Part shown: positions 1 through 64,000 of the stretch, one piece after another | Position numbering within the stretch: the stretch's first letter is position 1 | Layout of the letters: each line of letters starts with the position of its first letter | Source: Acutalibacteraceae bacterium | GTDB taxonomy: Bacteria; Bacillota; Clostridia; Oscillospirales; Acutalibacteraceae | Direction: 5' to 3' | Assembly (NCBI GenBank): GCA_045659145.1 | Contig: JAZOWI010000023.1 | Span: forward strand, 3,669 to 67,668 | Length of the DNA stretch: 64,000 bases | Notes under the pieces: generated by a model | Databases searched by the model: none | Seen by the model: the letters and a program-made list of their open reading frames with translations, nothing else | Told to the model about the DNA's origin: nothing | Program-made: the position numbers and the translations under genes

Positions 1-134
1 AGCCCGTGGCGGTTAGCAAAATCCACACAGTAATCACTGATTCGCGCCGTGTCACCGGAGCCGTGAGGAATGGCACAGATTTCCTCAAAATAATGGAACA
101 CCCTAAAAGGGAGTAATTCACTCAGTTTCCCCAT
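1..134 (-). CDS. PepD-like aminoacyl-histidine dipeptidase (peptidase M20), N-terminal 44 codons only; gene runs off the left edge
   Basis: Manual reverse translation from the ATG at 132-134 gives MGKLSELLPFRVFHYFEEICAIPHGSGDTARISDYCVDFANRHG. This resembles the conserved PepD N-terminus (F..IC.IPH.S). GGGAGG RBS at 143-148, 8 nt upstream. Absent from the ORF track because it is truncated. Confidence 0.5.
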   Translation of the reverse strand, partial: MGKLSELLPFRVFHYFEEICAIPHGSGDTARISDYCVDFANRHG

Positions 135-202
135 CGGCGTTACCTCCCAAAACAGAAATTATAGGATTATTGTATCATAGTTGTCTTTGTTTAGCAAGGA
201 AT

Positions 203-244
203 AAAAAGAATTTACCCCCGAAGCATCCACGCTCCGGGGGTAAA
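203..244 (-). terminator. Intrinsic terminator downstream of the ACT-domain gene
   Basis: 10-bp stem TTTACCCCCG (211-220) / CGGGGGTAAA (235-244). On the minus strand it is followed by a T-rich run (complement of 203-210). Confidence 0.55.
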
Positions 245-255
245 GCCAGTCACCT

Positions 256-687
256 TTACAGTTTGTCTACGTCTTCATCGGTGATGAGATGGAATCCTGC
301 CGCCTCCAACGCCGCCTCCGCAGCAGCGTTATCCGCCACACGCAGCACCACGTACGCGTGCTTCTCGGTGCGGGCCATAAAAGCATAGAGGTATTCCATA
401 TTAATGCCGGACTCATCCAACACCTGTAACGCTTTGGACAGTTTACCGGGGGCATCGCCGATCTTGACACCCACCACCTCGGTAATCTTAATTAGATAAC
501 CTTGCTCACTCAGCGTGTTGTAAGCGGTCTCATTATCGTTGACGATAAGCCGCAGAATACCGAAATCACGGGTATCCGCGATAGACAGAGCGCGCAGATT
601 CACATTGTGACCAGCCAAGGTTTCGGTGATATTCACCAGGGTGCCCTGCTTATTCTCCACGAATACAGTCAATTGTTTTAACGACAT
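256..687 (-). CDS. Stand-alone ACT-domain protein (two ACT-like halves)
   Basis: MSLKQLTVFVENKQGTLVNITETLAGHNVNLRALSIADTRDFGILRLIV is a typical ACT fold signature. The ATG at 685-687 has a GGGGAG RBS. The track start at 711 is a TTG overlapping the paaK stop and is less likely. The position 20 nt after paaK matches the common paaK-ACT gene pair. Confidence 0.85.
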   Translation of the reverse strand: MSLKQLTVFVENKQGTLVNITETLAGHNVNLRALSIADTRDFGILRLIVNDNETAYNTLSEQGYLIKITEVVGVKIGDAPGKLSKALQVLDESGINMEYLYAFMARTEKHAYVVLRVADNAAAEAALEAAGFHLITDEDVDKL

Positions 688-707
688 AACTGTTCTCCCC
701 TTTCTAA

Positions 708-2018
708 TCAATCGTGCAATTTACGCTTATCAATGACGCGGACCGCCTTGCCTTCACTGCGGACAATGCTCTTGGGTGCCACCAGATGCACCTTGGGATT
801 GATGCCCAACATAGTCTTCATAGCATCCGCCAACGCCCGCTCCTGCTCAGTGACACCGCTGACGGTATCGGTGAACTTATCAGGATTCATCTCCACATTC
901 ACATCGAAGGTGTCGTTATTGCCCACACGATCCACCACAATCTGGTAGTTGGGCTCATAGCCGTCTTTCAGCAGGACCGTCTCGATCTGGCTGGGGAACA
1001 CATTCACACCGCGGATGATCATCATATCGTCACTGCGACCCATAGGTTTCGCCATCTTGATAAGGGTACGTCCGCAGGAGCATTTCTTACGGCTGAGCAC
1101 ACAGATATCACGGGTGCGATAACGAAGCAAAGGGAACGCTTCTTTGTCCAAGCTGGTGAACACCAATTCACCCTTACTTCCCTCCGAGAGCACCTCTCCC
1201 GTATCGGGATCGATGATCTCCGCCAAGAAGTGATCTTCATTGATATGCATACCCGACTGTTCACAGCACTCAAAAGAAACACCGGGGCCGGAGGTTTCGG
1301 TTAATCCGTAAATGTCGTACGCTTTAATGCCCAGCGTTTTCTCAATGTTTCTACGCATCTCCTCAGTCCAGGGCTCGGCACCGAAAATACCGGCTTTCAG
1401 CGGAATCTGATCCGGTACAATGCCTTGTTCTTTGATATACTCACCGATATAAGCGGCATAAGACGGGGTGCAGCACAAAATGGTTGCAGACAGATCCTGC
1501 ATAAACTGCACCTGACGCTCTGTGTTGCCGGAAGACATAGGCAGAGTCAAGGAGCCTACCTTATGAGAACCGCCGTGCAATCCGGCACCGCCGGTGAACA
1601 AACCGTAACCATAGGCCACCTGCACCACGTCCTCTTCGGTGCCGCCAGCTGCCACGATAGCGCGGGCACAGCAATCCTCCCACAGATCAACATCGTGCTG
1701 GGTGTAGAATGCCACCACACGGCGACCGGTGGTGCCGGAGGTAGACTGAATACGGACACAGTCTTTCAGCGGTTTACCCAGCAGCCCGTAGGGATAGGCA
1801 TCTCGCAGGTCTGCCTTGGTTAGAAAGGGCAATTTGTACAGATCTTCGATACCATGGATGTCGTCGGGAGTAACCCCCTTCTCCTCCATCAACGCGCGAT
1901 AGTAAGGGACGTTATCCCATACATGCTTGACCTGCTTAATCAACTTTTCAGACTGGAGCTTTTTGATTTCTTCCACGGGCATGGTTTCAATTTCTTTTTG
2001 ATAATAGCGCTGTTCCAT
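708..2018 (-). CDS. paaK: Phenylacetate-CoA ligase (PaaK family adenylate-forming enzyme)
   Basis: 436 aa. The N-terminus MEQRYYQKEIETMPVEEIKKLQSEKLIKQVKHVWDNVPYYRALMEEKGVTPDDI..LPFLTKADLRDAYPYGLL, the STSGTTG P-loop and the YGLTE motif are characteristic of PaaK. AAAGGA RBS. Confidence 0.9.
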   Translation of the reverse strand: MEQRYYQKEIETMPVEEIKKLQSEKLIKQVKHVWDNVPYYRALMEEKGVTPDDIHGIEDLYKLPFLTKADLRDAYPYGLLGKPLKDCVRIQSTSGTTGRRVVAFYTQHDVDLWEDCCARAIVAAGGTEEDVVQVAYGYGLFTGGAGLHGGSHKVGSLTLPMSSGNTERQVQFMQDLSATILCCTPSYAAYIGEYIKEQGIVPDQIPLKAGIFGAEPWTEEMRRNIEKTLGIKAYDIYGLTETSGPGVSFECCEQSGMHINEDHFLAEIIDPDTGEVLSEGSKGELVFTSLDKEAFPLLRYRTRDICVLSRKKCSCGRTLIKMAKPMGRSDDMMIIRGVNVFPSQIETVLLKDGYEPNYQIVVDRVGNNDTFDVNVEMNPDKFTDTVSGVTEQERALADAMKTMLGINPKVHLVAPKSIVRSEGKAVRVIDKRKLHD

Positions 2019-2065
2019 TTGTTTTCATCCTTTCTGCAAGTAAAAATGGGGCGCGCGAAGTGCAG

Positions 2066-2342
2066 ATAAACAAAAACGTCCTCTGCATTCCCCTGTCGGA
2101 ATACAGAGGAAGAGAAAAATCCCGTGGGACCACCTCTATTTACCGCCATCTCACGATAACGGCCTCCGAGTGCTGACACACCCTTGTCGATGTAACGGTC
2201 GAACCCGTTTAGCCTACACAGTTTCCCTTCAACTAACAACTCACGGAATGAATTCACCGACTTTACACTGCTGCATTCCACCAACCGCAACTCTCTGAAA
2301 GTGATATTTTCGGATACTGGTTTCCGTTCAAACGTCTTTACG
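2066..2342 (-). promoter_or_regulatory. T-box riboswitch leader, specifier UUC (Phe), with terminator/antiterminator
   Basis: Read on the minus strand. The specifier loop is ACCAGUAU / UGAA-UUC-A (UUC at 2250-2252). AG bulge AGAGAG (2291-2296). Distal loop GGUUGGUGGAAU (2275-2286). F-box CCGUUA (2193-2198). T-box AAAUAGAGGUGGUCCCACGG (2121-2141). 12-bp terminator stem (2080-2109) plus U-run. AGAGG of the T-box can pair with CCUCU of the terminator 5' arm. Confidence 0.8.
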
Positions 2343-2348
2343 GATAGT

Positions 2349-2377
2349 ATTCTAGCACTGATTTTTGAGAAAGTCAA
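2349..2377 (-). promoter_or_regulatory. Sigma-A type promoter driving the T-box/paaK/ACT unit
   Basis: TTGACT (complement of 2372-2377), a 17-nt spacer, then TAGAAT (complement of 2349-2354). It lies immediately after the iorB stop codon. Confidence 0.7.
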
Positions 2378-2394
2378 TAGTTTTGGGGGGAGAT

Positions 2395-2973
2395 TTATGC
2401 ATTGTATCCCAGATCGAAAGCTTTTTTATTCATCTCTACAAACTTCGGTGCCACTGTATTCTCAATAGCACTAATCCAGCGTTCGTAAGGGATATCAAAA
2501 CACTTAGCAGCACGCCCCATCAGCACAATGTTTACTGCTTTGGACGAACCTGCCTGCTGAGCCAGAGCCAGCGCATCCAGTGCATCCACCTGCAACCCTT
2601 TGCCGGTCAGTTCGTCCAGCACCCCCTCCGGATAAGTGGCGGCACCGATAATCACCGGCATAGGATCGATCTGCTGGGTGTTGACGATGATGCGTCCATC
2701 CTTATTCAGATACTTGGCATAGCGAGCCGCCTCCAATTTCTCAAAGGCGATGATCACATCTGCCTCTCCTTCTGTGACGATGGGAGAATACACCTTATCA
2801 CCGAAGCGCACGTAGGTGACTACCGAGCCGCCACGCTGACTCATACCGTGAACCTCACTGACCTTCACGTCATAACCCTCATCCACCAAAAGACGACCCA
2901 ACAGTTTAGAGGCCAGCAGACTACCCTGCCCGCCCACACCGACGATCATCACACTTGTGGTTTTCATAGTCAT
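2395..2973 (-). CDS. iorB: Indolepyruvate/arylpyruvate ferredoxin oxidoreductase, beta subunit
   Basis: 192 aa. MIVGVGGQGSLLASKLLG nucleotide-binding-like motif and the size and position after iorA are typical of IorB. The start could be the ATG at 2973 or 2967 (AAGGAGG RBS 4 or 10 nt upstream). Confidence 0.88.
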   Translation of the reverse strand: MTMKTTSVMIVGVGGQGSLLASKLLGRLLVDEGYDVKVSEVHGMSQRGGSVVTYVRFGDKVYSPIVTEGEADVIIAFEKLEAARYAKYLNKDGRIIVNTQQIDPMPVIIGAATYPEGVLDELTGKGLQVDALDALALAQQAGSSKAVNIVLMGRAAKCFDIPYERWISAIENTVAPKFVEMNKKAFDLGYNA

Positions 2974-2982
2974 CTTTCCTCC

Positions 2983-4707
2983 TTACACGATCGCATCAAA
3001 GGCGCACAGTTGTTTACACACACCGCAACCCACGCACAGAGTGGCATCCACCACAGCCTTGCCATCCTTCATGCTGATGGCAGGGCAGCCAAGGGTCATA
3101 CACCGCTTGCAGGACTTACACTTATCGGCTTCCACTTTAAGTGGCGGCAACGCCTTCACCGATTTTAAAAGCACACAGGGGCGGCGGGAAATGATCACCG
3201 AGGGCTCCTCAGTGGCCAACTCTTCCTTAATCGCCGTGTCGCAGGCTTTCAGGTCGTAAGGATCCACCACGCGGACACGGTTGATGCCCAACGCCCGACA
3301 CAACGCCTCCAAATCTACCTTAGCGGCAGGATCGCCCTTAATATTAAAACCGGTGGTGGGATTATGCTGATGTCCCGTCATACCGGTAATGGAGTTATCC
3401 AGAATGATGACCGTAGAATTAGTGGCGTTGTAAGCCACATTCACCAGACCGGTCATACCAGAATGCATAAAGGTGGAGTCTCCGATAACCGCCACCGATT
3501 TACCCTCAGCTTCGGCACCGCGCGCCAGATTGAAGCCGTGCAGACCCGATACCGAAGCACCCATACACAGAGTGGAATCCAAGGCGTTGAGGGGCGGCAC
3601 CGCGCCTAGGGTATAACAGCCGATGTCACCTAAGGTAGTGATCTTGTTCTTCGCCAGCGTGTAGAACAGACCACGATGGGGACAACCGGCACACATCATA
3701 GGCGGACGGTTAGGAATGGGCGAATCCGCGCTGACACATGCCTTTGCTTCTTTCCCAAAGGCCTCGGCAACGGTCTGCTGAGAGAACTCACCCAGCAGGG
3801 AAAATTGCTCCTTACCCACCACATCTAACCCTAAGGCACGCACGTGGTTCTCAATAAAAGGATCCAACTCCTCAACAACGTACAGTTTTTTCACCTTGGC
3901 GGCGAATTCCTTAATAAGTTCTACCGGTAAAGGATAGGGCATACCGATCTTGAGAATAGAAACCGTATCACCCAGCGCCTCTTTTACATACAAATAGGAA
4001 CTGCCGGAGGTGATGATGCCGATCTCATCGGAGTGCATCTCCACTGTGTTGAAGGCACAATCTTCTGCCAACTGACGCAACGCCTCGGTGCGCTGTTCCA
4101 CCACAGGATGACGCTTGATGGCATTGCCGGGCATCATTATGTATTTCTGGGGATTCTTAACATATTCCTTAATAGGAGCCGCTTCCCGCTCTCCCACCTC
4201 CACAATGGACTGACTGTGGGCAATACGGGTGCACATACGCAGCAGCACGGGCGTATCGTATTCCTCAGACAACTGAAAGGCTGCCTTGGCATAGGCATAG
4301 GCCTCCGCCGAGTCCGCCGGTTCCAGCATCGGCACCTTCGCTGCCATCGCATAGTGGCGGCTGTCCTGCTCATTCTGGGAAGAGTGCATAGCCGGGTCAT
4401 CCGCCACGCAGATGACCATACCACCGGTGACACCGGTATACGACAAGGTGAACAGCGGATCCGCCGCCACATTCAGGCCCACGTGCTTCATGGCGCAGGC
4501 CGAACGGGCTCCCGCCAAGGAGGCACCGAAGGCCACCTCGCAGGCCACTTTTTCATTGGGGGCCCACTCGCTGTGAATATCCTCATATTTCGCCAAGAAC
4601 TCGGTGATCTCTGTGGAGGGGGTGCCGGGATAGCTGGACACCACCTGCAAACCGCCGTCATACAGACCGGCGGCTACCGCTTGGTTACCAATCATTAATT
4701 TCTTCAT
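2983..4707 (-). CDS. iorA: Indolepyruvate/arylpyruvate ferredoxin oxidoreductase, alpha subunit (TPP plus 2x[4Fe-4S])
   Basis: MKKLMIGNQAVAAGLYDGG..YPGTPSTEI, the TPP motif GDSTFMHSG, and C-terminal ferredoxin motifs CKSCKRC..GCP and CVGCGVCKQLC. The start is trimmed to the ATG at 4705-4707 because the 54-codon track extension overlaps the upstream gene. Confidence 0.9.
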   Translation of the reverse strand: MKKLMIGNQAVAAGLYDGGLQVVSSYPGTPSTEITEFLAKYEDIHSEWAPNEKVACEVAFGASLAGARSACAMKHVGLNVAADPLFTLSYTGVTGGMVICVADDPAMHSSQNEQDSRHYAMAAKVPMLEPADSAEAYAYAKAAFQLSEEYDTPVLLRMCTRIAHSQSIVEVGEREAAPIKEYVKNPQKYIMMPGNAIKRHPVVEQRTEALRQLAEDCAFNTVEMHSDEIGIITSGSSYLYVKEALGDTVSILKIGMPYPLPVELIKEFAAKVKKLYVVEELDPFIENHVRALGLDVVGKEQFSLLGEFSQQTVAEAFGKEAKACVSADSPIPNRPPMMCAGCPHRGLFYTLAKNKITTLGDIGCYTLGAVPPLNALDSTLCMGASVSGLHGFNLARGAEAEGKSVAVIGDSTFMHSGMTGLVNVAYNATNSTVIILDNSITGMTGHQHNPTTGFNIKGDPAAKVDLEALCRALGINRVRVVDPYDLKACDTAIKEELATEEPSVIISRRPCVLLKSVKALPPLKVEADKCKSCKRCMTLGCPAISMKDGKAVVDATLCVGCGVCKQLCAFDAIV

Positions 4708-4724
4708 ATCTATGTACCTCTCTG

Positions 4725-6362
4725 TTACGACTTGTTCTGGAAGTCCACCAAACCTTCTCCGCCGTACATCTTGCGCAGACGGGGTTTTTCGATCTTTCCG
4801 GTGGGGTTGCGGGGCACATCCGCGAAGATGATACGGCGCGGGCGCTTGTAGCGAGGCAGGTCCAAACAAAACTCGTTGATCTCCTCCTCTGTGCAGGTCA
4901 TATCCTTCTTGATCTCGATGATCGCCGCAGCGATCTCGCCCAAGCGGGGATCCGGCAGACCGATGACCGCCACATCCTTGATCTTGTTGTGGGCCGCGAG
5001 GAAGTTCTCGATCTGTACCGGATACAGATTCTCACCACCGGTGATGATGACGTCTTTCTTACGGTCTACCAGATAGACAAAGCCGTCCTCGTCCTGCATC
5101 GCCATATCACCGGTAAACAGCCAGCCGTCCCGCAGGGTGTCGGCGGTAGCGGCGGCATCCCGATAGTAGCAAACCATCACACCGGGACCTTTGAGGCACA
5201 ATTCGCCCACGGCGCCCTGCGCCACTTCCTTGCCCTCAGGGTCCACGATCTTGATCTCCCAACCGTAGCCGGGGATACCGATGGCACCCACCTTGTGCAC
5301 ATTTTCCACACCCAAGTGCACAGCACCGGGGCCGATGGACTCGGATAGGCCGTAGTTGGTATCGTACTGCTGGTCAGGGAAATATTCCAGCCAACGCTTG
5401 ATAAGGCTCTGGGGCACCGGCTGGGCACCGATGTGCATCAGGCGCCACTGTTGCAGGTCAAAGTCTTTTAAGGACAATTCGCCGCTGTCCAACGCATTAA
5501 GGATTTCCTGTGCCCACGGCACCAATAACCACACGATGGTGCATTTCTCCTGACTGGTGGCGGTGAGAATGTGATGGGCCTTGGCGCCCTTGAGAATGAC
5601 CGCCTTAGAGCCCGCCAACAAACTGCCGAACCAATGCATCTTGGCACCCGTATGGTACAGAGGCGGAATACAGAGGAAGCAATCCTCACGGGACTGACCG
5701 TGGTGTGCCTGCTCTACCCGACAGGAGTGGATGAGACTGCGATGCTTGTGCAGGATGGCCTTGGGGAAACCCGTGGTACCCGAGGAGAAATAGATGGCGG
5801 CATCGTCCTCCTCCTCTAATGTGCAAGAAGGGAACATCCCCGAACACTCGGAAATAAGGTCGTTGTAATCATCCGCAAAAGCGGGACAGCCTGCGCCGAA
5901 GTAGATCAGGTTGCATCGCTGACCAATCTTGTCCGCCACCGCCTCCACACGACCGATGAACTCGGTGCCGAAGATGAGCACGTCCGCCTCAGCCAGTTCC
6001 AGACAGTAGTCGATCTCATCCGACGAATAGCGATAGTTCAGCGGCACCGCCAGAGCGCCCGTCTTCAATATACCGAAATAGATAGGCAACCAGTCAATGC
6101 AGTTCATCAGCAGGATGGCCACTTTCTTGCCCTTGCCGATGCCGTTCTGCTTTAACATATTTGCCAGACGGTTGGCCTTTTCGTTGAACACCTCCCAGGT
6201 GATCTCCCGACGGTAATGTCGGGCGCGGGGGGTGGATTCCACCAATTCATATTCATGCCACGTGGACTTGCGGGTCTCCGGCTGTTCAGGGTTGATTTCC
6301 ACCAAAGACACGTCCTTAGCATAGTCCTTCGCGTTTCTCTCCAATAAATGTACAATGGTCAT
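4725..6362 (-). CDS. AMP-dependent acyl-CoA synthetase/ligase (ANL superfamily), substrate unknown
   Basis: AMP-binding motif YFSSGTTGFPKA, plus YGLSE and GWLFTGD..DGF.Y..DRKKD motifs. The ATG at 6362 has a GAGGAG RBS 6 nt upstream. Confidence 0.85.
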   Translation of the reverse strand: MTIVHLLERNAKDYAKDVSLVEINPEQPETRKSTWHEYELVESTPRARHYRREITWEVFNEKANRLANMLKQNGIGKGKKVAILLMNCIDWLPIYFGILKTGALAVPLNYRYSSDEIDYCLELAEADVLIFGTEFIGRVEAVADKIGQRCNLIYFGAGCPAFADDYNDLISECSGMFPSCTLEEEDDAAIYFSSGTTGFPKAILHKHRSLIHSCRVEQAHHGQSREDCFLCIPPLYHTGAKMHWFGSLLAGSKAVILKGAKAHHILTATSQEKCTIVWLLVPWAQEILNALDSGELSLKDFDLQQWRLMHIGAQPVPQSLIKRWLEYFPDQQYDTNYGLSESIGPGAVHLGVENVHKVGAIGIPGYGWEIKIVDPEGKEVAQGAVGELCLKGPGVMVCYYRDAAATADTLRDGWLFTGDMAMQDEDGFVYLVDRKKDVIITGGENLYPVQIENFLAAHNKIKDVAVIGLPDPRLGEIAAAIIEIKKDMTCTEEEINEFCLDLPRYKRPRRIIFADVPRNPTGKIEKPRLRKMYGGEGLVDFQNKS

Positions 6363-6397
6363 AACGAACTCCTCAAACATAAAAAACTACAACTCAT

Positions 6398-6426
6398 ACT
6401 TTACCACTTTAAAGCGCGTATGTCAA
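6398..6426 (-). promoter_or_regulatory. Sigma-A type promoter for the acyl-CoA ligase-iorAB operon
   Basis: The minus strand reads TTGACA-17 nt-TAAAGT (complement of 6421-6426 and 6398-6403). The spacer contains CGCTTTAAAGTG. Confidence 0.6.
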
Positions 6427-6440
6427 CCTTAAACTGCCTG

Positions 6441-6476
6441 TTTTTTGCGATTTTTTGAAGTTTTTTACAATTTTTT
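6441..6476. repeat. Four phased T6 tracts (10-bp period)
   Basis: TTTTTTgcgaTTTTTTgaagTTTTTTacaaTTTTTT, with tracts starting at 6441, 6451, 6461 and 6471. Confidence 0.9.
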
Positions 6477-6486
6477 CAAAAACCTA

Positions 6487-6515
6487 TTGACATATTCGCT
6501 TTAAAGTGGTAAAGT
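6487..6515 (+). promoter_or_regulatory. Sigma-A type promoter for the Na+/solute symporter gene
   Basis: TTGACA (6487-6492), a 17-nt spacer, then TAAAGT (6510-6515). It is a near-identical inverted copy of the 6398-6426 promoter. Confidence 0.6.
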
Positions 6516-6568
6516 GTGCTTAATCGATTTTTCGCTTTAAACCATTAAATCAGAAAGGCGGATACAAA

Positions 6569-8191
6569 ATGGAACTGCAACTTACCAAATTGGCGGCGAC
6601 TTCCACCACCGCGTGGATCACCCTACCCATGCTCCTCTGCTTTTTTGGGCTGATGATCGGCGTTGGACTGGCCTGCCGCAAACACACCACCAACGTGGAC
6701 AGCTTTGTGCTGGGCGGCCGCTCGGTAGGTCCATGGCTTACGGCATTTGCTTTCGGCACCTCCTACTTCTCGGCAGTGATCTTCGTGGGCTATGCAGGAC
6801 AGTTCGGGTGGAACTTCGGTCTTGCATCCACCTGGATCGGTCTGGGCAACGCCTTCATCGGGTCGCTGCTGGCGTGGTCGGTCCTGGGACGGCGCACTCG
6901 CGTGATGACCCAGCATCTGGGCTCTAAGACCATGCCGGATTTCTTCGAAAAGCGGTACAATTCCAAAAAACTCAAAGTGGTAGCCTCTTTCATCGTATTC
7001 GTGTTTCTTATCCCCTACACCGCCTCTCTCTACAACGGTCTCTCTTCCTTATTTAATAACGTGTTCTCCATCCCCTACTGGGTGGTGGTTGTCGTTATGG
7101 CCGTGCTGACAGGTGTGTATGTCATCTTCGGTGGCTATATGGCTACTGCCATCAACGACTTCATTCAAGGCATCATTATGCTGGTGGGCATCGTCACGGT
7201 GATTGCATCGGTACTGGCGGATAACGGCGGTCTCTCTGCCGCTGTGGAGGCACTGAACACCCATCCTCAGGCCGGCACCGATTTCACTTCCATTATGGGC
7301 CCCAATCCCATTTTCTTGCTGTTTGTGGTGCTGCTGACCTCTCTGGGCACCTGGGGACTGCCCCAAATGGTGGGTAAGTTCTACTCCATCAAGGATGAGG
7401 ATTCCATAAAAAAAGGCACCATTATCTCCACCATCTTCGCTATTGTGGTGGCAGGCGGCTGTTACTTCTTAGGTGGCTTTGGTCGACTGTATCACAAGGA
7501 TATGCTGGCAGGTGGCTTTATCTCCGAGACAGGCGCCGTTCTGTTTGACAAAGTCATTCCCACTATGCTCAAAGACTTAGCTCCCGTAGTGGTGGCGCTC
7601 ATCATAGTGCTGGTGCTGGCGGCCTCTATGTCCACTCTTTCCTCCTTGGTGCTGACCTCCTCCTCCACTCTGACACTGGATGTGGTTAAGCCGCTGGCAG
7701 AACGCAAAAAGGCAGTATCCGAGCAGCGCAGCGTGCTGATCATGCGGCTGTTCATCGTATTCTTCATCGCTATCTCCGCAGTCATCGCTATTCTTAAAGA
7801 CAGCATTTGGTCCGGCTCGGTGTTTATTGCTCAAATGATGGGCGTGTCCTGGGGGGCACTGGCCGGTGCCTTCCTGGCCCCCTTCCTCTACGGTCTGTAC
7901 TGCAAAAAGATCAGCCGCGCTGCCGTGGCTGTCAGCTTCGCCTTCGGCACGGGGTTGGAAATCGTGCAGTTGTGCATCAGCGTCGGCTGGTTGTCGGTGA
8001 AAGGGATTCCCGTGCTGAGTTTCATCTTCACCAATTCCCTCTATTCCGGCGTATTTGCGATGATAGGCGGTCTGGTATTGGTGCCTATCGTAAGCCTGTT
8101 TACCCGGCGTTCCTGCCCCGCTAACGTGGAAGAAAAGTTCTCTTGCTACGACGCGCAGGTGATCACCAGTCAAAAGGTAACGCTCGGTTAA
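6569..8191 (+). CDS. Sodium:solute symporter family (SSS) transporter
   Basis: 540 aa with about 13 predicted TM segments. The N-terminal signature FVLGGRSVGPWLTAFAFGTSYFSAVIFVGYAG is typical of SSS (PutP/PanF-like) permeases. AAAGG RBS. Confidence 0.85.
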   Translation: MELQLTKLAATSTTAWITLPMLLCFFGLMIGVGLACRKHTTNVDSFVLGGRSVGPWLTAFAFGTSYFSAVIFVGYAGQFGWNFGLASTWIGLGNAFIGSLLAWSVLGRRTRVMTQHLGSKTMPDFFEKRYNSKKLKVVASFIVFVFLIPYTASLYNGLSSLFNNVFSIPYWVVVVVMAVLTGVYVIFGGYMATAINDFIQGIIMLVGIVTVIASVLADNGGLSAAVEALNTHPQAGTDFTSIMGPNPIFLLFVVLLTSLGTWGLPQMVGKFYSIKDEDSIKKGTIISTIFAIVVAGGCYFLGGFGRLYHKDMLAGGFISETGAVLFDKVIPTMLKDLAPVVVALIIVLVLAASMSTLSSLVLTSSSTLTLDVVKPLAERKKAVSEQRSVLIMRLFIVFFIAISAVIAILKDSIWSGSVFIAQMMGVSWGALAGAFLAPFLYGLYCKKISRAAVAVSFAFGTGLEIVQLCISVGWLSVKGIPVLSFIFTNSLYSGVFAMIGGLVLVPIVSLFTRRSCPANVEEKFSCYDAQVITSQKVTLG

Positions 8192-8205
8192 CACACAACA
8201 AAAAA

Positions 8206-8241
8206 AGCGGGTCACAGCTCAGGCTGTGACCCGCTTTTTTA
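8206..8241. terminator. Bidirectional intrinsic terminator between convergent genes
   Basis: AGCGGGTCACAGC (8206-8218) / GCTGTGACCCGCT (8223-8235), flanked by an A-run upstream and a T-run downstream. Confidence 0.8.
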
Positions 8242-8261
8242 TTTACGAATTACCACTCGAA

Positions 8262-11200
8262 TTAATCGTCCCACTCGAATTCATCATCGTTGACATCCAG
8301 CTTTTCATCATAACTTCTGCCCACGATGTCGGCATATACAGTAACCTCTTCGCCGTCCTTCTCAATGACGTAATAGGGGCGGGCATAAATGACCGTTCCT
8401 CTGTGCGCCTCAGGGATGTTCTTGATACGCACTGCAAACTTGGCGTTGTCGGCACCTGCCTCATATACCTTTTCCGCAAAGATATCGAGCACCTTACCGC
8501 TACCGGAACCGATCTCAGGATTCGTCAACTTCATCTGTTCCTCGTCAACACCGATGGTCACACGGTTGGTTACCACGGCACCCATTTTGATCAGTTTGTA
8601 CTCAACACCATCAATGGTCACGGTGGCGTTGGTATAATCACCGATGTGCGCCTCATTCTTGGTGATGCCGGACACCTTCACGTCGAACAGGAAGCCGACG
8701 CCCATCTTGCCGTCCACGATATCCATCACGCTGGAACTCTCGGCGGTAATCAGGCCTTCGGTATCCTCCTCGTCACCCAAAGTGAGCAGGTTGTTCGCAT
8801 TGATGAAAGCAACCAGCTCATCGGCAAACTTCTTCTGACCGGCAGCAGAGGGGTGCCAACCGGCGCCGGCGGTGTTCTGGGTCAGCTGCAACGAATACAG
8901 ACCCTCAGCCGCGCCGCCGTTTGTCTCAATGAGCTCGGCAATTCTGGTATTGTCGTCGCTCTTCATCATATTGTAGATCCAAATGATCTTGGAGTTGGGG
9001 TTCTTGGCACGTACCAGATCCAGGAACTCCTGATAGCCGGTCAGACGCTGCTCAACCGTAATGCCCTTTTCAGTCTCCATCGCAATGTCGTTGGTACCCA
9101 AAGCGATGACGATCAGGTTGGGCTCACGGTTGGTGAAGTTGTACTGAGTGGTACGATCATACTGATAGCGCTGATAGGGATAGAAGGTATGCATATTGGG
9201 ATCCTGCCAGCCATACTTGGCGCCGATACCGGAGTAGCATACATCGGAGAAGTCCACACCCAGCGCCTTGGCGGTCAGGTAGGGATACGCCGCGGTGGCA
9301 TCCTGCCACTTGGGAGAATCGGCCTGTTCATTGCCGGAAACACCCAGCGCACCGTAACCGGTGGAGATGGAGTCACCGATGAACTCGATGAAGAAGGTGT
9401 TGTCGGAGGGCTTGGTGCCGATGGTACCGTTCATAACAATAGAACCAATACCCACCTCGGCGCCACGATGCTCGGTCTGGCGATAGATCTCGAAGGTGTG
9501 GTTGCCCGCAGGCAGATCCTCGGCAATGGTCAGGGTGGTGTTGCCGGTGGCAGTAATGCGGCACTGGGCACGCTCCTTCTGCACACCATCTACGATCACG
9601 GTGAAATACACACCGCCATAGGTGGCATCGGTATTCTTAATGGAGTTGGTGACGAAGTTGACAGCCACATCACCTTCGCAGTTGGCGGTGAACTCAATGC
9701 CGGAGGCAGAGAAGTCCAGCCACAGAACACCGTTCTTCATATAGTTACGGCCCTGCTGCTTGATGCCGCTCATCAGCTGGCTAATGGGAGTGGCATACTC
9801 ATCCAGGAACTGGAAGTCGCCGAACACCGCATTGTGGTCGGAGGCCGCGGGCGCTGCTACCAGCGCATCGGTAACAGTCACATCATACAGATGAGTCACC
9901 ATAGAATTGTAGAAGATGTGGTCGATGTAACGACCGGAGGTGGAGTCGGTCAGACCGGCCTCGGTCAACTTGCTGTAAGAAGCGGTCTCCTCGCCGGAGC
10001 AGTTGTAGTCACCGCCGCACAGCACGGGCATCTTGTGAGTAGTGGACAATTCGTTGAGGATCTCAGCGATCTCAGCAGTCTGGAACTGACGCCAGTAGCC
10101 GTCACCCTCAGCGGCCACACCGTCACCGTTGACATCGGAGGTGCCGGTCAGAGAACCGGCATCGGTGTGGGTGGCACAGGCAATGAACTTCTCGCCGGTG
10201 GCGATCACCTCGAAGAAGCCCACGTTGACATAACGCATGCCCTGCTTACCCCAACGGGTGTTGGTCAAGCCGTGCAGCTCGGTATCCAACAGACGAACGG
10301 TTTTCGTGTTGTACACCAGCGTGGTGTACAGCAGACCGTTGTTCTGAGAATCCAAACTGGCGGTCTCAGCGAAGGCATAGTCCGTCAAATCGTTCCGGAA
10401 GTAAGTGTACCAGTTGCCGGAGAACTCCTCCAAAGCGATAACGTCAGGCTGATAGTACTTGATCATAGCAATGGCCTTAGGCGCACGCACGTCGATGGTG
10501 GCGGTCTCACTGCTCCAATCATAACCGCCATTAGCCAGGTCCTTATCCACCAGCACATTGTAGGTCATCATGCGGATGTCGGCGCCGGTGGTCTTATCCT
10601 TCTGGGCCGTGCCCTGATAGCCGGAGGTTGCTTTCTCCATCGTAATGTCGTCATAGAAAACATCGCCGCCATCAGTGACACCTTGAGCAGGATGGATTAC
10701 CAGAGTAGTGTTTGCTCCGGAATTGAAGGGGATCTGGAAAGTCTGCCACGCAGTATGATTAGCATCAAAATAATACTTATCCGGATTGATCTTATTATTG
10801 TGATCGCCATCCGGACTTATATAGAGGCGCGCCTGGCCGCCGGAAGCAGCCAGTTTAGCCTTAAATGTAATAACATAATCGGTATTGGCCTCAACGGTAA
10901 TGGTCTGAGATACGAACTGGCTATATTTGTTATTACGTTTTCCCTGCAGGGCATAAGAACCGGAAGCCACCTCGGTAGAGGTGATAACGGCATCGCCAGA
11001 ATACTTCAGATTCCAACCGGTGAGGTCGCCGGTCTCAAAGTCACCATTGGTGATATAGCCATCGAAAGAGGGTTCAACAACCTCTTTCTTCGCGACGACG
11101 ATATCATCAACACACAGGTAGGTTTCAGTGGCCGCAGGGGTTGCAATACCACCAATGCCCAAACGGACAGACGTATTACTGCCACTGTTAAAGGTGAAAA

Positions 11201-12137
11201 CCACCTTAGTCCACGTACCCTTCGTGCTGTCCAAATCTGTATAAGCGATGTGCTGTGCCGTATTGGTGCTGGAAGTAGTAGCTACACAAACACGCATTTG
11301 ATTGGCAGTAGAAACATTCGTGCTCTTATACCACAAAGTCACCACATAATCCGTATCCACCTCAACAGTAATGTCCTGCTGCGCAGTATAAACCGTATTA
11401 CGATGAGGAACTGTCGCGCCATAAGAACCGATGTGTGCATTTGAGCTAATTGCGCATTTTTGAGAACTCTGAGAAGACCAAGGTGTAATCGCGCCGGTCT
11501 CAAAATCACCATTAGCCAAAAGATTGTCGCCGACAACAGGAATATCCGGCACCTCGGGCTCAGCCTCCACCTTAGTCATCACGATATCATCAACATGCAA
11601 GTAGTTGGCCTGACCACTGCCGGACATGCTACCAAAGCCCAAACGAACCGTAGTATAAGAGCCGGAATTAAGGTTTACAGTTACCTTAGTCCAACTCGTT
11701 TGCGTATAAGGGAGCGTAACGGGGGAAGTGATTTGAGTTGCCGCACCTGCATTGGTACCATTGGTTTCCCAAACAGCAAAAACCATATCACGCAGCGCTT
11801 CGGTTGTACCAGTGGCGCCGTCACTAATATACCAGAAAGTAATTTCGTAATCGGTGTTCATTTCTACGGTAATATCTTGATATGCCGTAAAGGTCTGCGC
11901 ACGGGTGGGTACCGAAGCACCGTATGTGCCCGTATAAGCATAATCAGTGGTAGCAGACACTTCTTCACTTCCACTACCGGAAATCCAACCGGTTATATTA
12001 CCACTTTCAAAATCACCGTTGATGACCAGATTAGTCTGTGCCGCCAACAGGGTGACGATGCCGCTCAGGGGCAGTACCGTGCACAGCAGGGCAACGGCCG
12101 CCAGAACGGCTAACAATTTGCGAATCTTGCTCTTCAT
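8262..12137 (-). CDS. Secreted multidomain protein: signal peptide, 3 CBM4/9-like modules, EEP (endonuclease/exonuclease/phosphatase) domain, CE2-like beta-sandwich plus SGNH esterase, unassigned C-terminal domain
   Basis: CBM signature NGDFE(S/T)G..(T)GW occurs three times. EEP motifs are MMTYNVL, VIALEE and SDHNAVFGDF. SGNH blocks are FIGDSISTGYG, ALGTNDI and GWHPS, preceded by a jelly-roll as in CE2 esterases. Start set to the second ATG (12137) for RBS spacing (AAGGAGA). Confidence 0.8.
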   Translation of the reverse strand: MKSKIRKLLAVLAAVALLCTVLPLSGIVTLLAAQTNLVINGDFESGNITGWISGSGSEEVSATTDYAYTGTYGASVPTRAQTFTAYQDITVEMNTDYEITFWYISDGATGTTEALRDMVFAVWETNGTNAGAATQITSPVTLPYTQTSWTKVTVNLNSGSYTTVRLGFGSMSGSGQANYLHVDDIVMTKVEAEPEVPDIPVVGDNLLANGDFETGAITPWSSQSSQKCAISSNAHIGSYGATVPHRNTVYTAQQDITVEVDTDYVVTLWYKSTNVSTANQMRVCVATTSSTNTAQHIAYTDLDSTKGTWTKVVFTFNSGSNTSVRLGIGGIATPAATETYLCVDDIVVAKKEVVEPSFDGYITNGDFETGDLTGWNLKYSGDAVITSTEVASGSYALQGKRNNKYSQFVSQTITVEANTDYVITFKAKLAASGGQARLYISPDGDHNNKINPDKYYFDANHTAWQTFQIPFNSGANTTLVIHPAQGVTDGGDVFYDDITMEKATSGYQGTAQKDKTTGADIRMMTYNVLVDKDLANGGYDWSSETATIDVRAPKAIAMIKYYQPDVIALEEFSGNWYTYFRNDLTDYAFAETASLDSQNNGLLYTTLVYNTKTVRLLDTELHGLTNTRWGKQGMRYVNVGFFEVIATGEKFIACATHTDAGSLTGTSDVNGDGVAAEGDGYWRQFQTAEIAEILNELSTTHKMPVLCGGDYNCSGEETASYSKLTEAGLTDSTSGRYIDHIFYNSMVTHLYDVTVTDALVAAPAASDHNAVFGDFQFLDEYATPISQLMSGIKQQGRNYMKNGVLWLDFSASGIEFTANCEGDVAVNFVTNSIKNTDATYGGVYFTVIVDGVQKERAQCRITATGNTTLTIAEDLPAGNHTFEIYRQTEHRGAEVGIGSIVMNGTIGTKPSDNTFFIEFIGDSISTGYGALGVSGNEQADSPKWQDATAAYPYLTAKALGVDFSDVCYSGIGAKYGWQDPNMHTFYPYQRYQYDRTTQYNFTNREPNLIVIALGTNDIAMETEKGITVEQRLTGYQEFLDLVRAKNPNSKIIWIYNMMKSDDNTRIAELIETNGGAAEGLYSLQLTQNTAGAGWHPSAAGQKKFADELVAFINANNLLTLGDEEDTEGLITAESSSVMDIVDGKMGVGFLFDVKVSGITKNEAHIGDYTNATVTIDGVEYKLIKMGAVVTNRVTIGVDEEQMKLTNPEIGSGSGKVLDIFAEKVYEAGADNAKFAVRIKNIPEAHRGTVIYARPYYVIEKDGEEVTVYADIVGRSYDEKLDVNDDEFEWDD

Positions 12138-12195
12138 AAACATTCTCCTTTTTGTTTTTTAGGGGGTGCACAGAAGATCATTACATACAAAAATC

Positions 12196-12224
12196 ATTTT
12201 ACTCTGATTACCAATTTCAGTCAA
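12196..12224 (-). promoter_or_regulatory. Sigma-A type promoter for the 8262-12137 gene
   Basis: The minus strand reads TTGACT-17 nt-TAAAAT (complement of 12219-12224 and 12196-12201). Confidence 0.6.
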
Positions 12225-12307
12225 GAGAACACATACAAATAGAAAGGATTTTTATATAAATAATTACTCCATTATATAGCGCGTTTTACTATTTAATGAT
12301 TTTCGTT

Positions 12308-12341
12308 AAAAAGGCGTCCGCTCTATAAGCGGACGCCTTTT
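12308..12341 (-). terminator. Intrinsic terminator after the AAE-family transporter gene
   Basis: GGCGTCCGCT (12313-12322) / AGCGGACGCC (12328-12337) with flanking A/T runs. Confidence 0.75.
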
Positions 12342-12347
12342 CACTGT

Positions 12348-13610
12348 TTAGAATAATAATACCAGGGTCTGCGAGAGCAGTACCACCATCACCAGTGCCA
12401 CAGGATAAGTGGCTGCATAGGCTGACACCACCGCCTCGGTACCGGACACCTGAATCAGGGTGCCCAATGCCGGTGTGCTGGTCATACCGCCGGTGAGTGA
12501 ACCCAGATTGTTGAGCAGCTTCATCTTGAGCACATACTTGCCGAACAAGAAGCCCAGCATCATCGGCACCACCGTCATCACCGCACCATAGACGAAATAC
12601 ATAGGGTCAAACATCTCCACAAACTCCGCACCGCCGGGGATACCGGCACCGGCAAGGAAAAAGACCAGACCCAACTCGCGCAGCAGTTTTAACGTGCCAC
12701 TGTTGGGGGTGATATTCAGCCGTCCGATGCGACCGAAATGCCCGAAGACCAACGCGGTGAGCAAACAGCCACCGGTGGTGGTGAGGGAAAAGCAGGTGCC
12801 GCTCAATCCCTCACCGGACAAGGGAATACGCAGCGCCCCTACCATCGTGCCTACCAGCGCCGCCGCCGCAAAAGCGGCAATACCGGACGCGTCCAGAGAG
12901 AGGGTGCCTTTTTTCCGTTCCTTGCCTGCCGTGTCGGCAACGGCGGTCAGTTCCTTCCGCTCCAGCGACATATCCGCCTTCAAAAAGCGAGGCACCAACT
13001 GCACGAACAGCACCACACCCAGCACACCGAAAATATAGGCAATACCATAGCCAACCGAAACAGTACCCACATATTCGGCAGCCACTGACGCCTTTGCGGC
13101 AGCAAAGCCGGGGGTGGAGGTCAAGGCTCCGCACAGCAATCCCGTAATCATTGCTGTGAATTCTTCTGCACTCTCGATGATCCCGCCAAAACCAATGCCG
13201 CGACCAAGAAAAATGCATCCCACGGCCGCCAAACCGCCGGACAGGATCACTACCACGCCCAGCAGTACATACGATTTAAAGTTCTTTTTCATATTGTCGA
13301 AAAAATTAGGTCCGGCGATAAAGCCGACGGCTGTCACAAACAGCACCAAGCCCAGTTTTTCTACAATATCCAAAGCGTTGTCCACAAAGGTGACCGCTCC
13401 CCCATCCCCTTTGAGCATCAGCTGCTGAGACAGAGGTTCATAGAACAAAGCGCCGAACAAAAGCGCCACCAAGAACACGCCGGCATCTCCCAAAGAGACG
13501 CCTTTGATGGTGATACGCCCCAATGCGTACCCTACCAGCAACACCGCAAACAAACAAAAGATCAAAAAGGAGGTGCCGGTCACCGGCAACACTCCACCGA
13601 ACAAACTCAT
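12348..13610 (-). CDS. AAE-family (aspartate:alanine exchanger / YidE-YbjL-like) transporter lacking the central RCK_C domains
   Basis: 420 aa with an internally duplicated membrane domain. N-terminal GRITIKGVSLGDAGVFLVALLFG and second-half GRLNITPNSGTLKLLRELGLVFFLAGAGI are typical of the Asp-Al_Ex repeat. Confidence 0.7.
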   Translation of the reverse strand: MSLFGGVLPVTGTSFLIFCLFAVLLVGYALGRITIKGVSLGDAGVFLVALLFGALFYEPLSQQLMLKGDGGAVTFVDNALDIVEKLGLVLFVTAVGFIAGPNFFDNMKKNFKSYVLLGVVVILSGGLAAVGCIFLGRGIGFGGIIESAEEFTAMITGLLCGALTSTPGFAAAKASVAAEYVGTVSVGYGIAYIFGVLGVVLFVQLVPRFLKADMSLERKELTAVADTAGKERKKGTLSLDASGIAAFAAAALVGTMVGALRIPLSGEGLSGTCFSLTTTGGCLLTALVFGHFGRIGRLNITPNSGTLKLLRELGLVFFLAGAGIPGGAEFVEMFDPMYFVYGAVMTVVPMMLGFLFGKYVLKMKLLNNLGSLTGGMTSTPALGTLIQVSGTEAVVSAYAATYPVALVMVVLLSQTLVLLF

Positions 13611-13625
13611 AGTCCTTTACTCCCC

Positions 13626-14360
13626 TCAGCCGGCCACTACCGACTCGATAACCTCATTAATCTGCTCTAACAGAGCGCTGTCCAGCTCCGCAAAGGCATC
13701 GGTACGGGGCAGTTTACCGGTCAGCACACGGAACCACACCGAAGCGGCGGTATAACGACCGTAGTCCAGCGATAGATGGAAGCCGTCCCGATTCAGGGAG
13801 AGACCGCCATTCTTATAGTCAAAAGCAGGCACGGTCTCGCGCAACTTCTGCACCGTTTCACCGCAGGGGAGCATAGGGATGCCCAACAATTTAGTAGCTA
13901 CCTCGCTGCCGTCCTTGATGCGACGGAACATTTCCTGTTGATCGTGGTTGTAATAGTGGAAATCACCATGATCCGAATCGATCTCATAGGCCCAGGTCTG
14001 ATGCCAGTAAAACTGGGCGTTGGAGAACTTCTCACGGCAATAATTGTACAGATTAGGAAGATACGGCAGGAAGGTCTGGGGGCGACCACTGTGACTGCTG
14101 ACCTGCTGGAGGGTGATCACATCCCAATCTTCCATTGCCAGCGCCTCGTCAATGGAGATCATTCGCTCCGCACTGGTGCCGTTCTGTTCCAGATAATAGG
14201 CCTGATCTTGCTCCACTACGTGCTGCCAGTGGGTATACAGGCTGCAACCCCCGATCATCAGGTTGGTGGTCTCCAATTCCACTCCGTTGGCCACCGCGAT
14301 ACGGTGCAGCCAACTCTGGGCGTCCTGAGAAAAGCTGTTGCCGATGGATAACAGTTTCAT
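13626..14360 (-). CDS. SGNH-fold hydrolase-like protein (DUF4886-like)
   Basis: MKLLSIGNSFSQDA N-terminus as in DUF4886 proteins; cytoplasmic, with no signal peptide. Family name recalled from memory, not searched. Confidence 0.6.
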   Translation of the reverse strand: MKLLSIGNSFSQDAQSWLHRIAVANGVELETTNLMIGGCSLYTHWQHVVEQDQAYYLEQNGTSAERMISIDEALAMEDWDVITLQQVSSHSGRPQTFLPYLPNLYNYCREKFSNAQFYWHQTWAYEIDSDHGDFHYYNHDQQEMFRRIKDGSEVATKLLGIPMLPCGETVQKLRETVPAFDYKNGGLSLNRDGFHLSLDYGRYTAASVWFRVLTGKLPRTDAFAELDSALLEQINEVIESVVAG

Positions 14361-14376
14361 TTCGTTTTCCTCCCTA

Positions 14377-15033
14377 TTATTCCTTGCCTTCTTTTTCCAT
14401 AAAAGCCACTAACTGATCCTTGATCTCAGTCATTCCCTTCGCTGTGGGGTGACCATAAAATTTATCCACCTCGGTCAAGGAGATGGGAGTAGCACCGCAC
14501 CGACGTGCCGCCTCGGCAATGCCGTCGTGAATGACCTGCTTCATACCGGTGTTGATGATGGCGTACACCTTGGTGTCCGGCAACAACTCCTGAATACGGG
14601 TAAACAGACGACCCGTCGCCGGCAGAGCGGAATACATATCTTCCTTGGTCCATCCCTCAAACTTCAACTCTCCCACAGGCGCACCGCACCAATCATCGTT
14701 GGTGCCGCCGAACACCAACAGCGTATCCACTCGATTTTCGGAAAAGAAGCCCCGCTCATACAGATTTTCAAAACGGGTGTTGAAGGAGATGTGCGTATAG
14801 TCTTCCTTCTCATAGCCGGTGTATCCGATGGTGGAGCCGGAATAGCTGTCATTATGCAACAAGGTGGAACCGGTGACTGTCATTAATTGATGCCACCACG
14901 TGTCCTCAACTGATTGAACATCGCTGTTATTTTCGTCGTTTTCTGTGTAGTAACAACGATGTCCCTCGGGAACATAACCCTCGAAGGTAGAGTAACTATC
15001 GCCCAAGACGACGGTATTGCCTAAGTGAACCAT
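14377..15033 (-). CDS. SGNH/GDSL-family hydrolase (esterase)
   Basis: Block I VVLGDSYS, block III FGGTNDDW and a C-terminal GHPT. Start trimmed to the ATG at 15033, which has an AGGAGAGG RBS. Confidence 0.75.
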   Translation of the reverse strand: MVHLGNTVVLGDSYSTFEGYVPEGHRCYYTENDENNSDVQSVEDTWWHQLMTVTGSTLLHNDSYSGSTIGYTGYEKEDYTHISFNTRFENLYERGFFSENRVDTLLVFGGTNDDWCGAPVGELKFEGWTKEDMYSALPATGRLFTRIQELLPDTKVYAIINTGMKQVIHDGIAEAARRCGATPISLTEVDKFYGHPTAKGMTEIKDQLVAFMEKEGKE

Positions 15034-15265
15034 TTTACATCCTCTCCTTTTCATTAAAAATAAGCGTACCACAGAACCCTTCCAAATGCAAGACAGACAC
15101 AAAATAAATTACAAAAATATTCAATTTCTTCTTACGTTTCTCTCTACCGTGACCTATTCATAAAAACGGTATCACAATTTTACGATTAAACCATCTTCAT
15201 TTGCACACGGTTGTAGCATTTTGTCGCATTGTGTTAAATTTGTTTTAAAACCTTGCAAAAACATC

Positions 15266-15294
15266 TTGTTTTTAACCTTTTTATCGTGTATAAT
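15266..15294 (+). promoter_or_regulatory. Promoter for the AraC-family regulator gene
   Basis: TTGTTT (15266-15271), a 17-nt spacer, then TATAAT (15289-15294) preceded by TG. Confidence 0.5.
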
Positions 15295-15338
15295 TTGCCC
15301 GTTGTATCATTAATTTTTAAAACTTTGGGAGGCCCTCA

Positions 15339-16259
15339 ATGAAAACACCGGTTATTCCATCGTTTTTCATTTCTGCTGAACAAGAATATCAATATCGAAT
15401 GACGCACCCCTTCTGCCTGGCTATTGACGAGCGGATCGTAGACGAGAGGTGGCCCAGCCGTGAGCTCCATTGGCACGATTATTTCGAAATTGAGATCATC
15501 CTGAGCGGCACCGGCACCCATCTTTTCAACGACACCCGTTTTCCTCTGTCTGTCGGTTGCGCCTATTTGCTCACCCCTATGGATATACACGCGTTGGTGC
15601 CGGATCCCGGCTCCAAGTGCCATCTGATCCATCTGCGGTTTGATGAACAGGCGATCACCGAGGATGTGCGTCAGATATTGCTGCAACACGATCATTCTCA
15701 CTCGGTCAAATTGAACGAGGAGCATTTCACCCGTTTGCTCGCTCAACTCACCGAGCTGCTCCATTGTTTTGAGACGGATTCGGATCTGCAGGAGATGAGT
15801 ATCCGACTGATGCTCTCCTATTTGTGTCTCCATATTCTCAAAACCAGCGGGCGGAACCATCACCCCCTTCCCAGCTACGAGGTAAACAACCCCGTAGTAC
15901 AACAGACCCTTCAATACATACTCTACAATTTCCGCAAAAAAATCACCATGCAGGAGTTGGGTGAAAAGGCACACGTCTCCCCCAATCACTTGGCATTACT
16001 TTTCAAGCAATCTACCGGCACCACCTGTATGCAAATGATTGCTGATCTGCGGATGCAATACGCGCTCAAATTGTTGGAAAACCCCACCCTCAGCATCGAA
16101 ACCATCTCGGAGCAATCAGGCTTTTCTGCCGTCTCCTACTTCATTTCGGTATTCCGAAAACGGTATAACATCACTCCTAAGGAATATCAAAACAAGCGCA
16201 AAAAGGAAAAGAAAGATCAAGAAACCAATTTTGAGATTGCTCCCGAATACAACCTTTAA
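15339..16259 (+). CDS. AraC-family transcriptional regulator (cupin sensor plus HTH_18)
   Basis: N-terminal cupin-like region (HWHDYFEIEIILSG). The C-terminal double HTH (ELGEKAHVSPNHLALLFKQSTG ... ISEQSGFSAVSYFISVFRKRYNITPKEY) is typical of AraC/XylS. Confidence 0.9.
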   Translation: MKTPVIPSFFISAEQEYQYRMTHPFCLAIDERIVDERWPSRELHWHDYFEIEIILSGTGTHLFNDTRFPLSVGCAYLLTPMDIHALVPDPGSKCHLIHLRFDEQAITEDVRQILLQHDHSHSVKLNEEHFTRLLAQLTELLHCFETDSDLQEMSIRLMLSYLCLHILKTSGRNHHPLPSYEVNNPVVQQTLQYILYNFRKKITMQELGEKAHVSPNHLALLFKQSTGTTCMQMIADLRMQYALKLLENPTLSIETISEQSGFSAVSYFISVFRKRYNITPKEYQNKRKKEKKDQETNFEIAPEYNL

Positions 16260-16266
16260 ACAAAGC

Positions 16267-16312
16267 AACGGGCCGCCCTGTCCATTAAGACAGGGCGGCC
16301 CGTTTTCTGTTT
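16267..16312 (+). terminator. Intrinsic terminator after the AraC gene
   Basis: AACGGGCCGCCCTG (16267-16280) / CAGGGCGGCCCGTT (16291-16304) followed by TTCTGTTTTC. Confidence 0.8.
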
Positions 16313-16315
16313 TCT

Positions 16316-16350
16316 AAAATGAAGGGCGGCAGGGAACATCCCTGCCGCCC
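16316..16350 (-). terminator. Intrinsic terminator after the 16382-20734 gene
   Basis: GGGCGGCAGGG (16324-16334) / CCCTGCCGCCC (16340-16350). The minus strand continues TTCATTTT. Confidence 0.7.
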
Positions 16351-16381
16351 AATTAAGTGTTGCTAGAAACGCCGATTGATC

Positions 16382-19300
16382 TTACGGATTGGTGCAGACG
16401 CCGGAGGCGTTGAAATAATAGGTCTGGCCTTGCCACTTCACAGAAGTGTTGGCAACCATATAGCCATTACCATCCATATAGTACCACTCGCCGCCGTACT
16501 TGACCCAATCATTGATGGTCATACGGCCGTTCTCATCCAGATAGCACCAGCCCACAGAATCTTTCTTCCAACTGTTGGTGACACAGTAACCGCTATTGTC
16601 CACATAGCACCAACCCTTGGAATCCTTGACCCACTTGTTGGTAGCCATACGGCCGCTGGCATCCAGATAGACCCAACCCTTAGAATCCTTCTTCCAGGTG
16701 TTGGTGACGCAGTAACCGTCAGCACCCACATAGCACCAGCCCACAGAATCCTTGACCCAGGCATTGGTGGCCATCTTACCGTTGGAGCCCAAATAGCACC
16801 AGCCCACAGAATCCTTCTTCCAGGTGTTGGAAACCATGTAGCCGTTGGCATCCAGGTAGTACCAACCGGTGCCATCATTGACCCAGTTGTTCTTCACCAT
16901 AGAACCGCTGCCATTCAGGTAGCACCAGCCCTTGGAATCCTTCTTCCAGGTGTTGGTGACCGCATAGCCGTCGGCACCCACATAGCACCAGCCAATAGAA
17001 TCCATGACCCACTTGTTGGTAACCATGGCACCGTTGGAGCCCAGGTAGCACCAGCCCTTGGAATCCTTGACCCACTTGCTGGCGACCATGTAGCCATTGG
17101 CATCGATGTAGTACCAAGAACCGTCCTTGATCCACTTCGCCTTGACCTGCTTGCCGTTCTCATAGTAAGTCCACTTGGAACCATCCTTGATCCAGCCATC
17201 TTCGACGGGAGGCTCAATGTAATCGTCCACAACTTCCTTACCGTCCTCGGTCTTGAACAGGCGCATATTGTCGATCAGAGCAGAACCGCCCAGATCGCAG
17301 ATACCAATACCCAGAGTGTCGTATACATCCGTGTTGAGGTTGAACACCAGAGTGAACCACTCATCGCCATAGTCTTCCTTACTGAAAGAAATCTCAATAA
17401 AGTTGATGTTGTGGCGAATCTTGCCATCCATCAGAGCCAGTTTACCCGCACCGCTCTCCAGGATCTTAACATCCACAGAGAAGGTGTAATCGGTATTGGG
17501 CTCCACATCCAACCAGTTGATGTAGTAGTAACCCACAGGGTTCTTGCTGGCGGTGTACTTCAGGGAGTTGCCATACTCATACTCGTTCTTGGCAATGTCA
17601 ATCATGCCCAGACCGAAGCCATTGCCATCCTTCCAGAAGTCCAGAGAACCAGTAGAGAAGGTGGGATCCACGATCAGGTTGTCCTTATCGTCGGCACCGT
17701 TGAACTCAACGCTGTCAAAGTCAACGCTGATGTTGCCGGCCATATTCTCGGAAACAAACTTCTTGCCATCGCCGTTCTTGAACAGAGCGATGTCATCCAC
17801 CCACATCTGAGAGTAGCTACCGGACAGAGCGATGCCAACCTTGGTGCTGGAACCGCTGTTGAACACGATGCTGCGCAGGTGCCACTCGTTATCCCACGCG
17901 GTGGGAACCAACTGACGCTTGTTGGTGCTGAACAAGAACTCGCTGAAGGTGAGATACTTGTTGTTGTCGGGGTTCACAATACCGATGGTCGCATCGTAGC
18001 GGTTATCATCAGAGATGAAAGCACCCTTCAACCAAGCAGAGAAGACGTAATCCGTCTCGGGCTCAACATCCACGTAGATCACGTGCTTCTGCGTATCCTC
18101 AACACCGGAGGTGTTGAAGTACAGACTCTTGGAGCCGGCGGGAGCAGTGGAATCGTCCACGATCTGCACGGTGTCGCACAGGAAATCATCCAGACCCTCA
18201 GCAGACTCGAAGCTACCGTTGGTCAGCAGATTCTTGTCAGCGGTCATGGGACGGTTGTTCACCGTGCCAAAGGACAGCATCGTCATGGGAATCACGGGCT
18301 CCTCAGGCTCAGAGATCTCAGGCTCAGTGCCCTTGACATACAGACCGATGTCATCCACCAGCATGATGCCGGGAGTGGTGCTGTCGGGACCGAATTTGAG
18401 CATCAGCTCTTCGATCTCGCCGGAGTTGAACTCAATACGCTGCTCAGTCCAGTTAGCATTAGCATGACCGAAGGTGTATTCACCGGAGATGATGGTACCG
18501 GTGGACTTATCCAGGTCGCACAGGTTCTTCCAGTCCATAGCCCACAGGCACCAGGGACCATCGCCTTCAACGCGCTTAGACCACCATACCAAAACATACA
18601 CAGTATCCTTCTGGAGTTTCACCTTCTGCATCACGCACTCGGACCACTGAGCGTCATTGGCCTCCAGCACCATGGAGTTGGTGCCGGTGTGAGCGTCGTT
18701 GGTCTCCAGAACACAGGTATCCTTCTTTACATCCCAGCTCTCGGTGCCCTTCTCGAAGCTGCCGTTCTTCACCAGGTTGTCACCATCCTCGTTGGGGATG
18801 TCGGACTTCTTCATAAAGACGACCTCATCCACCGCAAAGCTAGTGACACTAGCCTCCATCTGGAAGTACAGATCGATGACCTCATAGTCACCGGTATTGA
18901 ACTCCAGAACCTGATGTACCCAATCATTGTGGGTCTGATTAAACCAATACTGACCACTGGTCAGCGGAACATTATCATTACCGCTCTTAACATACAGGTT
19001 CCAGGCAGCCGTGCTGTTATCAAGACGCATATTCCAGAAGCTGATCACATAATCAGTGTTCTTCTCCACCTTAAAGCCGGTCTGCTTAGCGCCGCAGCCC
19101 CACTGGGCGGTGTGTTCCAGAATCAGAGCGTACTGGCCCTCTTTGACATACTCAGGATCATTGGTAATGGCAGAGGGAGCGGCAACGCTCCAAGCATCGC
19201 CGTTACCGGACTCAAAGCCGCCGTCCACGATCAAATTCTTGTCGGCAGGATCACCGGGCTCGTCGCCGGCAGCGGTGTCAACAATGACGAAATCGTCAAC

Positions 19301-20734
19301 ATACGCATCCTCGGCAATCTTGTTGCCGCCGCCGCAGAAGTTCACAAAGATGCTCTCAGCGGAAGCCACAAAAGTGTACTCAATCTTAGTCCACTCGCCG
19401 GCCTTGTTCTTGTCGTACCAGCCGCCGCAGCCCTCGATGCTGTTCTGATCACTGGGTTTCAGCTTCACCTGCACATTAACACCGTTGTTGTTAACCTTCA
19501 GCATAAAGGACAACTTATACTCGTTACCAACCGTCAGGCCGGTGATGGTCTGGTCCAGCATACCGCCCCAGCTACCATCACCAATCAGGTTGGCGCCGTA
19601 CTCACCGTTGTAGGAAGCCTCATCGGAGATCACGGTGTTCTGCCAGGCCTCCCAACCGGTGATATCGCCGGTCTCGAAGTCGCCGTTGACAAAACCAAAG
19701 GCAGGCTCCTCGGGCTCTTCGCCGCCAACCTCAACCACCTTGAAGTCATCAATGTAATAGTTAGCATTACAGTTGATAAACATCATGGACAGGAAACCGT
19801 CCTTCGAAGGAGTCACCTCATGAGAATACTCCTTCCAACTATCGCTCAGACGGGGCCAAGTGGTCTCCAGCAAGAGCTCCAGTTTGGAACCGTGATTCGC
19901 ATTACCATAGTTGGTCATGCTGATAGCGATAGCCGAACCACTCGCTGTACCGGGCAGATACTTTGCCTGGTAGGACACGATATAGGTCTTACCAGCCTGT
20001 ACGGGCACCGTGGGAGACTCAGCCGTGTTTTTATAGTCCTCGTAGGCAGTACCCTGCACAACAAAGGCATAATTGCCGTTGGCTGCATCCTCATCCGTGA
20101 TGCCGGTGCCGCCGTCGCCCGACACCTTCCAACCATCCGCATTGCCATCCTCAAAGGTGTCCACAAAGGGACCGGCGGGAACTTCAGGCTCAGATATGTC
20201 AGACTTCTTCATGAAGACGACCTCGTCCACTGCGAAGGATGCGGGTTTAGCCTCTTTCTGGAAGAACAGGTCGATGACCTCATAGTTGCCGGAGTTGAAC
20301 TCCAGAACCTGATGCACCCAATCGGTGTGGGTCTGGTTAAACCACTGCTGACCGCTGGTCAGCGTCATGTTGGTATTGCCGCTCTTGATATACAGGTTCC
20401 AAGCGCCGTCGCCGGAGATGCGCTTATTCCAGAAGCCCACCACATAATCGGTGTTGGGCTCGACCGCAAAGCCGGTCTGCTTAGCGCCGCAACCCCACTC
20501 AGCGGTGTGGTCCAGAATCAGAGCATACTGACCTTCCTTGACATAGTCAGCATTGTCGGTGATGGCAGAGGGAGCCTCAACGCTCCAAGCCTCGCCGTTG
20601 CCGGACTCGAAGCCGCCGTCGACGATCATATTTTTGTCGTCCGCAGAAGCAACCAAAGTGCCCAAAGGCAGAACCGTCAGCATCATCGCCACGGCCGCCA
20701 GGAGGGCTAATACTTTACGAATATTCTTTTTCAT
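16382..20734 (-). CDS. 1450-aa secreted protein: signal peptide, about 7 CBM4/9-like modules (including the conserved tandem pair), C-terminal cell-wall-binding (CW_binding_1-type) repeats
   Basis: Signal peptide MKKNIRKVLALLAAVAMMLTVLPLGTLVASA. Repeated (N/D)G(G/S)FE.G motifs. The C-terminal ~275 aa consist of ~21-aa repeats W(V/K)KDS.GWCY(L/V)...G.M.TN. AGGAGG RBS. Confidence 0.85.
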   Translation of the reverse strand: MKKNIRKVLALLAAVAMMLTVLPLGTLVASADDKNMIVDGGFESGNGEAWSVEAPSAITDNADYVKEGQYALILDHTAEWGCGAKQTGFAVEPNTDYVVGFWNKRISGDGAWNLYIKSGNTNMTLTSGQQWFNQTHTDWVHQVLEFNSGNYEVIDLFFQKEAKPASFAVDEVVFMKKSDISEPEVPAGPFVDTFEDGNADGWKVSGDGGTGITDEDAANGNYAFVVQGTAYEDYKNTAESPTVPVQAGKTYIVSYQAKYLPGTASGSAIAISMTNYGNANHGSKLELLLETTWPRLSDSWKEYSHEVTPSKDGFLSMMFINCNANYYIDDFKVVEVGGEEPEEPAFGFVNGDFETGDITGWEAWQNTVISDEASYNGEYGANLIGDGSWGGMLDQTITGLTVGNEYKLSFMLKVNNNGVNVQVKLKPSDQNSIEGCGGWYDKNKAGEWTKIEYTFVASAESIFVNFCGGGNKIAEDAYVDDFVIVDTAAGDEPGDPADKNLIVDGGFESGNGDAWSVAAPSAITNDPEYVKEGQYALILEHTAQWGCGAKQTGFKVEKNTDYVISFWNMRLDNSTAAWNLYVKSGNDNVPLTSGQYWFNQTHNDWVHQVLEFNTGDYEVIDLYFQMEASVTSFAVDEVVFMKKSDIPNEDGDNLVKNGSFEKGTESWDVKKDTCVLETNDAHTGTNSMVLEANDAQWSECVMQKVKLQKDTVYVLVWWSKRVEGDGPWCLWAMDWKNLCDLDKSTGTIISGEYTFGHANANWTEQRIEFNSGEIEELMLKFGPDSTTPGIMLVDDIGLYVKGTEPEISEPEEPVIPMTMLSFGTVNNRPMTADKNLLTNGSFESAEGLDDFLCDTVQIVDDSTAPAGSKSLYFNTSGVEDTQKHVIYVDVEPETDYVFSAWLKGAFISDDNRYDATIGIVNPDNNKYLTFSEFLFSTNKRQLVPTAWDNEWHLRSIVFNSGSSTKVGIALSGSYSQMWVDDIALFKNGDGKKFVSENMAGNISVDFDSVEFNGADDKDNLIVDPTFSTGSLDFWKDGNGFGLGMIDIAKNEYEYGNSLKYTASKNPVGYYYINWLDVEPNTDYTFSVDVKILESGAGKLALMDGKIRHNINFIEISFSKEDYGDEWFTLVFNLNTDVYDTLGIGICDLGGSALIDNMRLFKTEDGKEVVDDYIEPPVEDGWIKDGSKWTYYENGKQVKAKWIKDGSWYYIDANGYMVASKWVKDSKGWCYLGSNGAMVTNKWVMDSIGWCYVGADGYAVTNTWKKDSKGWCYLNGSGSMVKNNWVNDGTGWYYLDANGYMVSNTWKKDSVGWCYLGSNGKMATNAWVKDSVGWCYVGADGYCVTNTWKKDSKGWVYLDASGRMATNKWVKDSKGWCYVDNSGYCVTNSWKKDSVGWCYLDENGRMTINDWVKYGGEWYYMDGNGYMVANTSVKWQGQTYYFNASGVCTNP

Positions 20735-20749
20735 AAATGATTCCCCTCC

Positions 20750-22750
20750 TTATCTCACTTCGTACAGACCGATGTCATCAACGTAGAAGTCAGAATCCTT
20801 GATAACACGGAAGTCAATACCGAGCTTATCAGTCTCACCGGTACGAACGGTAATCACATCCTCGTGCCACTCGCCGTCCTGCTTAGCATTCAGATACTTA
20901 GCCGCAGGCTCAGCATCATAGATGGAGCCGTCACCGGTACCCTTGCCGTTAGCATCCAGAGTACGGATGAAGCAGTAGGCAGAAGGACATACGCCGATGT
21001 TCTTGTACTTGTAGGAGATCTTGTAGTTGGTATTGGGCTTAACGGTGATGCCGGGCTGGTTGAAGCCGAACCACTCGCTGCCGTTGTACCAATAACGGAT
21101 CACATACTCGCCATCGGGAGCATCGTCGATCTTCAAGACCTCACGACGATACTTGGAGTTGTCAGGATTCTCCGCATCCTGCTCACCCCAGTCTTCCCAA
21201 CCGGTCATATCGCCGGTCTCGAAGCTGCCGTTGGTCACCAGGTTCACGGGAGGCCCAAGGATCTCCATCTCGTTGTTAGGCTCAGACTCAGCAACGTTGC
21301 CGTCGGAGTCACGGACGATGATCTTATACATTACGGTGCCGCCATCGGTCCAGTTGGCAATGAACTCATCGTTGTAATTGCCCTTACCGTTGGTAGCATA
21401 TTCCATGGGATCTACGTTGTCCAGAACCTTCTCCCAAGTCTTACCGCTGTCCATGGAACGGAGCAGATCCATCTCAGTAGCCTGACGGGAAGGAATCCAA
21501 GTAACCGCACCGGAACCGGTGTTAGCAAACAAGATCGCCTTATCCAGAATGATCTCCTCGCCACGATGCAGAGCGCGATACTCGTCGATATAATAACGCA
21601 GAGTGAAAGCACCGGCACGGAAATCGCTGGTGGACTTAGCATCGGAAGCCAGCAGGCTATAATTGGTACCATAGGTGTTAGGCTGCCAGCACCACATCAT
21701 CCAACCGGTATAACCGGCAGCGATCAGGTTGTCATGGAACTGGATCATCTTGATGGTCCAGACCTCGTCCTCGACAGCGCCGTCGCCCAGACCCCACTCG
21801 GTCATAATAACAGGGTTGGAGGTCTTCAAAGACTCTACGCTGGGAACATTACAGGTAGAAGAATAGTTGTTAATACCCATGAAATCAAAGCCCTTATCCA
21901 GGTTGCGATAAATGGACATATCCTTCATGTTGGCGCAGTTGGTGCGAGCCACATCCGGCAGCACCTCAGCAACAACGTTGGTAACCGCATTCATGAAGTA
22001 CAGCATATCATCCTGATTAACGCCATACAGAACGCGACCGCCTTCAAAGTTGTTACCAATAGCGGAATCGTTCATCTCGTTCTCCAGCTCAACGCCGGTA
22101 GCAACCATCACAACAACGTCGGGATACTCAGCCAGAACCTCACAAACAGGCTTGGCAAATTTCTCGGCATAGTTATCCGCAACCTCAGGACGGCAGTACG
22201 CCTGAGCCACCATATCCCACAGCAGCTTACCATCCTTGAACAAATCGTTGGCTGCGGAGGTGTGGAAACAGATGGACCACAGAACGGGCATTTCCACTTC
22301 GCGGCAGATGTCCAGAAGCTTACGGATATTCTCCAGATAGTCCTCCTTAACACCCAACACGTCGCCGTTGTCATCATAGATGACACCCTCGCCGAAGGGA
22401 GAACCCTCATAACCCAGGACGTTGAAGCCCAGAGCCTTCAGGTTGTAGATCTCGCGGTAGATATTGGCTGCGCCGTACTGGTCAAAACCAGCCGCCGCAA
22501 AGCTGTTGCCGATAATCTTGACGCCGAGATCGTTACCGGTCAAACCGTGACCGAGGTTCTCGTGTTTGAACCAAGGGTACCAGATACCCTCAATGTAACC
22601 GTCGCGATCGATGATCTCTTCCACAGTGGTCACATCGTCACGCCACGGAAGGGTCGTGCCACCGGAAACCATCATGGTGCCAAAGACGCTCAACAGCATC
22701 GCAACAGCACACAGGACCGGCAACAGAACCTTCATGTTGGTTCTACGCAT
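20750..22750 (-). CDS. Secreted putative glycoside hydrolase, clan GH-A-like TIM barrel of unassigned family (paralogue P1), plus Fn3-like/Asp-box module and 1 CBM-like module
   Basis: Signal peptide. Conserved N-terminal EEIIDRDGYIEGIWYPWFKH. Candidate acid/base in VELENEMND and nucleophile in VIMTEWGLGD (the NE...E pattern of clan GH-A). Asp-box SMDSGKTW. C-terminal NGSFETGDMTGW module. Confidence 0.65.
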   Translation of the reverse strand: MRRTNMKVLLPVLCAVAMLLSVFGTMMVSGGTTLPWRDDVTTVEEIIDRDGYIEGIWYPWFKHENLGHGLTGNDLGVKIIGNSFAAAGFDQYGAANIYREIYNLKALGFNVLGYEGSPFGEGVIYDDNGDVLGVKEDYLENIRKLLDICREVEMPVLWSICFHTSAANDLFKDGKLLWDMVAQAYCRPEVADNYAEKFAKPVCEVLAEYPDVVVMVATGVELENEMNDSAIGNNFEGGRVLYGVNQDDMLYFMNAVTNVVAEVLPDVARTNCANMKDMSIYRNLDKGFDFMGINNYSSTCNVPSVESLKTSNPVIMTEWGLGDGAVEDEVWTIKMIQFHDNLIAAGYTGWMMWCWQPNTYGTNYSLLASDAKSTSDFRAGAFTLRYYIDEYRALHRGEEIILDKAILFANTGSGAVTWIPSRQATEMDLLRSMDSGKTWEKVLDNVDPMEYATNGKGNYNDEFIANWTDGGTVMYKIIVRDSDGNVAESEPNNEMEILGPPVNLVTNGSFETGDMTGWEDWGEQDAENPDNSKYRREVLKIDDAPDGEYVIRYWYNGSEWFGFNQPGITVKPNTNYKISYKYKNIGVCPSAYCFIRTLDANGKGTGDGSIYDAEPAAKYLNAKQDGEWHEDVITVRTGETDKLGIDFRVIKDSDFYVDDIGLYEVR

Positions 22751-22785
22751 AGTTCTTTCTTCCTTTCTGAAAATTATTTTATCTT

Positions 22786-22830
22786 AAACGGGGCTCCGAC
22801 TCCATAGCTCCGTGACCGGAGCCCCGTTTA
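22786..22830 (-). terminator. Inter-cistronic hairpin (attenuator/terminator-like) between SBP1 and GH-A paralogue P1
   Basis: TAAACGGGGCTCCG (22786-22799) / CGGAGCCCCGTTTA (22817-22830) with a 17-nt loop. Homologous hairpins follow each SBP gene. Confidence 0.5.
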
Positions 22831-22863
22831 ATTCAAGGAAAGATATAAAGGGAATGCGCGAAA

Positions 22864-24651
22864 TTACGCCAACTCGTTCTCGATCTTATCGATGTTGGCA
22901 TCCAGTACGCTGTACCAAGAATCTAGGTTGCTCTTCACCTTGGACTTGGAATCCGACGCCTCGTCGATCAAGGTGTACTGGATAGAAGCAGCGGTATACT
23001 CACCGCCGTAGGTCAGAACACCGATGGAGTTAAAGGACTGAATATCCTGCTCCCACATCCAATCCATAACCTCCCAACATTCATTCATGTTGTACAAGGT
23101 AGGATCGCGGTAGTTCTTGTCATCCAGGTAATAACGCAGATACCAGGCAGCCGCCTGCAACGTATCGCCGGAATTCTTCTTGCCGGTGGGGAAGCCCCAA
23201 ACCATACCCTCGCAGGAGGCTACGGGATCCATGCCGGCGGGAGACGGGAAGGGAACGACACCCCAAGAGCCCTCGGCCATATTCTTGGGAACGTAGTTCT
23301 CGCCCTTAGCCTGCATAAAGAAGGATCCGCCGCCAAACATAGCCGACTTACCGGAGAAGAAGGGAGTCGCAGCAGTGAAGGAAGTATCCACAACCTTGTA
23401 GTTGTAAATAACATCCCAAGCGTAATACCACGCTTCCAGCAGCTTCTCGTTCTTCACATTGTTCTTCAGACCGTTGATGTCGGACAGAACGAAGTCCTGA
23501 CCGGCAGACAGCATCCAGTAATTCTGATAGGTCAGAGACATACCGGTCTCACCCTTGGAGTTATCGGTACACTTCTGTGCGATCTCCAGGCAGGTATCCC
23601 AGTTCCAGTTGCCCTCTTTCCACAGCTGGGAAGGAGTCTTGGTAACGCCCTTTTGGGCCAGGATGTTCTTGTTGTAGAACATCACATAGTAGGTAGACAT
23701 AGCGGAACCAACCAGGTTGATACCGTAATACTCACCCTTGTAGGAGAACTGATCCATCATCTTCTTGGCGTAAACGGTATTGTCGCTGAAATCCCAACCG
23801 GTAGCGCTGATGGGCTGCATCAGCTTACGGGTGATGGGCTGGGGATACCATTCGTTGATGATCGCCGAGATGTTGGGAGAGTTCTGTGCCATAACCATGG
23901 CGGACAGACGGGTCTGATACTTGCCCAGCTCAGCAGTCTCGTAAGTAACGGTGCTGCCGGTCTTCTCCTTGTAGGTGTTGGCCTTGATCACATCGCCGCC
24001 ATCCGGGTACTTGTTCCACCAGATCAGCACCTTGATCTTCTTGTTCTTGGCGCTATCGGGAATCTTAGACCACAGATCATCCTCGGTACCGGCCGCAGGG
24101 GTGGTGTTGGTGGTGGTCTTAGTGGTCGTAGTAGACTTGGTAGAAGTAGTAGTCTTAATGGGGCCGGGACCGGTAGTGGGCTTAGTAGTCGACTTAGTAG
24201 TCGACTTGGTAGTCGACTTAGTGGTCGACTTGGTGGTCTTGGTGGTCTTGTCATTCTTCGCGGTGGACTTGGTGGTCTTGGTGGTCTTGTCGTCCTTCGC
24301 GGTAGACTTTGTGGTCTTGGTGGTCTTGTCGTCCTTCTTAGTGGTGGTGGTGTTATCCGACACATCACCGGTGGTATCGGTGCTCTCGTCGGAAACGTCA
24401 CCACTCTCGTCAGAGACATCCGAAGACTCGTCGGTCATATCGGTGCTCTCGTCGGTGGGATCACCACTCTCGTCGGTGGAATCGGTGCTGTCGTCCGGAA
24501 TCAGCTGAGAATTGTCATCCACGCTGGTGCCGGTCGAAACATCGTCATTTCTGCTGGGATCCGGCTCAGGCTTGTTGCCGCAACCAACCAAGGTCAGCAG
24601 CATCACAAACACCAGCAGCGTCGCCAGCAGAGCAGAAAAACTTTTTTTCAC
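22864..24651 (-). CDS. Extracellular solute-binding lipoprotein (ABC, family 1 / CUT1-type), paralogue 1, with ~170-aa low-complexity tether
   Basis: GTG start with an AGGAGG RBS. Lipobox LTLVGC. D/S/T/E-rich then K/T/S-rich linker. SBP_bac_1-like body (KVLIWW..., NSPNISAIINEWYPQ). Confidence 0.85.
   Translation of the reverse strand: MKKSFSALLATLLVFVMLLTLVGCGNKPEPDPSRNDDVSTGTSVDDNSQLIPDDSTDSTDESGDPTDESTDMTDESSDVSDESGDVSDESTDTTGDVSDNTTTTKKDDKTTKTTKSTAKDDKTTKTTKSTAKNDKTTKTTKSTTKSTTKSTTKSTTKPTTGPGPIKTTTSTKSTTTTKTTTNTTPAAGTEDDLWSKIPDSAKNKKIKVLIWWNKYPDGGDVIKANTYKEKTGSTVTYETAELGKYQTRLSAMVMAQNSPNISAIINEWYPQPITRKLMQPISATGWDFSDNTVYAKKMMDQFSYKGEYYGINLVGSAMSTYYVMFYNKNILAQKGVTKTPSQLWKEGNWNWDTCLEIAQKCTDNSKGETGMSLTYQNYWMLSAGQDFVLSDINGLKNNVKNEKLLEAWYYAWDVIYNYKVVDTSFTAATPFFSGKSAMFGGGSFFMQAKGENYVPKNMAEGSWGVVPFPSPAGMDPVASCEGMVWGFPTGKKNSGDTLQAAAWYLRYYLDDKNYRDPTLYNMNECWEVMDWMWEQDIQSFNSIGVLTYGGEYTAASIQYTLIDEASDSKSKVKSNLDSWYSVLDANIDKIENELA
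24181..24228 (-). repeat. 12-nt coding tandem repeat x4 (TKST units) in the SBP1 linker
   Basis: CTT(A/G)GT(A/G)GTCGA repeated at 24181, 24193, 24205 and 24217, encoding (TKST)4 on the minus strand. Confidence 0.9.
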
Positions 24652-24681
24652 TGGATTGTCCTCCTTACAAAATATCTTAAA

Positions 24682-24719
24682 CAGGGCCCCGACCTGTTCG
24701 CTCCGTTATCGGAGCCCTG
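24682..24719 (-). terminator. Inter-cistronic hairpin between SBP2 and SBP1
   Basis: CAGGGCCCCGA (24682-24692) / TCGGAGCCCTG (24709-24719) with one mismatch. On the minus strand it is followed by GTTTAAGATATTTTGTAAGGAGG. Confidence 0.45.
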
Positions 24720-24756
24720 CTTAATACAAACAAAGTATCCAGAACGGACAAAGGGA

Positions 24757-26526
24757 TTACGCCAACTCGTTAACGATCTTATCGATGTTGGCATCCAGCA
24801 CACTGTACCAAGAATCCAGGTTGCTCTTCACCTTGGACTTGGAATCCGACGCTTCGTCGATCAAGGTGTACTGGATAGAAGCAGCACTATACTCACCGCC
24901 GTAGGTCAGAACACCGATGGAGTTAAAGGACTGAATATTCTGCTTCCACATCCAATCCATAACCTCCCAGCACTCGTTCGTGGGATAATAATCGGGGCTG
25001 GCATACTGCTTGTCATCCAGGAAGTAACGCAGATACCACATAGCGGCATCCAGCGTGTCACCGGAATTCTTCTTGCCGGTAGCAAAGCCCCAAACGGTAC
25101 CCTCGCAAGCGGCTACGGGATCCATGCCGGCGGGAGACGGGAAGGGAACGACACCCCAGGAGCCTTCGGGCATATTCTGAGGAACGTAGTTGGAACGGCT
25201 GGCCTCAGCCTGCATGAAGTAGGAACCACCGCCGAACATAGCCGCCTTACCGGCAAAGAAGGGAGTCGCAGCAGTGAAGGAAGTATCCACAACCTTGTAG
25301 TTGTAAATAACATCCCAAGCGTAATACCACGCCTCCAGCAGCTTCTCGCTCTTCACATTGTTCTTCAAACCGTTAATGTCGGACAGAACGAAGTCCTGAC
25401 CGGCAGACAGCATCCAGTAGTTCTGATAGGTCAGGGTCATACCGGTCTCGCCCTTGGTGTTGTTGGTACACTTCTGCGCGATCTCCAGGCAGGTATCCCA
25501 GTTCCAGTTGCCCTCTTTCCACAGCTGGGAAGGAGTCTTGGTAACGCCCTTTTGGGCCAGGATGTTCTTGTTGTAGAACATAACCTCGAAGGTGCTCATG
25601 GTGGAGCCCTTCAGCGCGATACCGTAGTACTCGCCCTTGTAAGCGAACTGCTCCATCATGTTAGTGGCATAGATATCATCGGTATAATCCCAACCGGTAT
25701 TCTTGGTGGGCTGGATCAGCTTACGGGTGATGGGCTGGGGATACCACTCGTTGATGATGGCGGCCAGATTGGGGGAGTTCTGCGCCATAACCATAGCAGA
25801 CAGACGGGTCTGATACTTACCCAACTCGGCGGTCTCGTAAGTAACGGTGATGCCGGTCTCCTGCTTGAAGGTGTCAGCCTTAACCTGATCCTCGGTGCCC
25901 TTGGTCCACCAGATCAGCATCTTGACCTTCTTGCCGGACAGTTTCTCCGGAACCTGGGTCAGTACGTTATCCTTGTCACTGTCATCCATCGTAGTCTTGG
26001 TTACAGACTCGGTGGTGGTAGCTTTGGTGGAAGTAGTGGTCTTAATGGGGCCGGGACCGGGCTTAGTAGTCGACTTAGTGGTCGACTTAGTGGTCGACTT
26101 GGTGGTCGATTTGGTGGTCGATTTGGTGGTCTTGTCATTCTTCACGGTGGACTTGGTGGTCTTGGTGGTCTTGTCGTCCTTCGCAGTAGACTTGGTAGTC
26201 TTGTCGTCCTTCTTAGTGGTGGTGGTGTTATCCGACACATCACCGGTGGTATCGGTGCTCTCGTCGGAAACGTCACCACTCTCATCAGAGACATCCAAAG
26301 AGTCATCGGTCATCTCGGTGCTCTCGTCGGTAGAATCACCGCTCTCGTCGGTGGAGTCGGTGGTGTCATCAGGAATCAGTTCGGAATTGTCATCCACGCT
26401 GGTGCCGGTAGACACGTCGTTGTCCTTGCTGGGATCCGGCTCGGGCTTGTTGCCGCAACCGACCAAAGTCAGCAGCATCACAAACACCATCAGAATCGCC
26501 AGCAGAGCAGAAAAACTTTTTTTCAC
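24757..26526 (-). CDS. Extracellular solute-binding lipoprotein, paralogue 2
   Basis: GTG start, lipobox LTLVGC, and the same linker architecture. The C-terminal ~80 codons are about 93% identical to SBP1 at nucleotide level by eye. Confidence 0.85.
   Translation of the reverse strand: MKKSFSALLAILMVFVMLLTLVGCGNKPEPDPSKDNDVSTGTSVDDNSELIPDDTTDSTDESGDSTDESTEMTDDSLDVSDESGDVSDESTDTTGDVSDNTTTTKKDDKTTKSTAKDDKTTKTTKSTVKNDKTTKSTTKSTTKSTTKSTTKSTTKPGPGPIKTTTSTKATTTESVTKTTMDDSDKDNVLTQVPEKLSGKKVKMLIWWTKGTEDQVKADTFKQETGITVTYETAELGKYQTRLSAMVMAQNSPNLAAIINEWYPQPITRKLIQPTKNTGWDYTDDIYATNMMEQFAYKGEYYGIALKGSTMSTFEVMFYNKNILAQKGVTKTPSQLWKEGNWNWDTCLEIAQKCTNNTKGETGMTLTYQNYWMLSAGQDFVLSDINGLKNNVKSEKLLEAWYYAWDVIYNYKVVDTSFTAATPFFAGKAAMFGGGSYFMQAEASRSNYVPQNMPEGSWGVVPFPSPAGMDPVAACEGTVWGFATGKKNSGDTLDAAMWYLRYFLDDKQYASPDYYPTNECWEVMDWMWKQNIQSFNSIGVLTYGGEYSAASIQYTLIDEASDSKSKVKSNLDSWYSVLDANIDKIVNELA
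26062..26121 (-). repeat. 12-nt coding tandem repeat x5 in the SBP2 linker
   Basis: Five consecutive (C/T)TT(A/G)GT(A/G)GTCGA units encoding (TKST)5. Confidence 0.9.
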
Positions 26527-26558
26527 TGGGTTGTCCTCCTTGTAAAATATCTTAAACA

Positions 26559-26591
26559 GGACTCCGTTCGGTTACTCCATTTCCGGAGTCC
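26559..26591 (-). terminator. Inter-cistronic hairpin between SBP3 and SBP2
   Basis: GGACTCCG (26559-26566) / CGGAGTCC (26584-26591). On the minus strand it is followed by GTTTAAGATATTTTACAAGGAGG. Confidence 0.45.
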
Positions 26592-26626
26592 CATTTAATC
26601 CAAATGAATGGGGAATGCGTCAGAAA

Positions 26627-28417
26627 TTAAGCCAATTCGTTCTCAATTTTCTCAATGTTGGCATCCAGCACACTGTACCAAGAATCCAGGTTGCTCTTCA
26701 CCTTAGACTTGGAATCCGACGCCTCGTCAATCAAGGTGTACTGGATAGAAGCAGCAGTATACTCACCGCCGTAGGTCAGAACACCGATGGAGTTGAAGGA
26801 GCGAATATCCTGCTTCCACATCCAATCCATAACCTCCCAGCACTCGTTGGTGGGATAGTAGTCGGCGCTGGCATACTGCTTGTCATCCAAGAAGTAACGC
26901 AGATACCACATAGCGGCATCCAGCGTATCGCCGGCATTCTTCTTGCCGGTGGGGAAGCCCCAAACGGTACCCTGGCAAGCGGCTACGGGATCCATGTCGG
27001 CGGGAGACGGGAAGGGAACGACACCCCAAGAGCCTTCGGGCATATTCTGAGGAACGTAGGTGGTACGCAACGGATCTGCCTGCATCGCAAAAGAGCCGGT
27101 ACCGTACATAGCCGACTTGCCGCTATAGAAAGGAGCCGAAGAGGTAAAGGAAGTATCCACAACCTTGTAGGTGTAGATCATATCCCAAGCGTAATTCCAC
27201 GCTTCCAGCAGCTTCTCGCTCTTCACATTGTTCTTCAGACCGTTAATGTCGGACAGAACGAAGTCCTGACCGGCAGACAGCATCCAGTAGTTGATGTAGG
27301 TCACGGTGATACCCGTCTCGCCCTTGGAGTTATTGGTGCACTTCTGCGCGATCTCCAGGCAGGTATCCCAGTTCCAGTTGCCCTCATTCCACAGCTGGGA
27401 AGGAGTCTTGGTAACGCCCTTCTGCGCCAGGATGTTCTTGTTGTAGAACATAACCATAAAGGTACTCATGGTGGAGCCCTTCAAAGCGATACCGTAGTAT
27501 TCGCCCTTGTAAGCGAACTGCTCCATCATGTTAGTGGCGTAGATCTCATCGGTATAATCCCAACCGGTATTCTTGATGGGCTGCATCAGCTTACGGGTGA
27601 TGGGCTGGGGATACCACTCGTTGATGATGGCAGACAGGTTAGGAGAGTTCTGCGCCATAACCATAGCAGACAGACGGGTCTGATACTTGCTCATCTCTGC
27701 CGTCTCGTAAGTAACGGTGATGCCGGTCTCATCCTTAAAGGTCTTTGCCTTCAACTCATCCTCTTCGCCCTTGGTCCACCAGATCAGCATCTTGACCTTC
27801 TTGCCGGACAAGCTGTCGGGAACCTGCGTCAGCACGTTATCCTTATCGCTGTCATTCATTGTGGTCTTGGTCACAGACTGAGTGGTAGAGGTAGTAGTGG
27901 AAGCCGTGGTCTTAATGGGACCGGGCTTGTTGCCGGAATTAGTGGTGGACTTGGTGGTGGACTTGGTGGTCGACTTAGTGGTCGACTTGGTGGTCGACTT
28001 AGTGGTCTTGTCATTCTTCGCGGTGGACTTGGTGGTCTTGGTGGTCTTGTCGTCCTTCGCAGTGGACTTGGTAGAAGACTTGGTGGTCGACTTGTCGTCC
28101 TTCTTGGTCGTGGTGGTGTTGTCCGACACGTCACCGGTGGTATCGGTGCTCTCGTCGGAAACGTCACCGCTCTCGTCAGAAACATCCGAAGACTCGTCGG
28201 TCATATCGGTGCTCTCGTCGGTGGGGTCACCGCTCTCATCGGTGGAATCGGTGCTGTCGTCCGGCTCGACGGGATTCTCATCCACGCTGGTGCCGGTAGA
28301 CACGTCGTTGTCCTTGCTGGGATCCGGCTCGGGCTTGTTGCCGCAGCCGACCAAAGTCAGCAGCATCACAAACACCATCAGAACCGCCAACAAACCGGAA
28401 AAATGTTTTTTGTTCAT
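26627..28417 (-). CDS. Extracellular solute-binding lipoprotein, paralogue 3
   Basis: ATG start with AAGGAGG RBS, lipobox LTLVGC, and the same tether and SBP body as paralogues 1 and 2. Confidence 0.85.
   Translation of the reverse strand: MNKKHFSGLLAVLMVFVMLLTLVGCGNKPEPDPSKDNDVSTGTSVDENPVEPDDSTDSTDESGDPTDESTDMTDESSDVSDESGDVSDESTDTTGDVSDNTTTTKKDDKSTTKSSTKSTAKDDKTTKTTKSTAKNDKTTKSTTKSTTKSTTKSTTKSTTNSGNKPGPIKTTASTTTSTTQSVTKTTMNDSDKDNVLTQVPDSLSGKKVKMLIWWTKGEEDELKAKTFKDETGITVTYETAEMSKYQTRLSAMVMAQNSPNLSAIINEWYPQPITRKLMQPIKNTGWDYTDEIYATNMMEQFAYKGEYYGIALKGSTMSTFMVMFYNKNILAQKGVTKTPSQLWNEGNWNWDTCLEIAQKCTNNSKGETGITVTYINYWMLSAGQDFVLSDINGLKNNVKSEKLLEAWNYAWDMIYTYKVVDTSFTSSAPFYSGKSAMYGTGSFAMQADPLRTTYVPQNMPEGSWGVVPFPSPADMDPVAACQGTVWGFPTGKKNAGDTLDAAMWYLRYFLDDKQYASADYYPTNECWEVMDWMWKQDIRSFNSIGVLTYGGEYTAASIQYTLIDEASDSKSKVKSNLDSWYSVLDANIEKIENELA
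27939..27998 (-). repeat. 12-nt coding tandem repeat x5 in the SBP3 linker
   Basis: Five units of (A/C)TT(A/G)GTGGT(G/C)GA encoding (TKST)5. Confidence 0.85.
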
Positions 28418-28844
28418 TCTTGCGTCCTCCTTATGATTTTATAATAAGCCATAGCTTAGGTGCAGAAAATACTCCGGCAATTAACCGGTCCACTCCTCCG
28501 TACACATCGCCTCCAACAGCATTGTGTAACCGTATTTTGATACAGCTCAAACACGTTAATAAGCTAAGCGAAAGAAGGGCTATATCGGTCAAAAAAGTGG
28601 CAAAATACAGCCATTTTTCCGTTTTATTCGACAAACGCCCACACTAACGCTATTTTGCATTATCATCTTATCATAAATGGATTTTTTTGCAATAGCAATT
28701 CATAAGGATTTGTATCAACTTTTAATGATTTTACAAAATCGAACATAAAAATTTTAATAACGATGTCCAAACCATTATATGCACATATAATGGGCTAAAA
28801 CTCCCTTTCCTCTGTCCTTGTCTTCCCCCTGCAAAATGCCCATA

Positions 28845-28880
28845 ATAACGATCGGGCACGGCCGAAGCCGTGCCCGAAAG
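28845..28880 (-). terminator. Terminator hairpin after the 28902-30611 gene
   Basis: CGGGCACGGC (28853-28862) / GCCGTGCCCG (28867-28876) with a weak U-tract. It is a sequence homologue of the hairpin at 32683-32706. Confidence 0.55.
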
Positions 28881-28901
28881 CGGTTAAACATTTCTTATGT
28901 T

Positions 28902-30611
28902 TCAATTCCAGTCCGAACGACCATCGCTGTCAACAAACACCTCTTGATAACAACTTTTGATAATATCACCGTAAACACAGATGTCTTTTCCTTTATGTCG
29001 GAAAACATAATAGGGCCGCACGTAGATATTTGACTCCGTATGGGCAAACGGAATGTTTATAATGCGTACCGCATATTCTGCTTTTCCTTTGGCCACCGAA
29101 ATCCCCTTTTCGGCAACAGCATTTACCATTCTGCTACCGTCAACTCGGTCGATCACCATATGCTCGGGAGAGGCCTTATCTGCACTGTTACAGATTAATG
29201 CACCCATAGAAACAAGCGGATACATATTACCGTCACTCAGCGCATCTACCGTGGCGTTGATATAATCCAGCGTGTAGGACTCAGCGATGGACAAGCCCTC
29301 CACAGGCAATTCCATACGGAACGCCAGCTTGTATTGACGCTGAGTTTCGGGCAAATGACTCTGTTCTGCAGAATCCGAAATGCTGACGCCGGTATGGATA
29401 GGTTTCAAAGTAGGGATGATTTCCACTTCGGGTTCGGTGGAAATACCGTCTCCGGACTTAAACAAGCGGAAATCGTCCAACAGCACCTCGCCGCCCTTGT
29501 CCTGAATGACAAAGCCGACCTGCTTGAACACCTTGGAATCAAACTTAATACTGGTTATTTGCCAATCCGTTTTCGAATTGAGAGATATGGTCCGAAACGC
29601 CTTTGGCAGTTCAATGTTGTCATCCACCAATTTTATAGAGCCGTTACCGGTTTTGGTTACTTTGTACTTGAAGGTGAGGGTATAGGTGGTATTAGGTTCA
29701 ACCTTCAACCATTTAAAATAATGCAGACCAATGGGATTCACCGAGCTGTATTTCATTACACGCCCCTGATCGCCACCCACCTTGTCGAAGGACATAAAAC
29801 CATTGTTCCAACCGCTGCTGGTCTTGGTCCAAAACTCGGTTGACCGGTCGCCGATCATATTGGCATCGGGAATCAGGTTGTTCTCATCAGCGCAATACTT
29901 ATTGTCGCCGGAATTTGCGGCCGTAAGCGAAGTGGTTAACCGCTCACCCTTGTAGGTCTTTGATTTAGTAGAGAGAAAACTATTGGTGCGATGCAGTGCC
30001 ATATCATCGAAATACATCTCGGAAGAATAACCGTAGATGCCGATGGTAACAGAGGAAGACGAAGCCTTAAACTGGACACTGCGCAGATGCCATTTGTTAT
30101 CGGTGGCGGTGGAGCGGATCTGCTCCGTATCCCACGACACATGACCGAGATAGCTGTCTGTCATTTTTGCGAAAGCATCCTTGCCCGCATCGGGGTCCAT
30201 CACACCAATAGAGGCCTTGGCTTTGTTTGCAGCGCTCAAATACGGTGTCTTTACCCAAACCGAGAAAATGTAAGTCTGGTTTTTGGATAGACCCGATACC
30301 GTGAACTTACGCCAAGAGGGAGTAGCGGACGTATTTTTGTAGCAAAGCACTTTGCTCCCCTCAGGGGCGGTAGGATCACTCGTGACATAAAGGAGGCCAT
30401 CCTTTAAAAAAGTGTCGGTATTCCATTGACCATCACTCGTGGATTCAAAGCCACCGTTTTTAATGGAGTTGTTGCTTGAAGAACTGGGGCGGTTGGTTTC
30501 CACGCCAAAGTCGCTCAGAGAAAGAGCGCCAGCCTCCACCGAAAAGGTCATCAACAACACAAGCGCCGCACAAAAGGAAAGGGCTTTTTTCACATAGTTC
30601 ATTCGTTTCAT
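28902..30611 (-). CDS. Secreted protein: signal peptide, conserved tandem CBM-like pair, unassigned C-terminal domain
   Basis: Signal peptide MKRMNYVKKALSFCAALVLLMTFSVEAGA. Modules NGGFESTSDGQWNTD...MYFDDMALH and YCADENNLIPD...VLLDDFRLFK. C-terminal AEKGISVAKGKAEYAVRIINIP...IYVRPYYVF...VYGDII. Confidence 0.8.
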   Translation of the reverse strand: MKRMNYVKKALSFCAALVLLMTFSVEAGALSLSDFGVETNRPSSSSNNSIKNGGFESTSDGQWNTDTFLKDGLLYVTSDPTAPEGSKVLCYKNTSATPSWRKFTVSGLSKNQTYIFSVWVKTPYLSAANKAKASIGVMDPDAGKDAFAKMTDSYLGHVSWDTEQIRSTATDNKWHLRSVQFKASSSSVTIGIYGYSSEMYFDDMALHRTNSFLSTKSKTYKGERLTTSLTAANSGDNKYCADENNLIPDANMIGDRSTEFWTKTSSGWNNGFMSFDKVGGDQGRVMKYSSVNPIGLHYFKWLKVEPNTTYTLTFKYKVTKTGNGSIKLVDDNIELPKAFRTISLNSKTDWQITSIKFDSKVFKQVGFVIQDKGGEVLLDDFRLFKSGDGISTEPEVEIIPTLKPIHTGVSISDSAEQSHLPETQRQYKLAFRMELPVEGLSIAESYTLDYINATVDALSDGNMYPLVSMGALICNSADKASPEHMVIDRVDGSRMVNAVAEKGISVAKGKAEYAVRIINIPFAHTESNIYVRPYYVFRHKGKDICVYGDIIKSCYQEVFVDSDGRSDWN

Positions 30612-30626
30612 ACGCTCCCCTCCCCC

Positions 30627-32558
30627 TTAGCTTTCTACCTGATACAGACAGAAGTCGTCAACGGCAAACTGACCGGGATTGGCATCGTCGTTTGCCTGAA
30701 AGCGGAAATCGATGGTGGTATAATTTCCGGAATTAAAGGTAGCCTCGCAATAGACCCAATCCGTGTTCGTATGGCTAAAGAAAATACAACCGGCATTAAT
30801 ATTCGTATTGCCGTTCTTGGTAAACAGCGCATATCGACCGGAACCGGAAATGCGCTTTACCCAGAAAGAAACGGTATAACTGGTATTCTTCTTTACAGAG
30901 ATGCTCCTGTTGGCACACTCCGTCCAGACACCGCCGCTGGCTTTGAGCCGCAGAGACTTGGATCCGTTGTGAGCGTAAGCAGACGTAACCTCACCGTAGT
31001 TGGATTGAATGTTCCAGCCGGTGTTGCCACTCTCAAAGCCGCCATTGGTGGCCATATTGGTGGGCGGTGTCATATGGTTGCTGTACGAGGTGTGTCCATT
31101 CACCGTCACACGATACTGCACCGACGATCCCCCCACGCCGGTGTCCTGATAAGAATACCGATATCCACCCGTAGAGGCGTCTGCGACTGCTCCGCTGTTC
31201 TGGGTCACGGTAGTCCAAGCGCCGCCGTCTACGGAGCGCTCCAATTTATAAGTGGTGACACCTTTAGGCTGAATCCAATACACAGGACTGACGCCATCGT
31301 AATACAACATCGACGGCTTGCCGGTCACATAGGTGCCCGGCCGTTTAGAAGCACGATATTCCTCGATGTAATAGTATTGTTCATAAGTAGCCGAACGGAA
31401 ATCGTAGACCGTAGTGGCACCGTTCTTCAACAGATGATGACCGCCGCCATCGCGACCCGTAGGTTCCCAGGCCCACTGAATCCAACCGGCGTAATTATTG
31501 GACATAAACTTCTGTCGGAAGGTCTTCCATTTGCTGGCGAGGGAGGTGTCGTTGTAGTTGCTGCCATGATCCACGCCCCACTCGGTGGCCAGCATCGGAG
31601 CGGTAGCATAATATTGAGTCAGTTCGATGACGTTGGGGGTGTCCGAATACTGGTTGCGGCCTACCATATCGAAATTGCAGTCCGCATACATAGCGAAATT
31701 AGAGGTGTTGGTGGCAATGGTCACCGGGGTTTCAGGCATCATCTCTTTGATGGTATCGGTTACCGATTTAACAAAATGCACCGCATCCTCTTGGGTAACG
31801 CCGTAGGTTTCGCGGTCGCCCGTGGACTGATTACCCAACTGAGAATCGTTAATCTCGTTCTCGATCTCAACAGTGGAGCACATCATCGCCACCACGTCGG
31901 GGTACTCATTCAGCACCTCGCACACGGGCTTAACGAACTTCTCACAGTAGTTGGCAGTAATTTCGGGATTAGAATACATCTGGCACACAAAATACCAGAT
32001 ATCCAAATTACTGTATAGTACCGCCGCCGAGGTGTGGAAACACATAGCCCACAGCACCGGCATCTCCAACTCGCGGCACACATCCAGCAGGCGACGCATA
32101 TTGGTCAGATAAACGGGATCAACGCCCAACACGTCGCCGGTGTCCGGATCGTGAAGGATGCCCTCTCCCCAAGGAGAGCCTTCCAAACCAAGGATGTTGT
32201 ACCCCAAGGCTTTCAGATTGAATATCTCCCGCTTGATGTTGGAGATGCCATATTCGTCGATACCGATCTTATTGAAATCCTGCCAATAATCGGTTTGGCT
32301 TCCGTCTGTGTTGTAGAAACCGTCCAGCCGCTCGTTGTCAGGATTGGCCGCCAGACCGCTACCCAAATAGGTGTGGGTAAACCAAGGGTACCAGATACCC
32401 TCCAGATACGCATCCCGCTCGATGATGTCAAAGGCGGTAATATGCTCGTAATTCCGAGATGCTTCGCTGCCTGTGGCCACCATTGCGCCACAGCTGCTGC
32501 ACAGCAAGGCGACGGCGCACAGAATCGGTAAAAGCGCCTTTCTTCCGATGTTGCGCAT
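30627..32558 (-). CDS. Secreted putative glycoside hydrolase, clan GH-A-like (paralogue P2), plus Fn3-like/Asp-box module and 1 CBM-like module
   Basis: DIIERDAYLEGIWYPWFTH, VEIENEINDS, LATEWGVDHG, degenerate Asp-box SVDGGAWT, and a C-terminal NGGFESGNTGW module. Confidence 0.65.
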   Translation of the reverse strand: MRNIGRKALLPILCAVALLCSSCGAMVATGSEASRNYEHITAFDIIERDAYLEGIWYPWFTHTYLGSGLAANPDNERLDGFYNTDGSQTDYWQDFNKIGIDEYGISNIKREIFNLKALGYNILGLEGSPWGEGILHDPDTGDVLGVDPVYLTNMRRLLDVCRELEMPVLWAMCFHTSAAVLYSNLDIWYFVCQMYSNPEITANYCEKFVKPVCEVLNEYPDVVAMMCSTVEIENEINDSQLGNQSTGDRETYGVTQEDAVHFVKSVTDTIKEMMPETPVTIATNTSNFAMYADCNFDMVGRNQYSDTPNVIELTQYYATAPMLATEWGVDHGSNYNDTSLASKWKTFRQKFMSNNYAGWIQWAWEPTGRDGGGHHLLKNGATTVYDFRSATYEQYYYIEEYRASKRPGTYVTGKPSMLYYDGVSPVYWIQPKGVTTYKLERSVDGGAWTTVTQNSGAVADASTGGYRYSYQDTGVGGSSVQYRVTVNGHTSYSNHMTPPTNMATNGGFESGNTGWNIQSNYGEVTSAYAHNGSKSLRLKASGGVWTECANRSISVKKNTSYTVSFWVKRISGSGRYALFTKNGNTNINAGCIFFSHTNTDWVYCEATFNSGNYTTIDFRFQANDDANPGQFAVDDFCLYQVES

Positions 32559-32608
32559 ACATTCACTCTCCCTCTCCGTTTATACTTTTGGTTGCATTGT
32601 ATAGCATT

Positions 32609-32637
32609 ATTTTACCAAAAGCAAAGCGGAAACGCAA
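32609..32637 (-). promoter_or_regulatory. Candidate promoter for the P2 cassette
   Basis: The minus strand reads TTGCGT-17 nt-TAAAAT with TGG immediately 5' of the -10 (TTTTGGTAAAAT). The same -10 context occurs upstream of P3. Confidence 0.4.
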
Positions 32638-32670
32638 CTTATTTTTCGCCTTGAACATATCCCCTGCCAT

Positions 32671-32706
32671 AAAATAAAAAATCGGGCACGACCAAAGTCG
32701 TGCCCG
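32671..32706 (-). terminator. Intrinsic terminator after the 32739-34925 gene
   Basis: CGGGCACGAC (32683-32692) / GTCGTGCCCG (32697-32706). The minus strand continues ATTTTTTATTTT. Confidence 0.8.
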
Positions 32707-32738
32707 AAAGCGATTTTACTTATACTGTTTTGCGAAAA

Positions 32739-34925
32739 TCAGCTCCAATCCAACTGACCGTCGTTGACATTGGGCGCTTCCTTATAGCAGCGAGATACAA
32801 TGTCACCATAGACAACGACCTCTTCACCCTCATACTCGAACACATAGTAAGGACGAGCATAAATTGTGGTCTGAATATTTGGATCAGGGATGTTAACGAT
32901 GCGCACCGCATATTCCGCTATGCCGTTCGCAACGGAAATACCCTTTTCCGCCACGATATTAATAGTGCTGCCTTTCGGTGTTGCATTGCCGATCACCATA
33001 TGATCCGTGGAGGCACCATTGGGGTTGTTGCACATAATGGCACCCATCGCCACGAGCTTGTATTTTACACCGGTACCCAGAGCATCTACCATAGCGGTGC
33101 TGTCATAGCCAATGAAGCGATGATCCTCGGAGATGGTCAAGCCGGTTGCCGGCAATTCTACACGGAACGCCAAGGCATTACCCACATCCGGCGCCTGATT
33201 CTCAGGATCGGAGGTACTGGTGCCGGTGTTGGCAGGCTTCAAGGCAGCGAACACCTCTTCGACAGGCTCGGTGGAGGTACCATTGGCATTACCATTCTCA
33301 TCATAGGTCTTGAACAAACGAATGTCGTCAATCATCGCTGTGCCACCCGCATCCAAAACCACAAAACCGATCTGGTTGTGAACGCCGGAGTTGAAGGTGA
33401 CCGCATATTCTTCCCACTTATCCATTCGACTTGTGAAGGGAATCCTGCCGAACTCCTCAGGTAACTCAATGTCGTTATCCACCAACTTGATCATACCGTT
33501 ACCCGTGGTAAGAACCTTGTAGTCGAAAGACATCGTGTAATCGGTGTTGGGCTCCACGGGGATCCACTTGAAGAAGTTATAATTCACCTTGGCCCCGGCA
33601 GTGTATTTCATTACACGGCCGTGGTCGTCACCGGCATCCACAATGGACATAAAGCCGTTGTTCCAGCCGCCGGAATTGGTGCTCCAAAAGTTCTTGGAAA
33701 CGCCGCTGTTCATATTGCAATCGGGAATCAGGTTATCCTCGGCCTTACAATACTTATTGGTCACCGAGGTGCTGCCGGAAATATTCTCCGAACGACGAGC
33801 ACCCACGTACTCCATACCGTCGGTCAGCTTATGTACCGACAGGTCGTCGATCCACATCTGGGACTTCTTACCGTATACCGCCACGGTCACCGTTTCCGTA
33901 TTGGAGGTGCGGAAGGTCATGGCGCGCAGATGCCAACGGTTATCCATAGCCGTGGGACGCAGGGCCTTTTTGGGACCGGACTGCTTAAACTTATATGCTG
34001 CAAGCGAAGAATAGATAAACTGGTTCGTATCCGGGTCAATGATACCGAGGCTGGTCAGACCCGTATTGTTGCCACTCAAGTAGGGAGCCTTCACCCACGC
34101 GGACAGTACGTACTCGGTATTGGCCTCCACGTTGATGGTGAAGGTGTGCCAGCTCTCCATAGTGGAGGCATTCTGGTAATACAGGCAACTGTTGCCGGAA
34201 TAAGCACCCTCGGAAACCACCGACAGGTTGTTCTTGATGAAGGTGTTGGTGTTCCACTGGGCACCGGAGGTGGACTCGAAGCCCCCCTGGGTCACCTTGT
34301 TGACCGAATCACTCTTGGGACGGTTCATTTCAGCACCGAAACCGGTCATCGTAGGAGTGGGGTCCGAGTGAGTCGACTCATCGCCCACCGTAGTGGCAGT
34401 CAACGAAACACCATCCAGATAATGAGTCCGGTTGCCCGAGCTGGGGGCGTAAAAACGAATGCAAATGTACGTGTTACTGCCCACGCTGATACCTGATTTA
34501 GTGGTCTCCTTAAATGTCGTACCATTATTTACGTTCGTCTTCTGCACCAATGTTGTACCGAAAGTCGTGTCGTTGGTGCCGGCTACCACCTCATACTGAT
34601 AAGTTCCTGAACCATTTAGAGAGATTGCATAACGACACCAAAAAGATAAGGTGTACACCGCATTCTTGTTGACCGGAATAACTTGAGAAGCAACTACTTT
34701 GCCGTAGGTGGCACTATTGATTGGCATTTTCAAGGAATAAGAATCATATTTCTTGTAATCTGTAGAAGCCTCGGCACCGGAGATAGTCCAAGCAGCGATA
34801 CCTTCCTCAAAGCCACCATTCGCCACAGTACCCACAGCCGCCGCCGAAACCGCGAAGGAAGGGATCAGCGTGCAGAGCATCGCCACGGACAGGAGGACTG
34901 CCCATACTTTATTCATCTTTTTCAT
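32739..34925 (-). CDS. Secreted protein: signal peptide, extra N-terminal CBM-like module, conserved tandem CBM-like pair, unassigned C-terminal domain
   Basis: Signal peptide MKKMNKVWAVLLSVAMLCTLIPSFAVSAAA. NGGFEEGIAAW, QGGFESTSGAQWNTN...MWIDDLSVHK, YCKAEDNLIPD...AMIDDIRLFK. C-terminal AEKGISVANGIAEYAVRIVNIP...IYARPYYVF...VYGDIV. Confidence 0.8.
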   Translation of the reverse strand: MKKMNKVWAVLLSVAMLCTLIPSFAVSAAAVGTVANGGFEEGIAAWTISGAEASTDYKKYDSYSLKMPINSATYGKVVASQVIPVNKNAVYTLSFWCRYAISLNGSGTYQYEVVAGTNDTTFGTTLVQKTNVNNGTTFKETTKSGISVGSNTYICIRFYAPSSGNRTHYLDGVSLTATTVGDESTHSDPTPTMTGFGAEMNRPKSDSVNKVTQGGFESTSGAQWNTNTFIKNNLSVVSEGAYSGNSCLYYQNASTMESWHTFTINVEANTEYVLSAWVKAPYLSGNNTGLTSLGIIDPDTNQFIYSSLAAYKFKQSGPKKALRPTAMDNRWHLRAMTFRTSNTETVTVAVYGKKSQMWIDDLSVHKLTDGMEYVGARRSENISGSTSVTNKYCKAEDNLIPDCNMNSGVSKNFWSTNSGGWNNGFMSIVDAGDDHGRVMKYTAGAKVNYNFFKWIPVEPNTDYTMSFDYKVLTTGNGMIKLVDNDIELPEEFGRIPFTSRMDKWEEYAVTFNSGVHNQIGFVVLDAGGTAMIDDIRLFKTYDENGNANGTSTEPVEEVFAALKPANTGTSTSDPENQAPDVGNALAFRVELPATGLTISEDHRFIGYDSTAMVDALGTGVKYKLVAMGAIMCNNPNGASTDHMVIGNATPKGSTINIVAEKGISVANGIAEYAVRIVNIPDPNIQTTIYARPYYVFEYEGEEVVVYGDIVSRCYKEAPNVNDGQLDWS

Positions 34926-34944
34926 ACGTCAGATCCTCCCTTCA

Positions 34945-36477
34945 TTAGTATTTCCACACGTTGGAATAAGACGTCTTGCCGTTAACAGTGACACGATACT
35001 GCACCGTGCCGGAGGTCACAAAATTGGGATCTTGATAGCTGTAACGATAACTGCCGGTGGTGGTGTCCACAGTAGCACCGGAGGTCGTCACCGTAGTCCA
35101 AGTATTGCCACCGTCCACCGAACGCTCCACCTTGTAGGTGCTTACGTTTTTGGGCTGAATCCAATACAGCAGACCATTGGCATTTTTACCATCGTGATAG
35201 AACATAGAGGGATTACCGGTGGTATGATAGGCGGATTTCTTGTCCGCACGAATCTCCTCAATGTGATAGTACTGCTCGTAGCAAGCCTGACGGAAATCGT
35301 ACACTGTCTGAGCATTCTGCTTGGTGAACTGGTTGCCGGAGGGAGTCTGCGTTCTTCTCAGCGTAGGCTGCCAGCACCACTGGAACCAACCGGTATAATT
35401 CTGAGTCATAAGATTGATGCGCCAGTTTTTGAAAGCGGTAATAGCCTCACTTTCGCTGAGCGCAACTCCATCACCCAGGCCCCACTCGGTGGCCAGTACG
35501 GGAGCGGTAGCATAGTAATTGGAGAAATTGTACACATTAGCGGAAGAAGAATACTGGTTACGACCCACCATATCAAAGTTACAACCGGCGTACATAGCGT
35601 AGTTGTTGGTGTTGGTAGCAATGGTTACGTAGGTGTTGGGCATCTTCTCCTTCACCGTCTGGGTCAGACGGGTAACGAAGTGCACACAGTCATCCTGCGT
35701 AATGCCATAAGCCTCGCGGTCGCCGTGATTCATATGATTACCCAGTTCGGAGTCGTTGGTCTCGTTCTCCAACTCAACGGTGGAACAAACCATCGCCACC
35801 ACGTCAGGGTACTCATTGAGCACATTGCACACGGGCTTGACGAACTTCTCGCAATAGTTCTCCACAATCTCGGGATTGCAGTAGAACTGGGTGGCGAAAT
35901 ACCACGCGTCCATACCGGTGTACTCAGGCATCGCCGATGCATGGAAGCATATCGTCCACATTACGGGCATATCCACCTCGCGGCAGATATCCAAAAAGCG
36001 GCGAATATTATTGAGATACTCAGGGCGCAGACCAATCACGTCACCGTTGAGCTCGTTGCGCAAGCAACCCTCACCCCAGCAAGAGCCCTCGAAGCCCAGC
36101 ATATTGTAGCCGAGAGCCTTCAGGTTATAGATCTCCTGCTTGATCTTATCCGCGCCGTATTCGTCAATACCAACCTTGTTGAAATCCTGATAGTAATCCG
36201 TGCCACCCTCAGGATGGTCCAGTCTCTCCAGATCGGGATTCTGAGCCAAGCCACTGCCGAGATAATCGTGAGTGAACCAAGGGTACCATACGCCCTCCAA
36301 ATAAGCATCCCGCTCCAGAATCTCCGGCACAGTGACACGACCATCGTTATTCGCGTCATACTTCTTGGCGCTAACGTCCTCGGTGCTACCGGTGAAGGAC
36401 AGCACGCCCAGCATGCTGACCGAAAGGGCCACCACGCAGAGCAAGGGCAACAGGATCTTATTGCCGATTTTACGCAT
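34945..36477 (-). CDS. Secreted putative glycoside hydrolase, clan GH-A-like (paralogue P3), plus Fn3-like/Asp-box module
   Basis: Start trimmed to MRKIGNKILLPLLCVVALS (ATG at 36477, GGAGAGGAAG RBS). EILERDAYLEGVWYPWFTH, VELENETNDS, LATEWGLGDG, Asp-box SVDGGNTW. Confidence 0.65.
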   Translation of the reverse strand: MRKIGNKILLPLLCVVALSVSMLGVLSFTGSTEDVSAKKYDANNDGRVTVPEILERDAYLEGVWYPWFTHDYLGSGLAQNPDLERLDHPEGGTDYYQDFNKVGIDEYGADKIKQEIYNLKALGYNMLGFEGSCWGEGCLRNELNGDVIGLRPEYLNNIRRFLDICREVDMPVMWTICFHASAMPEYTGMDAWYFATQFYCNPEIVENYCEKFVKPVCNVLNEYPDVVAMVCSTVELENETNDSELGNHMNHGDREAYGITQDDCVHFVTRLTQTVKEKMPNTYVTIATNTNNYAMYAGCNFDMVGRNQYSSSANVYNFSNYYATAPVLATEWGLGDGVALSESEAITAFKNWRINLMTQNYTGWFQWCWQPTLRRTQTPSGNQFTKQNAQTVYDFRQACYEQYYHIEEIRADKKSAYHTTGNPSMFYHDGKNANGLLYWIQPKNVSTYKVERSVDGGNTWTTVTTSGATVDTTTGSYRYSYQDPNFVTSGTVQYRVTVNGKTSYSNVWKY

Positions 36478-36592
36478 AATTTTCACGCTTCCTCTCCATA
36501 ATTCAAACGTGGAACAAGCCCTCGTTTGTCGCTTTGTTTTTTTGTTACAGATGTACACGCACATATAACAAACGACTATAACATACGATATC

Positions 36593-36621
36593 ATTTTACC
36601 AAAATATTGTAGCAAAAGCAA
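36593..36621 (-). promoter_or_regulatory. Candidate promoter for the P3 cassette
   Basis: The minus strand reads TTGCTT-17 nt-TAAAAT with TGG 5' of the -10 (TTTTGGTAAAAT). Confidence 0.4.
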
Positions 36622-36682
36622 CTCCTTTTTATTGTAAAAACATAAGATTTTCCGTTAGATGTTACTATTTTGAACGTTGAAT

Positions 36683-36719
36683 AAAAACGACCGCCACGAA
36701 ACAATTCGCGGCGGTCGTT
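36683..36719 (-). terminator. Intrinsic terminator after the metallophosphoesterase gene
   Basis: ACGACCGCC (36687-36695) / GGCGGTCGT (36711-36719). The minus strand continues TTTTTATTC. Confidence 0.75.
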
Positions 36720-36730
36720 CTGTCAATTTT

Positions 36731-37555
36731 TTATTCGCCGATGGTGTAGAGATGCACATTACCGGTGATGCCCTGAGACACGCCGTACTGGCAGATCTCT
36801 TCGTTCAGGTGGCTCACATTCTGAAAGTGCAGATGCCCCGTCAGCACCGCCACCACGGGAGACTCCTCCCCTGTCAGCAAGCGGATAAACTCCTCATTCT
36901 CCTCAGGGCAACCCTCATACTCATTCATACGGAAGTAATCGCCGCAACCATACACAGCGTCGTAATTCTCCTTGTTGAGAATGGGTACGTGCATCGCTAC
37001 CACCGTCTTCTTACCGGTAGCCAGCAGGGCCGCCACCTTGTCCAACTGTTCGCGGCTAATGCGGCGCTCCTGATTATCGATACCCAGTATCTGCAGATCC
37101 CCCAGATCCACCACCGATACCGGCTCCTTCATTATCGAAAGGCGCATACCATCGGGAAGCTTATTTTTCGGCTCGTGGTTACCGCACACGATCACGTAGG
37201 GCACCTGCAGATCCGCCAACCCCTTTTCGGTAGCGCGAATATCCGCAGGGGTCACGTGGTTCATAATGTCACCGGTAAGTACCGCCGCGTCCACTGTGTT
37301 GGCTAAGGAGACCAAACGAGCATACTGCACACGGCTGTCCGCCATCTGTGCCTCGCCGGTGGGTGCGCCGTGAGCCTTGGCAAAATAGAGGCGGGTATCG
37401 ATCCACCCTTGGGTATCTTTCAGCGCCTGTTCTTTTTCCTCAGCCGTGGACAATTCGTCATAAGCGGTCAGGTGAATGTCTGAAAAATGGCAGATGGTCT
37501 TTTTCTGAACGCCCGCCACGGGAATGTTAAAGCGAGTAATGGTCAACGTCTCCAT
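36731..37555 (-). CDS. Calcineurin-like metallophosphoesterase
   Basis: Motifs HFSDIHL, GDIMNH, CGNHE and GHLH. Start trimmed to METLTITRF (ATG at 37555, GGGAGG RBS). Confidence 0.8.
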   Translation of the reverse strand: METLTITRFNIPVAGVQKKTICHFSDIHLTAYDELSTAEEKEQALKDTQGWIDTRLYFAKAHGAPTGEAQMADSRVQYARLVSLANTVDAAVLTGDIMNHVTPADIRATEKGLADLQVPYVIVCGNHEPKNKLPDGMRLSIMKEPVSVVDLGDLQILGIDNQERRISREQLDKVAALLATGKKTVVAMHVPILNKENYDAVYGCGDYFRMNEYEGCPEENEEFIRLLTGEESPVVAVLTGHLHFQNVSHLNEEICQYGVSQGITGNVHLYTIGE

Positions 37556-37568
37556 AGTAACCTCCCTA

Positions 37569-38297
37569 TCAAAAGCGACAACGATCGTTGTGGTTATACC
37601 GCAGCGGCAGACCCTCGCGATACAGATGAGAGTCATTGGACAGAGTCAGCACGCGGGGCACCACCATACCATAGCGATCGGGATGGAAGTCCACTACGTT
37701 AAAACCGCTATGGCACATATCAAAGCGGGTGGCATAGATGGGATACGGGATATCCAGCAGACAACTCATAAACACCATACCGCAACCCTGATGGGCGAAC
37801 AACGCCACGCGGTCGTTATTGTCCTTCACCGGCTTGTACATACCGGTGTAACGATCGTGCTCATAACCAAGCTCTGCAAACAGGGAATCCACACCTTCAT
37901 ACATTTTCTGAATACCACTTTTAAAGGTATACTCCGCCAATTTGGGATGCTTATACCAGTCGTGACCCATAGCCACCACCTCAGGATCCAACAGCAGTTT
38001 GCGAGTATCCTTATGATCCCAAGCCCAAGCCTGATCCGGATGGGGCCATTCGCCGATCATAAAATCCTTCGCTACATTGGCCTCGTTGCAGAAATCCAAT
38101 AATTTCGCCTCACGACCCAAAATATCGCAGGTAGGTTTACCGGTCAAAATGGCGCGATTCGAGGTGGATGCATACACCTTATTGATGCCGTGCATACACA
38201 GACGCTTCGCCACCGCCTCCGCCTGCCGCTCTCCCAACGGAGTCAGGGAGTCGGGATTGTAGATCGGATCACCGTGACGAACGTAAAAAAACAGCAT
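37569..38297 (-). CDS. Histidine phosphatase superfamily (phosphoglycerate-mutase-like) protein
   Basis: N-terminal FYVRHGDPIYNPDSLTPLGERQA (RHG catalytic motif). Paralogue of 54133-54837. Confidence 0.8.
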   Translation of the reverse strand: MLFFYVRHGDPIYNPDSLTPLGERQAEAVAKRLCMHGINKVYASTSNRAILTGKPTCDILGREAKLLDFCNEANVAKDFMIGEWPHPDQAWAWDHKDTRKLLLDPEVVAMGHDWYKHPKLAEYTFKSGIQKMYEGVDSLFAELGYEHDRYTGMYKPVKDNNDRVALFAHQGCGMVFMSCLLDIPYPIYATRFDMCHSGFNVVDFHPDRYGMVVPRVLTLSNDSHLYREGLPLRYNHNDRCRF

Positions 38298-38424
38298 ATT
38301 GGCTTCTCCTTTTTATCCCCGCAAAAGCGGATCCTTGTTACGTCCAGTATACCGCACCCATCCTATTTGTGCATTAAAAAATCTTCGTTTTTTATATCAT
38401 TATTTAACGATAATAAGTAAAGTA

Positions 38425-38460
38425 CGCAAAACAAATGCCCCACCGGATGGTGGGGCATTT
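38425..38460 (-). terminator. Intrinsic terminator after GH130
   Basis: AAATGCCCCACC (38433-38444) / GGTGGGGCATTT (38449-38460). The minus strand continues GTTTTGCG. Confidence 0.8.
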
Positions 38461-38464
38461 GTTC

Positions 38465-39451
38465 TTATTGATGGTTGTTCTTCAAGTAGTCCAGCACCTC
38501 GTCCACGGTGGTGAAAGCCAACGCCACGTAGGTATCGGCGGCACCGTAGTAGATGGCGATACGACCGGTGTCCGCATCTGCCAGCGTAGCGCAGGGGAAG
38601 CAGACGTTGGGCACGAAGCCCACGGTCTCATAATCCTCTTCGGGAGTGATCAGGTACTCACGGCCGCGATAGATCACCTTAGAGGGATCCTCCAAATCGC
38701 ACAGCATAGCGCCGAAGGAGTACACATAACCGTTGCAGGTGTTGATAACACCATGGTAGAACACCAGCCAACCTTCGTCGGTCTCGATGGGCACGTTACC
38801 GGCACCGATCTTGGTGGACTCCCACCACACGTTGGTGCCGCGAGCCATCACGTGCTTGTGGTTGCCCCAATAGATCATATCCGGGCTCTCGCTCAGCCAG
38901 ATGTCGCCGAAAGGAGTATGACCGTCGTCAGAGGGACGGTTGAACATCAGGTATTTGCCATTCACCTTACGTGGGAAGGGAACGCCGTTGCGGTTGAAGG
39001 GCAGGGTGATGTTGGGCAGACGGGTAAAGGTCTTGAAATCCAGCGTCTTGCCCAGACCCAGCACGGGGCCGCCGTGCTCGGTGCACCATACGATGTAGTA
39101 GGCATCCTCGATCCAAGTGACGCGAGGATCGTAGTAGTAGGTGGACACGAAGGGCTCACCGTTCTCATCGCGCCAGTCGATGGACTCGGGCTCGATCTCC
39201 CAGTTGATGCCATCCTTGGAGTGGCCTACGTGCAGGTTGGGAGTGGTGATGGTGGTGTCCGCACGGAACACACCGATGAACTCGTCGCCCCACGGCACCA
39301 CCGCGCTGTTGAATACACGCTGGCAGCCCTTTGCAGGGTTGCGCTTGATGATGGGGTTGGCATCATAACGCCACACCACGTTGTCACAGCTGGCGGGACG
39401 ATCCTGCCAAGGGATGTTGGGGAGGGAAACACCGTTGATAATCTTTGCCAT
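38465..39451 (-). CDS. GH130 family beta-mannoside phosphorylase-like protein
   Basis: 328 aa. NRNGVPFPRKVNGKYLMFNRPSDDGHTPFGDIWLSESPDMIYWG and FNSAVVPW..F.GVFR are characteristic GH130 blocks, and the basic residues typical of phosphorylases are retained. AAGGAGAG RBS. Confidence 0.8.
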   Translation of the reverse strand: MAKIINGVSLPNIPWQDRPASCDNVVWRYDANPIIKRNPAKGCQRVFNSAVVPWGDEFIGVFRADTTITTPNLHVGHSKDGINWEIEPESIDWRDENGEPFVSTYYYDPRVTWIEDAYYIVWCTEHGGPVLGLGKTLDFKTFTRLPNITLPFNRNGVPFPRKVNGKYLMFNRPSDDGHTPFGDIWLSESPDMIYWGNHKHVMARGTNVWWESTKIGAGNVPIETDEGWLVFYHGVINTCNGYVYSFGAMLCDLEDPSKVIYRGREYLITPEEDYETVGFVPNVCFPCATLADADTGRIAIYYGAADTYVALAFTTVDEVLDYLKNNHQ

Positions 39452-39494
39452 AATAAACTCTCCTTGTAATTACAGTTGACAATAAGGGGATTCG

Positions 39495-40457
39495 TCAGCC
39501 GACGATGCCCACGCGGTCGATGCTCTGCACAAACTTGCGTTGCAGGAACATATACAGGATCAAAACAGGGGTGATGAACATCAGACAAGCCGCCATACGG
39601 GCGTTACGGGAGTCGCCGCCCATGTTCTTGGCCGCACTGTCGAAGGTATCCAGCATCACCGCCAGAGGCTTGTTATCCACCATATACATACCTGCCATAT
39701 AGCACTCGTTCCAGTGCCAGATCACCGAGAAAATGGTTACCGTCAGGAACACCACGCCGGAGGAAGGAAGAATGACCGACAGGAAGGTGCGCATAGGACC
39801 GGCACCGTCCACATAGGCGGCCTCTTCCAGTTCGCGGGGCAGGCTCTCAAAGAACTTACGGTAAATGAAGATGAACAGACCGGAACGGACACCGACACCA
39901 AAAATAGAGGGCAGGTAGAAGGTAAAGGCCGTATCCACCAGATTGGGACGCAGGTCAATACCGGTCCACTCACGGAACTTGTTGAGAATACCCAGCACGT
40001 CAAAGTGGGAATAGTTCAGGTAAGTAGGTACCACCAGCATTTGCACCGGAATCATAATGGTAATCAGCACCAGGAAGAAGACGATGTTCTTCTCCTCGAA
40101 CTCAAAGCGAGCGAAGCCATAGGCGATCACCGCGCACACAAACACCTCGATAAAGGCACTCACCTGACCTAACCAAAGAGAAACCATACCGGCATTCAGG
40201 TAATCCATCGTCTTGAATGCAATGCTGAAATTATCCCACGTAATCTCGGAAGGGATCCACACAACACTGGGGTTGTACATGTCCGATACAGGACGAAGAG
40301 AATAACTGATCATATAGAGCAGTTGGAACAACACAACATAACTCAGAGCCAAGAGGAAAAAGTACCGCACAAAGTTTACCACCACATTCAGTGTGTTCTT
40401 TTTAAGCAGTACGGAATCCTCGGGGGTGAGCTTGTTGCTGAAAAGTTTTTTAAGCAC
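39495..40457 (-). CDS. Carbohydrate ABC transporter permease (MalG-like)
   Basis: Six TM segments. EAA-loop-like ESLPRELEEAAYVDGAGPMRTFLSVILP. Confidence 0.85.
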   Translation of the reverse strand: MLKKLFSNKLTPEDSVLLKKNTLNVVVNFVRYFFLLALSYVVLFQLLYMISYSLRPVSDMYNPSVVWIPSEITWDNFSIAFKTMDYLNAGMVSLWLGQVSAFIEVFVCAVIAYGFARFEFEEKNIVFFLVLITIMIPVQMLVVPTYLNYSHFDVLGILNKFREWTGIDLRPNLVDTAFTFYLPSIFGVGVRSGLFIFIYRKFFESLPRELEEAAYVDGAGPMRTFLSVILPSSGVVFLTVTIFSVIWHWNECYMAGMYMVDNKPLAVMLDTFDSAAKNMGGDSRNARMAACLMFITPVLILYMFLQRKFVQSIDRVGIVG

Positions 40458-40485
40458 TCTTTATCACCTCACATGTACGGCCCCA

Positions 40486-41391
40486 TCAGGTAGCCCATTT
40501 GGAAAATACGGTCTTCTGGAGAATCAGGATAGCCAAGCCCAAAATCGATCCCACCAGAGCGAAATAGACCCACAACATCGCAGCGCTGCGATCGTAGATC
40601 TGCTGCTGCATAGCAGCATACGCCTGAGTAATAACGGCATTGCTGGAATCCGTAAAGATCTCGATCGCCGTAAAGATGATAACCAGAACGGTGGTACCGC
40701 TCAGCATAGGGAAGGTCACGTACCAGAACTCCTCCCACTTGTTGGCACCCTCTACGCGGCACACCTCGTAGAGCTGCTCGGGAATGGACTGCAAGCCGGA
40801 GATGAACAGAACGATCTGCACACCGCAATCCCAGAACAGATCAAAGATTTGGTTAACGAAACCTACAAGGAAATCCGTTATTTCCTTAGACAAATGCATA
40901 CCTTGCAAAATAGTCGTCACATCAATGCCATTGGTAGACATCTCCGCGCTACCGCTACGCATCGCCTCTGCCGTGGCATCACCTTGAATGTAGGTCATCA
41001 CTACACCGGTGGCAATAATCACGGGCAGGAAGAAAATAGAACGGAATACGATACGGCCCTTAAACTTCTGATTCAGTAACACGCCAACAATCAAACTCAG
41101 AGCCACAACCAGCGGAATGGAATACGCGAAAGATCCAAGCGAATCATACAAGTTATCTACATACTTGGCAGACTCACCGAAAATGTACTTAATGTTGTCA
41201 AACTTAGTGAATTCCGTATCAAAGTTGGTTTCACCGATGCTTACCGTACAGAACACAAACCAAAAGGATTGTACTAACGGAACCAAAAAGAACAACACAA
41301 AACCGATTTCCCAAGGAAGAATGAACATACGTCCGTACATTCGCTTCTTTTGGGTGAAATCTTTTAATGATTTTTTCATTGTCACAATCAC
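40486..41391 (-). CDS. Carbohydrate ABC transporter permease (MalF-like)
   Basis: TM-rich. EAA-loop QSIPEQLYEVCRVEGANKWEEFWYVTFP. The start may be the GTG at 41391 or the ATG at 41379. Confidence 0.85.
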   Translation of the reverse strand: MIVTMKKSLKDFTQKKRMYGRMFILPWEIGFVLFFLVPLVQSFWFVFCTVSIGETNFDTEFTKFDNIKYIFGESAKYVDNLYDSLGSFAYSIPLVVALSLIVGVLLNQKFKGRIVFRSIFFLPVIIATGVVMTYIQGDATAEAMRSGSAEMSTNGIDVTTILQGMHLSKEITDFLVGFVNQIFDLFWDCGVQIVLFISGLQSIPEQLYEVCRVEGANKWEEFWYVTFPMLSGTTVLVIIFTAIEIFTDSSNAVITQAYAAMQQQIYDRSAAMLWVYFALVGSILGLAILILQKTVFSKWAT

Positions 41392-41419
41392 CTGCCTTAT
41401 GTATTACACAGCGGCCTCA

Positions 41420-43666
41420 TCAGCCGTAGACGAAATCGTTGGCGGGAATGGAACCCAAGGGGGAATCCATCTCGTAGTCGGTGTAGTTGACATACACCTC
41501 GACACCATTTGCAAAACAGGTGTACGACATACCGTCCGCCTTATAATACTCCGTAATTTCCTGATCGCCTACCTGGTCGTGCAGATCTTTGCTCCGCTCA
41601 ACCATAGAAGCAATATCCTCTTTCCAATCGCTGTAACGGCTGGAAATATACGCGGTATCCTGCTCGTATCGAATGGACTCGTGGGGGGCATCGCACAGAG
41701 TGAACTGTAACGTCATACCCGTTGCCACGGCCTGCAAATACGTATCGTTTACATTGATCGCTGTGTTGATGGAAGGCGAGGTCAAAGCCTTATAACCTTG
41801 GAACACCAACGAATAGAAGGGAATATCCTGACTCAGGGAACTAAACTTGGAAGAATAGAGAGGAGCCGACACAATATAGTCCGCATACAGGGTGGAATAG
41901 TCGTTAGGATCAGTAGAAACTACCGTAAGACCATTCTCAGTGCAGGACTGCAACAGAGCGCTGACATCCTCGTCGATCAAGGCTTTCGCCGTGTACTTTA
42001 CATCGCGATAATCGCCGTATGCCGTACTGGTCAGACTGGCAAAGGAAACCGCCTCAAAGTTCGATTCGTTGGCGGCGGCGATCGCCTTGTTCATAGCCGT
42101 GCTCAGCATACCGCGGCTCAGGAAGTACCAAGGCTGTGCGTTCTCATCTTCCACCGCCGTGTTAAGAATATAAGGACGAATGTACGATTTCAGAGAGGAA
42201 ATGGTTCGTGCCGCCGTATCGTTCACACGGAAGCCTTTACTGTTCTCCTTGAAATACACCAGATCGTAATCCATCGCCAAGAGAATGTTATTCTCCTTGG
42301 CATAACTGATGAGGTTATTCCATTCCTTCTTGTTACCCACCTCGGTAGACTTTTTGAATCCACCGCCGACAGTGGTGCTGGCAAGACCACCTTCACCGTA
42401 ACCCAGCAGAGTCACCAGCATCTGATCCTCGCCGATGAGCTCTTTCAGTTCGGCGGAGATTGCCTGTGTCTGAGCTACCGTAGTGGTAGCCTCATCACTG
42501 GTATAGGGCAGACCGAAGAAGGATTTTTGGGTCTGGGTAGAACCCAGGAAGCCCACAGACAGAGCCGGTACATTCTGTACTGCCTCGGTCAGATGGCCAC
42601 GCTCCTGCAAATAGCTGCGATAGCGGGCAGCCATACCCATATAAGTGACATCCTCCACCAAAGGAATATACTCAACGGACAAGCAATCCACATCCGCCAC
42701 CGAGTTACTGAATCGGGTGGCTGCCGTACTATTATTGCTGCTGTTGGCGTACACAATGGACTCGCTACCACGAATACGGAAAGAGGCGTAAGCGGTGGAA
42801 TAACCGGAATCCGGGTCACCAATGTGGGCGTTGATACGCGCGCACTCTTTACCATCCTCAATGATAGCCAACATACCGCTGTCGCCATTCTTCATGCCGA
42901 ACACAGGAAGAGTGACCTTACGCTCACTGCGCTTCTTCATGGTGTAGGGCTCGGTCGGGTCGGTACCATAAACCGCCTCACTGTACAGCACAGGCTTGTT
43001 CATAGATTTGATATCCACCAAAGCGCCGCCGCCGGAAGGCAGCATAAAGTAAGATTCGGAATCGTTGGCGGCGGCCATCAAATTAGGAACCACCGAAATC
43101 TCGTAAATGCGGTTAGTATCCTCCTGCAGACCATCCATAGGAACGCGCACCTGCAGACCGTTCTCGGTCAGGATATACTCCACTGTGACGGCAATCCGCA
43201 CATCGGGGAAGGAATATGTAACGCTGACACCATTATCGATCTGCTTACTGGTTACGCCACCCTTGGGAATACAATGCTGGGTGATATCAAGCTCGTGGAA
43301 GTTGTCAAGCTCTGCATCCAGATAGGTGATCTTCAATGCAGGAGAGAGCTGTAAATAAGAATAGCGCTTGGGATTCAAGAGATCCGGATTATTATCCGGA
43401 CTGACGTAAAAGTCATAGGGAGTGGAGCAATGATACAGTCCGGTGGTGGCATCCCACAGGATCACACACTGGCTGTCATCATCCCACCAGAATTGGAACT
43501 TATCGTTAATGGCAATTGCGCTTTCAGGCTGGCTGTAACGCTCATTGCCGTACTCCTCACTAAAAGGAGCGAGGGTCGATTTTACTTTCGGGGCACATCC
43601 CGTCACCATAATCGGCAACAAGAGCAGCACCGTCAGGCACAGACACATTAATTTCTTTTTTGTCAT
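41420..43666 (-). CDS. 748-aa lipoprotein of unknown function (possibly DUF5696-like)
   Basis: Start trimmed to MTKKKLMCLCLTVLLLLPIMVTGC (lipobox; AAAGGAAGAG RBS). No motif I can assign. The context (Yip1 plus ABC permeases) resembles loci annotated DUF5696 in other Firmicutes, recalled from memory. Confidence 0.5.
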   Translation of the reverse strand: MTKKKLMCLCLTVLLLLPIMVTGCAPKVKSTLAPFSEEYGNERYSQPESAIAINDKFQFWWDDDSQCVILWDATTGLYHCSTPYDFYVSPDNNPDLLNPKRYSYLQLSPALKITYLDAELDNFHELDITQHCIPKGGVTSKQIDNGVSVTYSFPDVRIAVTVEYILTENGLQVRVPMDGLQEDTNRIYEISVVPNLMAAANDSESYFMLPSGGGALVDIKSMNKPVLYSEAVYGTDPTEPYTMKKRSERKVTLPVFGMKNGDSGMLAIIEDGKECARINAHIGDPDSGYSTAYASFRIRGSESIVYANSSNNSTAATRFSNSVADVDCLSVEYIPLVEDVTYMGMAARYRSYLQERGHLTEAVQNVPALSVGFLGSTQTQKSFFGLPYTSDEATTTVAQTQAISAELKELIGEDQMLVTLLGYGEGGLASTTVGGGFKKSTEVGNKKEWNNLISYAKENNILLAMDYDLVYFKENSKGFRVNDTAARTISSLKSYIRPYILNTAVEDENAQPWYFLSRGMLSTAMNKAIAAANESNFEAVSFASLTSTAYGDYRDVKYTAKALIDEDVSALLQSCTENGLTVVSTDPNDYSTLYADYIVSAPLYSSKFSSLSQDIPFYSLVFQGYKALTSPSINTAINVNDTYLQAVATGMTLQFTLCDAPHESIRYEQDTAYISSRYSDWKEDIASMVERSKDLHDQVGDQEITEYYKADGMSYTCFANGVEVYVNYTDYEMDSPLGSIPANDFVYG

Positions 43667-43697
43667 GTGAACGCTCTTCCTTTCTTTGCCGATTGGC

Positions 43698-45854
43698 TTA
43701 TCGTAGTTTGATTTCATTAAAGACACTAATGAAGAACACCAGGAACTGCTGAGACAACAGCGTTACCGAGAAGATAACGAAGGCAGCCAGCAACATGCAG
43801 ACAACCGTCAACAGTGCCATACCCATCGCTTTAAAGAAACTATACTCGTGGACCACCGTCATACCCAGCAGCAGCAACAACACCGTGTAAATAGCTACAA
43901 TGGTGCTCAAAATGCCGAAAGTGGAGGTGGAGGTAGCGGGAATCAAATGAGATGCCACAATGAAGACCACGGAATAGGCCACCATGGGAGACATACAGTA
44001 AGCCGACATGGTGAAGACTTCCTTCAAGGAACCCTTACCTTCATTCAGAATACAAATGCCCCAGTTAACGATGACCCACAGAAGCAGCACACCCACCGAA
44101 CCCAACAATGTATACAAAGCATTGTAGTTCGAGGTGTCGGTAATGACGTACATAAAGCCGCCATACAGATCTTCGGATACACTGGCCAGATAGAAGATCA
44201 CAATGAAGATAATGGCCAGCGGGATAGAAGTATTCTTCTGGAATTTCAGCGAATTAAACGCCTGGAAGGGATGGAAGGGAACCGACAGCGCCGTCCGCAA
44301 TTTAGCATTCTTGATCTCGAAGATCTTGCGTTTCTTGGACAAGACCAGCAGCGCAGCAATGCCGCCTACCGCCGCCAAGCACACAAGGAAGATCCACCAG
44401 AAGTTACGGGTCAGGAATGCCTTCTGCACAACCTCGTAGGCCTGAGAATAGGTCTGCTGGTCGTTGCCCTTCTTGGAATACTCCATAGCACCTTCATAGT
44501 CGCCCTTGTTCAGCAGAGACTTACCGATACCTTCGTAAGCGCGCTGGCAGTTGGCATCCATTTTCAGTGCTTGCTCCCACAGCGGCTGGGCCATTTCGTA
44601 CTCACCATCCATGGTCAGCTGATCGGCCTCCTTGAACAGACGGCCGTAGTCGGTCAGACGGAAAATGGTGACGGAACCCAACACAAAGTCCAGCACGTAC
44701 AGCTTTTCACCATCACAAGCAATGGCATTGGGGGTAACGAAGCTTCCCACCTGATTACCTTCACTGAAACCGGTGGCAAAAGCGGAGATCATACGGCACT
44801 CCTCGTCGTACACAAACACACGGCTACGACCCATATCCACCGCATAAATAAAGCCTTCGGGATCTACCGTAATACCGCCGAAAATCAGCGAATACTGGTA
44901 GTGCTTGTGCCAATAGGCGTTGGGGTTCTCACCAAAGTTAATGGTATCACCGCTCGCAGAGGTGAAGCCGAACTTGTGATCCAAAGTCTGGTTACCGTTA
45001 AGACCAAGACGCTTGATCTGGCCGGTGGAGGTACCGGACAAGGTGTAAAGCATACCCTCGGCATCTACACAAATATCCATAATTTCCGCAGGCAACTTTT
45101 TCTGACTGTTTTCACTCTTTGTTTTAGTCATAAACAGACCGGTGATCCAGCCCTTGATGGTATTGAGCAGGGTCTCCTCTACCACGTAAGAGCCGTGGAA
45201 ACCCAAGAAATTGTACTCGGTATCGTACACCAGCATTCCATAGTAACAACCCTCGCACACTACATATAGATAACCTTTTTGATCCATTGTGATACGGGTG
45301 GGACGATAATCCAGATCACTGGGCACGCCGATACCGGTGGGGCACTCCAATTTGTTCAGGAGATTACCATAGCGGTCGCAGATCAGCACCCGCTCGCCCT
45401 CGGTATCCGCCAGGTAAATCGTACCGTCATCCGACACGTACATACCCACGGCATCCTTGAAATTGTAATCCTCTTCACCGGAGATGGATGTGATCTCCTC
45501 CACCAAAGTAAAGGTGTCGGTTTCCACAATCAGAATGCGGCTGTTGCCGCTGTCCAGAATGTACAACTCGCTGCCATCCTTAGACAAAGTAATATACTTT
45601 GCAGAAGTGAGCGCGGCAGTCCCCAAAGAATCACCGGAGATCTGCAAATAGGACTCGTACATCGCACGGGTGGGAACGGCATCGTAACGATTCGGGCCTT
45701 CCCAATAAGTATAGGAATAATAAGGAACTTCATCCATTGCCGTCACAGACGCGGCCGAGACGGTGCCGGTGCAGAACAACAACAGTGCCAGCACCAAAGC
45801 CATCGTCCGACGCAAAGCCTTGCCGACAGTATGGGTTTTATTGAAACCTATCAT
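43698..45854 (-). CDS. Membrane protein fusion: signal/anchor, NHL-type beta-propeller, TPR, C-terminal Yip1-like multi-TM domain
   Basis: NHL-like blades (LYILDSGNSRILIV, IYLADTEGERVLICDRYGN, LYVVCEGCYYGMLVYD, IYAVDMGRSRVFVYD, LYVLDFVLGSVTIF). TPR-like AQPLWEQALKMDANCQRAYEGIGKSLLNKGDYEGAMEY. Then about 6 TM segments. AAAGGGGGA RBS. Confidence 0.7.
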   Translation of the reverse strand: MIGFNKTHTVGKALRRTMALVLALLLFCTGTVSAASVTAMDEVPYYSYTYWEGPNRYDAVPTRAMYESYLQISGDSLGTAALTSAKYITLSKDGSELYILDSGNSRILIVETDTFTLVEEITSISGEEDYNFKDAVGMYVSDDGTIYLADTEGERVLICDRYGNLLNKLECPTGIGVPSDLDYRPTRITMDQKGYLYVVCEGCYYGMLVYDTEYNFLGFHGSYVVEETLLNTIKGWITGLFMTKTKSENSQKKLPAEIMDICVDAEGMLYTLSGTSTGQIKRLGLNGNQTLDHKFGFTSASGDTINFGENPNAYWHKHYQYSLIFGGITVDPEGFIYAVDMGRSRVFVYDEECRMISAFATGFSEGNQVGSFVTPNAIACDGEKLYVLDFVLGSVTIFRLTDYGRLFKEADQLTMDGEYEMAQPLWEQALKMDANCQRAYEGIGKSLLNKGDYEGAMEYSKKGNDQQTYSQAYEVVQKAFLTRNFWWIFLVCLAAVGGIAALLVLSKKRKIFEIKNAKLRTALSVPFHPFQAFNSLKFQKNTSIPLAIIFIVIFYLASVSEDLYGGFMYVITDTSNYNALYTLLGSVGVLLLWVIVNWGICILNEGKGSLKEVFTMSAYCMSPMVAYSVVFIVASHLIPATSTSTFGILSTIVAIYTVLLLLLGMTVVHEYSFFKAMGMALLTVVCMLLAAFVIFSVTLLSQQFLVFFISVFNEIKLR

Positions 45855-45890
45855 CCTATGGTCCCCCTTTCTGTTTTCATACTACTCATA

Positions 45891-46781
45891 TTAATCCTTC
45901 ATACCTGCCGAACTCATGGTCTCCATAACGTTCGACTGAGAAACCAGATAAACGGCAATGGGCGGAATCATCAACAATACCGTGGCGGCCATCACGCTAC
46001 CGGAACGGGCAATACCGCTGGCGGCGATCTGATTCATCGCAACGGGTAATGTTTTCAGGCTCTCGCTGAAAATGGTGCCGCTGGGCTGGATTGCCCAAGC
46101 ATCACGGAATGCAAACAAAGCCAAGGTCAGCCATGCCGGTTTCACCAGCGGCATAACCAGATTCCAGAAAATACGGTAGTATCCGGCACCATCCAACAGA
46201 GCCGCTTCCATCAAAGCCTTAGGCACACTAACGTCCATATACTGCTTCATCAGGAAGACGCCTGTGGTGGACTGAATCGCCGGCAAGATGTAGACCCAAT
46301 AGGTGTCAATGATACCCAACTTGGAGAAGATGATGTACTGCGGAATACCCAGCGTGTAACCGTTGAACAGCAAAGCCACCTGTACACCCCAGAACACAAT
46401 GGAGATGAACTTGTGACGGCAATTGGACAGCGTGAACGCCGCCATACCGGCAACCAGAATGTGACTCACCGTAATGGCCACGGAGATGAACAAGCTGTTA
46501 AACGCATAACGGGAGAAGGGCACCTGTAAGTTATCCAACAAGCTGGGCAACACCGTATAGTTGTACAGCGTCGGACGGGTCACGAAGAACTTGGGCGGGA
46601 ACGCTAACAATTCGTCCAGCGGCTTGAAGGAGGTCACGACACTGTAAATCAGCGGCAACACCATAAATAGGCCGGCCAGCAATAACAACGATACGAAAAC
46701 CACGTTGGCGGCGGTGGAACGGGTAAAGCGCTTGTAGCTTTTTTTCTTCGCTACGGTTAATTTCAGTTTTTTCTCTTTCAT
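45891..46781 (-). CDS. Carbohydrate ABC transporter permease
   Basis: Six TM segments. EAA-loop VPKALMEAALLDGAGYYRIFWNLVMP. Confidence 0.85.
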   Translation of the reverse strand: MKEKKLKLTVAKKKSYKRFTRSTAANVVFVSLLLLAGLFMVLPLIYSVVTSFKPLDELLAFPPKFFVTRPTLYNYTVLPSLLDNLQVPFSRYAFNSLFISVAITVSHILVAGMAAFTLSNCRHKFISIVFWGVQVALLFNGYTLGIPQYIIFSKLGIIDTYWVYILPAIQSTTGVFLMKQYMDVSVPKALMEAALLDGAGYYRIFWNLVMPLVKPAWLTLALFAFRDAWAIQPSGTIFSESLKTLPVAMNQIAASGIARSGSVMAATVLLMIPPIAVYLVSQSNVMETMSSAGMKD

Positions 46782-46796
46782 TACTCGCCCACCTCC

Positions 46797-47726
46797 TTAA
46801 TCCTTAGTCACAAGCAGGCGACCGATTCCCAAACGGACGATCATCATCATCGCAAACAGGAATACAGACAATGCCGATGCATAACCCATATCAAAACGTA
46901 CGGTACCCACGTCGGTGATGTGGGTCAAAATAGTTTCCGTGGAGTGGTTTACACTGGGGAAACCGGTCAACGTAGTAGCCACCGAGCTGATAGAGAAGGT
47001 GGCCTGCACTTGCATAACTGCACTAAACAGCAAAATGCTCTTCATCGAGGGGATGGTGATGTACCACAACTCCGCCCAACGGTTACGGATACCATCGATG
47101 GCGCCCGCTTCGAACAGAGACTCATCCACGTTGTTCAGACCGGCGATATTCGCCAGGAAAGAAATACCCATACTCATCCACAACTGCACGATCATAACGA
47201 TGGTAAAGGCGTAGTTGGGATCACGGAACCAGGTGATGGGGTCGGTGATCAGACCCATAGACAGCAACAAGCTGTTGACATAACCGTAGCTGTCGCCGCT
47301 AAACATAATCTGCCAGATGAAATAACCATTACCCACCAGAGTCGGAGAGTAAAACAGGAACGACAACACACTGCGGGTCTTGGGGCCAAATTCGTTGATC
47401 ATCCAAGCCAGCAAGAATGCCATTGCGAAGCTGATGGGTCCGGTCACCAGAGAAAATTTCAAGGTGTTGGCCACCGCAATAGGGAACTCATAGTCATTGA
47501 CGAACATTTTCAGGTAGTTATCCAAGCCGATGGGCACCGGTGTGCGCACTACGTCGTAATCGAAGAAGCTCAGAACCACCGAAGCGCCGATAGGGATAAT
47601 CGTAAAGGTCAGGAACAAAATCAGGAACGGGAGAAGCATCACCACAAAGGGAGTACGCAACGCATCCTGCGAGAAACTGACCCTCTTCTTTTTCAAACGT
47701 CCTTTTGCATCTACATTCGCGCTCAT
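46797..47726 (-). CDS. Carbohydrate ABC transporter permease
   Basis: TM-rich. EAA-loop NNVDESLFEAGAIDGIRNRWAELWYITIP. The start ATG overlaps the upstream stop (TAATG at 47724-47728). Confidence 0.85.
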   Translation of the reverse strand: MSANVDAKGRLKKKRVSFSQDALRTPFVVMLLPFLILFLTFTIIPIGASVVLSFFDYDVVRTPVPIGLDNYLKMFVNDYEFPIAVANTLKFSLVTGPISFAMAFLLAWMINEFGPKTRSVLSFLFYSPTLVGNGYFIWQIMFSGDSYGYVNSLLLSMGLITDPITWFRDPNYAFTIVMIVQLWMSMGISFLANIAGLNNVDESLFEAGAIDGIRNRWAELWYITIPSMKSILLFSAVMQVQATFSISSVATTLTGFPSVNHSTETILTHITDVGTVRFDMGYASALSVFLFAMMMIVRLGIGRLLVTKD

Positions 47727-50700
47727 TACTTCTCCACCTCCTCTCCTACCAGAACATCTTTATATTGCTCGATCTTGGTGGTGATTTCCACGTCGGCCAC
47801 CTCGCCCCACTTCTTCATCATATCCTTGGGGTTCTCATTCATGGACAAAACATTCCAGAAGGCCTGGTCCACGGCACGGGCCACATAGTAGCCGCCGGGG
47901 ATCTCCGCGATCTCTTCCACCTTGTTCCACTGATTCAACAGAGTATCGCCGGCTTCCTTGCCCCAGTCGAGGCTCATGGTAGCATTTACGTTTGCGGAGG
48001 TGTAACGACCGGCCACGCCCAGAATGGACTCAATATCCAGCGCGTACTTGTACTGGGTATCCTCACGCATCCACCATTTCAGCAACTGCCAGGCCGCCTC
48101 ATCCTTACCGCGGTCCTCAGCCAATTTCAGAATCATACAGGCGTTACCGAAACCGGCCTGACGATTATCCACGACCACCAGGCCGTCCTCACCGATCACC
48201 GGTTCACCGTTTTCGTCCAGAACCGGTACGCCGGGGATCTCGGCCATCTCCCAGTTACCCTTGATTTCGGGAGCGGCCGCCGCGATGGTGCTGTACTGAG
48301 CGTAGGACTGGATAGCCAGCGGCACCAGACCGATACGGAAACGGTTAAAGAAACTATATTCTTTGGGGAGGTTATATTTCGTATAATAATCCGTCCACCG
48401 CTCGAAGACGCGGATGGTATCTGCCTCATTGAAGGAGGTACCGGTCTGGTCTTCGTTGTACAGAGACAAGCCGTTCTGCATCAACAGAGTGGGGAAAATA
48501 TTCAGGGAGGCCACGCCGCCGTTGGTCTGCCAGATATCCGTCAGAGCCGCATAAGGCAAGCCAACCTGCATATTGTGCAGCATTAGGATGCTGGCCGCAT
48601 TCAGATACTCATCCCAGGTACGGGGCACTTCCAAACCGTACTGCTCGAAAATGTCCGTACGATAGAACATCATATAGAACTGCTGAGTAGAGGGCAGGCC
48701 GTAAACGCCATCGCGATAGCGATAAGGCTCATCGGCACCCTTAACAAACCAACCGGCTACCTCATCGTAATCCTCGAACTTGCTTAGATCCACCAGAGCG
48801 CCACGCATCGCCATATTAACAGGCTGGGTGCGGGAATCAGATAGGCTGCAATCGGGGCCGTTACCGGACATAATACCCTGTAACAGAGAGGCGTTGGTCA
48901 TACGCACAGTAACATTGATGCCGGTTTCGGGAGTAAAGCTGCTGTTGATCAAGGAGTTGAGCACCAGCACCTGATCACGGGACCAGTTGACCCACAAGGT
49001 CAAATTCTGGGCATCCTTGTCACCCACACCCTCAGCGGTGTTGTAATCCAGCATAAAGGAGGCAATAAAACGCTCAATACCAAATTTGGTCTTGGCGCCG
49101 AAGCCTGCCTCGGTGCGAACACACGTCTTGCCGGGCTGAGTGAAGACCAGCGCATCGATATCCAACGACATATTCTTCATTTCCTGCAAGTGAGCGCTCA
49201 AACCGGAGTAGCAATCGTAGTAGTTACCCTTGTAGTTCTGAGCTTCCCAGGTCTTCTTGAGCATCTTTTCCAGCACGACGTTCATCTTTTTCAGCAACGC
49301 GGCGCTATCGTCGATGTTTTTGTCATCGCTGCGGCGTTCCTCGATCATCGCGCTCATCTCCGCATGCAACTCCTCCATACGCTCTTGCAGATCGGGGATG
49401 CGGGAGAACAGATCGTAGTCACGTCCCTTATCGGGCGTCTCGCCGATGATGGCAATGATTTCACGATACATAATACCCAAGCGAAGAACCACACTCTCCA
49501 TCTTGGCGCTGTATGCATTCATATCGCCCAGCGTAACCGTCAAAGAAACCTCGTTGGGACCCTTGTCCAGATACACCAGCACCTCGTTGCCACCAAAAAT
49601 GTCGCTGAACTGCCAGCTGTTCTTGTACTCGAAAGCAACGCTGGTTTGCTCCTTGTACTGGCTCACACCGTTGACCTTCAGGCAACGATAAGAGGAAGCG
49701 TTCACCAGATAATGTTGACGAAAATGGAAGCCGATTTTATAGATACCGGCCTCAGGGGCATCCACCTTCCACGTGATGGTTTCATCCGTCATAGACCAGT
49801 TGCCGCCACCGATGTAGTTTACCTTCTGCAAGAAGGCATCGGAGGGAACCAGACCGGGGTTGCTGTTATCCGACAGACCGATCAGAGCGCGGTCGCTCTT
49901 GTACGCAGCCTTCTCCGCCTCAATCACGAACTCCTCACCGGTGTAGTCCTTCACACCGGCATCCTTCCAAGCGGCCAACTGATCCTCCATGGACAGCAGT
50001 TCACCGGGCTCTTTCAGATCGATGGAATACAACACAAAAGGCACACCGTAACCCACCATGGTCAACTCATGAGAACCAGCCTCCAAATACAAGCACAGAT
50101 TCTCATTCACAAAGCCGTTGACGTCACGCATAGGATAGGTCAACTTTTCGTATACCTCTTTTTGCTCAGCAGCAAACTGGTTACCCTTAGTATCTTCACG
50201 GATGGGCTCACCCTCATCGTTGAGGATATCCACCCACTTACGGCCCAACACAAAGCGCTCAGCTTCCGCATAGGGGAAGGCACCGTCCACAGCCAGACCA
50301 ACTTCCATATCCGCACTGCTGCCCTCACGAGCCATATAATTGAAGTACACCTCGTACCAACCGGTGGTGGGAACCTCCACCTGCCAGGTCGCACTGCCCT
50401 TGTCCCGATCCCAAATCAGACCGTTATCATCCACAGTGACCGTGTCATCGTATCGGATCGCATCCAAAGCGCCCACCTGTACGGCGGTATCCGCCTTCGT
50501 GTCAGGCTTATCGGCGGCATATTGCGTATACTTCACATCGGTTAATTCCGGCAGGCCGTCAGAATCGGTGATTTCATCATCTTCCTCGACCTCATCGCCT
50601 TCCGCGACTTCATTGCCGTCTGCGGGCTCCTCTGCATCCGTGGCATCCGACGGCCCGATGGTGAGGACATCGTCAGACGGAACGTCCAACTCATCCGCCG

Positions 50701-50767
50701 CCACAGGCAGGAGCAACATCTGACACAGTATCAAAACCGCACACAGAGCCATTCCAAAGCGTCTCAT
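47726..50767 (-). CDS. 1013-aa extracellular solute-binding protein with ~450-aa N-terminal extension (two CBM6/35-like beta-sandwiches)
   Basis: Signal peptide MRRFGMALCAVLILCQMLLLPVAA. Two W.V(E/D).P..G.Y modules. The C-terminal half is SBP-like (LTLWVNWSRDQVLVLNSLINSSFTPETGINVTV...). Confidence 0.7.
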   Translation of the reverse strand: MRRFGMALCAVLILCQMLLLPVAADELDVPSDDVLTIGPSDATDAEEPADGNEVAEGDEVEEDDEITDSDGLPELTDVKYTQYAADKPDTKADTAVQVGALDAIRYDDTVTVDDNGLIWDRDKGSATWQVEVPTTGWYEVYFNYMAREGSSADMEVGLAVDGAFPYAEAERFVLGRKWVDILNDEGEPIREDTKGNQFAAEQKEVYEKLTYPMRDVNGFVNENLCLYLEAGSHELTMVGYGVPFVLYSIDLKEPGELLSMEDQLAAWKDAGVKDYTGEEFVIEAEKAAYKSDRALIGLSDNSNPGLVPSDAFLQKVNYIGGGNWSMTDETITWKVDAPEAGIYKIGFHFRQHYLVNASSYRCLKVNGVSQYKEQTSVAFEYKNSWQFSDIFGGNEVLVYLDKGPNEVSLTVTLGDMNAYSAKMESVVLRLGIMYREIIAIIGETPDKGRDYDLFSRIPDLQERMEELHAEMSAMIEERRSDDKNIDDSAALLKKMNVVLEKMLKKTWEAQNYKGNYYDCYSGLSAHLQEMKNMSLDIDALVFTQPGKTCVRTEAGFGAKTKFGIERFIASFMLDYNTAEGVGDKDAQNLTLWVNWSRDQVLVLNSLINSSFTPETGINVTVRMTNASLLQGIMSGNGPDCSLSDSRTQPVNMAMRGALVDLSKFEDYDEVAGWFVKGADEPYRYRDGVYGLPSTQQFYMMFYRTDIFEQYGLEVPRTWDEYLNAASILMLHNMQVGLPYAALTDIWQTNGGVASLNIFPTLLMQNGLSLYNEDQTGTSFNEADTIRVFERWTDYYTKYNLPKEYSFFNRFRIGLVPLAIQSYAQYSTIAAAAPEIKGNWEMAEIPGVPVLDENGEPVIGEDGLVVVDNRQAGFGNACMILKLAEDRGKDEAAWQLLKWWMREDTQYKYALDIESILGVAGRYTSANVNATMSLDWGKEAGDTLLNQWNKVEEIAEIPGGYYVARAVDQAFWNVLSMNENPKDMMKKWGEVADVEITTKIEQYKDVLVGEEVEK

Positions 50768-50845
50768 GGTCTACATCTCTCTTTCTCTTGAAAATTGTTT
50801 CACAGGGATAAAAGCCATTCGGCATTGATCAAAAGCTAACTCCGC

Positions 50846-53728
<2,883 letters not shown>

Positions 53729-54132
53729 TTAGTAAGAAAAGGTTTCTTTTTCAATAGCATATCTGTACATATTATATCAATATTCAATGATTTCGTGGAG
53801 CATAGCTATTTTTCACAAAATATACCGCTTGTTTTTAGGAATTATGTACGGCGGATGCTGTCGAAAAGATTCTTGCTTTTTTCGTCACTTTGTCTAGTTT
53901 ATCCACCCTCTTTTTAGTAAAAATCCATAGGTTTCTGCGTAATGTTTTTTATCTCATTTTGCATAAATCCCAGCATGATTTGCATCACATTTTTTGCATT
54001 TTCTCGTCATATAAACCCTTCTTTTTATATCACTTTTCAATGAAAACTGCGTTTTTTATTGCAATTTTTATATTATTGTGATACACTGACAACAACGCAT
54101 AAAACACTCTAAATTAGGGAAGGAGAATTGCT

Positions 54133-54837
54133 ATGATTCTGTATTTTGTTCGTCACGGGGAGCCCATTTACGACCCCGACAGTCTGACTCCTCTCGGTCA
54201 CGAACAGGCAAAAGCGCTGTCCAAGAGACTTTTAATCCATGGTCTGGACCGGGTCTACGTGTCCTCCTCCATCCGTGCACAGCAAACGGCTCAACCCACC
54301 TGCGAACTATTGCGAAAAGATCCCATCATCTGCGATTGGGCTCACGAGGACAAAGCGTACGCCGACTTCCACGCTAAGGATGAAAACGGCAAGGAAGGAT
54401 GGATCTTGGAGTCCGCCCCTATGCTGGAAAAGTTCTCCGATCCCGAGGTGCTCAAACTGCGTGACAAGTGGTATACTCATCCCTATTTTGAAGGTACCGG
54501 CTATGAAGCGGGCGTTAAGCGCATCAACACCGAAGTGGACAACTGGCTGTTGGAGTTGGGCTATCGCCATGATCGGGAGACCGGTCGCTATTACCAAGTG
54601 GGTGAGCCCCCCAAGCGGGTGGCGATGTTCGCCCACTACGGCTTCGGCATGGCCTTCCTCAGTAGTGTGCTGGACATTCCTTACAACGAGTTCCTACCCC
54701 GTTTCAACATCGGTCACACCGGTATGACCGCCATCCTGTTCTACCATCACAAAAACGGAATGGTCATTCCTCAGGTGGTACAACACGCCGGTGACGGGCA
54801 TCTGTACCGTGAGGGATTACTCAAAACCAACTTCTGA
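54133..54837 (+). CDS. Histidine phosphatase superfamily protein (paralogue of 37569-38297)
   Basis: MILYFVRHGEPIYDPDSLTPLGHEQA. GGAAGGAG RBS. Confidence 0.8.
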   Translation: MILYFVRHGEPIYDPDSLTPLGHEQAKALSKRLLIHGLDRVYVSSSIRAQQTAQPTCELLRKDPIICDWAHEDKAYADFHAKDENGKEGWILESAPMLEKFSDPEVLKLRDKWYTHPYFEGTGYEAGVKRINTEVDNWLLELGYRHDRETGRYYQVGEPPKRVAMFAHYGFGMAFLSSVLDIPYNEFLPRFNIGHTGMTAILFYHHKNGMVIPQVVQHAGDGHLYREGLLKTNF

Positions 54838-54863
54838 TTCTTTGAGCAAGGATGTGTGTAACA

Positions 54864-55607
54864 ATGAAACTTATCGGCAGTGACTTCGACGGCACCCTCA
54901 ACCAAGGGGGCATTGACGAGGAAAAATTGCAAGCCATCCGCGACTGGCGTGCCGCCGGCAACAAATTCGGCGTGGTCAGCGGGCGCGGCCCGAACTTTTT
55001 GGACGAGCTCAAAGAAAAACTGGGAGACGAGTTCGACTTTTTGATCAGCTGCAACGGCGGCATCATCGCCGATGCCGACGGCAACGAGCTATACTCCGCC
55101 ACCTGCGACACGGTCAACATTGAGGAGTTCTGTCGGAACGTATACCGCTGGGGCGGTCAAGTAGTGGACTTTCTGGACGATCGATATTTCAGCATCGGCT
55201 GTGACAAGGCGGTAACCCAATCGTACGATTATTCGGTGGATGACCTCCCGCCCATCACCTTCTTCTACAAGCTTTGTATGGCGTGTAAAAACCCCGACGA
55301 AGCCCGCGAGATCGCCGAAAAAATCCGTGAAACCTACGGAGATCGAGTGTATGCCATGCAGAACTGGGGTATGATCGACATTGCCCCCGCCGGCGTCAAC
55401 AAGGCATCAGGTCTGCGGTGGTTGGCCAACCACTACGGCATCGCCGAGGAGAACATCATCGCCGTGGGCGACTACGATAACGACGCGGATATGATCCGCG
55501 AGTTCCGCTCCTACGCTATGGAAAACGGCAACGACTACATCAAAGAACTTGCCGATTTCATCACCCCGTCGGTGACCGAGCTCATCCGTCGGGAAATGAG
55601 TCTGTAA
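54864..55607 (+). CDS. HAD-superfamily hydrolase, Cof-type (subfamily IIB)
   Basis: Motif I GSDFDGTL and motif IV GDYDNDADM. Start moved to the ATG at 54864 for RBS spacing (AAGGA). Confidence 0.8.
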   Translation: MKLIGSDFDGTLNQGGIDEEKLQAIRDWRAAGNKFGVVSGRGPNFLDELKEKLGDEFDFLISCNGGIIADADGNELYSATCDTVNIEEFCRNVYRWGGQVVDFLDDRYFSIGCDKAVTQSYDYSVDDLPPITFFYKLCMACKNPDEAREIAEKIRETYGDRVYAMQNWGMIDIAPAGVNKASGLRWLANHYGIAEENIIAVGDYDNDADMIREFRSYAMENGNDYIKELADFITPSVTELIRREMSL

Positions 55608-55615
55608 ACACATAG

Positions 55616-55652
55616 AAAAGGACCTCCGCCGAAAAGCGGAGGCCCCTTCTTG
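55616..55652. terminator. Bidirectional terminator between convergent genes
   Basis: CCTCCGC (55623-55629) / GCGGAGG (55636-55642) with flanking A- and T-rich runs. Confidence 0.6.
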
Positions 55653-55659
55653 TTGCGTA

Positions 55660-58600
55660 TTATTCTACCCAAACGCCGGAAGCGTTAAAGGTGTATTTAG
55701 TGCCGCCGATGGTCAGGGTGGTACTATACACCATATAACCGTTGGCATCCAGATAATACCACTTGCCGCCATCCTGAACCCACGCACTCTTAGTCATAGA
55801 GCCGTTCTTATCCAGCCAGATCCAGCCGTAGCTGTCTTTCTTCCAGCAGTTGGTGACGGCATAGCCGTCCTCGCCCACATAGCACCAGCCCTTGCTGTCC
55901 TTGCACCAAGCATTGGTGAGCATCGCGCCGTTGGAGCCAAGATACACCCAACCCTTGGAATCCTTCTTCCATGCATTGGTCACCATATAGCCGTTCTTGT
56001 CCAAGAAGTACCACTTGCCGCCGTCCTTGACCCAAGCATTCTTGGTCATGGAACCGCTGGCATTCAGATAACACCAGCCGACACTGTCCTTCTTCCACGT
56101 ATTCGTCACAGCATAGCCATCGGCGCCCACATAGCACCAACCTACCGAGTCCTTGACCCACTTATTGGTGGCCATACGACCATCCTTGTCCAGATAACAC
56201 CAACCGACGGAATCCTTCACCCATTTATTGGTGACACAGTAGCCGTCACTGCCCACGTAGCACCAGCCGACCGAGTCCTTGATCCAAGCGTTGGTGGCCA
56301 TCTTACCGGAAGAGGTCAGATAGACCCAGCCCACGCTGTCTTTGCGCCATTGGCTGACCTGCATATAGCCGCCCTTGGCCAAATAGTACCATCCGCCGCC
56401 GTCGTGGAGCCACTGACTTTCCAACACATAGGCATCCTTATCCTGATAGATCCAGCCCTTGCCGTCGTGGGCCCAACCGTCGGACACGCAATAGCCGTCC
56501 TTGCCGATATACCGCCATTTGGCCCCATCGCGGCGCCACGCGTCGGTGACCTTCTCGCCCAAGGAATAGAAACACCATTTGCCGTCCTCCAAGGTCCAAC
56601 CTCTGAATCTGTCAACAAACTCATCATCGCCCTCGGTGGCATTCTCCTCTTCGAACAAACGAATGTTGTCAAAGAACGCTTCGCCGCCCTTGTCCAGCAC
56701 CGCAAAGCCGATACGCGTCATTCCTCGGGTATTGAATCCAAAGAATAGGGAGAACCATTCCCCGTCAAAATCATCAATAAACATCATATCGAAGAAGGAA
56801 ACGGGACCGCCCAGCTTATCTGCCAGCAATTTTACTTTGCCTAATCCGTCCTCCAATATCTTCATATCCATAGAGAAAATATAACGGGTATTGGGTTTAA
56901 CATCCAACCATTTGATGTAGTGAATACCATTGGAGGACTCACCGCCGGTATATTTGAGTGAGGTGCCGTATTCAAAGGGCTGCTCCTCCATACTCATAAA
57001 GCCCTGATTCCAACCACCGCCGGACTGCCAATAATCCGAGTCGGGGTCGTCCATACGGATATTCTCAGTTACAGAGTACTTGTCCTCACAATAATCATCC
57101 TCTACCATGTAGTAGTAAACGGCAGAGGCCATATTCTCACTGAGATAATGCTGTCCATCCGCTGTTTTATACAACGCCAGACCGTCCACCCACATCTGAC
57201 TGGACCGCCCCAGCAGACCGATGGTGATGCTGGTCTGACTGCCGCTGTTGAACTTCACACTGCGCAATGCCCAGCGATTATCCCAAGCCTTGGGACGAAT
57301 CTGCTGATAATCGCGGGAGGCACGTCCATCAATTTCCGGTTGCACCATAAACTTCTGCGTACGGGGATTGAGCACACCGATGCTGGCCGCAAAGCGGTTA
57401 TTCTCACTGATGTAGGGACCCTTCACCCATGTGGAGAATACATACTCGGTGTTGGGCTGTATGTCCACGGTAAAGGTGTACCATCGGTATTCGTCAACAT
57501 CGGAGGAATCGAAAAACAAAGAATATTCCCCCTCAGGGGCGGTGGCATCCTTCACCACCTGCACACCATCCCGCAAGAAAGCATCGGTATTCCATTGACC
57601 GCCATCGCTGATTTCGAAACTGCCGTTATCGATCAAATTCACCGCATCCTTCATGGGGCGGTCGTTCCATTCGCCGAATTGAAGGAGAGAAATATTGGGC
57701 GCACCGGAGACGACCGCTCCGGCCGCCGGCACCGTGGGACGCGTTACCGTCTTTACATTGATTTTCACATTATCTTGCACATAGGCAACCGCATCCATAG
57801 GGCTGTTGGAGACCGACTCGGCGGTGTTGCCTTCGGCATCCCGTACCACGATCTTATAAATAGCATTGTAGGCAGTGCCGTTATCCCTGTAAGAGCACTT
57901 ATTACCTTTTTTATAATCATTCTGATCTACGTTTTCCAACACCATTTTCCAGTTCTTTCCGCCGTCGGTGGAGCGCAACAGATCCATAGATACCGCCTGA
58001 CGAGAGGGGATCCACTCAATGGCATCCACACCATTGACGTAGAAGAACTCCGCCGCGTCCAACGGAGCGTCTACCGCCCAATAGGTATAGCGGGCATCCA
58101 AAATGTGCTCCCGCAGGCGGAAGGCATACTCGCGGAAGTCGGTGGTAGTCACCGCATTCTTCGCCAACAAATCGTGCGTGGCTCCCTTACTATTGGGCTG
58201 CCAGCACCACAAGAAACCACCGTGCCACCCCTTCTCCCGCATATTCTTGCGGAAATTCAGGTGGGCATTAAGATAATCCTGCTCCGTGAGGTTCGTGCCG
58301 TCACCTATGTTATACTCAGTCATCAGCATCGGTGCGGTAGTATAAAAATACTCCATAGGGTCACAGTTACCGTTGTTGTCATAGCGGTTGCGTCCCATCA
58401 CGTCCAGTTCCAGCTCGCTGTAAGTAGCCAGATCGTCAAAGTTGGCCGCCACCGTGCGGGCGATCCCGGGCAGTTCCTCCTTGACTACATCATTCATAGC
58501 GGTCACCAGACGCAGCATATCCTCCTTGGTTACACCGTAGGCCACGCCGTGAGAGGTGCCGGAGGTTTTGTTGCCGATGGCCGTGTCGTTCATCTCGTTC

Positions 58601-59268
58601 TCAATCTCATCGGTCAGGGCAATGAGCGCCACCACATCAGGGAACTCCGCCAGCACCTTACACAGAGGACGGACAAACCGCTCCACATAATGCTCGGTCA
58701 CGGTAGGATTGGAATACATCTGGGTCATCATCGTCCAGGCATCGAAGCCGTAATAATCGTCTGCCGAGGAGGAGTGGAACAAGATGTTCCACATCACAGG
58801 CATACCGATCTGACGGCACATCTCCAACAAACGGCGGACGTTAGCCAGATAATCTTCTTTAATACCCACCACGTCACCGTTGTCGTCAATAATCACGCCC
58901 TCGGCATAGGCAGAACCGGCATAGGCCAGCATATTGTAGCCCATCGCTTTCAGGTTATAGATCTCTTTGTAGATCTTATTGGCACCGTAGGCATCAATGC
59001 CGACGGAATCAAACCCGTACCAACGGTTATCGATCCAGGTCTGCGCGATTTCGTTGGCGGTGAGACCCGAACCCAGATAGTTGTGGGTGAACCAAGGGTA
59101 CCACACGCCCTCGATGAAGCCGTCCCGCTCCAAAATCTGCTGGTACAGCGTCTTCTCCGCGGTTACGGGAGTCGGCTCCTCTGCCGCTGCCGGCAGCAGT
59201 CCCGCCAATCCCGCCAACAGAGCCAATACGCTCAAAAAGGACAACCATTTGATATAGGATTTTCGCAT
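55660..59268 (-). CDS. 1202-aa secreted fusion: clan GH-A-like catalytic module (paralogue P4), Fn3-like/Asp-box, conserved tandem CBM-like pair, cell-wall-binding repeats
   Basis: Signal peptide. QILERDGFIEGVWYPWFTH, DEIENEMNDT, LMTEYNIGDG, Asp-box STDGGKNW, NGSFEISDGGQWNTD...MWVDGLALYK, YCEDKYSVTEN...AFFDNIRLFE. Then ~320 aa of W(V/K)KDS(V/K)GW(C/V)Y repeats. Confidence 0.8.
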   Translation of the reverse strand: MRKSYIKWLSFLSVLALLAGLAGLLPAAAEEPTPVTAEKTLYQQILERDGFIEGVWYPWFTHNYLGSGLTANEIAQTWIDNRWYGFDSVGIDAYGANKIYKEIYNLKAMGYNMLAYAGSAYAEGVIIDDNGDVVGIKEDYLANVRRLLEMCRQIGMPVMWNILFHSSSADDYYGFDAWTMMTQMYSNPTVTEHYVERFVRPLCKVLAEFPDVVALIALTDEIENEMNDTAIGNKTSGTSHGVAYGVTKEDMLRLVTAMNDVVKEELPGIARTVAANFDDLATYSELELDVMGRNRYDNNGNCDPMEYFYTTAPMLMTEYNIGDGTNLTEQDYLNAHLNFRKNMREKGWHGGFLWCWQPNSKGATHDLLAKNAVTTTDFREYAFRLREHILDARYTYWAVDAPLDAAEFFYVNGVDAIEWIPSRQAVSMDLLRSTDGGKNWKMVLENVDQNDYKKGNKCSYRDNGTAYNAIYKIVVRDAEGNTAESVSNSPMDAVAYVQDNVKINVKTVTRPTVPAAGAVVSGAPNISLLQFGEWNDRPMKDAVNLIDNGSFEISDGGQWNTDAFLRDGVQVVKDATAPEGEYSLFFDSSDVDEYRWYTFTVDIQPNTEYVFSTWVKGPYISENNRFAASIGVLNPRTQKFMVQPEIDGRASRDYQQIRPKAWDNRWALRSVKFNSGSQTSITIGLLGRSSQMWVDGLALYKTADGQHYLSENMASAVYYYMVEDDYCEDKYSVTENIRMDDPDSDYWQSGGGWNQGFMSMEEQPFEYGTSLKYTGGESSNGIHYIKWLDVKPNTRYIFSMDMKILEDGLGKVKLLADKLGGPVSFFDMMFIDDFDGEWFSLFFGFNTRGMTRIGFAVLDKGGEAFFDNIRLFEEENATEGDDEFVDRFRGWTLEDGKWCFYSLGEKVTDAWRRDGAKWRYIGKDGYCVSDGWAHDGKGWIYQDKDAYVLESQWLHDGGGWYYLAKGGYMQVSQWRKDSVGWVYLTSSGKMATNAWIKDSVGWCYVGSDGYCVTNKWVKDSVGWCYLDKDGRMATNKWVKDSVGWCYVGADGYAVTNTWKKDSVGWCYLNASGSMTKNAWVKDGGKWYFLDKNGYMVTNAWKKDSKGWVYLGSNGAMLTNAWCKDSKGWCYVGEDGYAVTNCWKKDSYGWIWLDKNGSMTKSAWVQDGGKWYYLDANGYMVYSTTLTIGGTKYTFNASGVWVE

Positions 59269-59294
59269 AAGATCACACTCCTTTTCACAAGAAG

Positions 59295-59324
59295 ATTATA
59301 TCGTAAAAGAGAGAGCGCCGTCAA
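59295..59324 (-). promoter_or_regulatory. Sigma-A type promoter for the 55660-59268 gene
   Basis: The minus strand reads TTGACG-18 nt-TATAAT (complement of 59319-59324 and 59295-59300). Confidence 0.55.
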
Positions 59325-59513
59325 TAGTTTGTTGTGTAAGAGGATAGAAGGACTAACCCCTTTGCGGTGCCCGAAATTCGCTCCCCTCGCTATCGCTCGG
59401 CGAATTTCGACCGCGGCGCCAACCCCTGCTCGCTGCATCCGCCACCGGCGGCGCTCGCAGGCGTTGCCCGGCACGCTCCGCGTGCCTCGGGTTCTCCTAC
59501 TCTTGCCAAAACA

Positions 59514-59541
59514 AAAAGCACACCTCACGGTGTGCTTTTTG
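59514..59541 (-). terminator. Intrinsic terminator downstream of the tRNA pair
   Basis: AAAAAGCACACC (59514-59525) / GGTGTGCTTTTT (59529-59540), with A/T runs on both sides. Confidence 0.75.
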
Positions 59542-59544
59542 TTT

Positions 59545-59620
59545 TGGCAGGGGCAGAAGGACTTGAACCCTCGGCACGCGGTTTTGGAGACCGCTGCTCT
59601 ACCAACTGAGCTATACCCCT
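59545..59620 (-). tRNA. tRNA-Trp (anticodon CCA)
   Basis: 76 nt: AGGGGTATAGCTCAGTTGGTAGAGCAGCGGTCTCCAAAACCGCGTGCCGAGGGTTCAAGTCCTTCTGCCCCTGCCA. 7-bp acceptor stem, anticodon loop CTCCAAA, T-loop GGTTCAAGTCC, encoded CCA end. Confidence 0.9.
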
Positions 59621-59684
59621 ATATGGGCGGGCGCCGCGTACGCGGGCCGCTATGTGAACAGACCGAAATGGTCTGAGTGGACAC

Positions 59685-59761
59685 TGGTGGGCCTTCAGGG
59701 ACTTGAACCCGGGACCGACCGGTTATGAGCCGGTTGCTCTAACCAACTGAGCTAAAGGCCC
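59685..59761 (-). tRNA. tRNA with CAT anticodon, probably tRNA-Ile2 (lysidine-modified) rather than elongator Met
   Basis: 77 nt: GGGCCTTTAGCTCAGTTGGTTAGAGCAACCGGCTCATAACCGGTCGGTCCCGGGTTCAAGTCCCTGAAGGCCCACCA. The anticodon loop CTCATAA and D-arm resemble Bacillus tRNA-Ile(CAU). It lacks initiator features. Confidence 0.85.
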
Positions 59762-59790
59762 ATATGACAAAGTCGTCAGTCACGAACAAT

Positions 59791-59818
59791 ATTCTACCAC
59801 AAAATCTCCCATTGTCAA
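59791..59818 (-). promoter_or_regulatory. Strong sigma-A type promoter for the tRNA pair
   Basis: The minus strand reads TTGACA-16 nt-TAGAAT with TGG immediately 5' of the -10. It ends about 30 nt before the tRNA 5' end. Confidence 0.6.
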
Positions 59819-59844
59819 GCCTTTTTTCGTTTCCTTTTACAAAA

Positions 59845-61230
59845 TTATTGGGAAGCCTCCGTCGTCACGGGCAAATACCGACGCATCACTCGAATACAGA
59901 GGGGAATCGCCGCCGCAGAGGTGAAAATATCCGCCAAGGGCAGCGCCAGCTGCACTCCCAACACGGGAGAGACCTCGGGCAAGCACCACTGTACCAAGAA
60001 GGGCAGACCGACCACCAAGGGGATGAAAAACAATCCCTGCCGCGCCATAGACAAGAAGCTGGCAGGCACCACCCGTCCGATGGTCTGCATCAGCATCGTG
60101 GACATAGCAAACCACGCCGTCAGCGGAAAGCTGACGCACTGCAATCGCAAAGCCACCGCGCCCTGCGTCAGCACCGCCTCATCGGTGCTGAACAGCCGCA
60201 CCAGCTGAGGCGCGAACACAAATCCCGCCGCCGATGCCACCACCAGCAGAGCCGTGCCCAGCTTGACACAGAACCAAAAAGCCTGACGCACCCGCTGATA
60301 CAGTCCGGCGCCGTAATTGAAACCGCAGACAGGCTGAAATCCCTGACCGAAACCGAGAATGGCCGCAAAGGCCAGATGCATAATGCGGCTGGCCACCGAC
60401 ATAGCGGCAATGGCCGCGTCGCCGCCGAAACGTCCCGCCATCAGATTAAGGGCAATGGTAGCCAAGCTGGCCAATGCCTGCCGACACAGAGATGGAAAAC
60501 CGCCGCGAAAGATCTCGCACACATCGCTCCAACGCAGGCGGAACAAGCGGGGGCGGATGCGCAGGTTATCCCCGCGAAAACACCCCGTAAGCAACAAGAC
60601 AAAGCTCACTATCTGGCTGATAACGGTCGCCCACGCGGCACCCACTACCCCCATTTCGAGCACAAAAATAAAGATGGGGTCTAAGATAATATTCAGCACA
60701 CCGCCGATTCCGATGCCGATCATACTGTAAAAGGCGCTCCCCTGAAACCGCAACTGGTTATTGAGGGTCATGGCCGCCGTCATAAAGGGCGCACCCAACA
60801 AGATGACCCGCAAATAGTCCCTTGCATAGGGCAAAATAGTGTCGGTAGAGCCTAAAAAGCGCGCCAAAGGATTCAAAAACAGCAGGCCCAGCCCGCTGAT
60901 GACACATCCTACGAACAGGGACGAGAAAAAGCCTACCACCGCCATCTGTTCTGCCTTGTCCCGCTGTTGCTGACCCAGCATACGGGACACAAAATTGCCG
61001 GAGCCCTGCCCGAAGAAAAAGCCGCAGGCCTGAATAATGGCCATCAGGGAAAACACCACCCCCACCGCACCGGTGGCGCTGGTATTGTCCAGTTGTCCCA
61101 CAAAAAAGGTGTCCGCCATATTGTAGATGGAGGTGATGAGCATCGACACCACCGTCGGCACCGCCAGCCGACCGATCAGACGTCCCACGGGAGCGGTGGT
61201 CATACGTATAAACTTTTCCTGCTGCTCCAC
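59845..61230 (-). CDS. MATE-family efflux transporter
   Basis: 12-TM protein with a typical MATE N-terminus (MTTAPVGRLIGRLAVPTVVSMLITSIYNMADTFFVGQL). The GTG at 61230 is preferred because AAGGAGGT lies 7 nt upstream. Confidence 0.85.
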   Translation of the reverse strand: MEQQEKFIRMTTAPVGRLIGRLAVPTVVSMLITSIYNMADTFFVGQLDNTSATGAVGVVFSLMAIIQACGFFFGQGSGNFVSRMLGQQQRDKAEQMAVVGFFSSLFVGCVISGLGLLFLNPLARFLGSTDTILPYARDYLRVILLGAPFMTAAMTLNNQLRFQGSAFYSMIGIGIGGVLNIILDPIFIFVLEMGVVGAAWATVISQIVSFVLLLTGCFRGDNLRIRPRLFRLRWSDVCEIFRGGFPSLCRQALASLATIALNLMAGRFGGDAAIAAMSVASRIMHLAFAAILGFGQGFQPVCGFNYGAGLYQRVRQAFWFCVKLGTALLVVASAAGFVFAPQLVRLFSTDEAVLTQGAVALRLQCVSFPLTAWFAMSTMLMQTIGRVVPASFLSMARQGLFFIPLVVGLPFLVQWCLPEVSPVLGVQLALPLADIFTSAAAIPLCIRVMRRYLPVTTEASQ

Positions 61231-61243
61231 GTAGGATACCTCC

Positions 61244-62308
61244 TTACAGTTCGATAATGCGATACACGTTGTCCTCACCCTCGCACATCGCCGCCAGAGT
61301 GAGATACGGAATGCCGTCCAGCACCTGCTCGGATCCCCAGTGATAGTGACCCTGCCACACCGCCTTCACCTTGCCGGAACGGGCGATGATCTCACGCACC
61401 GCTTCGGCATTTTTGATGATGTGGTGACGCTCCACCGTGGGGTCCAGATTCTCGTGCACCAGCACGATACAGTCACCTTGGGCCTGCTCTAAGGTCTGCT
61501 CCAAGTAGGTCACCTGCTCCGGCGGGAGATTAGCGTCGGTCCAATCCACGCCGGCGATATCAAACCGCACCAGACTGCTGCGATAGTTGGCATCCAACAC
61601 AATAAAGGTATACCCACCCATCTTCACCGTATACGGGGGGATCTCGCCCCCTACCTCGGCCATTAGTTCCTCGGCGGACAGCATCAGGTAGTCGTGGTTA
61701 CCGGGCACCAGATAGAAAGGCAGACCGTAGGAGCGGATAAGCGCCATCTCCTCTTTGAGACACTCCAAAATACTCTCGCGGGTGTCCCCCGTATCGTGGT
61801 CGGTCAGGTCGCCCAAACAAAAGCAAACATCCACCTCAGCCGCCTGAAAAGCCTCCATCGCCTCCCGAATCTTTCCCAAGGACAAGGCGGGGCGGCGGTT
61901 GCCGTTAATGCAATCCGCCCGACAGAAATGGGAATCCGTAAACAATCCTACTTTCATTTTTCTCGCCCCTGTTGTTTCATCGCACAACGAATACCGCTGC
62001 AAAATCTTTTTATAGCTTCGATAGACCAGCCCTATCCCCACCGTACACGCAAAAACCAGTAGAACCACACCGACTATGGGATGCACCAAAAAGCCCAAAC
62101 CCGTCACCACAAAGCCTGCCGCATACTTTTTGTACAGTGCGGCCATCTCACGGTTGTAGGCAGAGACGTCGGTTACTTTATCTTTCAGCGACGCGTCTCC
62201 GCTCCAAAAGGATATAGGGTCTTTTCCGTTTACATTATATTTGGCGATGACCCAAAAGGGAATCGCGCACAACAAACAAGAGAGTAAAGCAATGATGCGT
62301 CCGGGCAT
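61244..62308 (-). CDS. Membrane-anchored metallophosphoesterase (N-terminal ~110-aa 3-TM region fused to a calcineurin-like domain)
   Basis: TM segments IIALLSCLLCAIPFWVI, GFVVTGLGFLVHPIV, VVLLVFACTVGIGLV. Then FTDSHF, GDLTDH, PGNHD and GHYH. GAGGAGAA RBS at the first ATG. Confidence 0.7.
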   Translation of the reverse strand: MPGRIIALLSCLLCAIPFWVIAKYNVNGKDPISFWSGDASLKDKVTDVSAYNREMAALYKKYAAGFVVTGLGFLVHPIVGVVLLVFACTVGIGLVYRSYKKILQRYSLCDETTGARKMKVGLFTDSHFCRADCINGNRRPALSLGKIREAMEAFQAAEVDVCFCLGDLTDHDTGDTRESILECLKEEMALIRSYGLPFYLVPGNHDYLMLSAEELMAEVGGEIPPYTVKMGGYTFIVLDANYRSSLVRFDIAGVDWTDANLPPEQVTYLEQTLEQAQGDCIVLVHENLDPTVERHHIIKNAEAVREIIARSGKVKAVWQGHYHWGSEQVLDGIPYLTLAAMCEGEDNVYRIIEL

Positions 62309-62319
62309 AGTGTTCTCCT

Positions 62320-63471
62320 CTATTCTTTCCGCGTCAAGCTAACGATACACTCCACATGTTCCGTGTGGGGAAACATATCCACCGGCTGAATCTTCTTGAC
62401 CTTATAGCCGTTTTTTACGAGAAAAGTCAGATCGCGGGCCTGAGTTTCGGGATTACAGGAAATATACACCACCCGTTTCGGAGCCAGCGTGACCAAACAT
62501 TTCAGAAAATCCAGGCTGGCGCCTGCCCGAGGCGGATCCATAATCACTACGTCGTATTTAGTGCCCTTGCGCGCCGCTTTCACCATAAAGCGCCCCGCAT
62601 CGTCCTCATAGAACTCGATATTGTCCACGCCGTTGAGGGCGGCGTTCTCCTTGGCATCCTTAACGGCGTCGCCGTTCAGCTCCACGCCCACCACCCGTTT
62701 GGCCTTGGGGGAAGCAATAATGCCGATGGTGCCGGTGCCGCAATAGGCGTCCAGCACCGTTTCCTCGCCCGTCAACTGGGCGAAATCCAGTGCTTTCTTA
62801 TACAATATCTCGGTCTGGATGGGGTTGATCTGATAAAAGGCCTTGGGGGAAATGCGAAAGCGGAAGCCGCACAGATCCTCCTCGATATAGCCGCTGCCGT
62901 ACAGCACACGGCTCTCCTCGCCCAGCAGCAAACTGGTGCGCTTGTTGTTGACGTTCTGCACCACCGTGGTGATTTCCGGATGACGGGTCAGTAGGGCGTT
63001 CACAAAGGACTCCTCTTTGGGGAAATCCATCACAGAAGTAACCAGCACCACCATGATCTCGCCGCTGGAAAAGCCTCTTTTAATCAGAACGTGGCGAAGA
63101 AACCCCTTCATCGTCCCATCGTTGAAGGCTCGCAATTTGAAACTTTTCAGCAGTTTGCGCACGGTGACAATGATCTCGTCCGCTTTCTCGTCCTCGATCA
63201 GACAGCGGTCCACAGGGACGATCTTGTGGGTGGAGGACTGATAAATGCCGGAAATGATCTCGCCGTGCCGCTCGCCGAAGGCCGCCTGCACCTTATTGCG
63301 ATAATGATAGGGATGCTTCATCCCGATGATCTCGTCCACGTGGCGGTATTTGCCCAGCAGCTTGATCACCTTGACCTGCTTAAAGCTGAGCTGCCGCTCA
63401 TAGCTCATATTCTGCAATTGACATCCGCCGCACTTTTTCGCGTGGGGACACTTTATGGTATGTTCACTCAT
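62320..63471 (-). CDS. 23S rRNA (uracil-5)-methyltransferase, RumA/RlmD-TrmA family (no TRAM domain)
   Basis: Fe-S cysteine motif CPHAKKCGGCQLQ, SAM motif LDAYCGTGTIG, DPPRAG, and the catalytic-Cys region VVYISCNPETQARD. Confidence 0.85.
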   Translation of the reverse strand: MSEHTIKCPHAKKCGGCQLQNMSYERQLSFKQVKVIKLLGKYRHVDEIIGMKHPYHYRNKVQAAFGERHGEIISGIYQSSTHKIVPVDRCLIEDEKADEIIVTVRKLLKSFKLRAFNDGTMKGFLRHVLIKRGFSSGEIMVVLVTSVMDFPKEESFVNALLTRHPEITTVVQNVNNKRTSLLLGEESRVLYGSGYIEEDLCGFRFRISPKAFYQINPIQTEILYKKALDFAQLTGEETVLDAYCGTGTIGIIASPKAKRVVGVELNGDAVKDAKENAALNGVDNIEFYEDDAGRFMVKAARKGTKYDVVIMDPPRAGASLDFLKCLVTLAPKRVVYISCNPETQARDLTFLVKNGYKVKKIQPVDMFPHTEHVECIVSLTRKE

Positions 63472-63483
63472 AGCTCCCTCTGT

Positions 63484-64000
63484 TTATCTTTCTTTCGTCA
63501 ACGACGCCACATTCTCCACGTGGGCGGTACGGGGAAACAGATCCACCGGCTGTACCCACTGGGTGCGATAGCCCTTCTCGGCAAACAGGCGCAGATCCCG
63601 CGCCAGAGTGGCGGGATCGCAGGATACGTAGACCACCCGCTCCGGCGCCATCTCTGCCACGGTATCAATGAGATCGGGGGAACAGCCTTTGCGGGGCGGA
63701 TCCAAAATGACCACATCGGGATGGGTGCCTTCCTTTTTCAGTTGTGCCGCCGCCTGCACCGCATCGGCGCAGATAAAGCGGGCATTGCGAATGTGATTGG
63801 CGGCGGCATTCCGTCGGGCATCCCGCACCGCCGCCTCCACCACCTCCACACCGATGACGCAACCGGCGGTGTGAGCCATGGAAAGGCCGATGGTGCCGGT
63901 GCCGCAATACAGATCCAGCAGGGTCTCCTTGCCGGTGAGGCCTGCTGCCTGCGCCGCCAGACGGTACAGCTTCTCCGTCTGGGCGTGGTTGACCTGATAG
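63484..64000 (-). CDS. Second RumA/TrmA-family RNA (uracil-5)-methyltransferase, C-terminal part; gene continues past the right edge
   Basis: The frame stays open upstream of the track's Met. Manual translation reads ..YQVNHAQTEKLYRLAAQAAGLTGKETLLDLYCGTGTIGLSMAHTAG.. then DPPRKG and VVYVSCDPATLARD. Confidence 0.8.
   Translation of the reverse strand, partial: YQVNHAQTEKLYRLAAQAAGLTGKETLLDLYCGTGTIGLSMAHTAGCVIGVEVVEAAVRDARRNAAANHIRNARFICADAVQAAAQLKKEGTHPDVVILDPPRKGCSPDLIDTVAEMAPERVVYVSCDPATLARDLRLFAEKGYRTQWVQPVDLFPRTAHVENVASLTKER

Follow-up and report, generated by a model that had tools for sequence, protein, structure and literature searches.

IOR genes that stand together with a PaaK-like ligase gene are common in gut anaerobes, where the usual discussion treats them as producers of phenylacetate and related metabolites that act on the host, and the direction in which they work is unsettled. 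T-boxes, for their part, turn genes on when the amino acid that they name is short. Genes for aminoacyl-tRNA synthetases (aaRS), for biosynthesis and for uptake are the targets described for them (PMC2494555, PMC7778990). For clusters of IOR with an AMP-forming arylacetate-CoA ligase, an anabolic role has already been proposed (PMC13285125), and phenylacetate-dependent phenylalanine synthesis in rumen anaerobes was described by Allison (1965) and by Amin and Onodera (1997), going by their citation as references 48 and 49 in PMC7356843. In the literature searched, no report was found that connects a T-box to paaK, to phenylacetate-CoA ligase, to indolepyruvate or, in a sense that matters here, to phenylacetate, and two T-box regulon surveys do not mention paaK, phenylacetate-CoA ligase or IOR genes. 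This agrees with an earlier, sequence-only reading of the locus described here, according to which it does not belong to a canonical class of T-box targets.

The locus lies in a stretch of 64,000 nt, which we call the window, from an Acutalibacteraceae bacterium (GCA_045659145.1, contig JAZOWI010000023.1, positions 3,669-67,668 of the forward strand). Genes for fibre degradation are abundant in this 64-kb window. We consider it likely that positions 2377-2068 of the minus strand comprise a promoter and a canonical, transcription-attenuating tRNA-Phe T-box that gates paaK and the adjacent ACT gene, and that would, through induction by phenylalanine starvation, serve the supply of phenylalanine. 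The RNA itself is an ordinary T-box, and the part that is apparently undescribed is its target. Like other RF00230 T-boxes, such as the tyrS and pheS leaders of B. subtilis, it has a K-turn, an S-turn specifier loop, an AG bulge, a distal loop, a Stem III, a T-box sequence of 14 nt whose bulge begins with UGGN, antiterminator and terminator folds that compete in transcriptional attenuation, and a UUC specifier in keeping with the C-rule; Stem II and Stem IIA/B with its F-box are aligned by Rfam. Unlike the tyrS and pheS type, it precedes genes for a PaaK-type ligase and an ACT protein rather than an aaRS, a shikimate/prephenate gene or a transporter, and, unlike in other T-boxes, the bulge of the window copy reads CCC for ACC and helix A2 contains a C.U mismatch. 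The A2 pair that adjoins the bulge is A-U in this clade and a G.U wobble in many T-boxes.

In combining IorAB with an AMP-forming PaaK-like ligase, the gene set resembles two known systems, the Bacteroides clusters of IOR and arylacetate-CoA ligase and, in methanogens, an aryl-acid pathway whose IOR acts as a synthase. It differs from both in that T-boxes would here tie expression to uncharged tRNA-Phe or tRNA-Tyr, regulatory evidence not being given for those systems, in the FadD-like acs and the SSF symporter that the window cluster adds, and in its Gram-positive Oscillospirales host. The route that we propose also resembles the reductive carboxylation of phenylacetate in the rumen, as outlined in the source cited above, since ruminant-gut anaerobes would make phenylalanine from the phenylacetate skeleton and CO2; the Allison and Amin-Onodera work, as cited there, is physiological and assigns no genes, whereas here we have candidate genes and a regulatory signal that are known from sequence alone. 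PMC13285125 already suggests that IOR and ligase work anabolically, and what is added here is evidence from regulation.

The leader and the genes around it

The elements of the leader are given below, with the way in which they were located where this applies.

2349..2377, minus strand: sigma-70-type promoter, with -35 box TTGACT (2377-2372), 17-nt spacer and TG-extended -10 box TAGAAT (2354-2349)
2103..2341, minus strand: T-box leader RNA, RF00230 full model (1-219), with Stem I, Stem II, IIA/B, Stem III and antiterminator
2239..2335, minus strand: Stem I (Rfam alignment and motif coordinates), with the K-turn at its base from 2333
2318-2315 (within 2320-2312) and 2255-2253, minus strand: S-turn halves of the specifier loop, AGUA and GAA (motif search)
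2296-2291, minus strand: AG bulge, AGAGAG (motif search)
2286-2275, minus strand: distal loop, GGUUGGUGGAAU (motif search)
2250..2252, minus strand: specifier UUC (Phe), with GAA before it and A2249 after it, then the UUCCG helix
2237-2209, minus strand: Stem II (Rfam alignment)
2207-2193, minus strand: Stem IIA/B with F-box CCGUUA (Rfam alignment)
2142..2164, minus strand: Stem III (covariation helix 9)
2105..2141, minus strand: T-box sequence and antiterminator (Rfam alignment and motif search)
2141-2122, minus strand: T-box sequence, AAAUAGAGGUGGUCCCACGG (motif search)
2136-2133 with 2109-2106, minus strand: antiterminator helix A1, GAGG with CCUC
2132-2126, minus strand: 7-nt T-box bulge UGGUCCC, with UGGU at 2132-2129
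2125-2121 with 2114-2110, minus strand: antiterminator helix A2, ACGGG with CUCUU
2068..2110, minus strand: intrinsic terminator, with 13-bp stem (2110-2079), 6-nt loop and U-tract CGUUUUUGUUU (2078-2068)

The stretch from 2341 to 2103 on the minus strand scores 97.9 bits over the full RF00230 model (E 2.6e-20), for which the gathering score is 93. The identification of the RNA in the sequence-only reading, as a Phe T-box with its own promoter and a terminator/antiterminator switch, is correct. All the motifs listed in the sequence-only reading, which had placed a T-box leader before paaK, were located, and those of Stem I (K-turn, AGUA...GAA S-turn, AG bulge and distal loop) are complete within 2333-2244. 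Covariation was assessed on 33 homologous leaders (the window and 32 relatives), with a MAFFT alignment and a structure derived from Rfam. In this set, 85.9% of cells are paired, compared with 35-52% with slid partners, and 27 of the 46 pairs have changed on both sides; of 500 shuffles, none reached the observed values. The paired fraction is 99-100% of cells in helices 1 and 2 of Stem I, where CGG/CCG and CAG/CUG replace each other in a compensatory manner, 95.7% in Stem III, where six of the seven pairs have changed on both sides, and 96.5% in the terminator, which is also present in the minimum-free-energy folds. For the middle helices of Stem I it is 67-76%, and for Stem II only 64%, on the MAFFT alignment, which is not structure-guided. 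The CGG/CCG pairs of IIA/B and the CCGUUA are invariant across the 33 leaders and hence uninformative for covariation. Stem I is not reproduced in the minimum-free-energy fold of the whole leader, as is expected because the fold is stabilised by the tRNA, and we do not take that fold as evidence. The antiterminator and the terminator share nucleotides, the 3' strands of the former lying at 2114-2106 and the 5' arm of the latter at 2110-2098, so that the two folds are mutually exclusive, as had been claimed earlier, although with a terminator stem of 13 bp and not 12.

The promoter, already recognised in the sequence-only reading as the near-consensus TTGACT-17-TAGAAT, matches 10 of 12 consensus positions and has TG before the -10 box, and it is kept as TTGAC..TGCTA.AAT in strain-level relatives and in those of 93-95%. 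Its -35 box lies 17 nt from the iorB stop, and a scan of 1900-2600 found no terminator between iorB and the promoter, the T-box terminator being the only one; thus, transcripts reading through from acs-iorAB would also enter the leader. The gap between the iorB stop and the paaK ATG spans 376 nt (2394-2019), one more than the 375 given earlier, and its noncoding status was upheld. A 145-aa shadow ORF there (1940-2377, minus strand) was rejected as a gene, as just the window and one strain-level relative keep it open, and 12 other relatives have at least two, and up to 15, stop codons per frame across the leader. Relative to the strain-level relative, the leader is better conserved than coding sequence, with 4 changes in 376 nt against 37 in 1311 nt of paaK.

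The genes and signals around the leader are the following.

2033-2028, minus strand: ribosome-binding site of paaK, AAAGGA
708..2018, minus strand: paaK, PaaK-family aryl-acid (phenylacetate)-CoA ligase of 436 aa, with Pfam AMP-binding (PF00501) and AMP-binding_C_2 (PF14535)
256..711, minus strand: ACT-domain-pair protein of 151 aa (Pfam ACT_8, E 2e-26; PDB 2F06, E 2.6e-27), overlapping the paaK stop by 4 nt
211..244, minus strand: terminator closing the paaK-ACT unit, a 15-bp stem followed by UUCUUUUUAU
2395..6380, minus strand: upstream operon acs-iorA-iorB, with acs at 4725-6380, IOR alpha at 2983-4725 and IOR beta at 2395-2973
6426-6398, minus strand: acs-iorAB promoter, TTGACA-17-TAAAGT
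6569..8191, plus strand: sodium:solute symporter of the SSF family (Pfam SSF), divergent from acs

Among solved PaaK structures in the PDB, the nearest include 2Y27 (E 1.8e-124) and 4R1L, the enzyme of B. thetaiotaomicron (E 2.7e-121), and for the ACT protein the nearest structure is 2F06. Against TIGR02155, it scores 516.5 bits, under the equivalog cut-off of 646.3, so that we file it as PaaK-family, with a putative substrate. IorA (726.3 bits against TIGR03336 IOR_alpha, cut-off 650.9) and IorB (278.7 bits against NF005325 IOR beta, cut-off 230) both exceed their cut-offs, and acs is an acyl-CoA synthetase by its domains, a FadD-like ligase. We found no second T-box before acs or the symporter at E<=1 in positions 1-12000 of the window.

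Relatives and sister leaders

The window was compared with the best 80 of at least 594 relatives, Acutalibacteraceae and Oscillospiraceae MAGs mostly from the ruminant gut, and with the strain-level or close relatives L081, L082 and L083. The host clade is ruminant-gut Oscillospirales, and the matches listed in the protein homologue search are all at least 90% identical. The same leader precedes paaK-ACT in 30 of these 80 genomes (best 80 of at least 594, species-level). In the window and in 10 loci, iorAB lies beside the unit of T-box, paaK and ACT, and in 20 loci it does not, all among the best 80 of at least 594 relatives; the ACT gene follows paaK in 80 of 80. In about half of the relatives (best 80 of at least 594), paaK-ACT is fused to iorAB without a T-box, which means that the pathway can do without T-box control. 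No T-box was found before paaK in iorAB-fused relatives or where PaaK is at most 83% identical, the only exception being L068, in which one stands before acs; the fused loci L010, L011, L015-17, L021-23 and L033 were checked for T-boxes by regular expression only.

Specifiers were counted in 31 paaK leaders, namely the window and 30 loci among the best 80 of at least 594 relatives. UUC, which had been read as a Phe specifier from the window letters, is kept in 30 of the 31, that is, in the window and in 29 of the 30 loci, and the UGGU bulge in all 31. This reading of the codon was also supported by sister leaders with UAC. According to the 'C-rule', UUC is the strongly preferred Phe specifier (TBDB, PMC7778990). 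In L013 and L026, a sister leader with a Tyr specifier (UAC) stands ahead of the SSF symporter, immediately before the paaK with the Phe T-box, while L068 has a Tyr T-box before a whole operon of acs-SSF-iorA-iorB-paaK-ACT. The Phe (UUC) and Tyr (UAC) leaders of L013 and L026, one base apart in their specifiers, have 3' halves that are almost the same. In this they resemble T-box families in which copies diverge after duplication and change their specifiers (PMC2494555); unlike such families, the paralogous leaders here split an aryl-acid salvage set, with Phe on the ligase and Tyr on the symporter or on the whole operon. A tRNA-Phe gene was found neither in the 64-kb window nor in the 60 loci scanned (L001-L060).

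Alternative readings

Given that the Rfam posterior at the specifier columns of the window is about 0.5, the register rests on comparative arguments. If the specifier lay one base further 3', the paaK leaders would read UCA or UCC (Ser) and the sister T-boxes ACA (Thr), and the leader would respond to tRNA-Ser and say nothing on phenylalanine. The covariance model does favour the +1 register in leaders with GAAUUCC, two of which (L045 and L036) align without indels in cmscan with UCC in the codon columns. The base that follows UUC is A in 18 of the 30 UUC leaders and C, not the usual purine, in 12, a variation that would amount to a third-position change between two Ser codons, and the top A-U pair that sets the end of the loop is invariant, so covariation cannot fix the register on structure. 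Nevertheless, we regard the Ser register as highly improbable. It would place U after the codon in 31 of 31 leaders, whereas the UUC register has A there in 18 of 30, and with the A-U pair formed, the UUC register leaves 7 nt on both sides of the loop (NNNAGUA and GAA-NNN-A), which we take to be the 7-nt/7-nt geometry of the crystallised Stem I of O. iheyensis glyQ (PDB 4LCK). In L068, the lower helix is unambiguous, with 6 bp, and leaves UAC-G to be read, the same amino acid as that of L013 and L026 in the UUC-type register. Finding Phe and Tyr in one register before aryl-acid genes is very unlikely to be due to chance, while nothing connects Ser or Thr with PaaK, IOR or the symporter. In addition, the UGGU bulge would form a Watson-Crick pair with A73, which bacterial tRNA-Phe and tRNA-Tyr generally have, whereas tRNA-Ser generally has G73.

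Another reading is that the T-box is real but damaged in this strain, its antiterminator so weakened that paaK-ACT is largely terminated or blind to tRNA-Phe, with the function of the family intact. The window has C2128 (bulge CCC) where all 32 aligned relatives and L081, L082 and L083 have A (ACC), and U2111 where the same leaders have G, which turns a C-G pair of helix A2 into C.U; both positions are thus invariant in every other leader compared. With A2128 and G2111, the L081 leader scores 112.8 bits and the window 97.9, so that the two substitutions cost 15 bits, and of the four positions at which the leader differs from that of the strain-level relative, three are in the antiterminator/terminator region. 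Both substitutions hit parts with ascribed roles, the discriminator being stabilised by the 3'-ACC of the bulge, while helix A2 holds the aminoacyl sensor pair (PMC7583486). The switch of the window strain itself may be weakened by C2128 and U2111, but a copy damaged to the extent described seems unlikely to us. The match is still above the RF00230 gathering score, four changes in 376 nt are fewer than coding divergence would give, and both paaK and ACT ORFs are intact. About 40% of the leader columns reach a conservation of 90% or more, so it would not be unusual for two of four random changes to fall on such columns; U2111 also loses a possible 14th pair of the terminator, a partial offset, and errors in the MAG consensus are possible. 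A different doubt concerns the target, since a functional, Phe-specific T-box could govern a PaaK-ACT pair that does not serve phenylalanine synthesis via IOR but another aryl acid or product, or the removal of phenylacetate, with the adjacency of iorAB being incidental. PaaK does fall under the TIGR02155 equivalog cut-off, its relatives include ligases with different substrates, and in 20 genomes among the best 80 of at least 594 relatives, the T-box-paaK-ACT unit is not beside iorAB. We hold such a role to be very unlikely, however, because T-boxes characteristically govern the supply of the cognate amino acid (PMC2494555, PMC7778990), because paaK-ACT and iorAB share one operon in roughly half of the relatives (best 80 of at least 594), and because L068 has acs, the symporter, iorAB and paaK-ACT under a single Tyr T-box. 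Moreover, phenylacetyl-CoA has no other obvious path by which to relieve phenylalanine starvation.

Proposed mechanism and direction

In the reading that we prefer, a Phe T-box that controls a ligase for phenylalanine supply, RNA polymerase would start at the extended -10 promoter of the leader, or read through from acs-iorAB, and transcribe the leader, whose UUC specifier in Stem I would pair with the GAA anticodon of tRNA-Phe. Were this tRNA uncharged, its ACCA end would pair with the UGGU of the bulge and stabilise the antiterminator, so that transcription would continue into paaK-ACT; with charged tRNA-Phe, the 13-bp terminator would form and transcription would stop at the U-tract. The ligase would supply phenylalanine because it would be induced by phenylalanine starvation. 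PaaK would convert phenylacetate to phenylacetyl-CoA, IorAB would yield phenylpyruvate from it by ferredoxin-dependent reductive carboxylation, and transamination would give phenylalanine. For the ACT protein, a probable though speculative role is that of a regulatory partner that binds an amino acid.

This suggests that these bacteria use PaaK to make phenylalanine from phenylacetate and not for the breakdown of phenylalanine. Control by both phenylalanine and tyrosine starvation argues for the salvage of aryl acids into aromatic amino acids, given that Phe and Tyr specifiers on one aryl-acid/IOR gene set are as expected of a salvage regulon, and we count the AMP-forming type of PaaK for the synthetic direction as well, together with the ruminant-gut Oscillospirales clade of the host and the abundance of fibre-degradation genes in the window. 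The anabolic role of ligase and IOR advocated in the sequence-only reading has been strengthened by the linkage in 30 genomes, in two contexts, and by the Tyr T-boxes; it stops short of proof, as the direction is inferred. On balance, we lean towards the view that ruminant-gut Oscillospirales carry a T-box regulon for salvaging aryl acids, with a Phe T-box on paaK-ACT and Tyr T-boxes on the SSF symporter or on a whole acs-SSF-iorAB-paaK-ACT operon.

The Phe and Tyr T-boxes would provide independent, sequence-level evidence for a biosynthetic direction of the IOR and PaaK-like ligase set, offer candidate genes for a rumen pathway that is known just from labelling studies, and extend the list of T-box-regulated gene classes. 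If this is true, genes and regulation would for the first time have been identified for the reductive carboxylation of phenylacetate to phenylalanine, the physiology of which was described in the 1960s, and it would settle the synthetic direction of IOR and AMP-forming ligase for this clade. The specifiers would then also assign substrates, namely phenylacetate to PaaK and 4-hydroxyphenylacetate or tyrosine to acs and the symporter. The SSF symporter of the window, which may transport an aryl acid or an aromatic amino acid, shares 67% identity with the symporter of the Tyr-T-box operon in L068 and 40% with the one behind the Tyr T-box of L013.

The T-box leader and its neighbouring genes

The 376-nt intergenic gap between iorB and paaK carries a T-box leader, which RF00230 matches at 2341..2103 on the minus strand over the whole length of the model, with 97.9 bits (gathering score 93) and an E value of 2.6e-20; it is the only T-box that Rfam finds in the 64-kb window. 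A sequence-only reading had proposed a Phe (UUC) T-box ahead of a PaaK-type ligase, and each of the motifs it named was located where it had been placed.

Features of the leader and its surroundings
6569-8191, plus strand: SSF sodium:solute symporter gene, divergent from acs
2395-2973, minus strand: iorB
2377-2349, minus strand: promoter-like site TTGACT-17-TAGAAT with TG extension
from 2333, minus strand: K-turn region
2318-2315, minus strand: AGUA
2296-2291, minus strand: AGAGAG
2286-2275, minus strand: distal loop
2252-2250, minus strand: UUC of GAA-UUC-A
2237-2209, minus strand: Stem II
2207-2193, minus strand: IIA/B and F-box
2164-2142, minus strand: Stem III
2141-2122, minus strand: T-box sequence, with bulge UGGUCCC at 2132-2126
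2110-2079, minus strand: terminator of 13 bp, followed by CGUUUUUGUUU
708-2018, minus strand: PaaK-type ligase gene, with AMP-binding and AMP-binding_C_2 domains
244-211, minus strand: terminator ending the paaK-ACT unit

Thermodynamic folds of the leader are dominated by the 13-bp terminator, and, since the terminator 5′ arm shares nucleotides with the antiterminator 3′ strands (2114-2106), terminator and antiterminator are mutually exclusive. A 145-aa shadow ORF over the leader was rejected, since only the window and one strain-level relative keep it open, and 12 other relatives have multiple stops in all three frames.

Upstream on the same strand lie, in order, acs (a FadD-like acyl-CoA synthetase), iorA and iorB, and both IorA and IorB score above their own equivalog cut-offs. 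The PaaK-family ligase, whose nearest solved structures are PaaK 2Y27 and 4R1L, scores below the TIGR02155 equivalog cut-off, and the gene for an ACT-domain-pair protein (ACT) lies directly downstream of it. The acs stop and iorA start share 1 nt (4725-4727), with a 4-nt overlap between the paaK stop and the start of the ACT ORF (708-711); such overlapping junctions suggest translational coupling inside each unit. We found no terminator between iorB and the leader, so read-through transcripts would also be gated by the T-box. Aryl acids or aromatic amino acids are candidate substrates of the divergent symporter. No riboswitch was detected between it and acs (6381-6568), a stretch that contains two mirror-image promoters, each TTGACA-17-TAAAGT with a TG extension, at 6487-6515 (plus strand) and 6426-6398 (minus strand).

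Arrangements and sister T-boxes in relatives

A genome scan with the window PaaK protein returned at least 594 relatives, and the best 80 of these are species-level loci (L numbers, with their own coordinates) at 79-93% identity, from Acutalibacteraceae, Oscillospiraceae or 'Ruminococcus' MAGs, mostly of the ruminant gut. In all 80 loci, paaK adjoins the ACT gene. The window and 10 loci share the order acs-iorA-iorB, a 360-460-nt gap with the T-box, and paaK-ACT, while in another 20 loci paaK-ACT stands apart from iorAB with the T-box still ahead of it. Thus, the T-box travels with paaK-ACT and not with iorAB. In about half of the related genomes (best 80 of at least 594), acs-iorAB is fused to paaK-ACT across a gap of 20-50 nt, and no T-box was found in the fused loci put through Rfam; the loci with the fused arrangement include L005, L006, L008-L011, L014-L017, L021-L023, L025, L033 and L049-L053.

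Some relatives carry a Tyr T-box. For instance, in L013 (3687-3932, plus strand) and L026 (3666-3913, plus strand), a second leader, with GAA-UAC-A (Tyr), sits some 2 kb ahead of the Phe T-box, in front of an SSF symporter (L013:4009-5565) that is 40% identical to the window's, with the Phe T-box and paaK-ACT following directly. In their 3′ halves the Tyr and Phe leaders hardly differ, a similarity that points to duplication and a subsequent one-base specifier change. In L068, a T-box at 42-300 (plus strand; 111.7 bits), with GAAA-UAC-G beside an unambiguous 6-bp helix, heads an operon of acs, SSF symporter, iorA, iorB, paaK and ACT that runs to about 7750, and the symporter here is 67% identical to the window's. 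Given UUC and UAC leaders in related genomes, uncharged tRNA-Phe and tRNA-Tyr are predicted to govern separate portions of a single aryl-acid/IOR gene set.

L065 also carries a Gut-1 RNA (RF01706, 63.6 bits) and a cobalamin riboswitch, at 8054-8126 (minus strand) and 618-807 (plus strand), unconnected to the leader.

Conservation and specifier of the leader

When the Rfam structure was mapped onto an alignment of 33 leaders, standard pairs occupied 85.9% of cells, versus 35-52% with the partners slid, and 27 of 46 pairs showed changes on both sides, versus 7-14; none of 500 shuffles matched the observed pairing values. The terminator was paired in 96.5% of cells. Among the paaK leaders, 30 of 31 have UUC at the specifier and all 31 have UGGU, and the L042 leader retains GAAUUCA despite an insertion and a stretch of N.

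The one leader with UGC (Cys) is that of L036 (5652-5902, plus strand), which could reflect altered specificity, a mutation or misassembly. The same locus has a divergent Leu (CUC) T-box (5518-5276, minus strand; 123.6 bits) ahead of a LeuA-like gene and, downstream of that, a gene for an 820-aa protein in which a xylose-isomerase-like TIM barrel is fused to an AMP-binding ligase; the two genes lie at 5187-3799 and 3792-1330 (minus strand). This gene pair recurs at L029:8219-12071 (plus strand), and any connection with branched-chain acid salvage would be guesswork.

The specifier might instead lie one base 3′, in a Ser register, given that the confidence of the covariance model at the window specifier columns is only about 0.5 and that, for relatives with GAAUUCC, the model prefers an indel-free alignment that puts UCC in the codon columns. 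We consider this shift highly improbable. An invariant A-U pair atop the lower helix leaves 7 nt in both loop strands (NNNAGUA and GAA-NNN-A), an arrangement reportedly seen in the crystal structure of glyQ Stem I, and UGGU is Watson-Crick complementary to an A73 discriminator, as expected for bacterial tRNA-Phe. Read in the UUC-type register, each of the three sister leaders gives UAC, also that of L068, where the helix end is unambiguous, and Phe and Tyr suit the regulated genes, whereas Ser and Thr do not. Finally, a purine 3′ of the specifier codon is a conserved feature (PMC7583486), and in the UUC register 18 of 30 leaders have A at this position, but in the Ser register every leader has U there. 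On these grounds, we keep UUC as the specifier.

Compared with the leaders of L081 and L082 (PaaK 99% identical), that of the window differs at 4 of 376 nt (2128, 2111, and about 2093 and 2040, minus strand), and 2128 and 2111 are invariant in every other leader. At 2128, A to C turns the ACC of the T-box bulge into CCC, and, at 2111, G to U turns a C-G pair of antiterminator helix A2 into C.U; the bulge ACC stabilises the discriminator, and the aminoacyl sensor sits at the base of A2 (PMC7583486). The consensus version of the leader, that of L081, scores 112.8 bits with RF00230, against 97.9 for the window, a drop of 15 bits. The window's own copy may be weakened, although we consider this unlikely. 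Relative to the strain-level relative, nucleotide differences amount to 1.1% in the leader versus 2.8% in paaK, which argues that the leader is under constraint in this lineage.

Regulation and the direction of the pathway

The leader RNA is an ordinary, mechanistically unsurprising member of the well-known T-box family, and it is from this membership that a switch mechanism follows: uncharged tRNA-Phe would stabilise the antiterminator and let transcription enter paaK-ACT, and charged tRNA-Phe would lead to termination before it. No description of paaK-ACT as a T-box target class was found in the searchable literature, and automated catalogues such as TBDB may list instances without comment.

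T-boxes control the supply of the cognate amino acid (PMC2494555, PMC7778990). For a phenylacetate-CoA ligase that Phe starvation induces and that is linked genetically to IorAB, the best explanation would thus be a route from phenylacetate through phenylacetyl-CoA and phenylpyruvate to Phe; in a catabolic role, induction under T-box control would come at exactly the wrong time. The proposed route matches a rumen phenylacetate-to-Phe pathway reportedly described by Allison (1965) and Amin and Onodera (1997), which appear as references 48-49 in the reference list of PMC7356843. The biosynthetic direction also agrees with a recent suggestion (PMC13285125) that IOR together with an AMP-forming arylacetate-CoA ligase may serve biosynthesis. 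The leader bears, from the side of regulation, on the debated direction in which IOR/PaaK clusters run in gut anaerobes, and it makes this direction directly testable.

Elsewhere in the window, the only tRNA genes are tRNA-Trp(CCA) and tRNA-Met(CAU) (59545-59761, minus strand), and a tRNA-Phe gene is absent from the window and from the 60 relative loci scanned (L001-L060). The region 8262-28417 (minus strand) is a plant-fibre degradation locus, with a run of large secreted-type proteins bearing CBM_4_9 modules, GDSL/CE2 esterase domains and choline-binding repeats, together with DUF4886, an AraC regulator and two sugar-binding proteins, and with long antisense shadow ORFs opposite these genes. 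Its CBM-rich esterases and sugar-binding proteins are consistent with a fibre-degrading gut bacterium.

Follow-up and report, generated by a model that had tools for sequence, protein, structure and literature searches.

The window, by which we mean the whole 64,000-nt stretch of Acutalibacteraceae DNA that was analysed, encodes four related secreted modules in the company of the same pair of carbohydrate-binding-like modules, and thus raises the question of which enzyme has been multiplied here and what it acts on. The original prediction placed a ~400-aa catalytic module in each of four genes, P1–P4, and sequence alignment and a local HMM bore this out: the window contains exactly four copies, and the N-terminal modules of P2, P3 and P4 align end to end with that of P1 at 43–47% identity (44, 43 and 46%). 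The signature motifs quoted at the time, ERDxYxEGxWYPWF, VE(L/I)ENExND and TE(W/Y), are present in all four. The genes and their partners all lie on the minus strand:

20750..22750, minus strand: P1, 666 aa; signal peptide, catalytic (β/α)8 module (~aa 35-430), Fn3-like module with Asp-box, own C-terminal CBM_4_9; predicted acid/base E221 (codon 22088-22090) and nucleophile E318 (codon 21797-21799)
16382..20734, minus strand: partner 1, 1450 aa, starting 15 nt past the P1 stop; signal peptide, several CBM_4_9, tandem mod1+mod2 (aa 830-1165, 17240-18247), choline/cell-wall-binding repeats
30627..32558, minus strand: P2, 643 aa; signal peptide, catalytic module, Fn3-like module, own C-terminal CBM_4_9; predicted acid/base E231 (31866-31868) and nucleophile E326 (31581-31583)
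28902..30611, minus strand: partner 2, 569 aa, starting 15 nt past the P2 stop; signal peptide, tandem mod1+mod2 (aa 43-389, 29445-30485), C-terminal domain (aa 390-569, 28905-29444)
34945..36477, minus strand: P3, 510 aa; signal peptide, catalytic module and Fn3-like module only; predicted acid/base E235 (35773-35775) and nucleophile E331 (35485-35487)
32739..34925, minus strand: partner 3, 728 aa, starting 19 nt past the P3 stop; signal peptide, one CBM_4_9, tandem mod1+mod2 (aa 204-543, 33297-34316), C-terminal domain (32742-33296)
55660..59268, minus strand: P4, 1202 aa, a fusion of catalytic module, Fn3-like module, tandem mod1+mod2 (56638-57654) and choline/cell-wall-binding repeats; predicted acid/base E221 (58606-58608) and nucleophile E318 (58315-58317)

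For P3, whose open frame runs as far as 36621, the ATG at 36477 makes sense as the start: it comes with both an RBS and a signal peptide. As predicted, each catalytic module is followed by an Fn3-like module, recognized by profile matches to titin/Fn3-like chains (profile positions ~399-482), with an Asp-box (SxDxGxTW) that P1 and P3 match exactly and P2 and P4 approximately. Some members of the wider family carry dockerins, and some genomes encode >10 copies. The lineage is restricted to uncultured Oscillospirales from herbivore guts.

The catalytic module of P1–P4 yielded no Pfam, NCBIfam or direct single-profile PDB match, and the PF00150 (Cellulase) HMM matched neither P1–P4 nor ten divergent members at E ≤ 0.01. 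According to the AF2 model (pLDDT 87.3, pTM 0.90), alternating strands and helices form a (β/α)8 barrel. Foldseek returned >1000 PDB matches at E ≤ 1e-3, of which the top 50 were all GH5 or GH1 enzymes, in agreement with the predicted secreted retaining glycosidase of clan GH-A. The top matches were the GH5_10 mannanases 2c0h, 3vup, 4ooz and 5y6t (E ~1e-12, TM 0.54–0.62). A profile built from 67 family sequences also matched 2c0h, the mussel mannanase, over the whole domain (E = 2e-20), followed by 3vup (3e-12), 5y6t (1e-9) and 4oou (8e-9). GH5_10 was therefore nearest by HMM and by predicted structure, yet without a PF00150 match. An exhaustive profile search found no more than 131 representatives. 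Of ten proteins scanned from its tail (search E from 3e-8 to 4e-4, and 6e-10 for P0228), seven matched Pfam Cellulase/GH5, and the best relatives of the three searched against the PDB (P0228, P0246 and P0237) were GH5_10 mannanases. Finally, hhalign aligned the family with bacterial GH5_10-like, Pfam-Cellulase-positive proteins over 317 columns (probability 100%, E = 1.3e-55). P1–P4 are thus demonstrably homologous to the GH5_10/GH5_7 β-mannanase branch of clan GH-A, of which they represent an unannotated, very divergent offshoot. The earlier view that the module could be matched to no GH family holds for Pfam and NCBIfam assignments but not for homology. A literature search found no paper on the family.

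GH5 enzymes share eight hallmark residues: Arg, His, Asn, Glu, His, Tyr, Glu and Trp. Five of these are retained in the P1 family and three are replaced. The predicted acid/base is the Glu that ends β4 (P1 E221, conserved in 198 of 204 members) and the predicted nucleophile is the Glu that ends β7 (P1 E318; 200/204). Both align with the catalytic Glu positions of 2c0h; in the model, E221 comes straight after strand 181-188, and strand 282-288 contains E318. The β3 His (H163; 194/204), the β6 Tyr (Y296; 202/204) and the β8 Trp (176/204) are also kept. By contrast, the β2 Arg is kept in 18 of 204 members, the β6 His in two and the Asn preceding the acid/base in none, and the canonical NE...E context originally described is accordingly absent. 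The residue before the acid/base is one of V, S, D, I, A, C and G in all 204 members; Asn occurs there only in two bridging GH5-annotated proteins. Judging from these alignments, the −1 subsite appears to have been rebuilt by systematic replacement of the three residues. Since these include the O2-contacting Asn, specificity at −1 may differ from mannose.

Comparison with the GH5_10 mannanases (Mytilus edulis MeMan5A 2c0h, Aplysia 3vup, Cryptopygus 4oou/4ooz, Eisenia 5y6t and bacterial relatives) revealed the same barrel, homology over the whole domain, secretion, the same β6 Tyr and β8 Trp, a common E-x-E-x-E motif after β4 (NEPEGE in GH5_10, VELENE in the P1 family) and a similar nucleophile context (IGEF and MTEW/GEF, respectively). 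The P1 family differs in the three replaced residues, in its lack of a PF00150 match and in always occurring with an Fn3-like module and the tandem pair. Moreover, the predicted acid/base and nucleophile are ~96 residues apart, versus ~131 in 2c0h, the catalytic residues of that enzyme reportedly being E177 and E308. The low identity to GH5 structures and relatives (12–19%; 12–16% in structure-based alignments), together with the lost hallmark residues, suggests that the family stands beside GH5_10 as a sister lineage and not within it. GH5_10 itself is an endo-β-1,4-mannanase subfamily (PMC3526467) that also has xylanase- or cellulase-active members (PMC5576741).

The tandem pair is a colinear unit of ~335 aa, whose copies in the three partners and in the interior of P4 share 33–45% identity. 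At each of the three GH–partner junctions, whose gaps are 15, 15 and 19 nt for P1, P2 and P3, a TAAGGAGG-type RBS (GGAGG-type) abuts the stop codon, consistent with the coupling predicted. A separate, coupled partner gene was correctly foreseen for P1–P3, whereas P4 is fused to its tandem pair. Across 38 related loci and the window, the pair was fused to the catalytic module or encoded directly after it in 59 of 59 evaluable copies (37 fused and 22 split, beside 3 contig-truncated copies). Every member of the deepest clade is fused to the pair, the pairing is kept in a relative only ~23% identical, and GH and tandem-pair divergence are correlated (Mantel r = 0.83). These data demonstrate that the catalytic module is obligately associated with the same tandem pair, as had been proposed.

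Within the pair, mod1 scored above the CBM_4_9 cut-off (28.5 vs 25.9 bits in partner 2) and mod2 gave only MAM/DUF642 matches in Pfam, all sub-threshold. The model of the pair (pLDDT 88) is all-β. Its best Foldseek match was the tandem CBM22-1/CBM22-2 of Paenibacillus barcinonensis Xyn10C (PDB 4xup, E = 1e-10), also found by sequence profile; CBM4-2 and a porphyran-binding CBM were matched as well. Like 4xup, the pair is predicted to consist of two consecutive β-jelly-roll modules, but the two are 14% identical, mod2 has no Pfam match above cut-off and, due to the low global TM, module orientations are not comparable. The tandem-pair proteins end in either of the two ways predicted: partner 1 and P4 in tandem choline/cell-wall-binding repeats (PF01473/PF19085/PF19127, E 1e-9 to 1e-24, above cut-offs), and partners 2 and 3 in a common C-terminal domain, 49% identical, that has no Pfam match. 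Catalytic barrels invariantly paired with specific CBM-like modules are known from GH9+CBM3c and GH5_4+CBM46. The present system resembles these in its invariant pairing and in the co-divergence of both parts, but its accessory unit is made up of two modules and often forms a polypeptide of its own that is secreted independently.

The neighbouring genes bear on the substrate:

15339..16259, plus strand: AraC-family regulator, convergent with partner 1
22864..28417, minus strand: three tandem-duplicated lipoprotein SBPs (595, 589 and 596 aa), nearly identical at their N-termini and located between the genes of partner 2 and P1
36731..43726, minus strand: companion block of a metallophosphoesterase, a histidine phosphatase, GH130_2, two ABC permeases and a DUF5696 lipoprotein
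38465-39451, minus strand: GH130_2 phosphorylase (Pfam GH130, E = 1.7e-83)
41420-43726, minus strand: DUF5696 lipoprotein, distantly GH129-like

Of the locus inventory originally given, the three SBPs, the GH2, the GH130 and the esterases (CE2 and SGNH) were recovered, but the window holds two permease pairs rather than one orphan pair, plus a fourth SBP of 1013 aa. Synteny is kept across species: the gene order of the companion block is the same in three related loci (L022, L035 and L039) and partly so in the divergent L042, the AraC regulator occupies the matching position in L010, L039 and L040, and many related loci have an SBP orthologue ahead of their P1-type GH. By its matches to TM1225 (5e-156), the mannooligosaccharide phosphorylase RaMP2 (9e-132) and UhgbMP (4e-123), with far weaker scores against GH130_1 and β-1,2 enzymes, the companion phosphorylase is assigned to GH130 subfamily 2 and closely resembles characterized β-1,4-mannooligosaccharide phosphorylases. 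The only PDB match of the SBP was a weak one (E = 4e-4) to 4r9f 'MBP1', which we take to be a manno-oligosaccharide binder. The classic accessories of mannan loci, a GH36/27 α-galactosidase, GH1/GH3 and an epimerase or isomerase, are missing from the locus, which instead encodes a LacZ-type GH2, the GH129-like DUF5696 protein and several phosphatases.

The Gram-positive β-mannan utilisation loci of Roseburia intestinalis and Faecalibacterium reportedly combine a multimodular endo-mannanase attached to the cell surface with ABC import that depends on SBPs, with acetyl esterases inside the cell (of CE2 or another SGNH type) and with GH130_2, all of which have apparent counterparts here. Unlike in those loci, the endo-enzyme of the window is not GH26, GH5_8 or GH113 and is expanded four-fold, and >10-fold in some genomes. 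No GH36, GH113, GH3 or epimerase was seen in the window, and the LacZ-type GH2, DUF5696, an NHL/Yip1 protein and the phosphatases are extras of the window.

Overall, the conserved GH130_2, SBPs, permeases, esterases and AraC regulator suggest a surface β-mannan-type depolymerase that feeds import and phosphorolysis. We consider it probable that P1–P4 are secreted retaining endo-β-glycanases that act as a unit with the Fn3-like module and the tandem pair. This unit of catalytic module, Fn3-like module and two CBM4/9/22-like β-sandwich modules would be made as a single polypeptide (P4) or from two adjacent, translationally coupled genes (P1–P3 and partners); gene fusion and fission are what point to a physical GH–partner complex. 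The cell-wall-binding repeats or C-terminal domain of the tandem-pair protein would keep enzyme and polysaccharide at the cell surface, where presumed endo action would free oligosaccharides for capture by the lipoprotein SBPs and import by the ABC permeases. Intracellular SGNH esterases may then remove esters and GH2 may trim the products before final phosphorolysis by GH130_2 as a putative β-1,4-mannoside phosphorylase, probably under AraC control. The likeliest substrate class would be a decorated, possibly acetylated, β-mannan-type hemicellulose. The surface-tethered enzyme-plus-lectin system and the acetylated β-mannoside polymer proposed earlier both fit the GH130_2, the CE2/SGNH esterases and the nearest homologues.

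It is conceivable, if somewhat unlikely, that the same fold and mechanism serve a substrate other than plant β-mannan: a C2-modified or other sugar, for example in HexNAc glycans (such as the N-glycan core and further glycoconjugates of eukaryotes or microbes), or a β-galactose-bearing polymer, with GH130_2 acting on Man-β-1,4-GlcNAc-type products. The replaced Asn, Arg and β6 His are consistent with such a substrate, as are the similarity of the phosphorylase to UhgbMP, which acts on the N-glycan core, the GH5_18 Man-β-1,4-GlcNAc mannosidases among the Foldseek matches, and, in L037, a GH38 α-mannosidase immediately upstream of a member that branches deeply. The LacZ-type GH2, another of which adjoins the ~20%-identical member P0207, the α-GalNAc-ase-like affinity of DUF5696 and the high copy number, which suggests heterogeneous substrates, point in the same direction. 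However, neither the window nor the scanned neighbours yielded a GH18/85, GH20, GH29/95, GH33 or GH92, the closest homologues in sequence as well as in structure are mannanases, and the sole SBP match, albeit weak, is to 'MBP1'. The esterases, the CBM4/9/22-like chain binders and the dockerin-bearing relatives likewise indicate a plant cell-wall polysaccharide.

Two further readings concern catalysis itself. The original prediction took the Asn-Glu pair of the ENE motif (P1 N224-E225) as catalytic, which would make E225 the acid/base of a canonical clan GH-A enzyme. Both residues are invariant in the four paralogues and close relatives, but family-wide they are kept in 143 and 148 of 207 sequences, versus 201 for E221, and the divergent clades, which read YAEPEAD, TVENATN and TVEGGES, have only E221 in common. 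Further, E221 aligns to the Glu of the GH5 'NEP' motif both in hmmsearch against 2c0h and in hhalign, and residues 222-225 form a short helix beyond β4 in the model. The pair reading is thus highly improbable and four residues off; the first of the three Glu in VE(L/I)ENE is predicted to act as acid/base. We attach as slight a probability to P1–P4 being dead carbohydrate-binding pseudo-enzymes, or dedicated transglycosylases, instead of hydrolases. The loss of three hallmark residues, the obligate coupling to binding modules and the ability of retaining GH5 enzymes to transglycosylate (PMC3526467) would agree with this, but both catalytic Glu, the β6 Tyr and the β8 Trp are kept in 86–99% of 204 members across very deep divergence, in a catabolic locus with SBPs, permeases, phosphorylase and esterases.

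As probable retaining endo-β-glycanases of a β-mannan-type pathway, P1–P4 plausibly represent a new glycosidase (sub)family but not a new kind of system. A bolder and unlikely reading is that they constitute a new GH family at the CAZy level, or else a highly aberrant subfamily of GH5, in which the −1 subsite suits a C2-substituted sugar (such as 2-O-acetyl-mannose or a HexNAc) and the tandem unit is an integral subunit that completes the cleft. If so, the split P1–P3 and their partners would be two-polypeptide, heteromeric, cell-wall-anchored glycanases.

The window encodes four secreted proteins, P1 to P4, each carrying a ~400-aa N-terminal module behind a Sec signal peptide:

20750-22750, minus strand: P1
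30627-32558, minus strand: P2
34945-36477, minus strand: P3
55660-59268, minus strand: P4

Over an alignment of ~430 columns, P2, P3 and P4 were 44%, 43% and 46% identical to P1, respectively, and a local HMM found exactly four copies of the module in the window. These data agree with the original prediction of four paralogous modules, all of whose quoted sequence motifs are present in P1-P4. The Fn3-like module predicted to follow each catalytic module was also recovered (profile positions ~399-482 match titin and an 'Fn3-like protein'); its Asp-box is exact in P1 and P3, whereas P2 and P4 have an approximate version. P1 and P2 also possess a C-terminal CBM_4_9 of their own.

The products of the genes directly downstream of P1, P2 and P3, termed partners 1, 2 and 3, share with the interior of P4 a colinear ~335-aa unit of two CBM4/9/22-like modules, mod1 and mod2. 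The copies of this unit are 33-45% identical, and an 'FG...NRP' lead-in is conserved just before mod1. Both the common module pair and the tight junctions had been predicted: the gaps between the GH stop and the partner start are 15, 15 and 19 nt in the three split copies, with a ribosome-binding site directly against the GH stop codon (TAAGGAGGGG, TAAGGGGGAGGGG and TAATGAAGGGAGG). As likewise anticipated, two kinds of C-terminus occur: choline/cell-wall-binding repeats in partner 1, as in P4, and in partners 2 and 3 a ~180-aa domain, 49% identical between them, for which Pfam gave nothing even at E≤1. This beta-rich domain, of ~170-185 aa, occurs in three proteins of the window:

28905-29444, minus strand: in partner 2
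32742-33296, minus strand: in partner 3
8262-8720, minus strand: in a large CBM-EEP-CE2 protein (E=5e-29, local HMM)

Partners of the P3 type in many related loci also bear it. Because it takes the place of the choline/cell-wall-binding repeats of the paralogues, it may serve as another type of surface anchor.

The catalytic part of P1-P4 had no match in Pfam and NCBIfam scans, and a four-sequence profile searched against the PDB returned chance matches only (unc-13 and RuBisCO, E>0.06). The original prediction had itself suggested a structural check. An AlphaFold2 model of P1 residues 33-428 (pLDDT 87.3, pTM 0.90) was a (beta/alpha)8 barrel. According to Foldseek, its best PDB matches were the GH5_10 animal beta-mannanases 2c0h, 3vup, 4ooz and 5y6t (E 1e-12 to 2e-11, TM 0.54-0.62), followed by GH1 enzymes, GH5_18 Man-beta-1,4-GlcNAc mannosidases and GH5_7 mannanases. 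Sequence searches yielded the same relatives. A broadened 67-sequence family profile matched 2c0h across the whole domain (E=2e-20). Among ten scanned proteins from the weak tail of an exhaustive search, seven matched Pfam Cellulase/GH5 (E 3e-8 to 4e-4, plus P0228 at 6e-10), and the three of these searched against the PDB (P0228, P0246 and P0237) had the same GH5_10 mannanases as best relatives, down to E=6e-21. Finally, hhalign of 204 family sequences against eight bacterial GH5-positive proteins aligned 317 columns at 19% identity (probability 100%, E=1.3e-55). Homology to GH5 is thus demonstrated at the level of sequence; the original prediction had not been able to match the module to a specific GH family. 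Because Foldseek and the independent sequence searches converge, the module is a far-diverged relative of the GH5_10/GH5_7 branch, which comprises endo-beta-1,4-mannanases with metazoan and bacterial members (Aspeborg et al., PMC3526467).

Both the profile match to 2c0h and hhalign set the VE(L/I)ENE motif of the family on NEPEGE of GH5_10. Because of this agreement, the first Glu of the motif (P1 E221, P2 E231, P3 E235 and P4 E221) is the predicted acid/base. The original prediction had taken P1 N224-E225 as the catalytic 'NE'. Conservation of these residues was as follows:

P1 E221, predicted acid/base: 201/207 (198/204 without GH5-like bridging proteins)
P1 N224, 'N' of the original prediction: 143/207
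P1 E225, 'E' of the original prediction: 148/207
P1 E318 (TEW/GEF), predicted nucleophile: 200/204

Divergent clades read YAEPEAD, TVENATN or TVEGGES at the acid/base motif, so E221 alone is common to all clades. In the P1 model, strand beta4 (model 181-188) leads straight into E221, after which residues 222-225 form a short helix. On the conservation, the divergent motifs and hhalign, we rejected N224-E225 as the catalytic pair; the conserved Glu lies four residues upstream of E225. We also rejected a pseudo-enzyme reading, since both catalytic Glu are conserved. With its barrel fold and this Glu pair, the module is of the clan GH-A type, as originally predicted.

In clan GH-A, the Asn preceding the acid/base hydrogen-bonds the 2-OH of the substrate. 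In all 204 family members, this position is instead V, S, D, I, A, C or G, and the canonical Asn was present only in two bridging GH5-annotated proteins. The beta2 Arg is kept in 18/204 members, being mostly replaced by Gly, and the beta6 His of H-x-Y in 2/204, being mostly replaced by Asn, Gln or Asp. The beta3 His (194/204), beta6 Tyr (202/204) and beta8 Trp (176/204) are retained. As judged from these alignments, the two-Glu retaining machinery appears intact and the −1 subsite rebuilt. Nothing sets the family apart more than the universal loss of the Asn, which is also the chief reason for caution in transferring the label 'mannanase'. We did not file the module under GH5_10: it is 12-19% identical to GH5 proteins, the Pfam GH5 model misses it, and it has replaced three of the eight GH5 hallmark residues, among them the Asn of the clan.

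To our count, 38 loci from a genome scan and the window together hold 62 full-length catalytic modules. In 37 copies the module is fused to mod1+mod2 in a single protein of 900-1300 aa, in 22 the next gene carries the pair, and three are interrupted by a contig end. The predicted constant pairing was therefore observed in 59/59 evaluable copies. Divergence of the catalytic module correlated with that of its cognate tandem (Mantel r=0.83; 0/999 permutations reached the observed value), and both parts had the same nearest neighbour in 40/58 units, indicating that the whole unit duplicates together. Fusion looks ancestral and fission derived, because the deepest clade is entirely fused and the P2/P3 clade entirely split; the P1 clade is mostly split. 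Even for P0179, a ~23%-identical member in locus L042, the next gene overlaps and encodes a mod2-like domain.

A model of partner 2 (AlphaFold2, pLDDT 88) was all-beta; in the PDB it came closest to the tandem CBM22-1/CBM22-2 of Xyn10C, with CBM4-2 and further jelly-roll CBMs ranking next. Mod1 scores above the Pfam cut-off for CBM_4_9, mod2 above none. The fused form has the order catalytic module, Fn3, mod1, mod2, anchor. P1-P3 themselves lack an anchor domain. Because only the partner carries the anchor, and given the module order of the fused form, we infer that split GH and partner proteins assemble at the cell surface.

A word-indexed search of 5.8 billion clusters returned 242 relatives. 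The few with a source name derive from Clostridia, Ruminococcaceae and Oscillospiraceae MAGs and are labelled 'hypothetical protein' or, once, 'carbohydrate binding domain-containing protein'. Only 131 representatives (50% identity) emerged when 1.84 billion proteins were scanned exhaustively with HMMER, which makes this a rare family. All 38 loci are from uncultured Acutalibacteraceae, Oscillospiraceae or Clostridia MAGs, with goat caecum or sheep rectum as the source where the record names one. The window's genome lies outside these loci and the GTDB representatives, the closest locus being 91% identical; the exact P1 protein had no record in the contig index, and the contigs of P0150, P0123 and P0136 were too short for neighbourhood information. 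Literature searches found no paper describing the catalytic family, no mention of DUF5696, and nothing relevant on Acutalibacteraceae with mannan, 4R9F or MnBP1.

P1-P3 and their partners belong to a long co-directional array that converges with a regulator gene:

53707 down to 16382, minus strand, in order: GH2 (LacZ-type); 1013-aa SBP; two permeases; NHL/Yip1 protein; DUF5696 lipoprotein; two permeases; GH130; histidine phosphatase; metallophosphoesterase; P3 and partner 3; P2 and partner 2; three SBPs; P1 and partner 1
15339-16259, convergent with the array: AraC regulator

Genes for intracellular SGNH esterases (GDSL-like, DUF4886) and for the secreted CBM-EEP-CE2 protein come just past AraC. 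Of the predicted transport genes, the three SBPs were confirmed; the single orphan permease pair proved to be two pairs, with the 1013-aa protein as a fourth SBP. The arrangement DUF5696, permeases, GH130, phosphatases, GH, partner ... SBP, GH, partner, AraC is found again in other species (L022, L033, L035, L039 and L040), and DUF5696, permease, permease, SBP, GH is kept in the divergent L042. The GH130 matched TM1225 (5e-156), the beta-1,4-mannooligosaccharide phosphorylase RaMP2 (9e-132) and UhgbMP (4e-123), and is a GH130_2 enzyme. GH130, GH2 and the small esterases have no signal peptide, and both the SBPs and DUF5696 are lipoproteins. As the sole PDB match of the DUF4886 esterase is an uncharacterised entry, this esterase provides no independent evidence for mannan.

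Several genes of the window merit separate description. The 768-aa DUF5696 lipoprotein (41420-43726, minus strand) is co-conserved with the GH family, even beside the ~23%-identical member in L042. Because a 28-sequence profile matched the GH129 alpha-N-acetylgalactosaminidase 5wzn over ~130 residues, part of the protein (E=4e-8), it is probably an uncharacterised GH129/GH101-like extracellular glycosidase. The secreted CBM-EEP-CE2 protein (1293 aa, 8262-12143, minus strand) comprises three CBM_4_9, an endonuclease/exonuclease/phosphatase (EEP) domain and a CE2_N plus GDSL esterase, and ends in the C-terminal domain without Pfam match. Fusion of an extracellular EEP domain to a CE2 esterase is uncommon and could point to a decoration that contains phosphodiesters. 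The three SBPs (22864-28417, minus strand) are tandem duplicates of ~590 aa whose first ~70 residues (signal, lipobox and acidic D/S/T/E-rich linker) are almost identical; the first scores under the Pfam SBP cut-off, and the sole PDB match of the middle copy was 4r9f 'MBP1' (E=4e-4). Within 43698-50767 (minus strand), a second permease pair is flanked by the NHL protein (718 aa; NHL/beta-propeller, TPR and Yip1 membrane domain) and the 1013-aa SBP, which has a weak Golvesin_C-like N-terminal region. Phosphatase-type genes, namely two histidine phosphatases, two metallophosphoesterases and one Cof-type HAD, surround the glycan genes:

36731-38297, minus strand: phosphatase-type genes
54133-55607, plus strand: phosphatase-type genes
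61244-62308, minus strand: phosphatase-type genes

In other species, too, the histidine phosphatase-metallophosphoesterase pair keeps its synteny with GH130. The Metallophos ORF of 301 aa shares 68 nt with the gene upstream of it; as orthologues are ~273 aa, its translation probably begins further downstream. The low-coordinate end (708-6380, minus strand) holds an unrelated aromatic amino-acid fermentation-type cluster with a phenylacetate-CoA-ligase-like enzyme, an indolepyruvate/2-oxoacid:ferredoxin oxidoreductase and an AMP-binding ligase.

The most economical reading of the locus is that a decorated beta-mannan-type polymer would be depolymerised at the cell surface, its oligosaccharides imported via SBP/ABC, de-esterified and trimmed inside the cell, and finally phosphorolysed by GH130_2. 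A substrate other than plant mannan, such as a HexNAc- or galactose-bearing mannoside glycan, is a serious rival. The rebuilt −1 subsite argues for caution over the substrate, and GH5_10 itself holds proteins with xylanase or cellulase activity (PMC5576741). The locus contains no GH36/27, GH1/3 or epimerase. Neighbours elsewhere also bear on substrate identity: a LacZ-type GH2 recurs beside the ~20%-identical member P0207 (L043 4838-7657), and a GH38 alpha-mannosidase lies directly upstream of a deep-branching fused member (L037 2607-5696). The distant likeness of DUF5696 to GH129 adds to this case. By contrast, dockerin-bearing members and cohesin/dockerin neighbours point to the plant cell wall. 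Some distant members (P0217 and P0229) bear type I dockerins and Listeria-Bacteroides repeats, and cohesin scaffoldins and dockerin-transglutaminase proteins lie beside GH arrays of related MAGs (L014 1284-5696, L018 3646-5646 and L027 3746-5071). Because of these dockerins and nearby genes, some lineages appear to deploy the family on cellulosome-like complexes rather than through cell-wall-binding repeats.

In several related MAGs, pyruvate-formate-lyase (PFL)-like glycyl radical enzymes are encoded directly upstream of GH-partner units (L007 938-5965, L012 772-5939, L016 26-2236 and L027 6481-7968). Scanning identified two such enzymes and a radical-SAM activase among three ORFs of L007, and a PFL-like ORF in L027; the identity in L012 and L016 is inferred from matching ORF size (737 aa). 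These genes may link the glycan to deoxy-sugar or diol fermentation, or may be coincidental.

Gram-positive mannan utilisation loci likewise employ a multimodular surface endo-glycanase, and the window locus may work in a similar manner; the system is not categorically new. For CAZyme specialists, the value of the family lies in its invisibility to standard domain annotation, its rebuilt active site and its obligate fusion or fission with a CBM-like pair. The last provides a clean Rosetta-stone argument that enzyme and lectin form a complex on the Gram-positive surface, and with Asn, Arg and His systematically lost the family is a natural experiment in re-engineering the −1 subsite specificity of a GH5 scaffold. 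Should the substrate prove unusual, a new family or subfamily would be merited, and new activities for processing mannan or glycans might be obtained from it. Uncultured Acutalibacteraceae and Oscillospiraceae of the ruminant hindgut carry this clade in massively expanded form, and neither Pfam nor NCBIfam has a model for it; a major enzyme set of these fibre degraders is therefore missed by standard domain annotation.

Follow-up and report, generated by a model that had tools for sequence, protein, structure and literature searches.

A fused glycanase gene in an Acutalibacteraceae genome and its split paralogues: a predicted clan GH-A-like module and its CBM-like partner pair encoded as one chain or two

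Glycosidases built from one chain or from two

LacLM from lactic acid bacteria is a cytoplasmic heterodimeric GH2 β-galactosidase for which the complex is experimentally established, and LacZ is its single-chain counterpart. The same glycosidase unit is encoded as one chain or by two adjacent or overlapping genes; the LacLM complex requires its small subunit, the counterpart of a C-terminal β-sandwich domain of the single-chain enzyme. β-sandwich modules that are packed rigidly on a GH-A barrel and form part of the substrate-binding site, instead of serving as tethered lectins, are found in GH5_4 enzymes with an indispensable accessory module, such as Bacillus Cel5B with its CBM46, and in multi-domain GH2 and GH35 enzymes; these modules are always present in cis. 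In cellulosomal scaffoldins, which act by cohesin-dockerin pairing, and in the surface glycan-binding proteins of Bacteroidota a non-catalytic protein encoded near the enzyme provides substrate targeting and cell attachment. Proteins that some loci encode separately and others as a fusion are used to predict a functional or physical link, the Rosetta-stone or domain-fusion inference of functional linkage, reportedly described by Marcotte and colleagues and by Enright and colleagues in 1999.

The gene analyzed here, at 55660-59268 on the minus strand of the window (a stretch of 64,000 nucleotides of contig JAZOWI010000023.1, assembly GCA_045659145.1), codes for a secreted one-chain enzyme from a clan GH-A-like glycanase family that lacks annotation and has multiplied strongly in a single genus of gut or rumen Clostridia with small genomes. 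As in LacLM and LacZ, the unit is encoded in one chain or by two adjacent genes, and the β-sandwich modules A and B are alike in type to the LacLM small subunit; in contrast to LacLM, the chains are secreted separately, their complex is one that we infer, and many paralogues of both forms occur in one genome. The rigid packing known from Cel5B, GH2 and GH35 is predicted by modeling here as well, whereas in the split pairs A and B reside on a second chain. No cohesin-dockerin pair joins the two chains as in scaffoldins, and the proposed docking surface would be the one that is internal to the fused chain. Unlike in the usual Rosetta-stone case, one and the same genome contains both fused and split paralogues (the genus as a whole has 46 fused and 27 split copies), and because the two genes of a split pair are neighbors anyway, their fusion tells little more than the operon does. 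The caveat of promiscuous domains applies to the additional CBM_4_9 modules of the family, termed X, and not to A and B, the non-promiscuous parts that occur both separate and fused. Fusion and splitting of adjacent modular glycosidase genes is an already known kind of event, of which this is a fairly ordinary case.

The fused gene and its catalytic module

The reading frame 55660..59268 is open, apparently monocistronic, and encodes 1202 aa. A promoter-like site (TTGACG-18-TATAAT, 11/12, a consensus match only) lies at 59295..59324 and a terminator-like hairpin with a 15-bp stem at 55616..55649, directly 3' of the stop codon; both are on the minus strand, as are all features of the gene described below. 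The putative signal peptide (about aa 1-29, 59182..59268) was read by eye from a hydrophobic core and the sequence AAA/EE. It is followed by the catalytic module, predicted with AF2 and Foldseek to be a clan GH-A-like (β/α)8 barrel (aa 38-400, 58069..59157), and by an Fn3-like β-sandwich with the Asp-box STDGGKNW (aa 401-500, 57769..58068), which was recognized by a weak BNR match and in the model and is common to all copies. A linker (57649..57768), assigned as ordered from pLDDT values of 87-96, ends in the junction alignment with the motif L-x-x-F-G-x-x-x-N-R-P, which precedes module A in fused and split forms alike and in which L, F, R and P are invariant or nearly so.

Module A (aa 541-705, 57154..57648) is a CBM_4_9-like jelly roll with 38-48% identity to the split partners. 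Its match to PF02018 (30.6 bits against a cut-off of 25.9) was obtained with the A/B pair scanned alone and only in the N-terminal half, while the full protein gave no match. Module B (aa 716-885, 56614..57123), a β-sandwich delimited by alignment and model, matches neither PF02018 nor any other Pfam family significantly; in the paralogue P0005 it shows weak MAM and DUF642 matches. The X modules of the split pairs, on the other hand, match PF02018 strongly (200 bits over 7 stretches). The C-terminus (aa 886-1202, 55663..56613) consists of tandem CW_binding repeats as in choline-binding and cell-wall-binding proteins, matching PF19085 (82.7 bits), PF19127 (60 bits) and PF01473 (37.3 bits), all above the cut-off. 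Repeats of this type may attach to glycans instead of the cell wall, and wall teichoic acid and a glycan are the candidate ligands here; judged from the sequence, the tail probably tethers the fused enzyme to the wall. By blastp, aa 1-~500 align with the three split GH-like proteins of the window (37-40% identity, E 1e-104 to 1e-143), aa ~520-890 with the three split CBM-pair proteins (36-47% identity, E 1e-63 to 0) and aa 890-1199 with the repeat tail of 16382-20734. The order of GH-like module, Fn3/Asp-box, A, B and wall-binding repeats given in a preliminary description of this gene is upheld by these alignments and the domain scans.

For the catalytic domain, sequence searches returned nothing from which a family could be assigned: aa 1-500 of four paralogues matched no Pfam family at E ≤ 0.01 and no NCBIfam model, neither PF00150 (GH5) nor another curated GH profile matched the catalytic module significantly, and PDB sequences gave no match at E ≤ 10. 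Among 1.84 billion clusters the family comprises only 105 representatives at 50% identity, and it is without a curated family although it is abundant in these genomes. Only the fold search gave matches. The AF2 model (pLDDT 92.5) has the (β/α)8 TIM-barrel fold of clan GH-A and matches structures of GH5_10, GH2, GH157, GH158 and GH1 with a Foldseek probability of 1.0 and TM scores of 0.45-0.63 on the target. The best single-domain matches are the GH5_10 endo-β-1,4-mannanases of Mytilus edulis (2c0h), Aplysia (3vup), Eisenia (5y6t) and Cryptopygus (4oou), with TM scores of 0.57-0.63. These share with the module the barrel, invariant Glu residues at the ends of β-4 and β-7 and a His/Tyr/Trp constellation. 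The module differs from them in that it is only 12-16% identical, is always followed by the Fn3 domain and, in the subfamily, is partnered with A/B, and in that D, V or S rather than Asn precedes the predicted acid/base.

The putative acid/base E221 (58606-58608) follows model strand 184-191, and the putative nucleophile E318 (58315-58317) lies within strand 285-291, which correspond to the strand 4 and strand 7 ends where clan GH-A enzymes carry their Glu residues; the catalytic roles were assigned from conservation and model strand position. Each is E in 75/76 copies of the genus and invariant across a wider alignment of 44 rows, and at least 75 of the 76 copies, whether fused or split, retain H165, E221, Y296, E318 and W354. 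An Asn directly before the acid/base is usual in clan GH-A. Position 220 contains no Asn in the 76 copies (D 50, S 13, V 12, C 1), and an N224-E225 pair lies three residues after E221, with E225 not being invariant. As a clan GH-A-like glycanase barrel, the module would be expected to act as a retaining glycosidase, as is characteristic of the clan. A β-mannan-type glycan is the leading guess for the substrate, and the window also encodes a GH130, a CE2-type esterase, GDSL esterases and a GH2 as a further hint.

Split pairs in the window and in the genus

Three split pairs are encoded on the minus strand of the window. Pair 1 (16382..22750, in-frame gap of 15 nt) consists of a GH-Fn3-X gene (20750-22750, 666 aa) and a partner with X5-A-B and wall-binding repeats (16382-20734, 1450 aa). 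In pair 2 (28902..32558, also with an in-frame gap of 15 nt) a GH-Fn3-X gene (30627-32558, 643 aa) is followed by a partner with A-B and an unassigned C-terminal domain of 170 aa (28902-30611, 569 aa). Pair 3 (32739..36477, gap of 19 nt) comprises a GH-Fn3 gene (34945 to about 36477; the TTG at 36621 listed as its start is probably too far upstream) and a partner with X-A-B and the 170-aa C-terminal domain (32739-34925, 728 aa). All three are bicistrons: within 15-19 nt, the TAA stop of the GH gene is followed by a GGAGG-type RBS and the ATG of the partner, whose product carries a signal peptide of its own. This confirms that catalytic module and CBM-pair protein are separate adjacent genes, as had been described. 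The statement that fused and split forms hold the same parts is true for GH, Fn3, A and B; each split pair of the window additionally contains one to six X modules between Fn3 and A, which are absent from the fused gene. Likewise, a location at the cell surface fits the pair with wall-binding repeats on 16382-20734, whereas a Pfam scan found no recognized anchor on either protein of 30627/28902 and 34945/32739.

In this metagenome-assembled genome 12 copies were found, seven fused and five split. Across the genus, 8 of 25 genomes contain 77 catalytic modules, 46 fused, 27 split and four without a detected A/B pair. The fused form is no special event; it is the commoner architecture in the genus and appears to have arisen at least three times. 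An A/B pair is present in the same chain or the next gene for 73 of the 77 modules; of the remaining four, two run into a contig end, the partner of a third is divergent, and for the fourth (G022L034_6654) the fetched sequence contains no partner. Conversely, the four A/B pairs without an enzyme are each cut by a contig end, so that no complete one stands alone in the eight genomes. A/B are absent from the other CBM-rich proteins of this genome, in which X modules do occur elsewhere. That the CBM proteins are not independent lectins, and that the split pairs belong together, is borne out by this linkage, the latter also by the congruent trees described below.

Partner genes of split copies start 4-21 nt downstream of the GH gene with their own RBS and signal peptide. 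X is an ordinary CBM_4_9 module, present in 1 to 10 copies. All 27 split pairs have it between Fn3 and A, as do 5/46 fused copies, and the other 41 fused copies lack it. Wall-binding repeats of split pairs are found on the A/B subunit only and never on the GH subunit. Some relatives (P0075; L055) carry a dockerin instead, and split pairs also occur in metagenome loci including the distant branch L055, where a GH protein of 711 aa is followed by X5-A-B-dockerin. With 12 copies in this genome and 26 in a relative of 1.8 Mb, the family occupies several percent of such small genomes and is probably central to the feeding of these gut or rumen Clostridia.

The A/B partnership is not family-wide. 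In two distant relatives the enzyme is a stand-alone GH-Fn3-X protein that has no A/B partner and whose next gene encodes a GH3; evidently, the barrel is able to function in the absence of A/B. In the wider family, short GH-Fn3-single-CBM proteins account for about 48 of the 75 representatives of full length; for two such distant forms no locus was confirmed, in genome contigs for P0145 and in metagenome contigs for P0150. An order-wide genome search with a GH-Fn3-X profile returned mainly generic CBM_4_9 matches and about a dozen GH-only proteins of 400 aa.

Proposed docking in trans and the probable direction of change

The working unit of the subfamily would consist of the TIM-barrel catalytic domain, the Fn3-like domain and the dedicated β-sandwich pair A and B. 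According to the models, the one-chain build GH-Fn3-A-B-anchor is packed as a rigid body. In the two-chain build, GH-Fn3(-X) and (X)n-A-B-anchor would be secreted separately from touching cistrons, with the A/B end docking non-covalently on GH-Fn3. Docking would supply a substrate-binding surface to the GH subunit and, where the partner carries wall-binding repeats, the only tether of the enzyme. The compact fused gene most likely arose by an in-frame deletion within a split ancestor that would have taken out the X array together with the stop codon between the frames and the partner's RBS and signal peptide, seemingly three times independently in the genus. This explanation as a whole, with trans docking and a derived fused form, is judged rather probable. 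A more far-reaching version, put forward only tentatively, is that this is a new GH family or subfamily and that its split members form genuine heterodimers outside the cell, in which A/B docks via the single-chain interface, completes the substrate cleft and is the sole tether to wall or cellulosome, with switching between one and two chains by gain or deletion of CBM arrays.

For aa 30-890 of the fused protein AF2 predicts a single rigid four-domain body with an ordered linker (pLDDT 92.5, pTM 0.92), which makes docking in trans plausible. The split pair P0004+P0005, tethered for modeling only by its read-through sequence, reached a pTM of 0.83; its alignment consisted of fused homologues, so this model is not independent and largely copies the fused arrangement. 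A real read-through product across the in-frame TAA was rejected, as each partner is equipped with an RBS and a signal peptide and 12/27 gaps are not 15 nt long. No solved structure found by Foldseek shares the global four-domain arrangement (query-normalized TM of at most 0.28), and the top whole-model matches (GH2 glucuronidases, GH101, Vip3, Cry toxins) were discarded as piecewise barrel or jelly-roll matches (TM ≤0.25, rmsd >20 Å). A literature search on fused and split glycosidase/CBM complexes found nothing specific. Functional coupling of GH and A/B is very probable, and a non-covalent trans complex of the split pairs, as suggested by the models, is plausible and slightly favored.

The split A/B proteins could instead be co-expressed without a complex, as independent surface or secreted glycan-binding proteins that capture the polysaccharide which the free GH subunit cuts, in the manner of those of Bacteroidota, and A/B of the fused form would then be ordinary appended CBMs. 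Module A scoring as CBM_4_9, the long CBM_4_9 arrays, signal peptides and anchors of the partners, the functioning of distant relatives without A/B and one probable exchange of partners between the GH and A/B trees are in line with this. It is nevertheless considered rather unlikely, given that the pTM of 0.92 and the high-confidence linker indicate fixed packing rather than beads on a string, that A/B are never found away from the enzyme although X modules are, that A/B are as conserved as the barrel with many invariant polar and aromatic residues, and that split GH subunits have no anchor of their own. One could also suspect the split genes to be frameshifted or nonsense-interrupted fused genes or assembly errors, as a single stop codon separates both frames in the 15 of 27 pairs with an in-frame gap of 15 nt. 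This is effectively refuted by the RBS, ATG and signal peptide of each partner, the recurrence of three size classes of pairs across eight genomes and independent metagenome assemblies, the intact catalytic residues and the GH chains that stop exactly at the domain boundary. One-chain and two-chain paralogues side by side constitute a natural experiment on whether such "CBM" modules belong to the enzyme as an integral part or act as tethered lectins, in which fusing and splitting of multi-modular CAZyme genes can be studied as well, and A/B proteins are better annotated as glycanase subunits or partners than as generic carbohydrate-binding proteins.

The domain-wise trees are congruent. The GH tree and the A/B tree show the same major clades, and the distances of GH correlate with those of A+B (Mantel r = 0.78; 0.72 for split pairs alone), of A (0.83) and of B (0.62), with 0 permutations as high, a pattern that joint duplication of any two neighboring genes would be expected to produce as well. 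The modules of fused and split forms are therefore related, and the unrelated CBM modules that would have spoken against the preliminary description were not found. A clade of four split pairs (G012L018 type) is placed differently in the GH tree and the A/B tree (support of 100 in the latter), which suggests at least one exchange of partners. Compact fused copies form three clades in 100% of the bootstrap trees, and the AU test rejects a single clade (p = 8e-6).

For the preliminary question of whether the fused copy is ancestral or derived, rooted parsimony in the clade of 70 copies favors a split backbone (3 changes against 5 for a compact-fused one), a margin of two steps with a rooting on long, program-flagged outgroup branches; the fused form is thus probably derived from a split ancestor. 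The opposite course, in which a fused ancestor was repeatedly split as X arrays grew between Fn3 and A and brought in a stop codon and another start, appears doubtful. It would agree with the fused GH-Fn3-X-A-B architecture of both the first-branching ingroup clade (C50 type) and the outgroup representative P0146, and at the ingroup root split and fused-with-X forms cost the same. Besides the parsimony cost, the split pairs of the distant branch L055 and the prevalence of short GH-Fn3-single-CBM proteins in the wider family stand against it, as do the junction linkers of the compact fused genes, which are clade-specific and unrelated between clades.

The fused gene and the split pairs of the window

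The gene 55660-59268 (-) is an open frame of 1202 residues. The preliminary description had assigned to it a GH-A-like module (GH), an Fn3/Asp-box domain, two CBM modules (A and B) and cell-wall-binding repeats, and the parts and their order were found as described there. In blastp against the six proteins of the split pairs, aa 1-~500 matched the three GH-like proteins with 37-40% identity (E 1e-104 to 1e-143), aa ~520-890 matched the three CBM-pair proteins with 36-47% identity (E 1e-63 to 0) and aa 890-1199 matched the repeat tail of 16382-20734. This tail consists of choline-binding / cell-wall-binding repeats, for which PF19085, PF19127 and PF01473 all exceeded the cut-off. The gene appears to be monocistronic, with a promoter-like site at 59324-59295 (-) and, beyond the stop codon, a terminator-like hairpin with a 15-bp stem at 55649-55616 (-); tRNA-Trp and tRNA-Met are encoded just upstream at 59545-59761 (-). 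Two plus-strand ORFs are probably spurious, namely 57148-59676, which overlaps the fused gene and the tRNAs, and 59764-60684, which overlaps the opposite-strand MatE gene 59845-61278 and is without Pfam match.

The three split pairs (pair 1, 20750-22750/16382-20734; pair 2, 30627-32558/28902-30611; pair 3, 34945-36477/32739-34925) are genuine bicistrons, in which the TAA stop, a GGAGG-type ribosome-binding site (RBS) and the ATG are all found within 15-19 nt and the downstream protein bears its own signal peptide. For pair 3, the TTG start listed for the ORF 34945-36621 adds 48 residues (36478-36621 (-)) ahead of a normal signal peptide (MRKIGNKILLPLL...), and translation probably begins at the ATG codon at 36477. 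The intergenic gap is exactly 15 nt in 15 of 27 split pairs (20735-20749 and 30612-30626 in the window and 13 in relatives), meaning that only one in-frame TAA and the RBS separate the two frames; this recurrence probably reflects a constraint on RBS spacing or shared ancestry.

Distribution and probable direction of change

The MAG from which the window comes (1.46 Mb, 77.6% complete) contains 12 copies, seven fused and five split, spread over contigs C5, C13, C23, C35, C40, C46, C50 and C59. Of 25 genomes sampled from the genus, eight encode a total of 77 copies, with 46 fused, 27 split and four without detected A/B pair. The family has undergone strong expansion in small genomes, with 26 catalytic copies in the 1.8-Mb relative G022, yet none was found in the other 17 sampled genomes. 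The A/B gene of each split pair follows 4-21 nt downstream on the strand of its GH gene. Of the four catalytic genes without detected pair, two run into the end of a contig, the partner of one is divergent and one (G022L034_6654) is partnerless in the retrieved sequence. All four enzyme-less A/B pairs are cut by a contig end. Among database proteins, the best 120 matches to aa 1-900 all share the GH-Fn3-A-B core, followed by a variable C-terminal appendage (wall-binding repeats, PKD, Ig or dockerin). The GH protein of the split type is itself represented by homologues in more than 350 clusters, and three inspected metagenome loci show the split arrangement and the synteny of the window again.

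Scanning every copy with HMMs built for this analysis showed that the two forms differ in ordinary CBM_4_9 modules (X). In each of the 27 split pairs, Fn3 and A are separated by one or more X modules, with as many as ten X modules in total, and the two genes meet within this array or at its edge. No X module is present in 41 of the 46 fused genes, termed compact fused and including 55660-59268, and one or two are present in the remaining five. The motif L-x-x-F-G-x-x-x-N-R-P ahead of module A is common to all forms. In split pairs, the GH chain terminates exactly at a domain end, and wall-binding repeats, if any, are in every case on the A/B chain and never on the GH chain.

Compact fused genes form three separate, well-supported clades in the GH tree rooted with outgroups. 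A single compact-fused clade appeared in 0% of bootstrap trees and was rejected by the AU test (delta lnL 96, p = 8e-6), and rooted parsimony required three changes with a split backbone vs five with a compact-fused backbone. The linkers of ~35 residues in the three compact clades are mutually unrelated, the distant branch L055 is also split (a GH of 711 aa, then X5-A-B-dockerin), and short GH-Fn3-single-CBM proteins make up most 50%-identity representatives of the wider family. Taken together, these observations argue with moderate confidence that the fused gene is the derived form; confidence is limited by long outgroup branches, a parsimony margin of two steps and an earliest ingroup clade that is fused with X. 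The compact fused gene would have arisen by an in-frame deletion that took out the X array together with the stop codon, the RBS and the partner's signal peptide. Neighbouring genes for modular glycosidases are known to fuse and split, LacLM vs LacZ being the classic parallel. The gene 55660-59268 is one of many and probably a secondary fusion, not a rare Rosetta stone.

Domain-wise phylogenies, suggested in the preliminary description, recovered the same major clades for GH, A+B, A alone and B alone, and in each tree the nearest relative of the fused gene is the same fused G022 gene (79% identity for GH, 67% for A+B). Mantel comparisons of tree distances gave r of 0.78 for GH vs A+B over all pairs, 0.72 over the 27 split pairs only, 0.83 for GH vs A, 0.62 for GH vs B and 0.60 for A vs B. 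None of the permutations attained the observed r in any comparison, so the CBM modules of the fused gene are related to those of the split partners. In a clade of four split pairs (L018, L011, L020, L025; GH about 640-655 aa, partner X-A-B-X), the GH groups with the 20750-type enzymes and the A/B modules group with the 30627/34945-type partners with support 100, which hints at one partner exchange, in which recombination may have swapped partners.

The catalytic module and its possible substrate

The first ~400 residues of the fused protein matched no Pfam family, NCBIfam family or PDB sequence, and only 105 relatives were recovered when 1.84 billion cluster representatives were scanned exhaustively with HMMER. 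An AlphaFold2 model of aa 30-890, built from a 73-row alignment, reached a pLDDT of 92.5, and Foldseek assigned its catalytic barrel to clan GH-A. Among single domains, the GH5_10 mannanases 2c0h, 3vup, 5y6t and 4oou matched best (TM 0.57-0.63, 12-16% identity), and GH2, GH157, GH158 and GH1 were matched as well. In the modelled barrel, E221 and E318 lie at the ends of strands 4 and 7, respectively. These two glutamates and H165, Y296 and W354 are retained in at least 75 of 76 genus copies, both fused and split; across the wider family, the invariant residues of the barrel are E221, Y296 and E318 alone. However, in contrast to the hallmark Asn of clan GH-A, the putative acid/base is preceded by D, S or V. 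The family represents a hitherto undescribed GH-A-like lineage. As the window also encodes a GH130, a CE2-type esterase fusion, GDSL esterases, a GH2, a DUF5696 protein and ABC sugar uptake, a substrate of beta-mannan type is a reasonable guess, although only a guess. In about a dozen genomes of the order's other families, proteins of 390-430 aa (e.g., G408:C3:74528-75355 and G179:C11:313033-313950) matched the profile in the barrel part only (E 1e-11 to 1e-18); these may constitute a related family of barrel-only enzymes without other modules.

Probable partnership of the split proteins and possible attachment to the cell

The proposal that the split pairs function together is strongly supported, and a non-covalent complex in trans appears plausible, being slightly favoured. 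Congruent trees would also be expected from joint duplication of adjacent genes, which does not need physical contact, and the best evidence for a complex comes from structural prediction. The four domains of the fused chain (861 residues, pTM 0.92) are modelled as a rigid body and not as beads on a string, as the Fn3-A linker has a pLDDT of 87-96. Split pair 2 was modelled as a tethered construct, with the in-frame TAA read as Gly purely as linker; this gave a pTM of 0.83, and confidence was high for the barrel and for A/B, the additional X module and the signal peptide being the only parts where it was low. Since the alignment is made of fused homologues, this model indicates compatibility and is not independent proof. 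The GH chains of split pairs lack any anchor, the A/B modules are not promiscuous and their conservation equals that of the barrel, all of which speaks for a complex. Against an obligatory partnership, two distant relatives (L053, L054) are GH-Fn3-X enzymes that stand alone, with a GH3 gene next in line. Their loci contain DUF5696, AraC, SBP, permease, GH2 and GDSL genes as in the window, L053 also an NHL-Yip1 gene; enzyme family and uptake cassette seem to travel together.

The postulated cell-surface location holds only for pairs with wall-binding repeats on the partner; pairs 2 and 3 end instead in a C-terminal domain of ~170 residues (28902-29420 and 32739-33260 (-)) without Pfam match even at E <= 1. 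As it occupies the position of the wall-binding repeats in other paralogues, this domain may likewise serve for attachment. A dockerin occupies the anchor position in other taxa, and one split pair has cohesin and dockerin genes as neighbours (protein P0075; loci L055, 9154-13920, and L051, 1747-5307), so that the same enzyme unit seems to be attached either to the wall or to a cellulosome-like scaffold.
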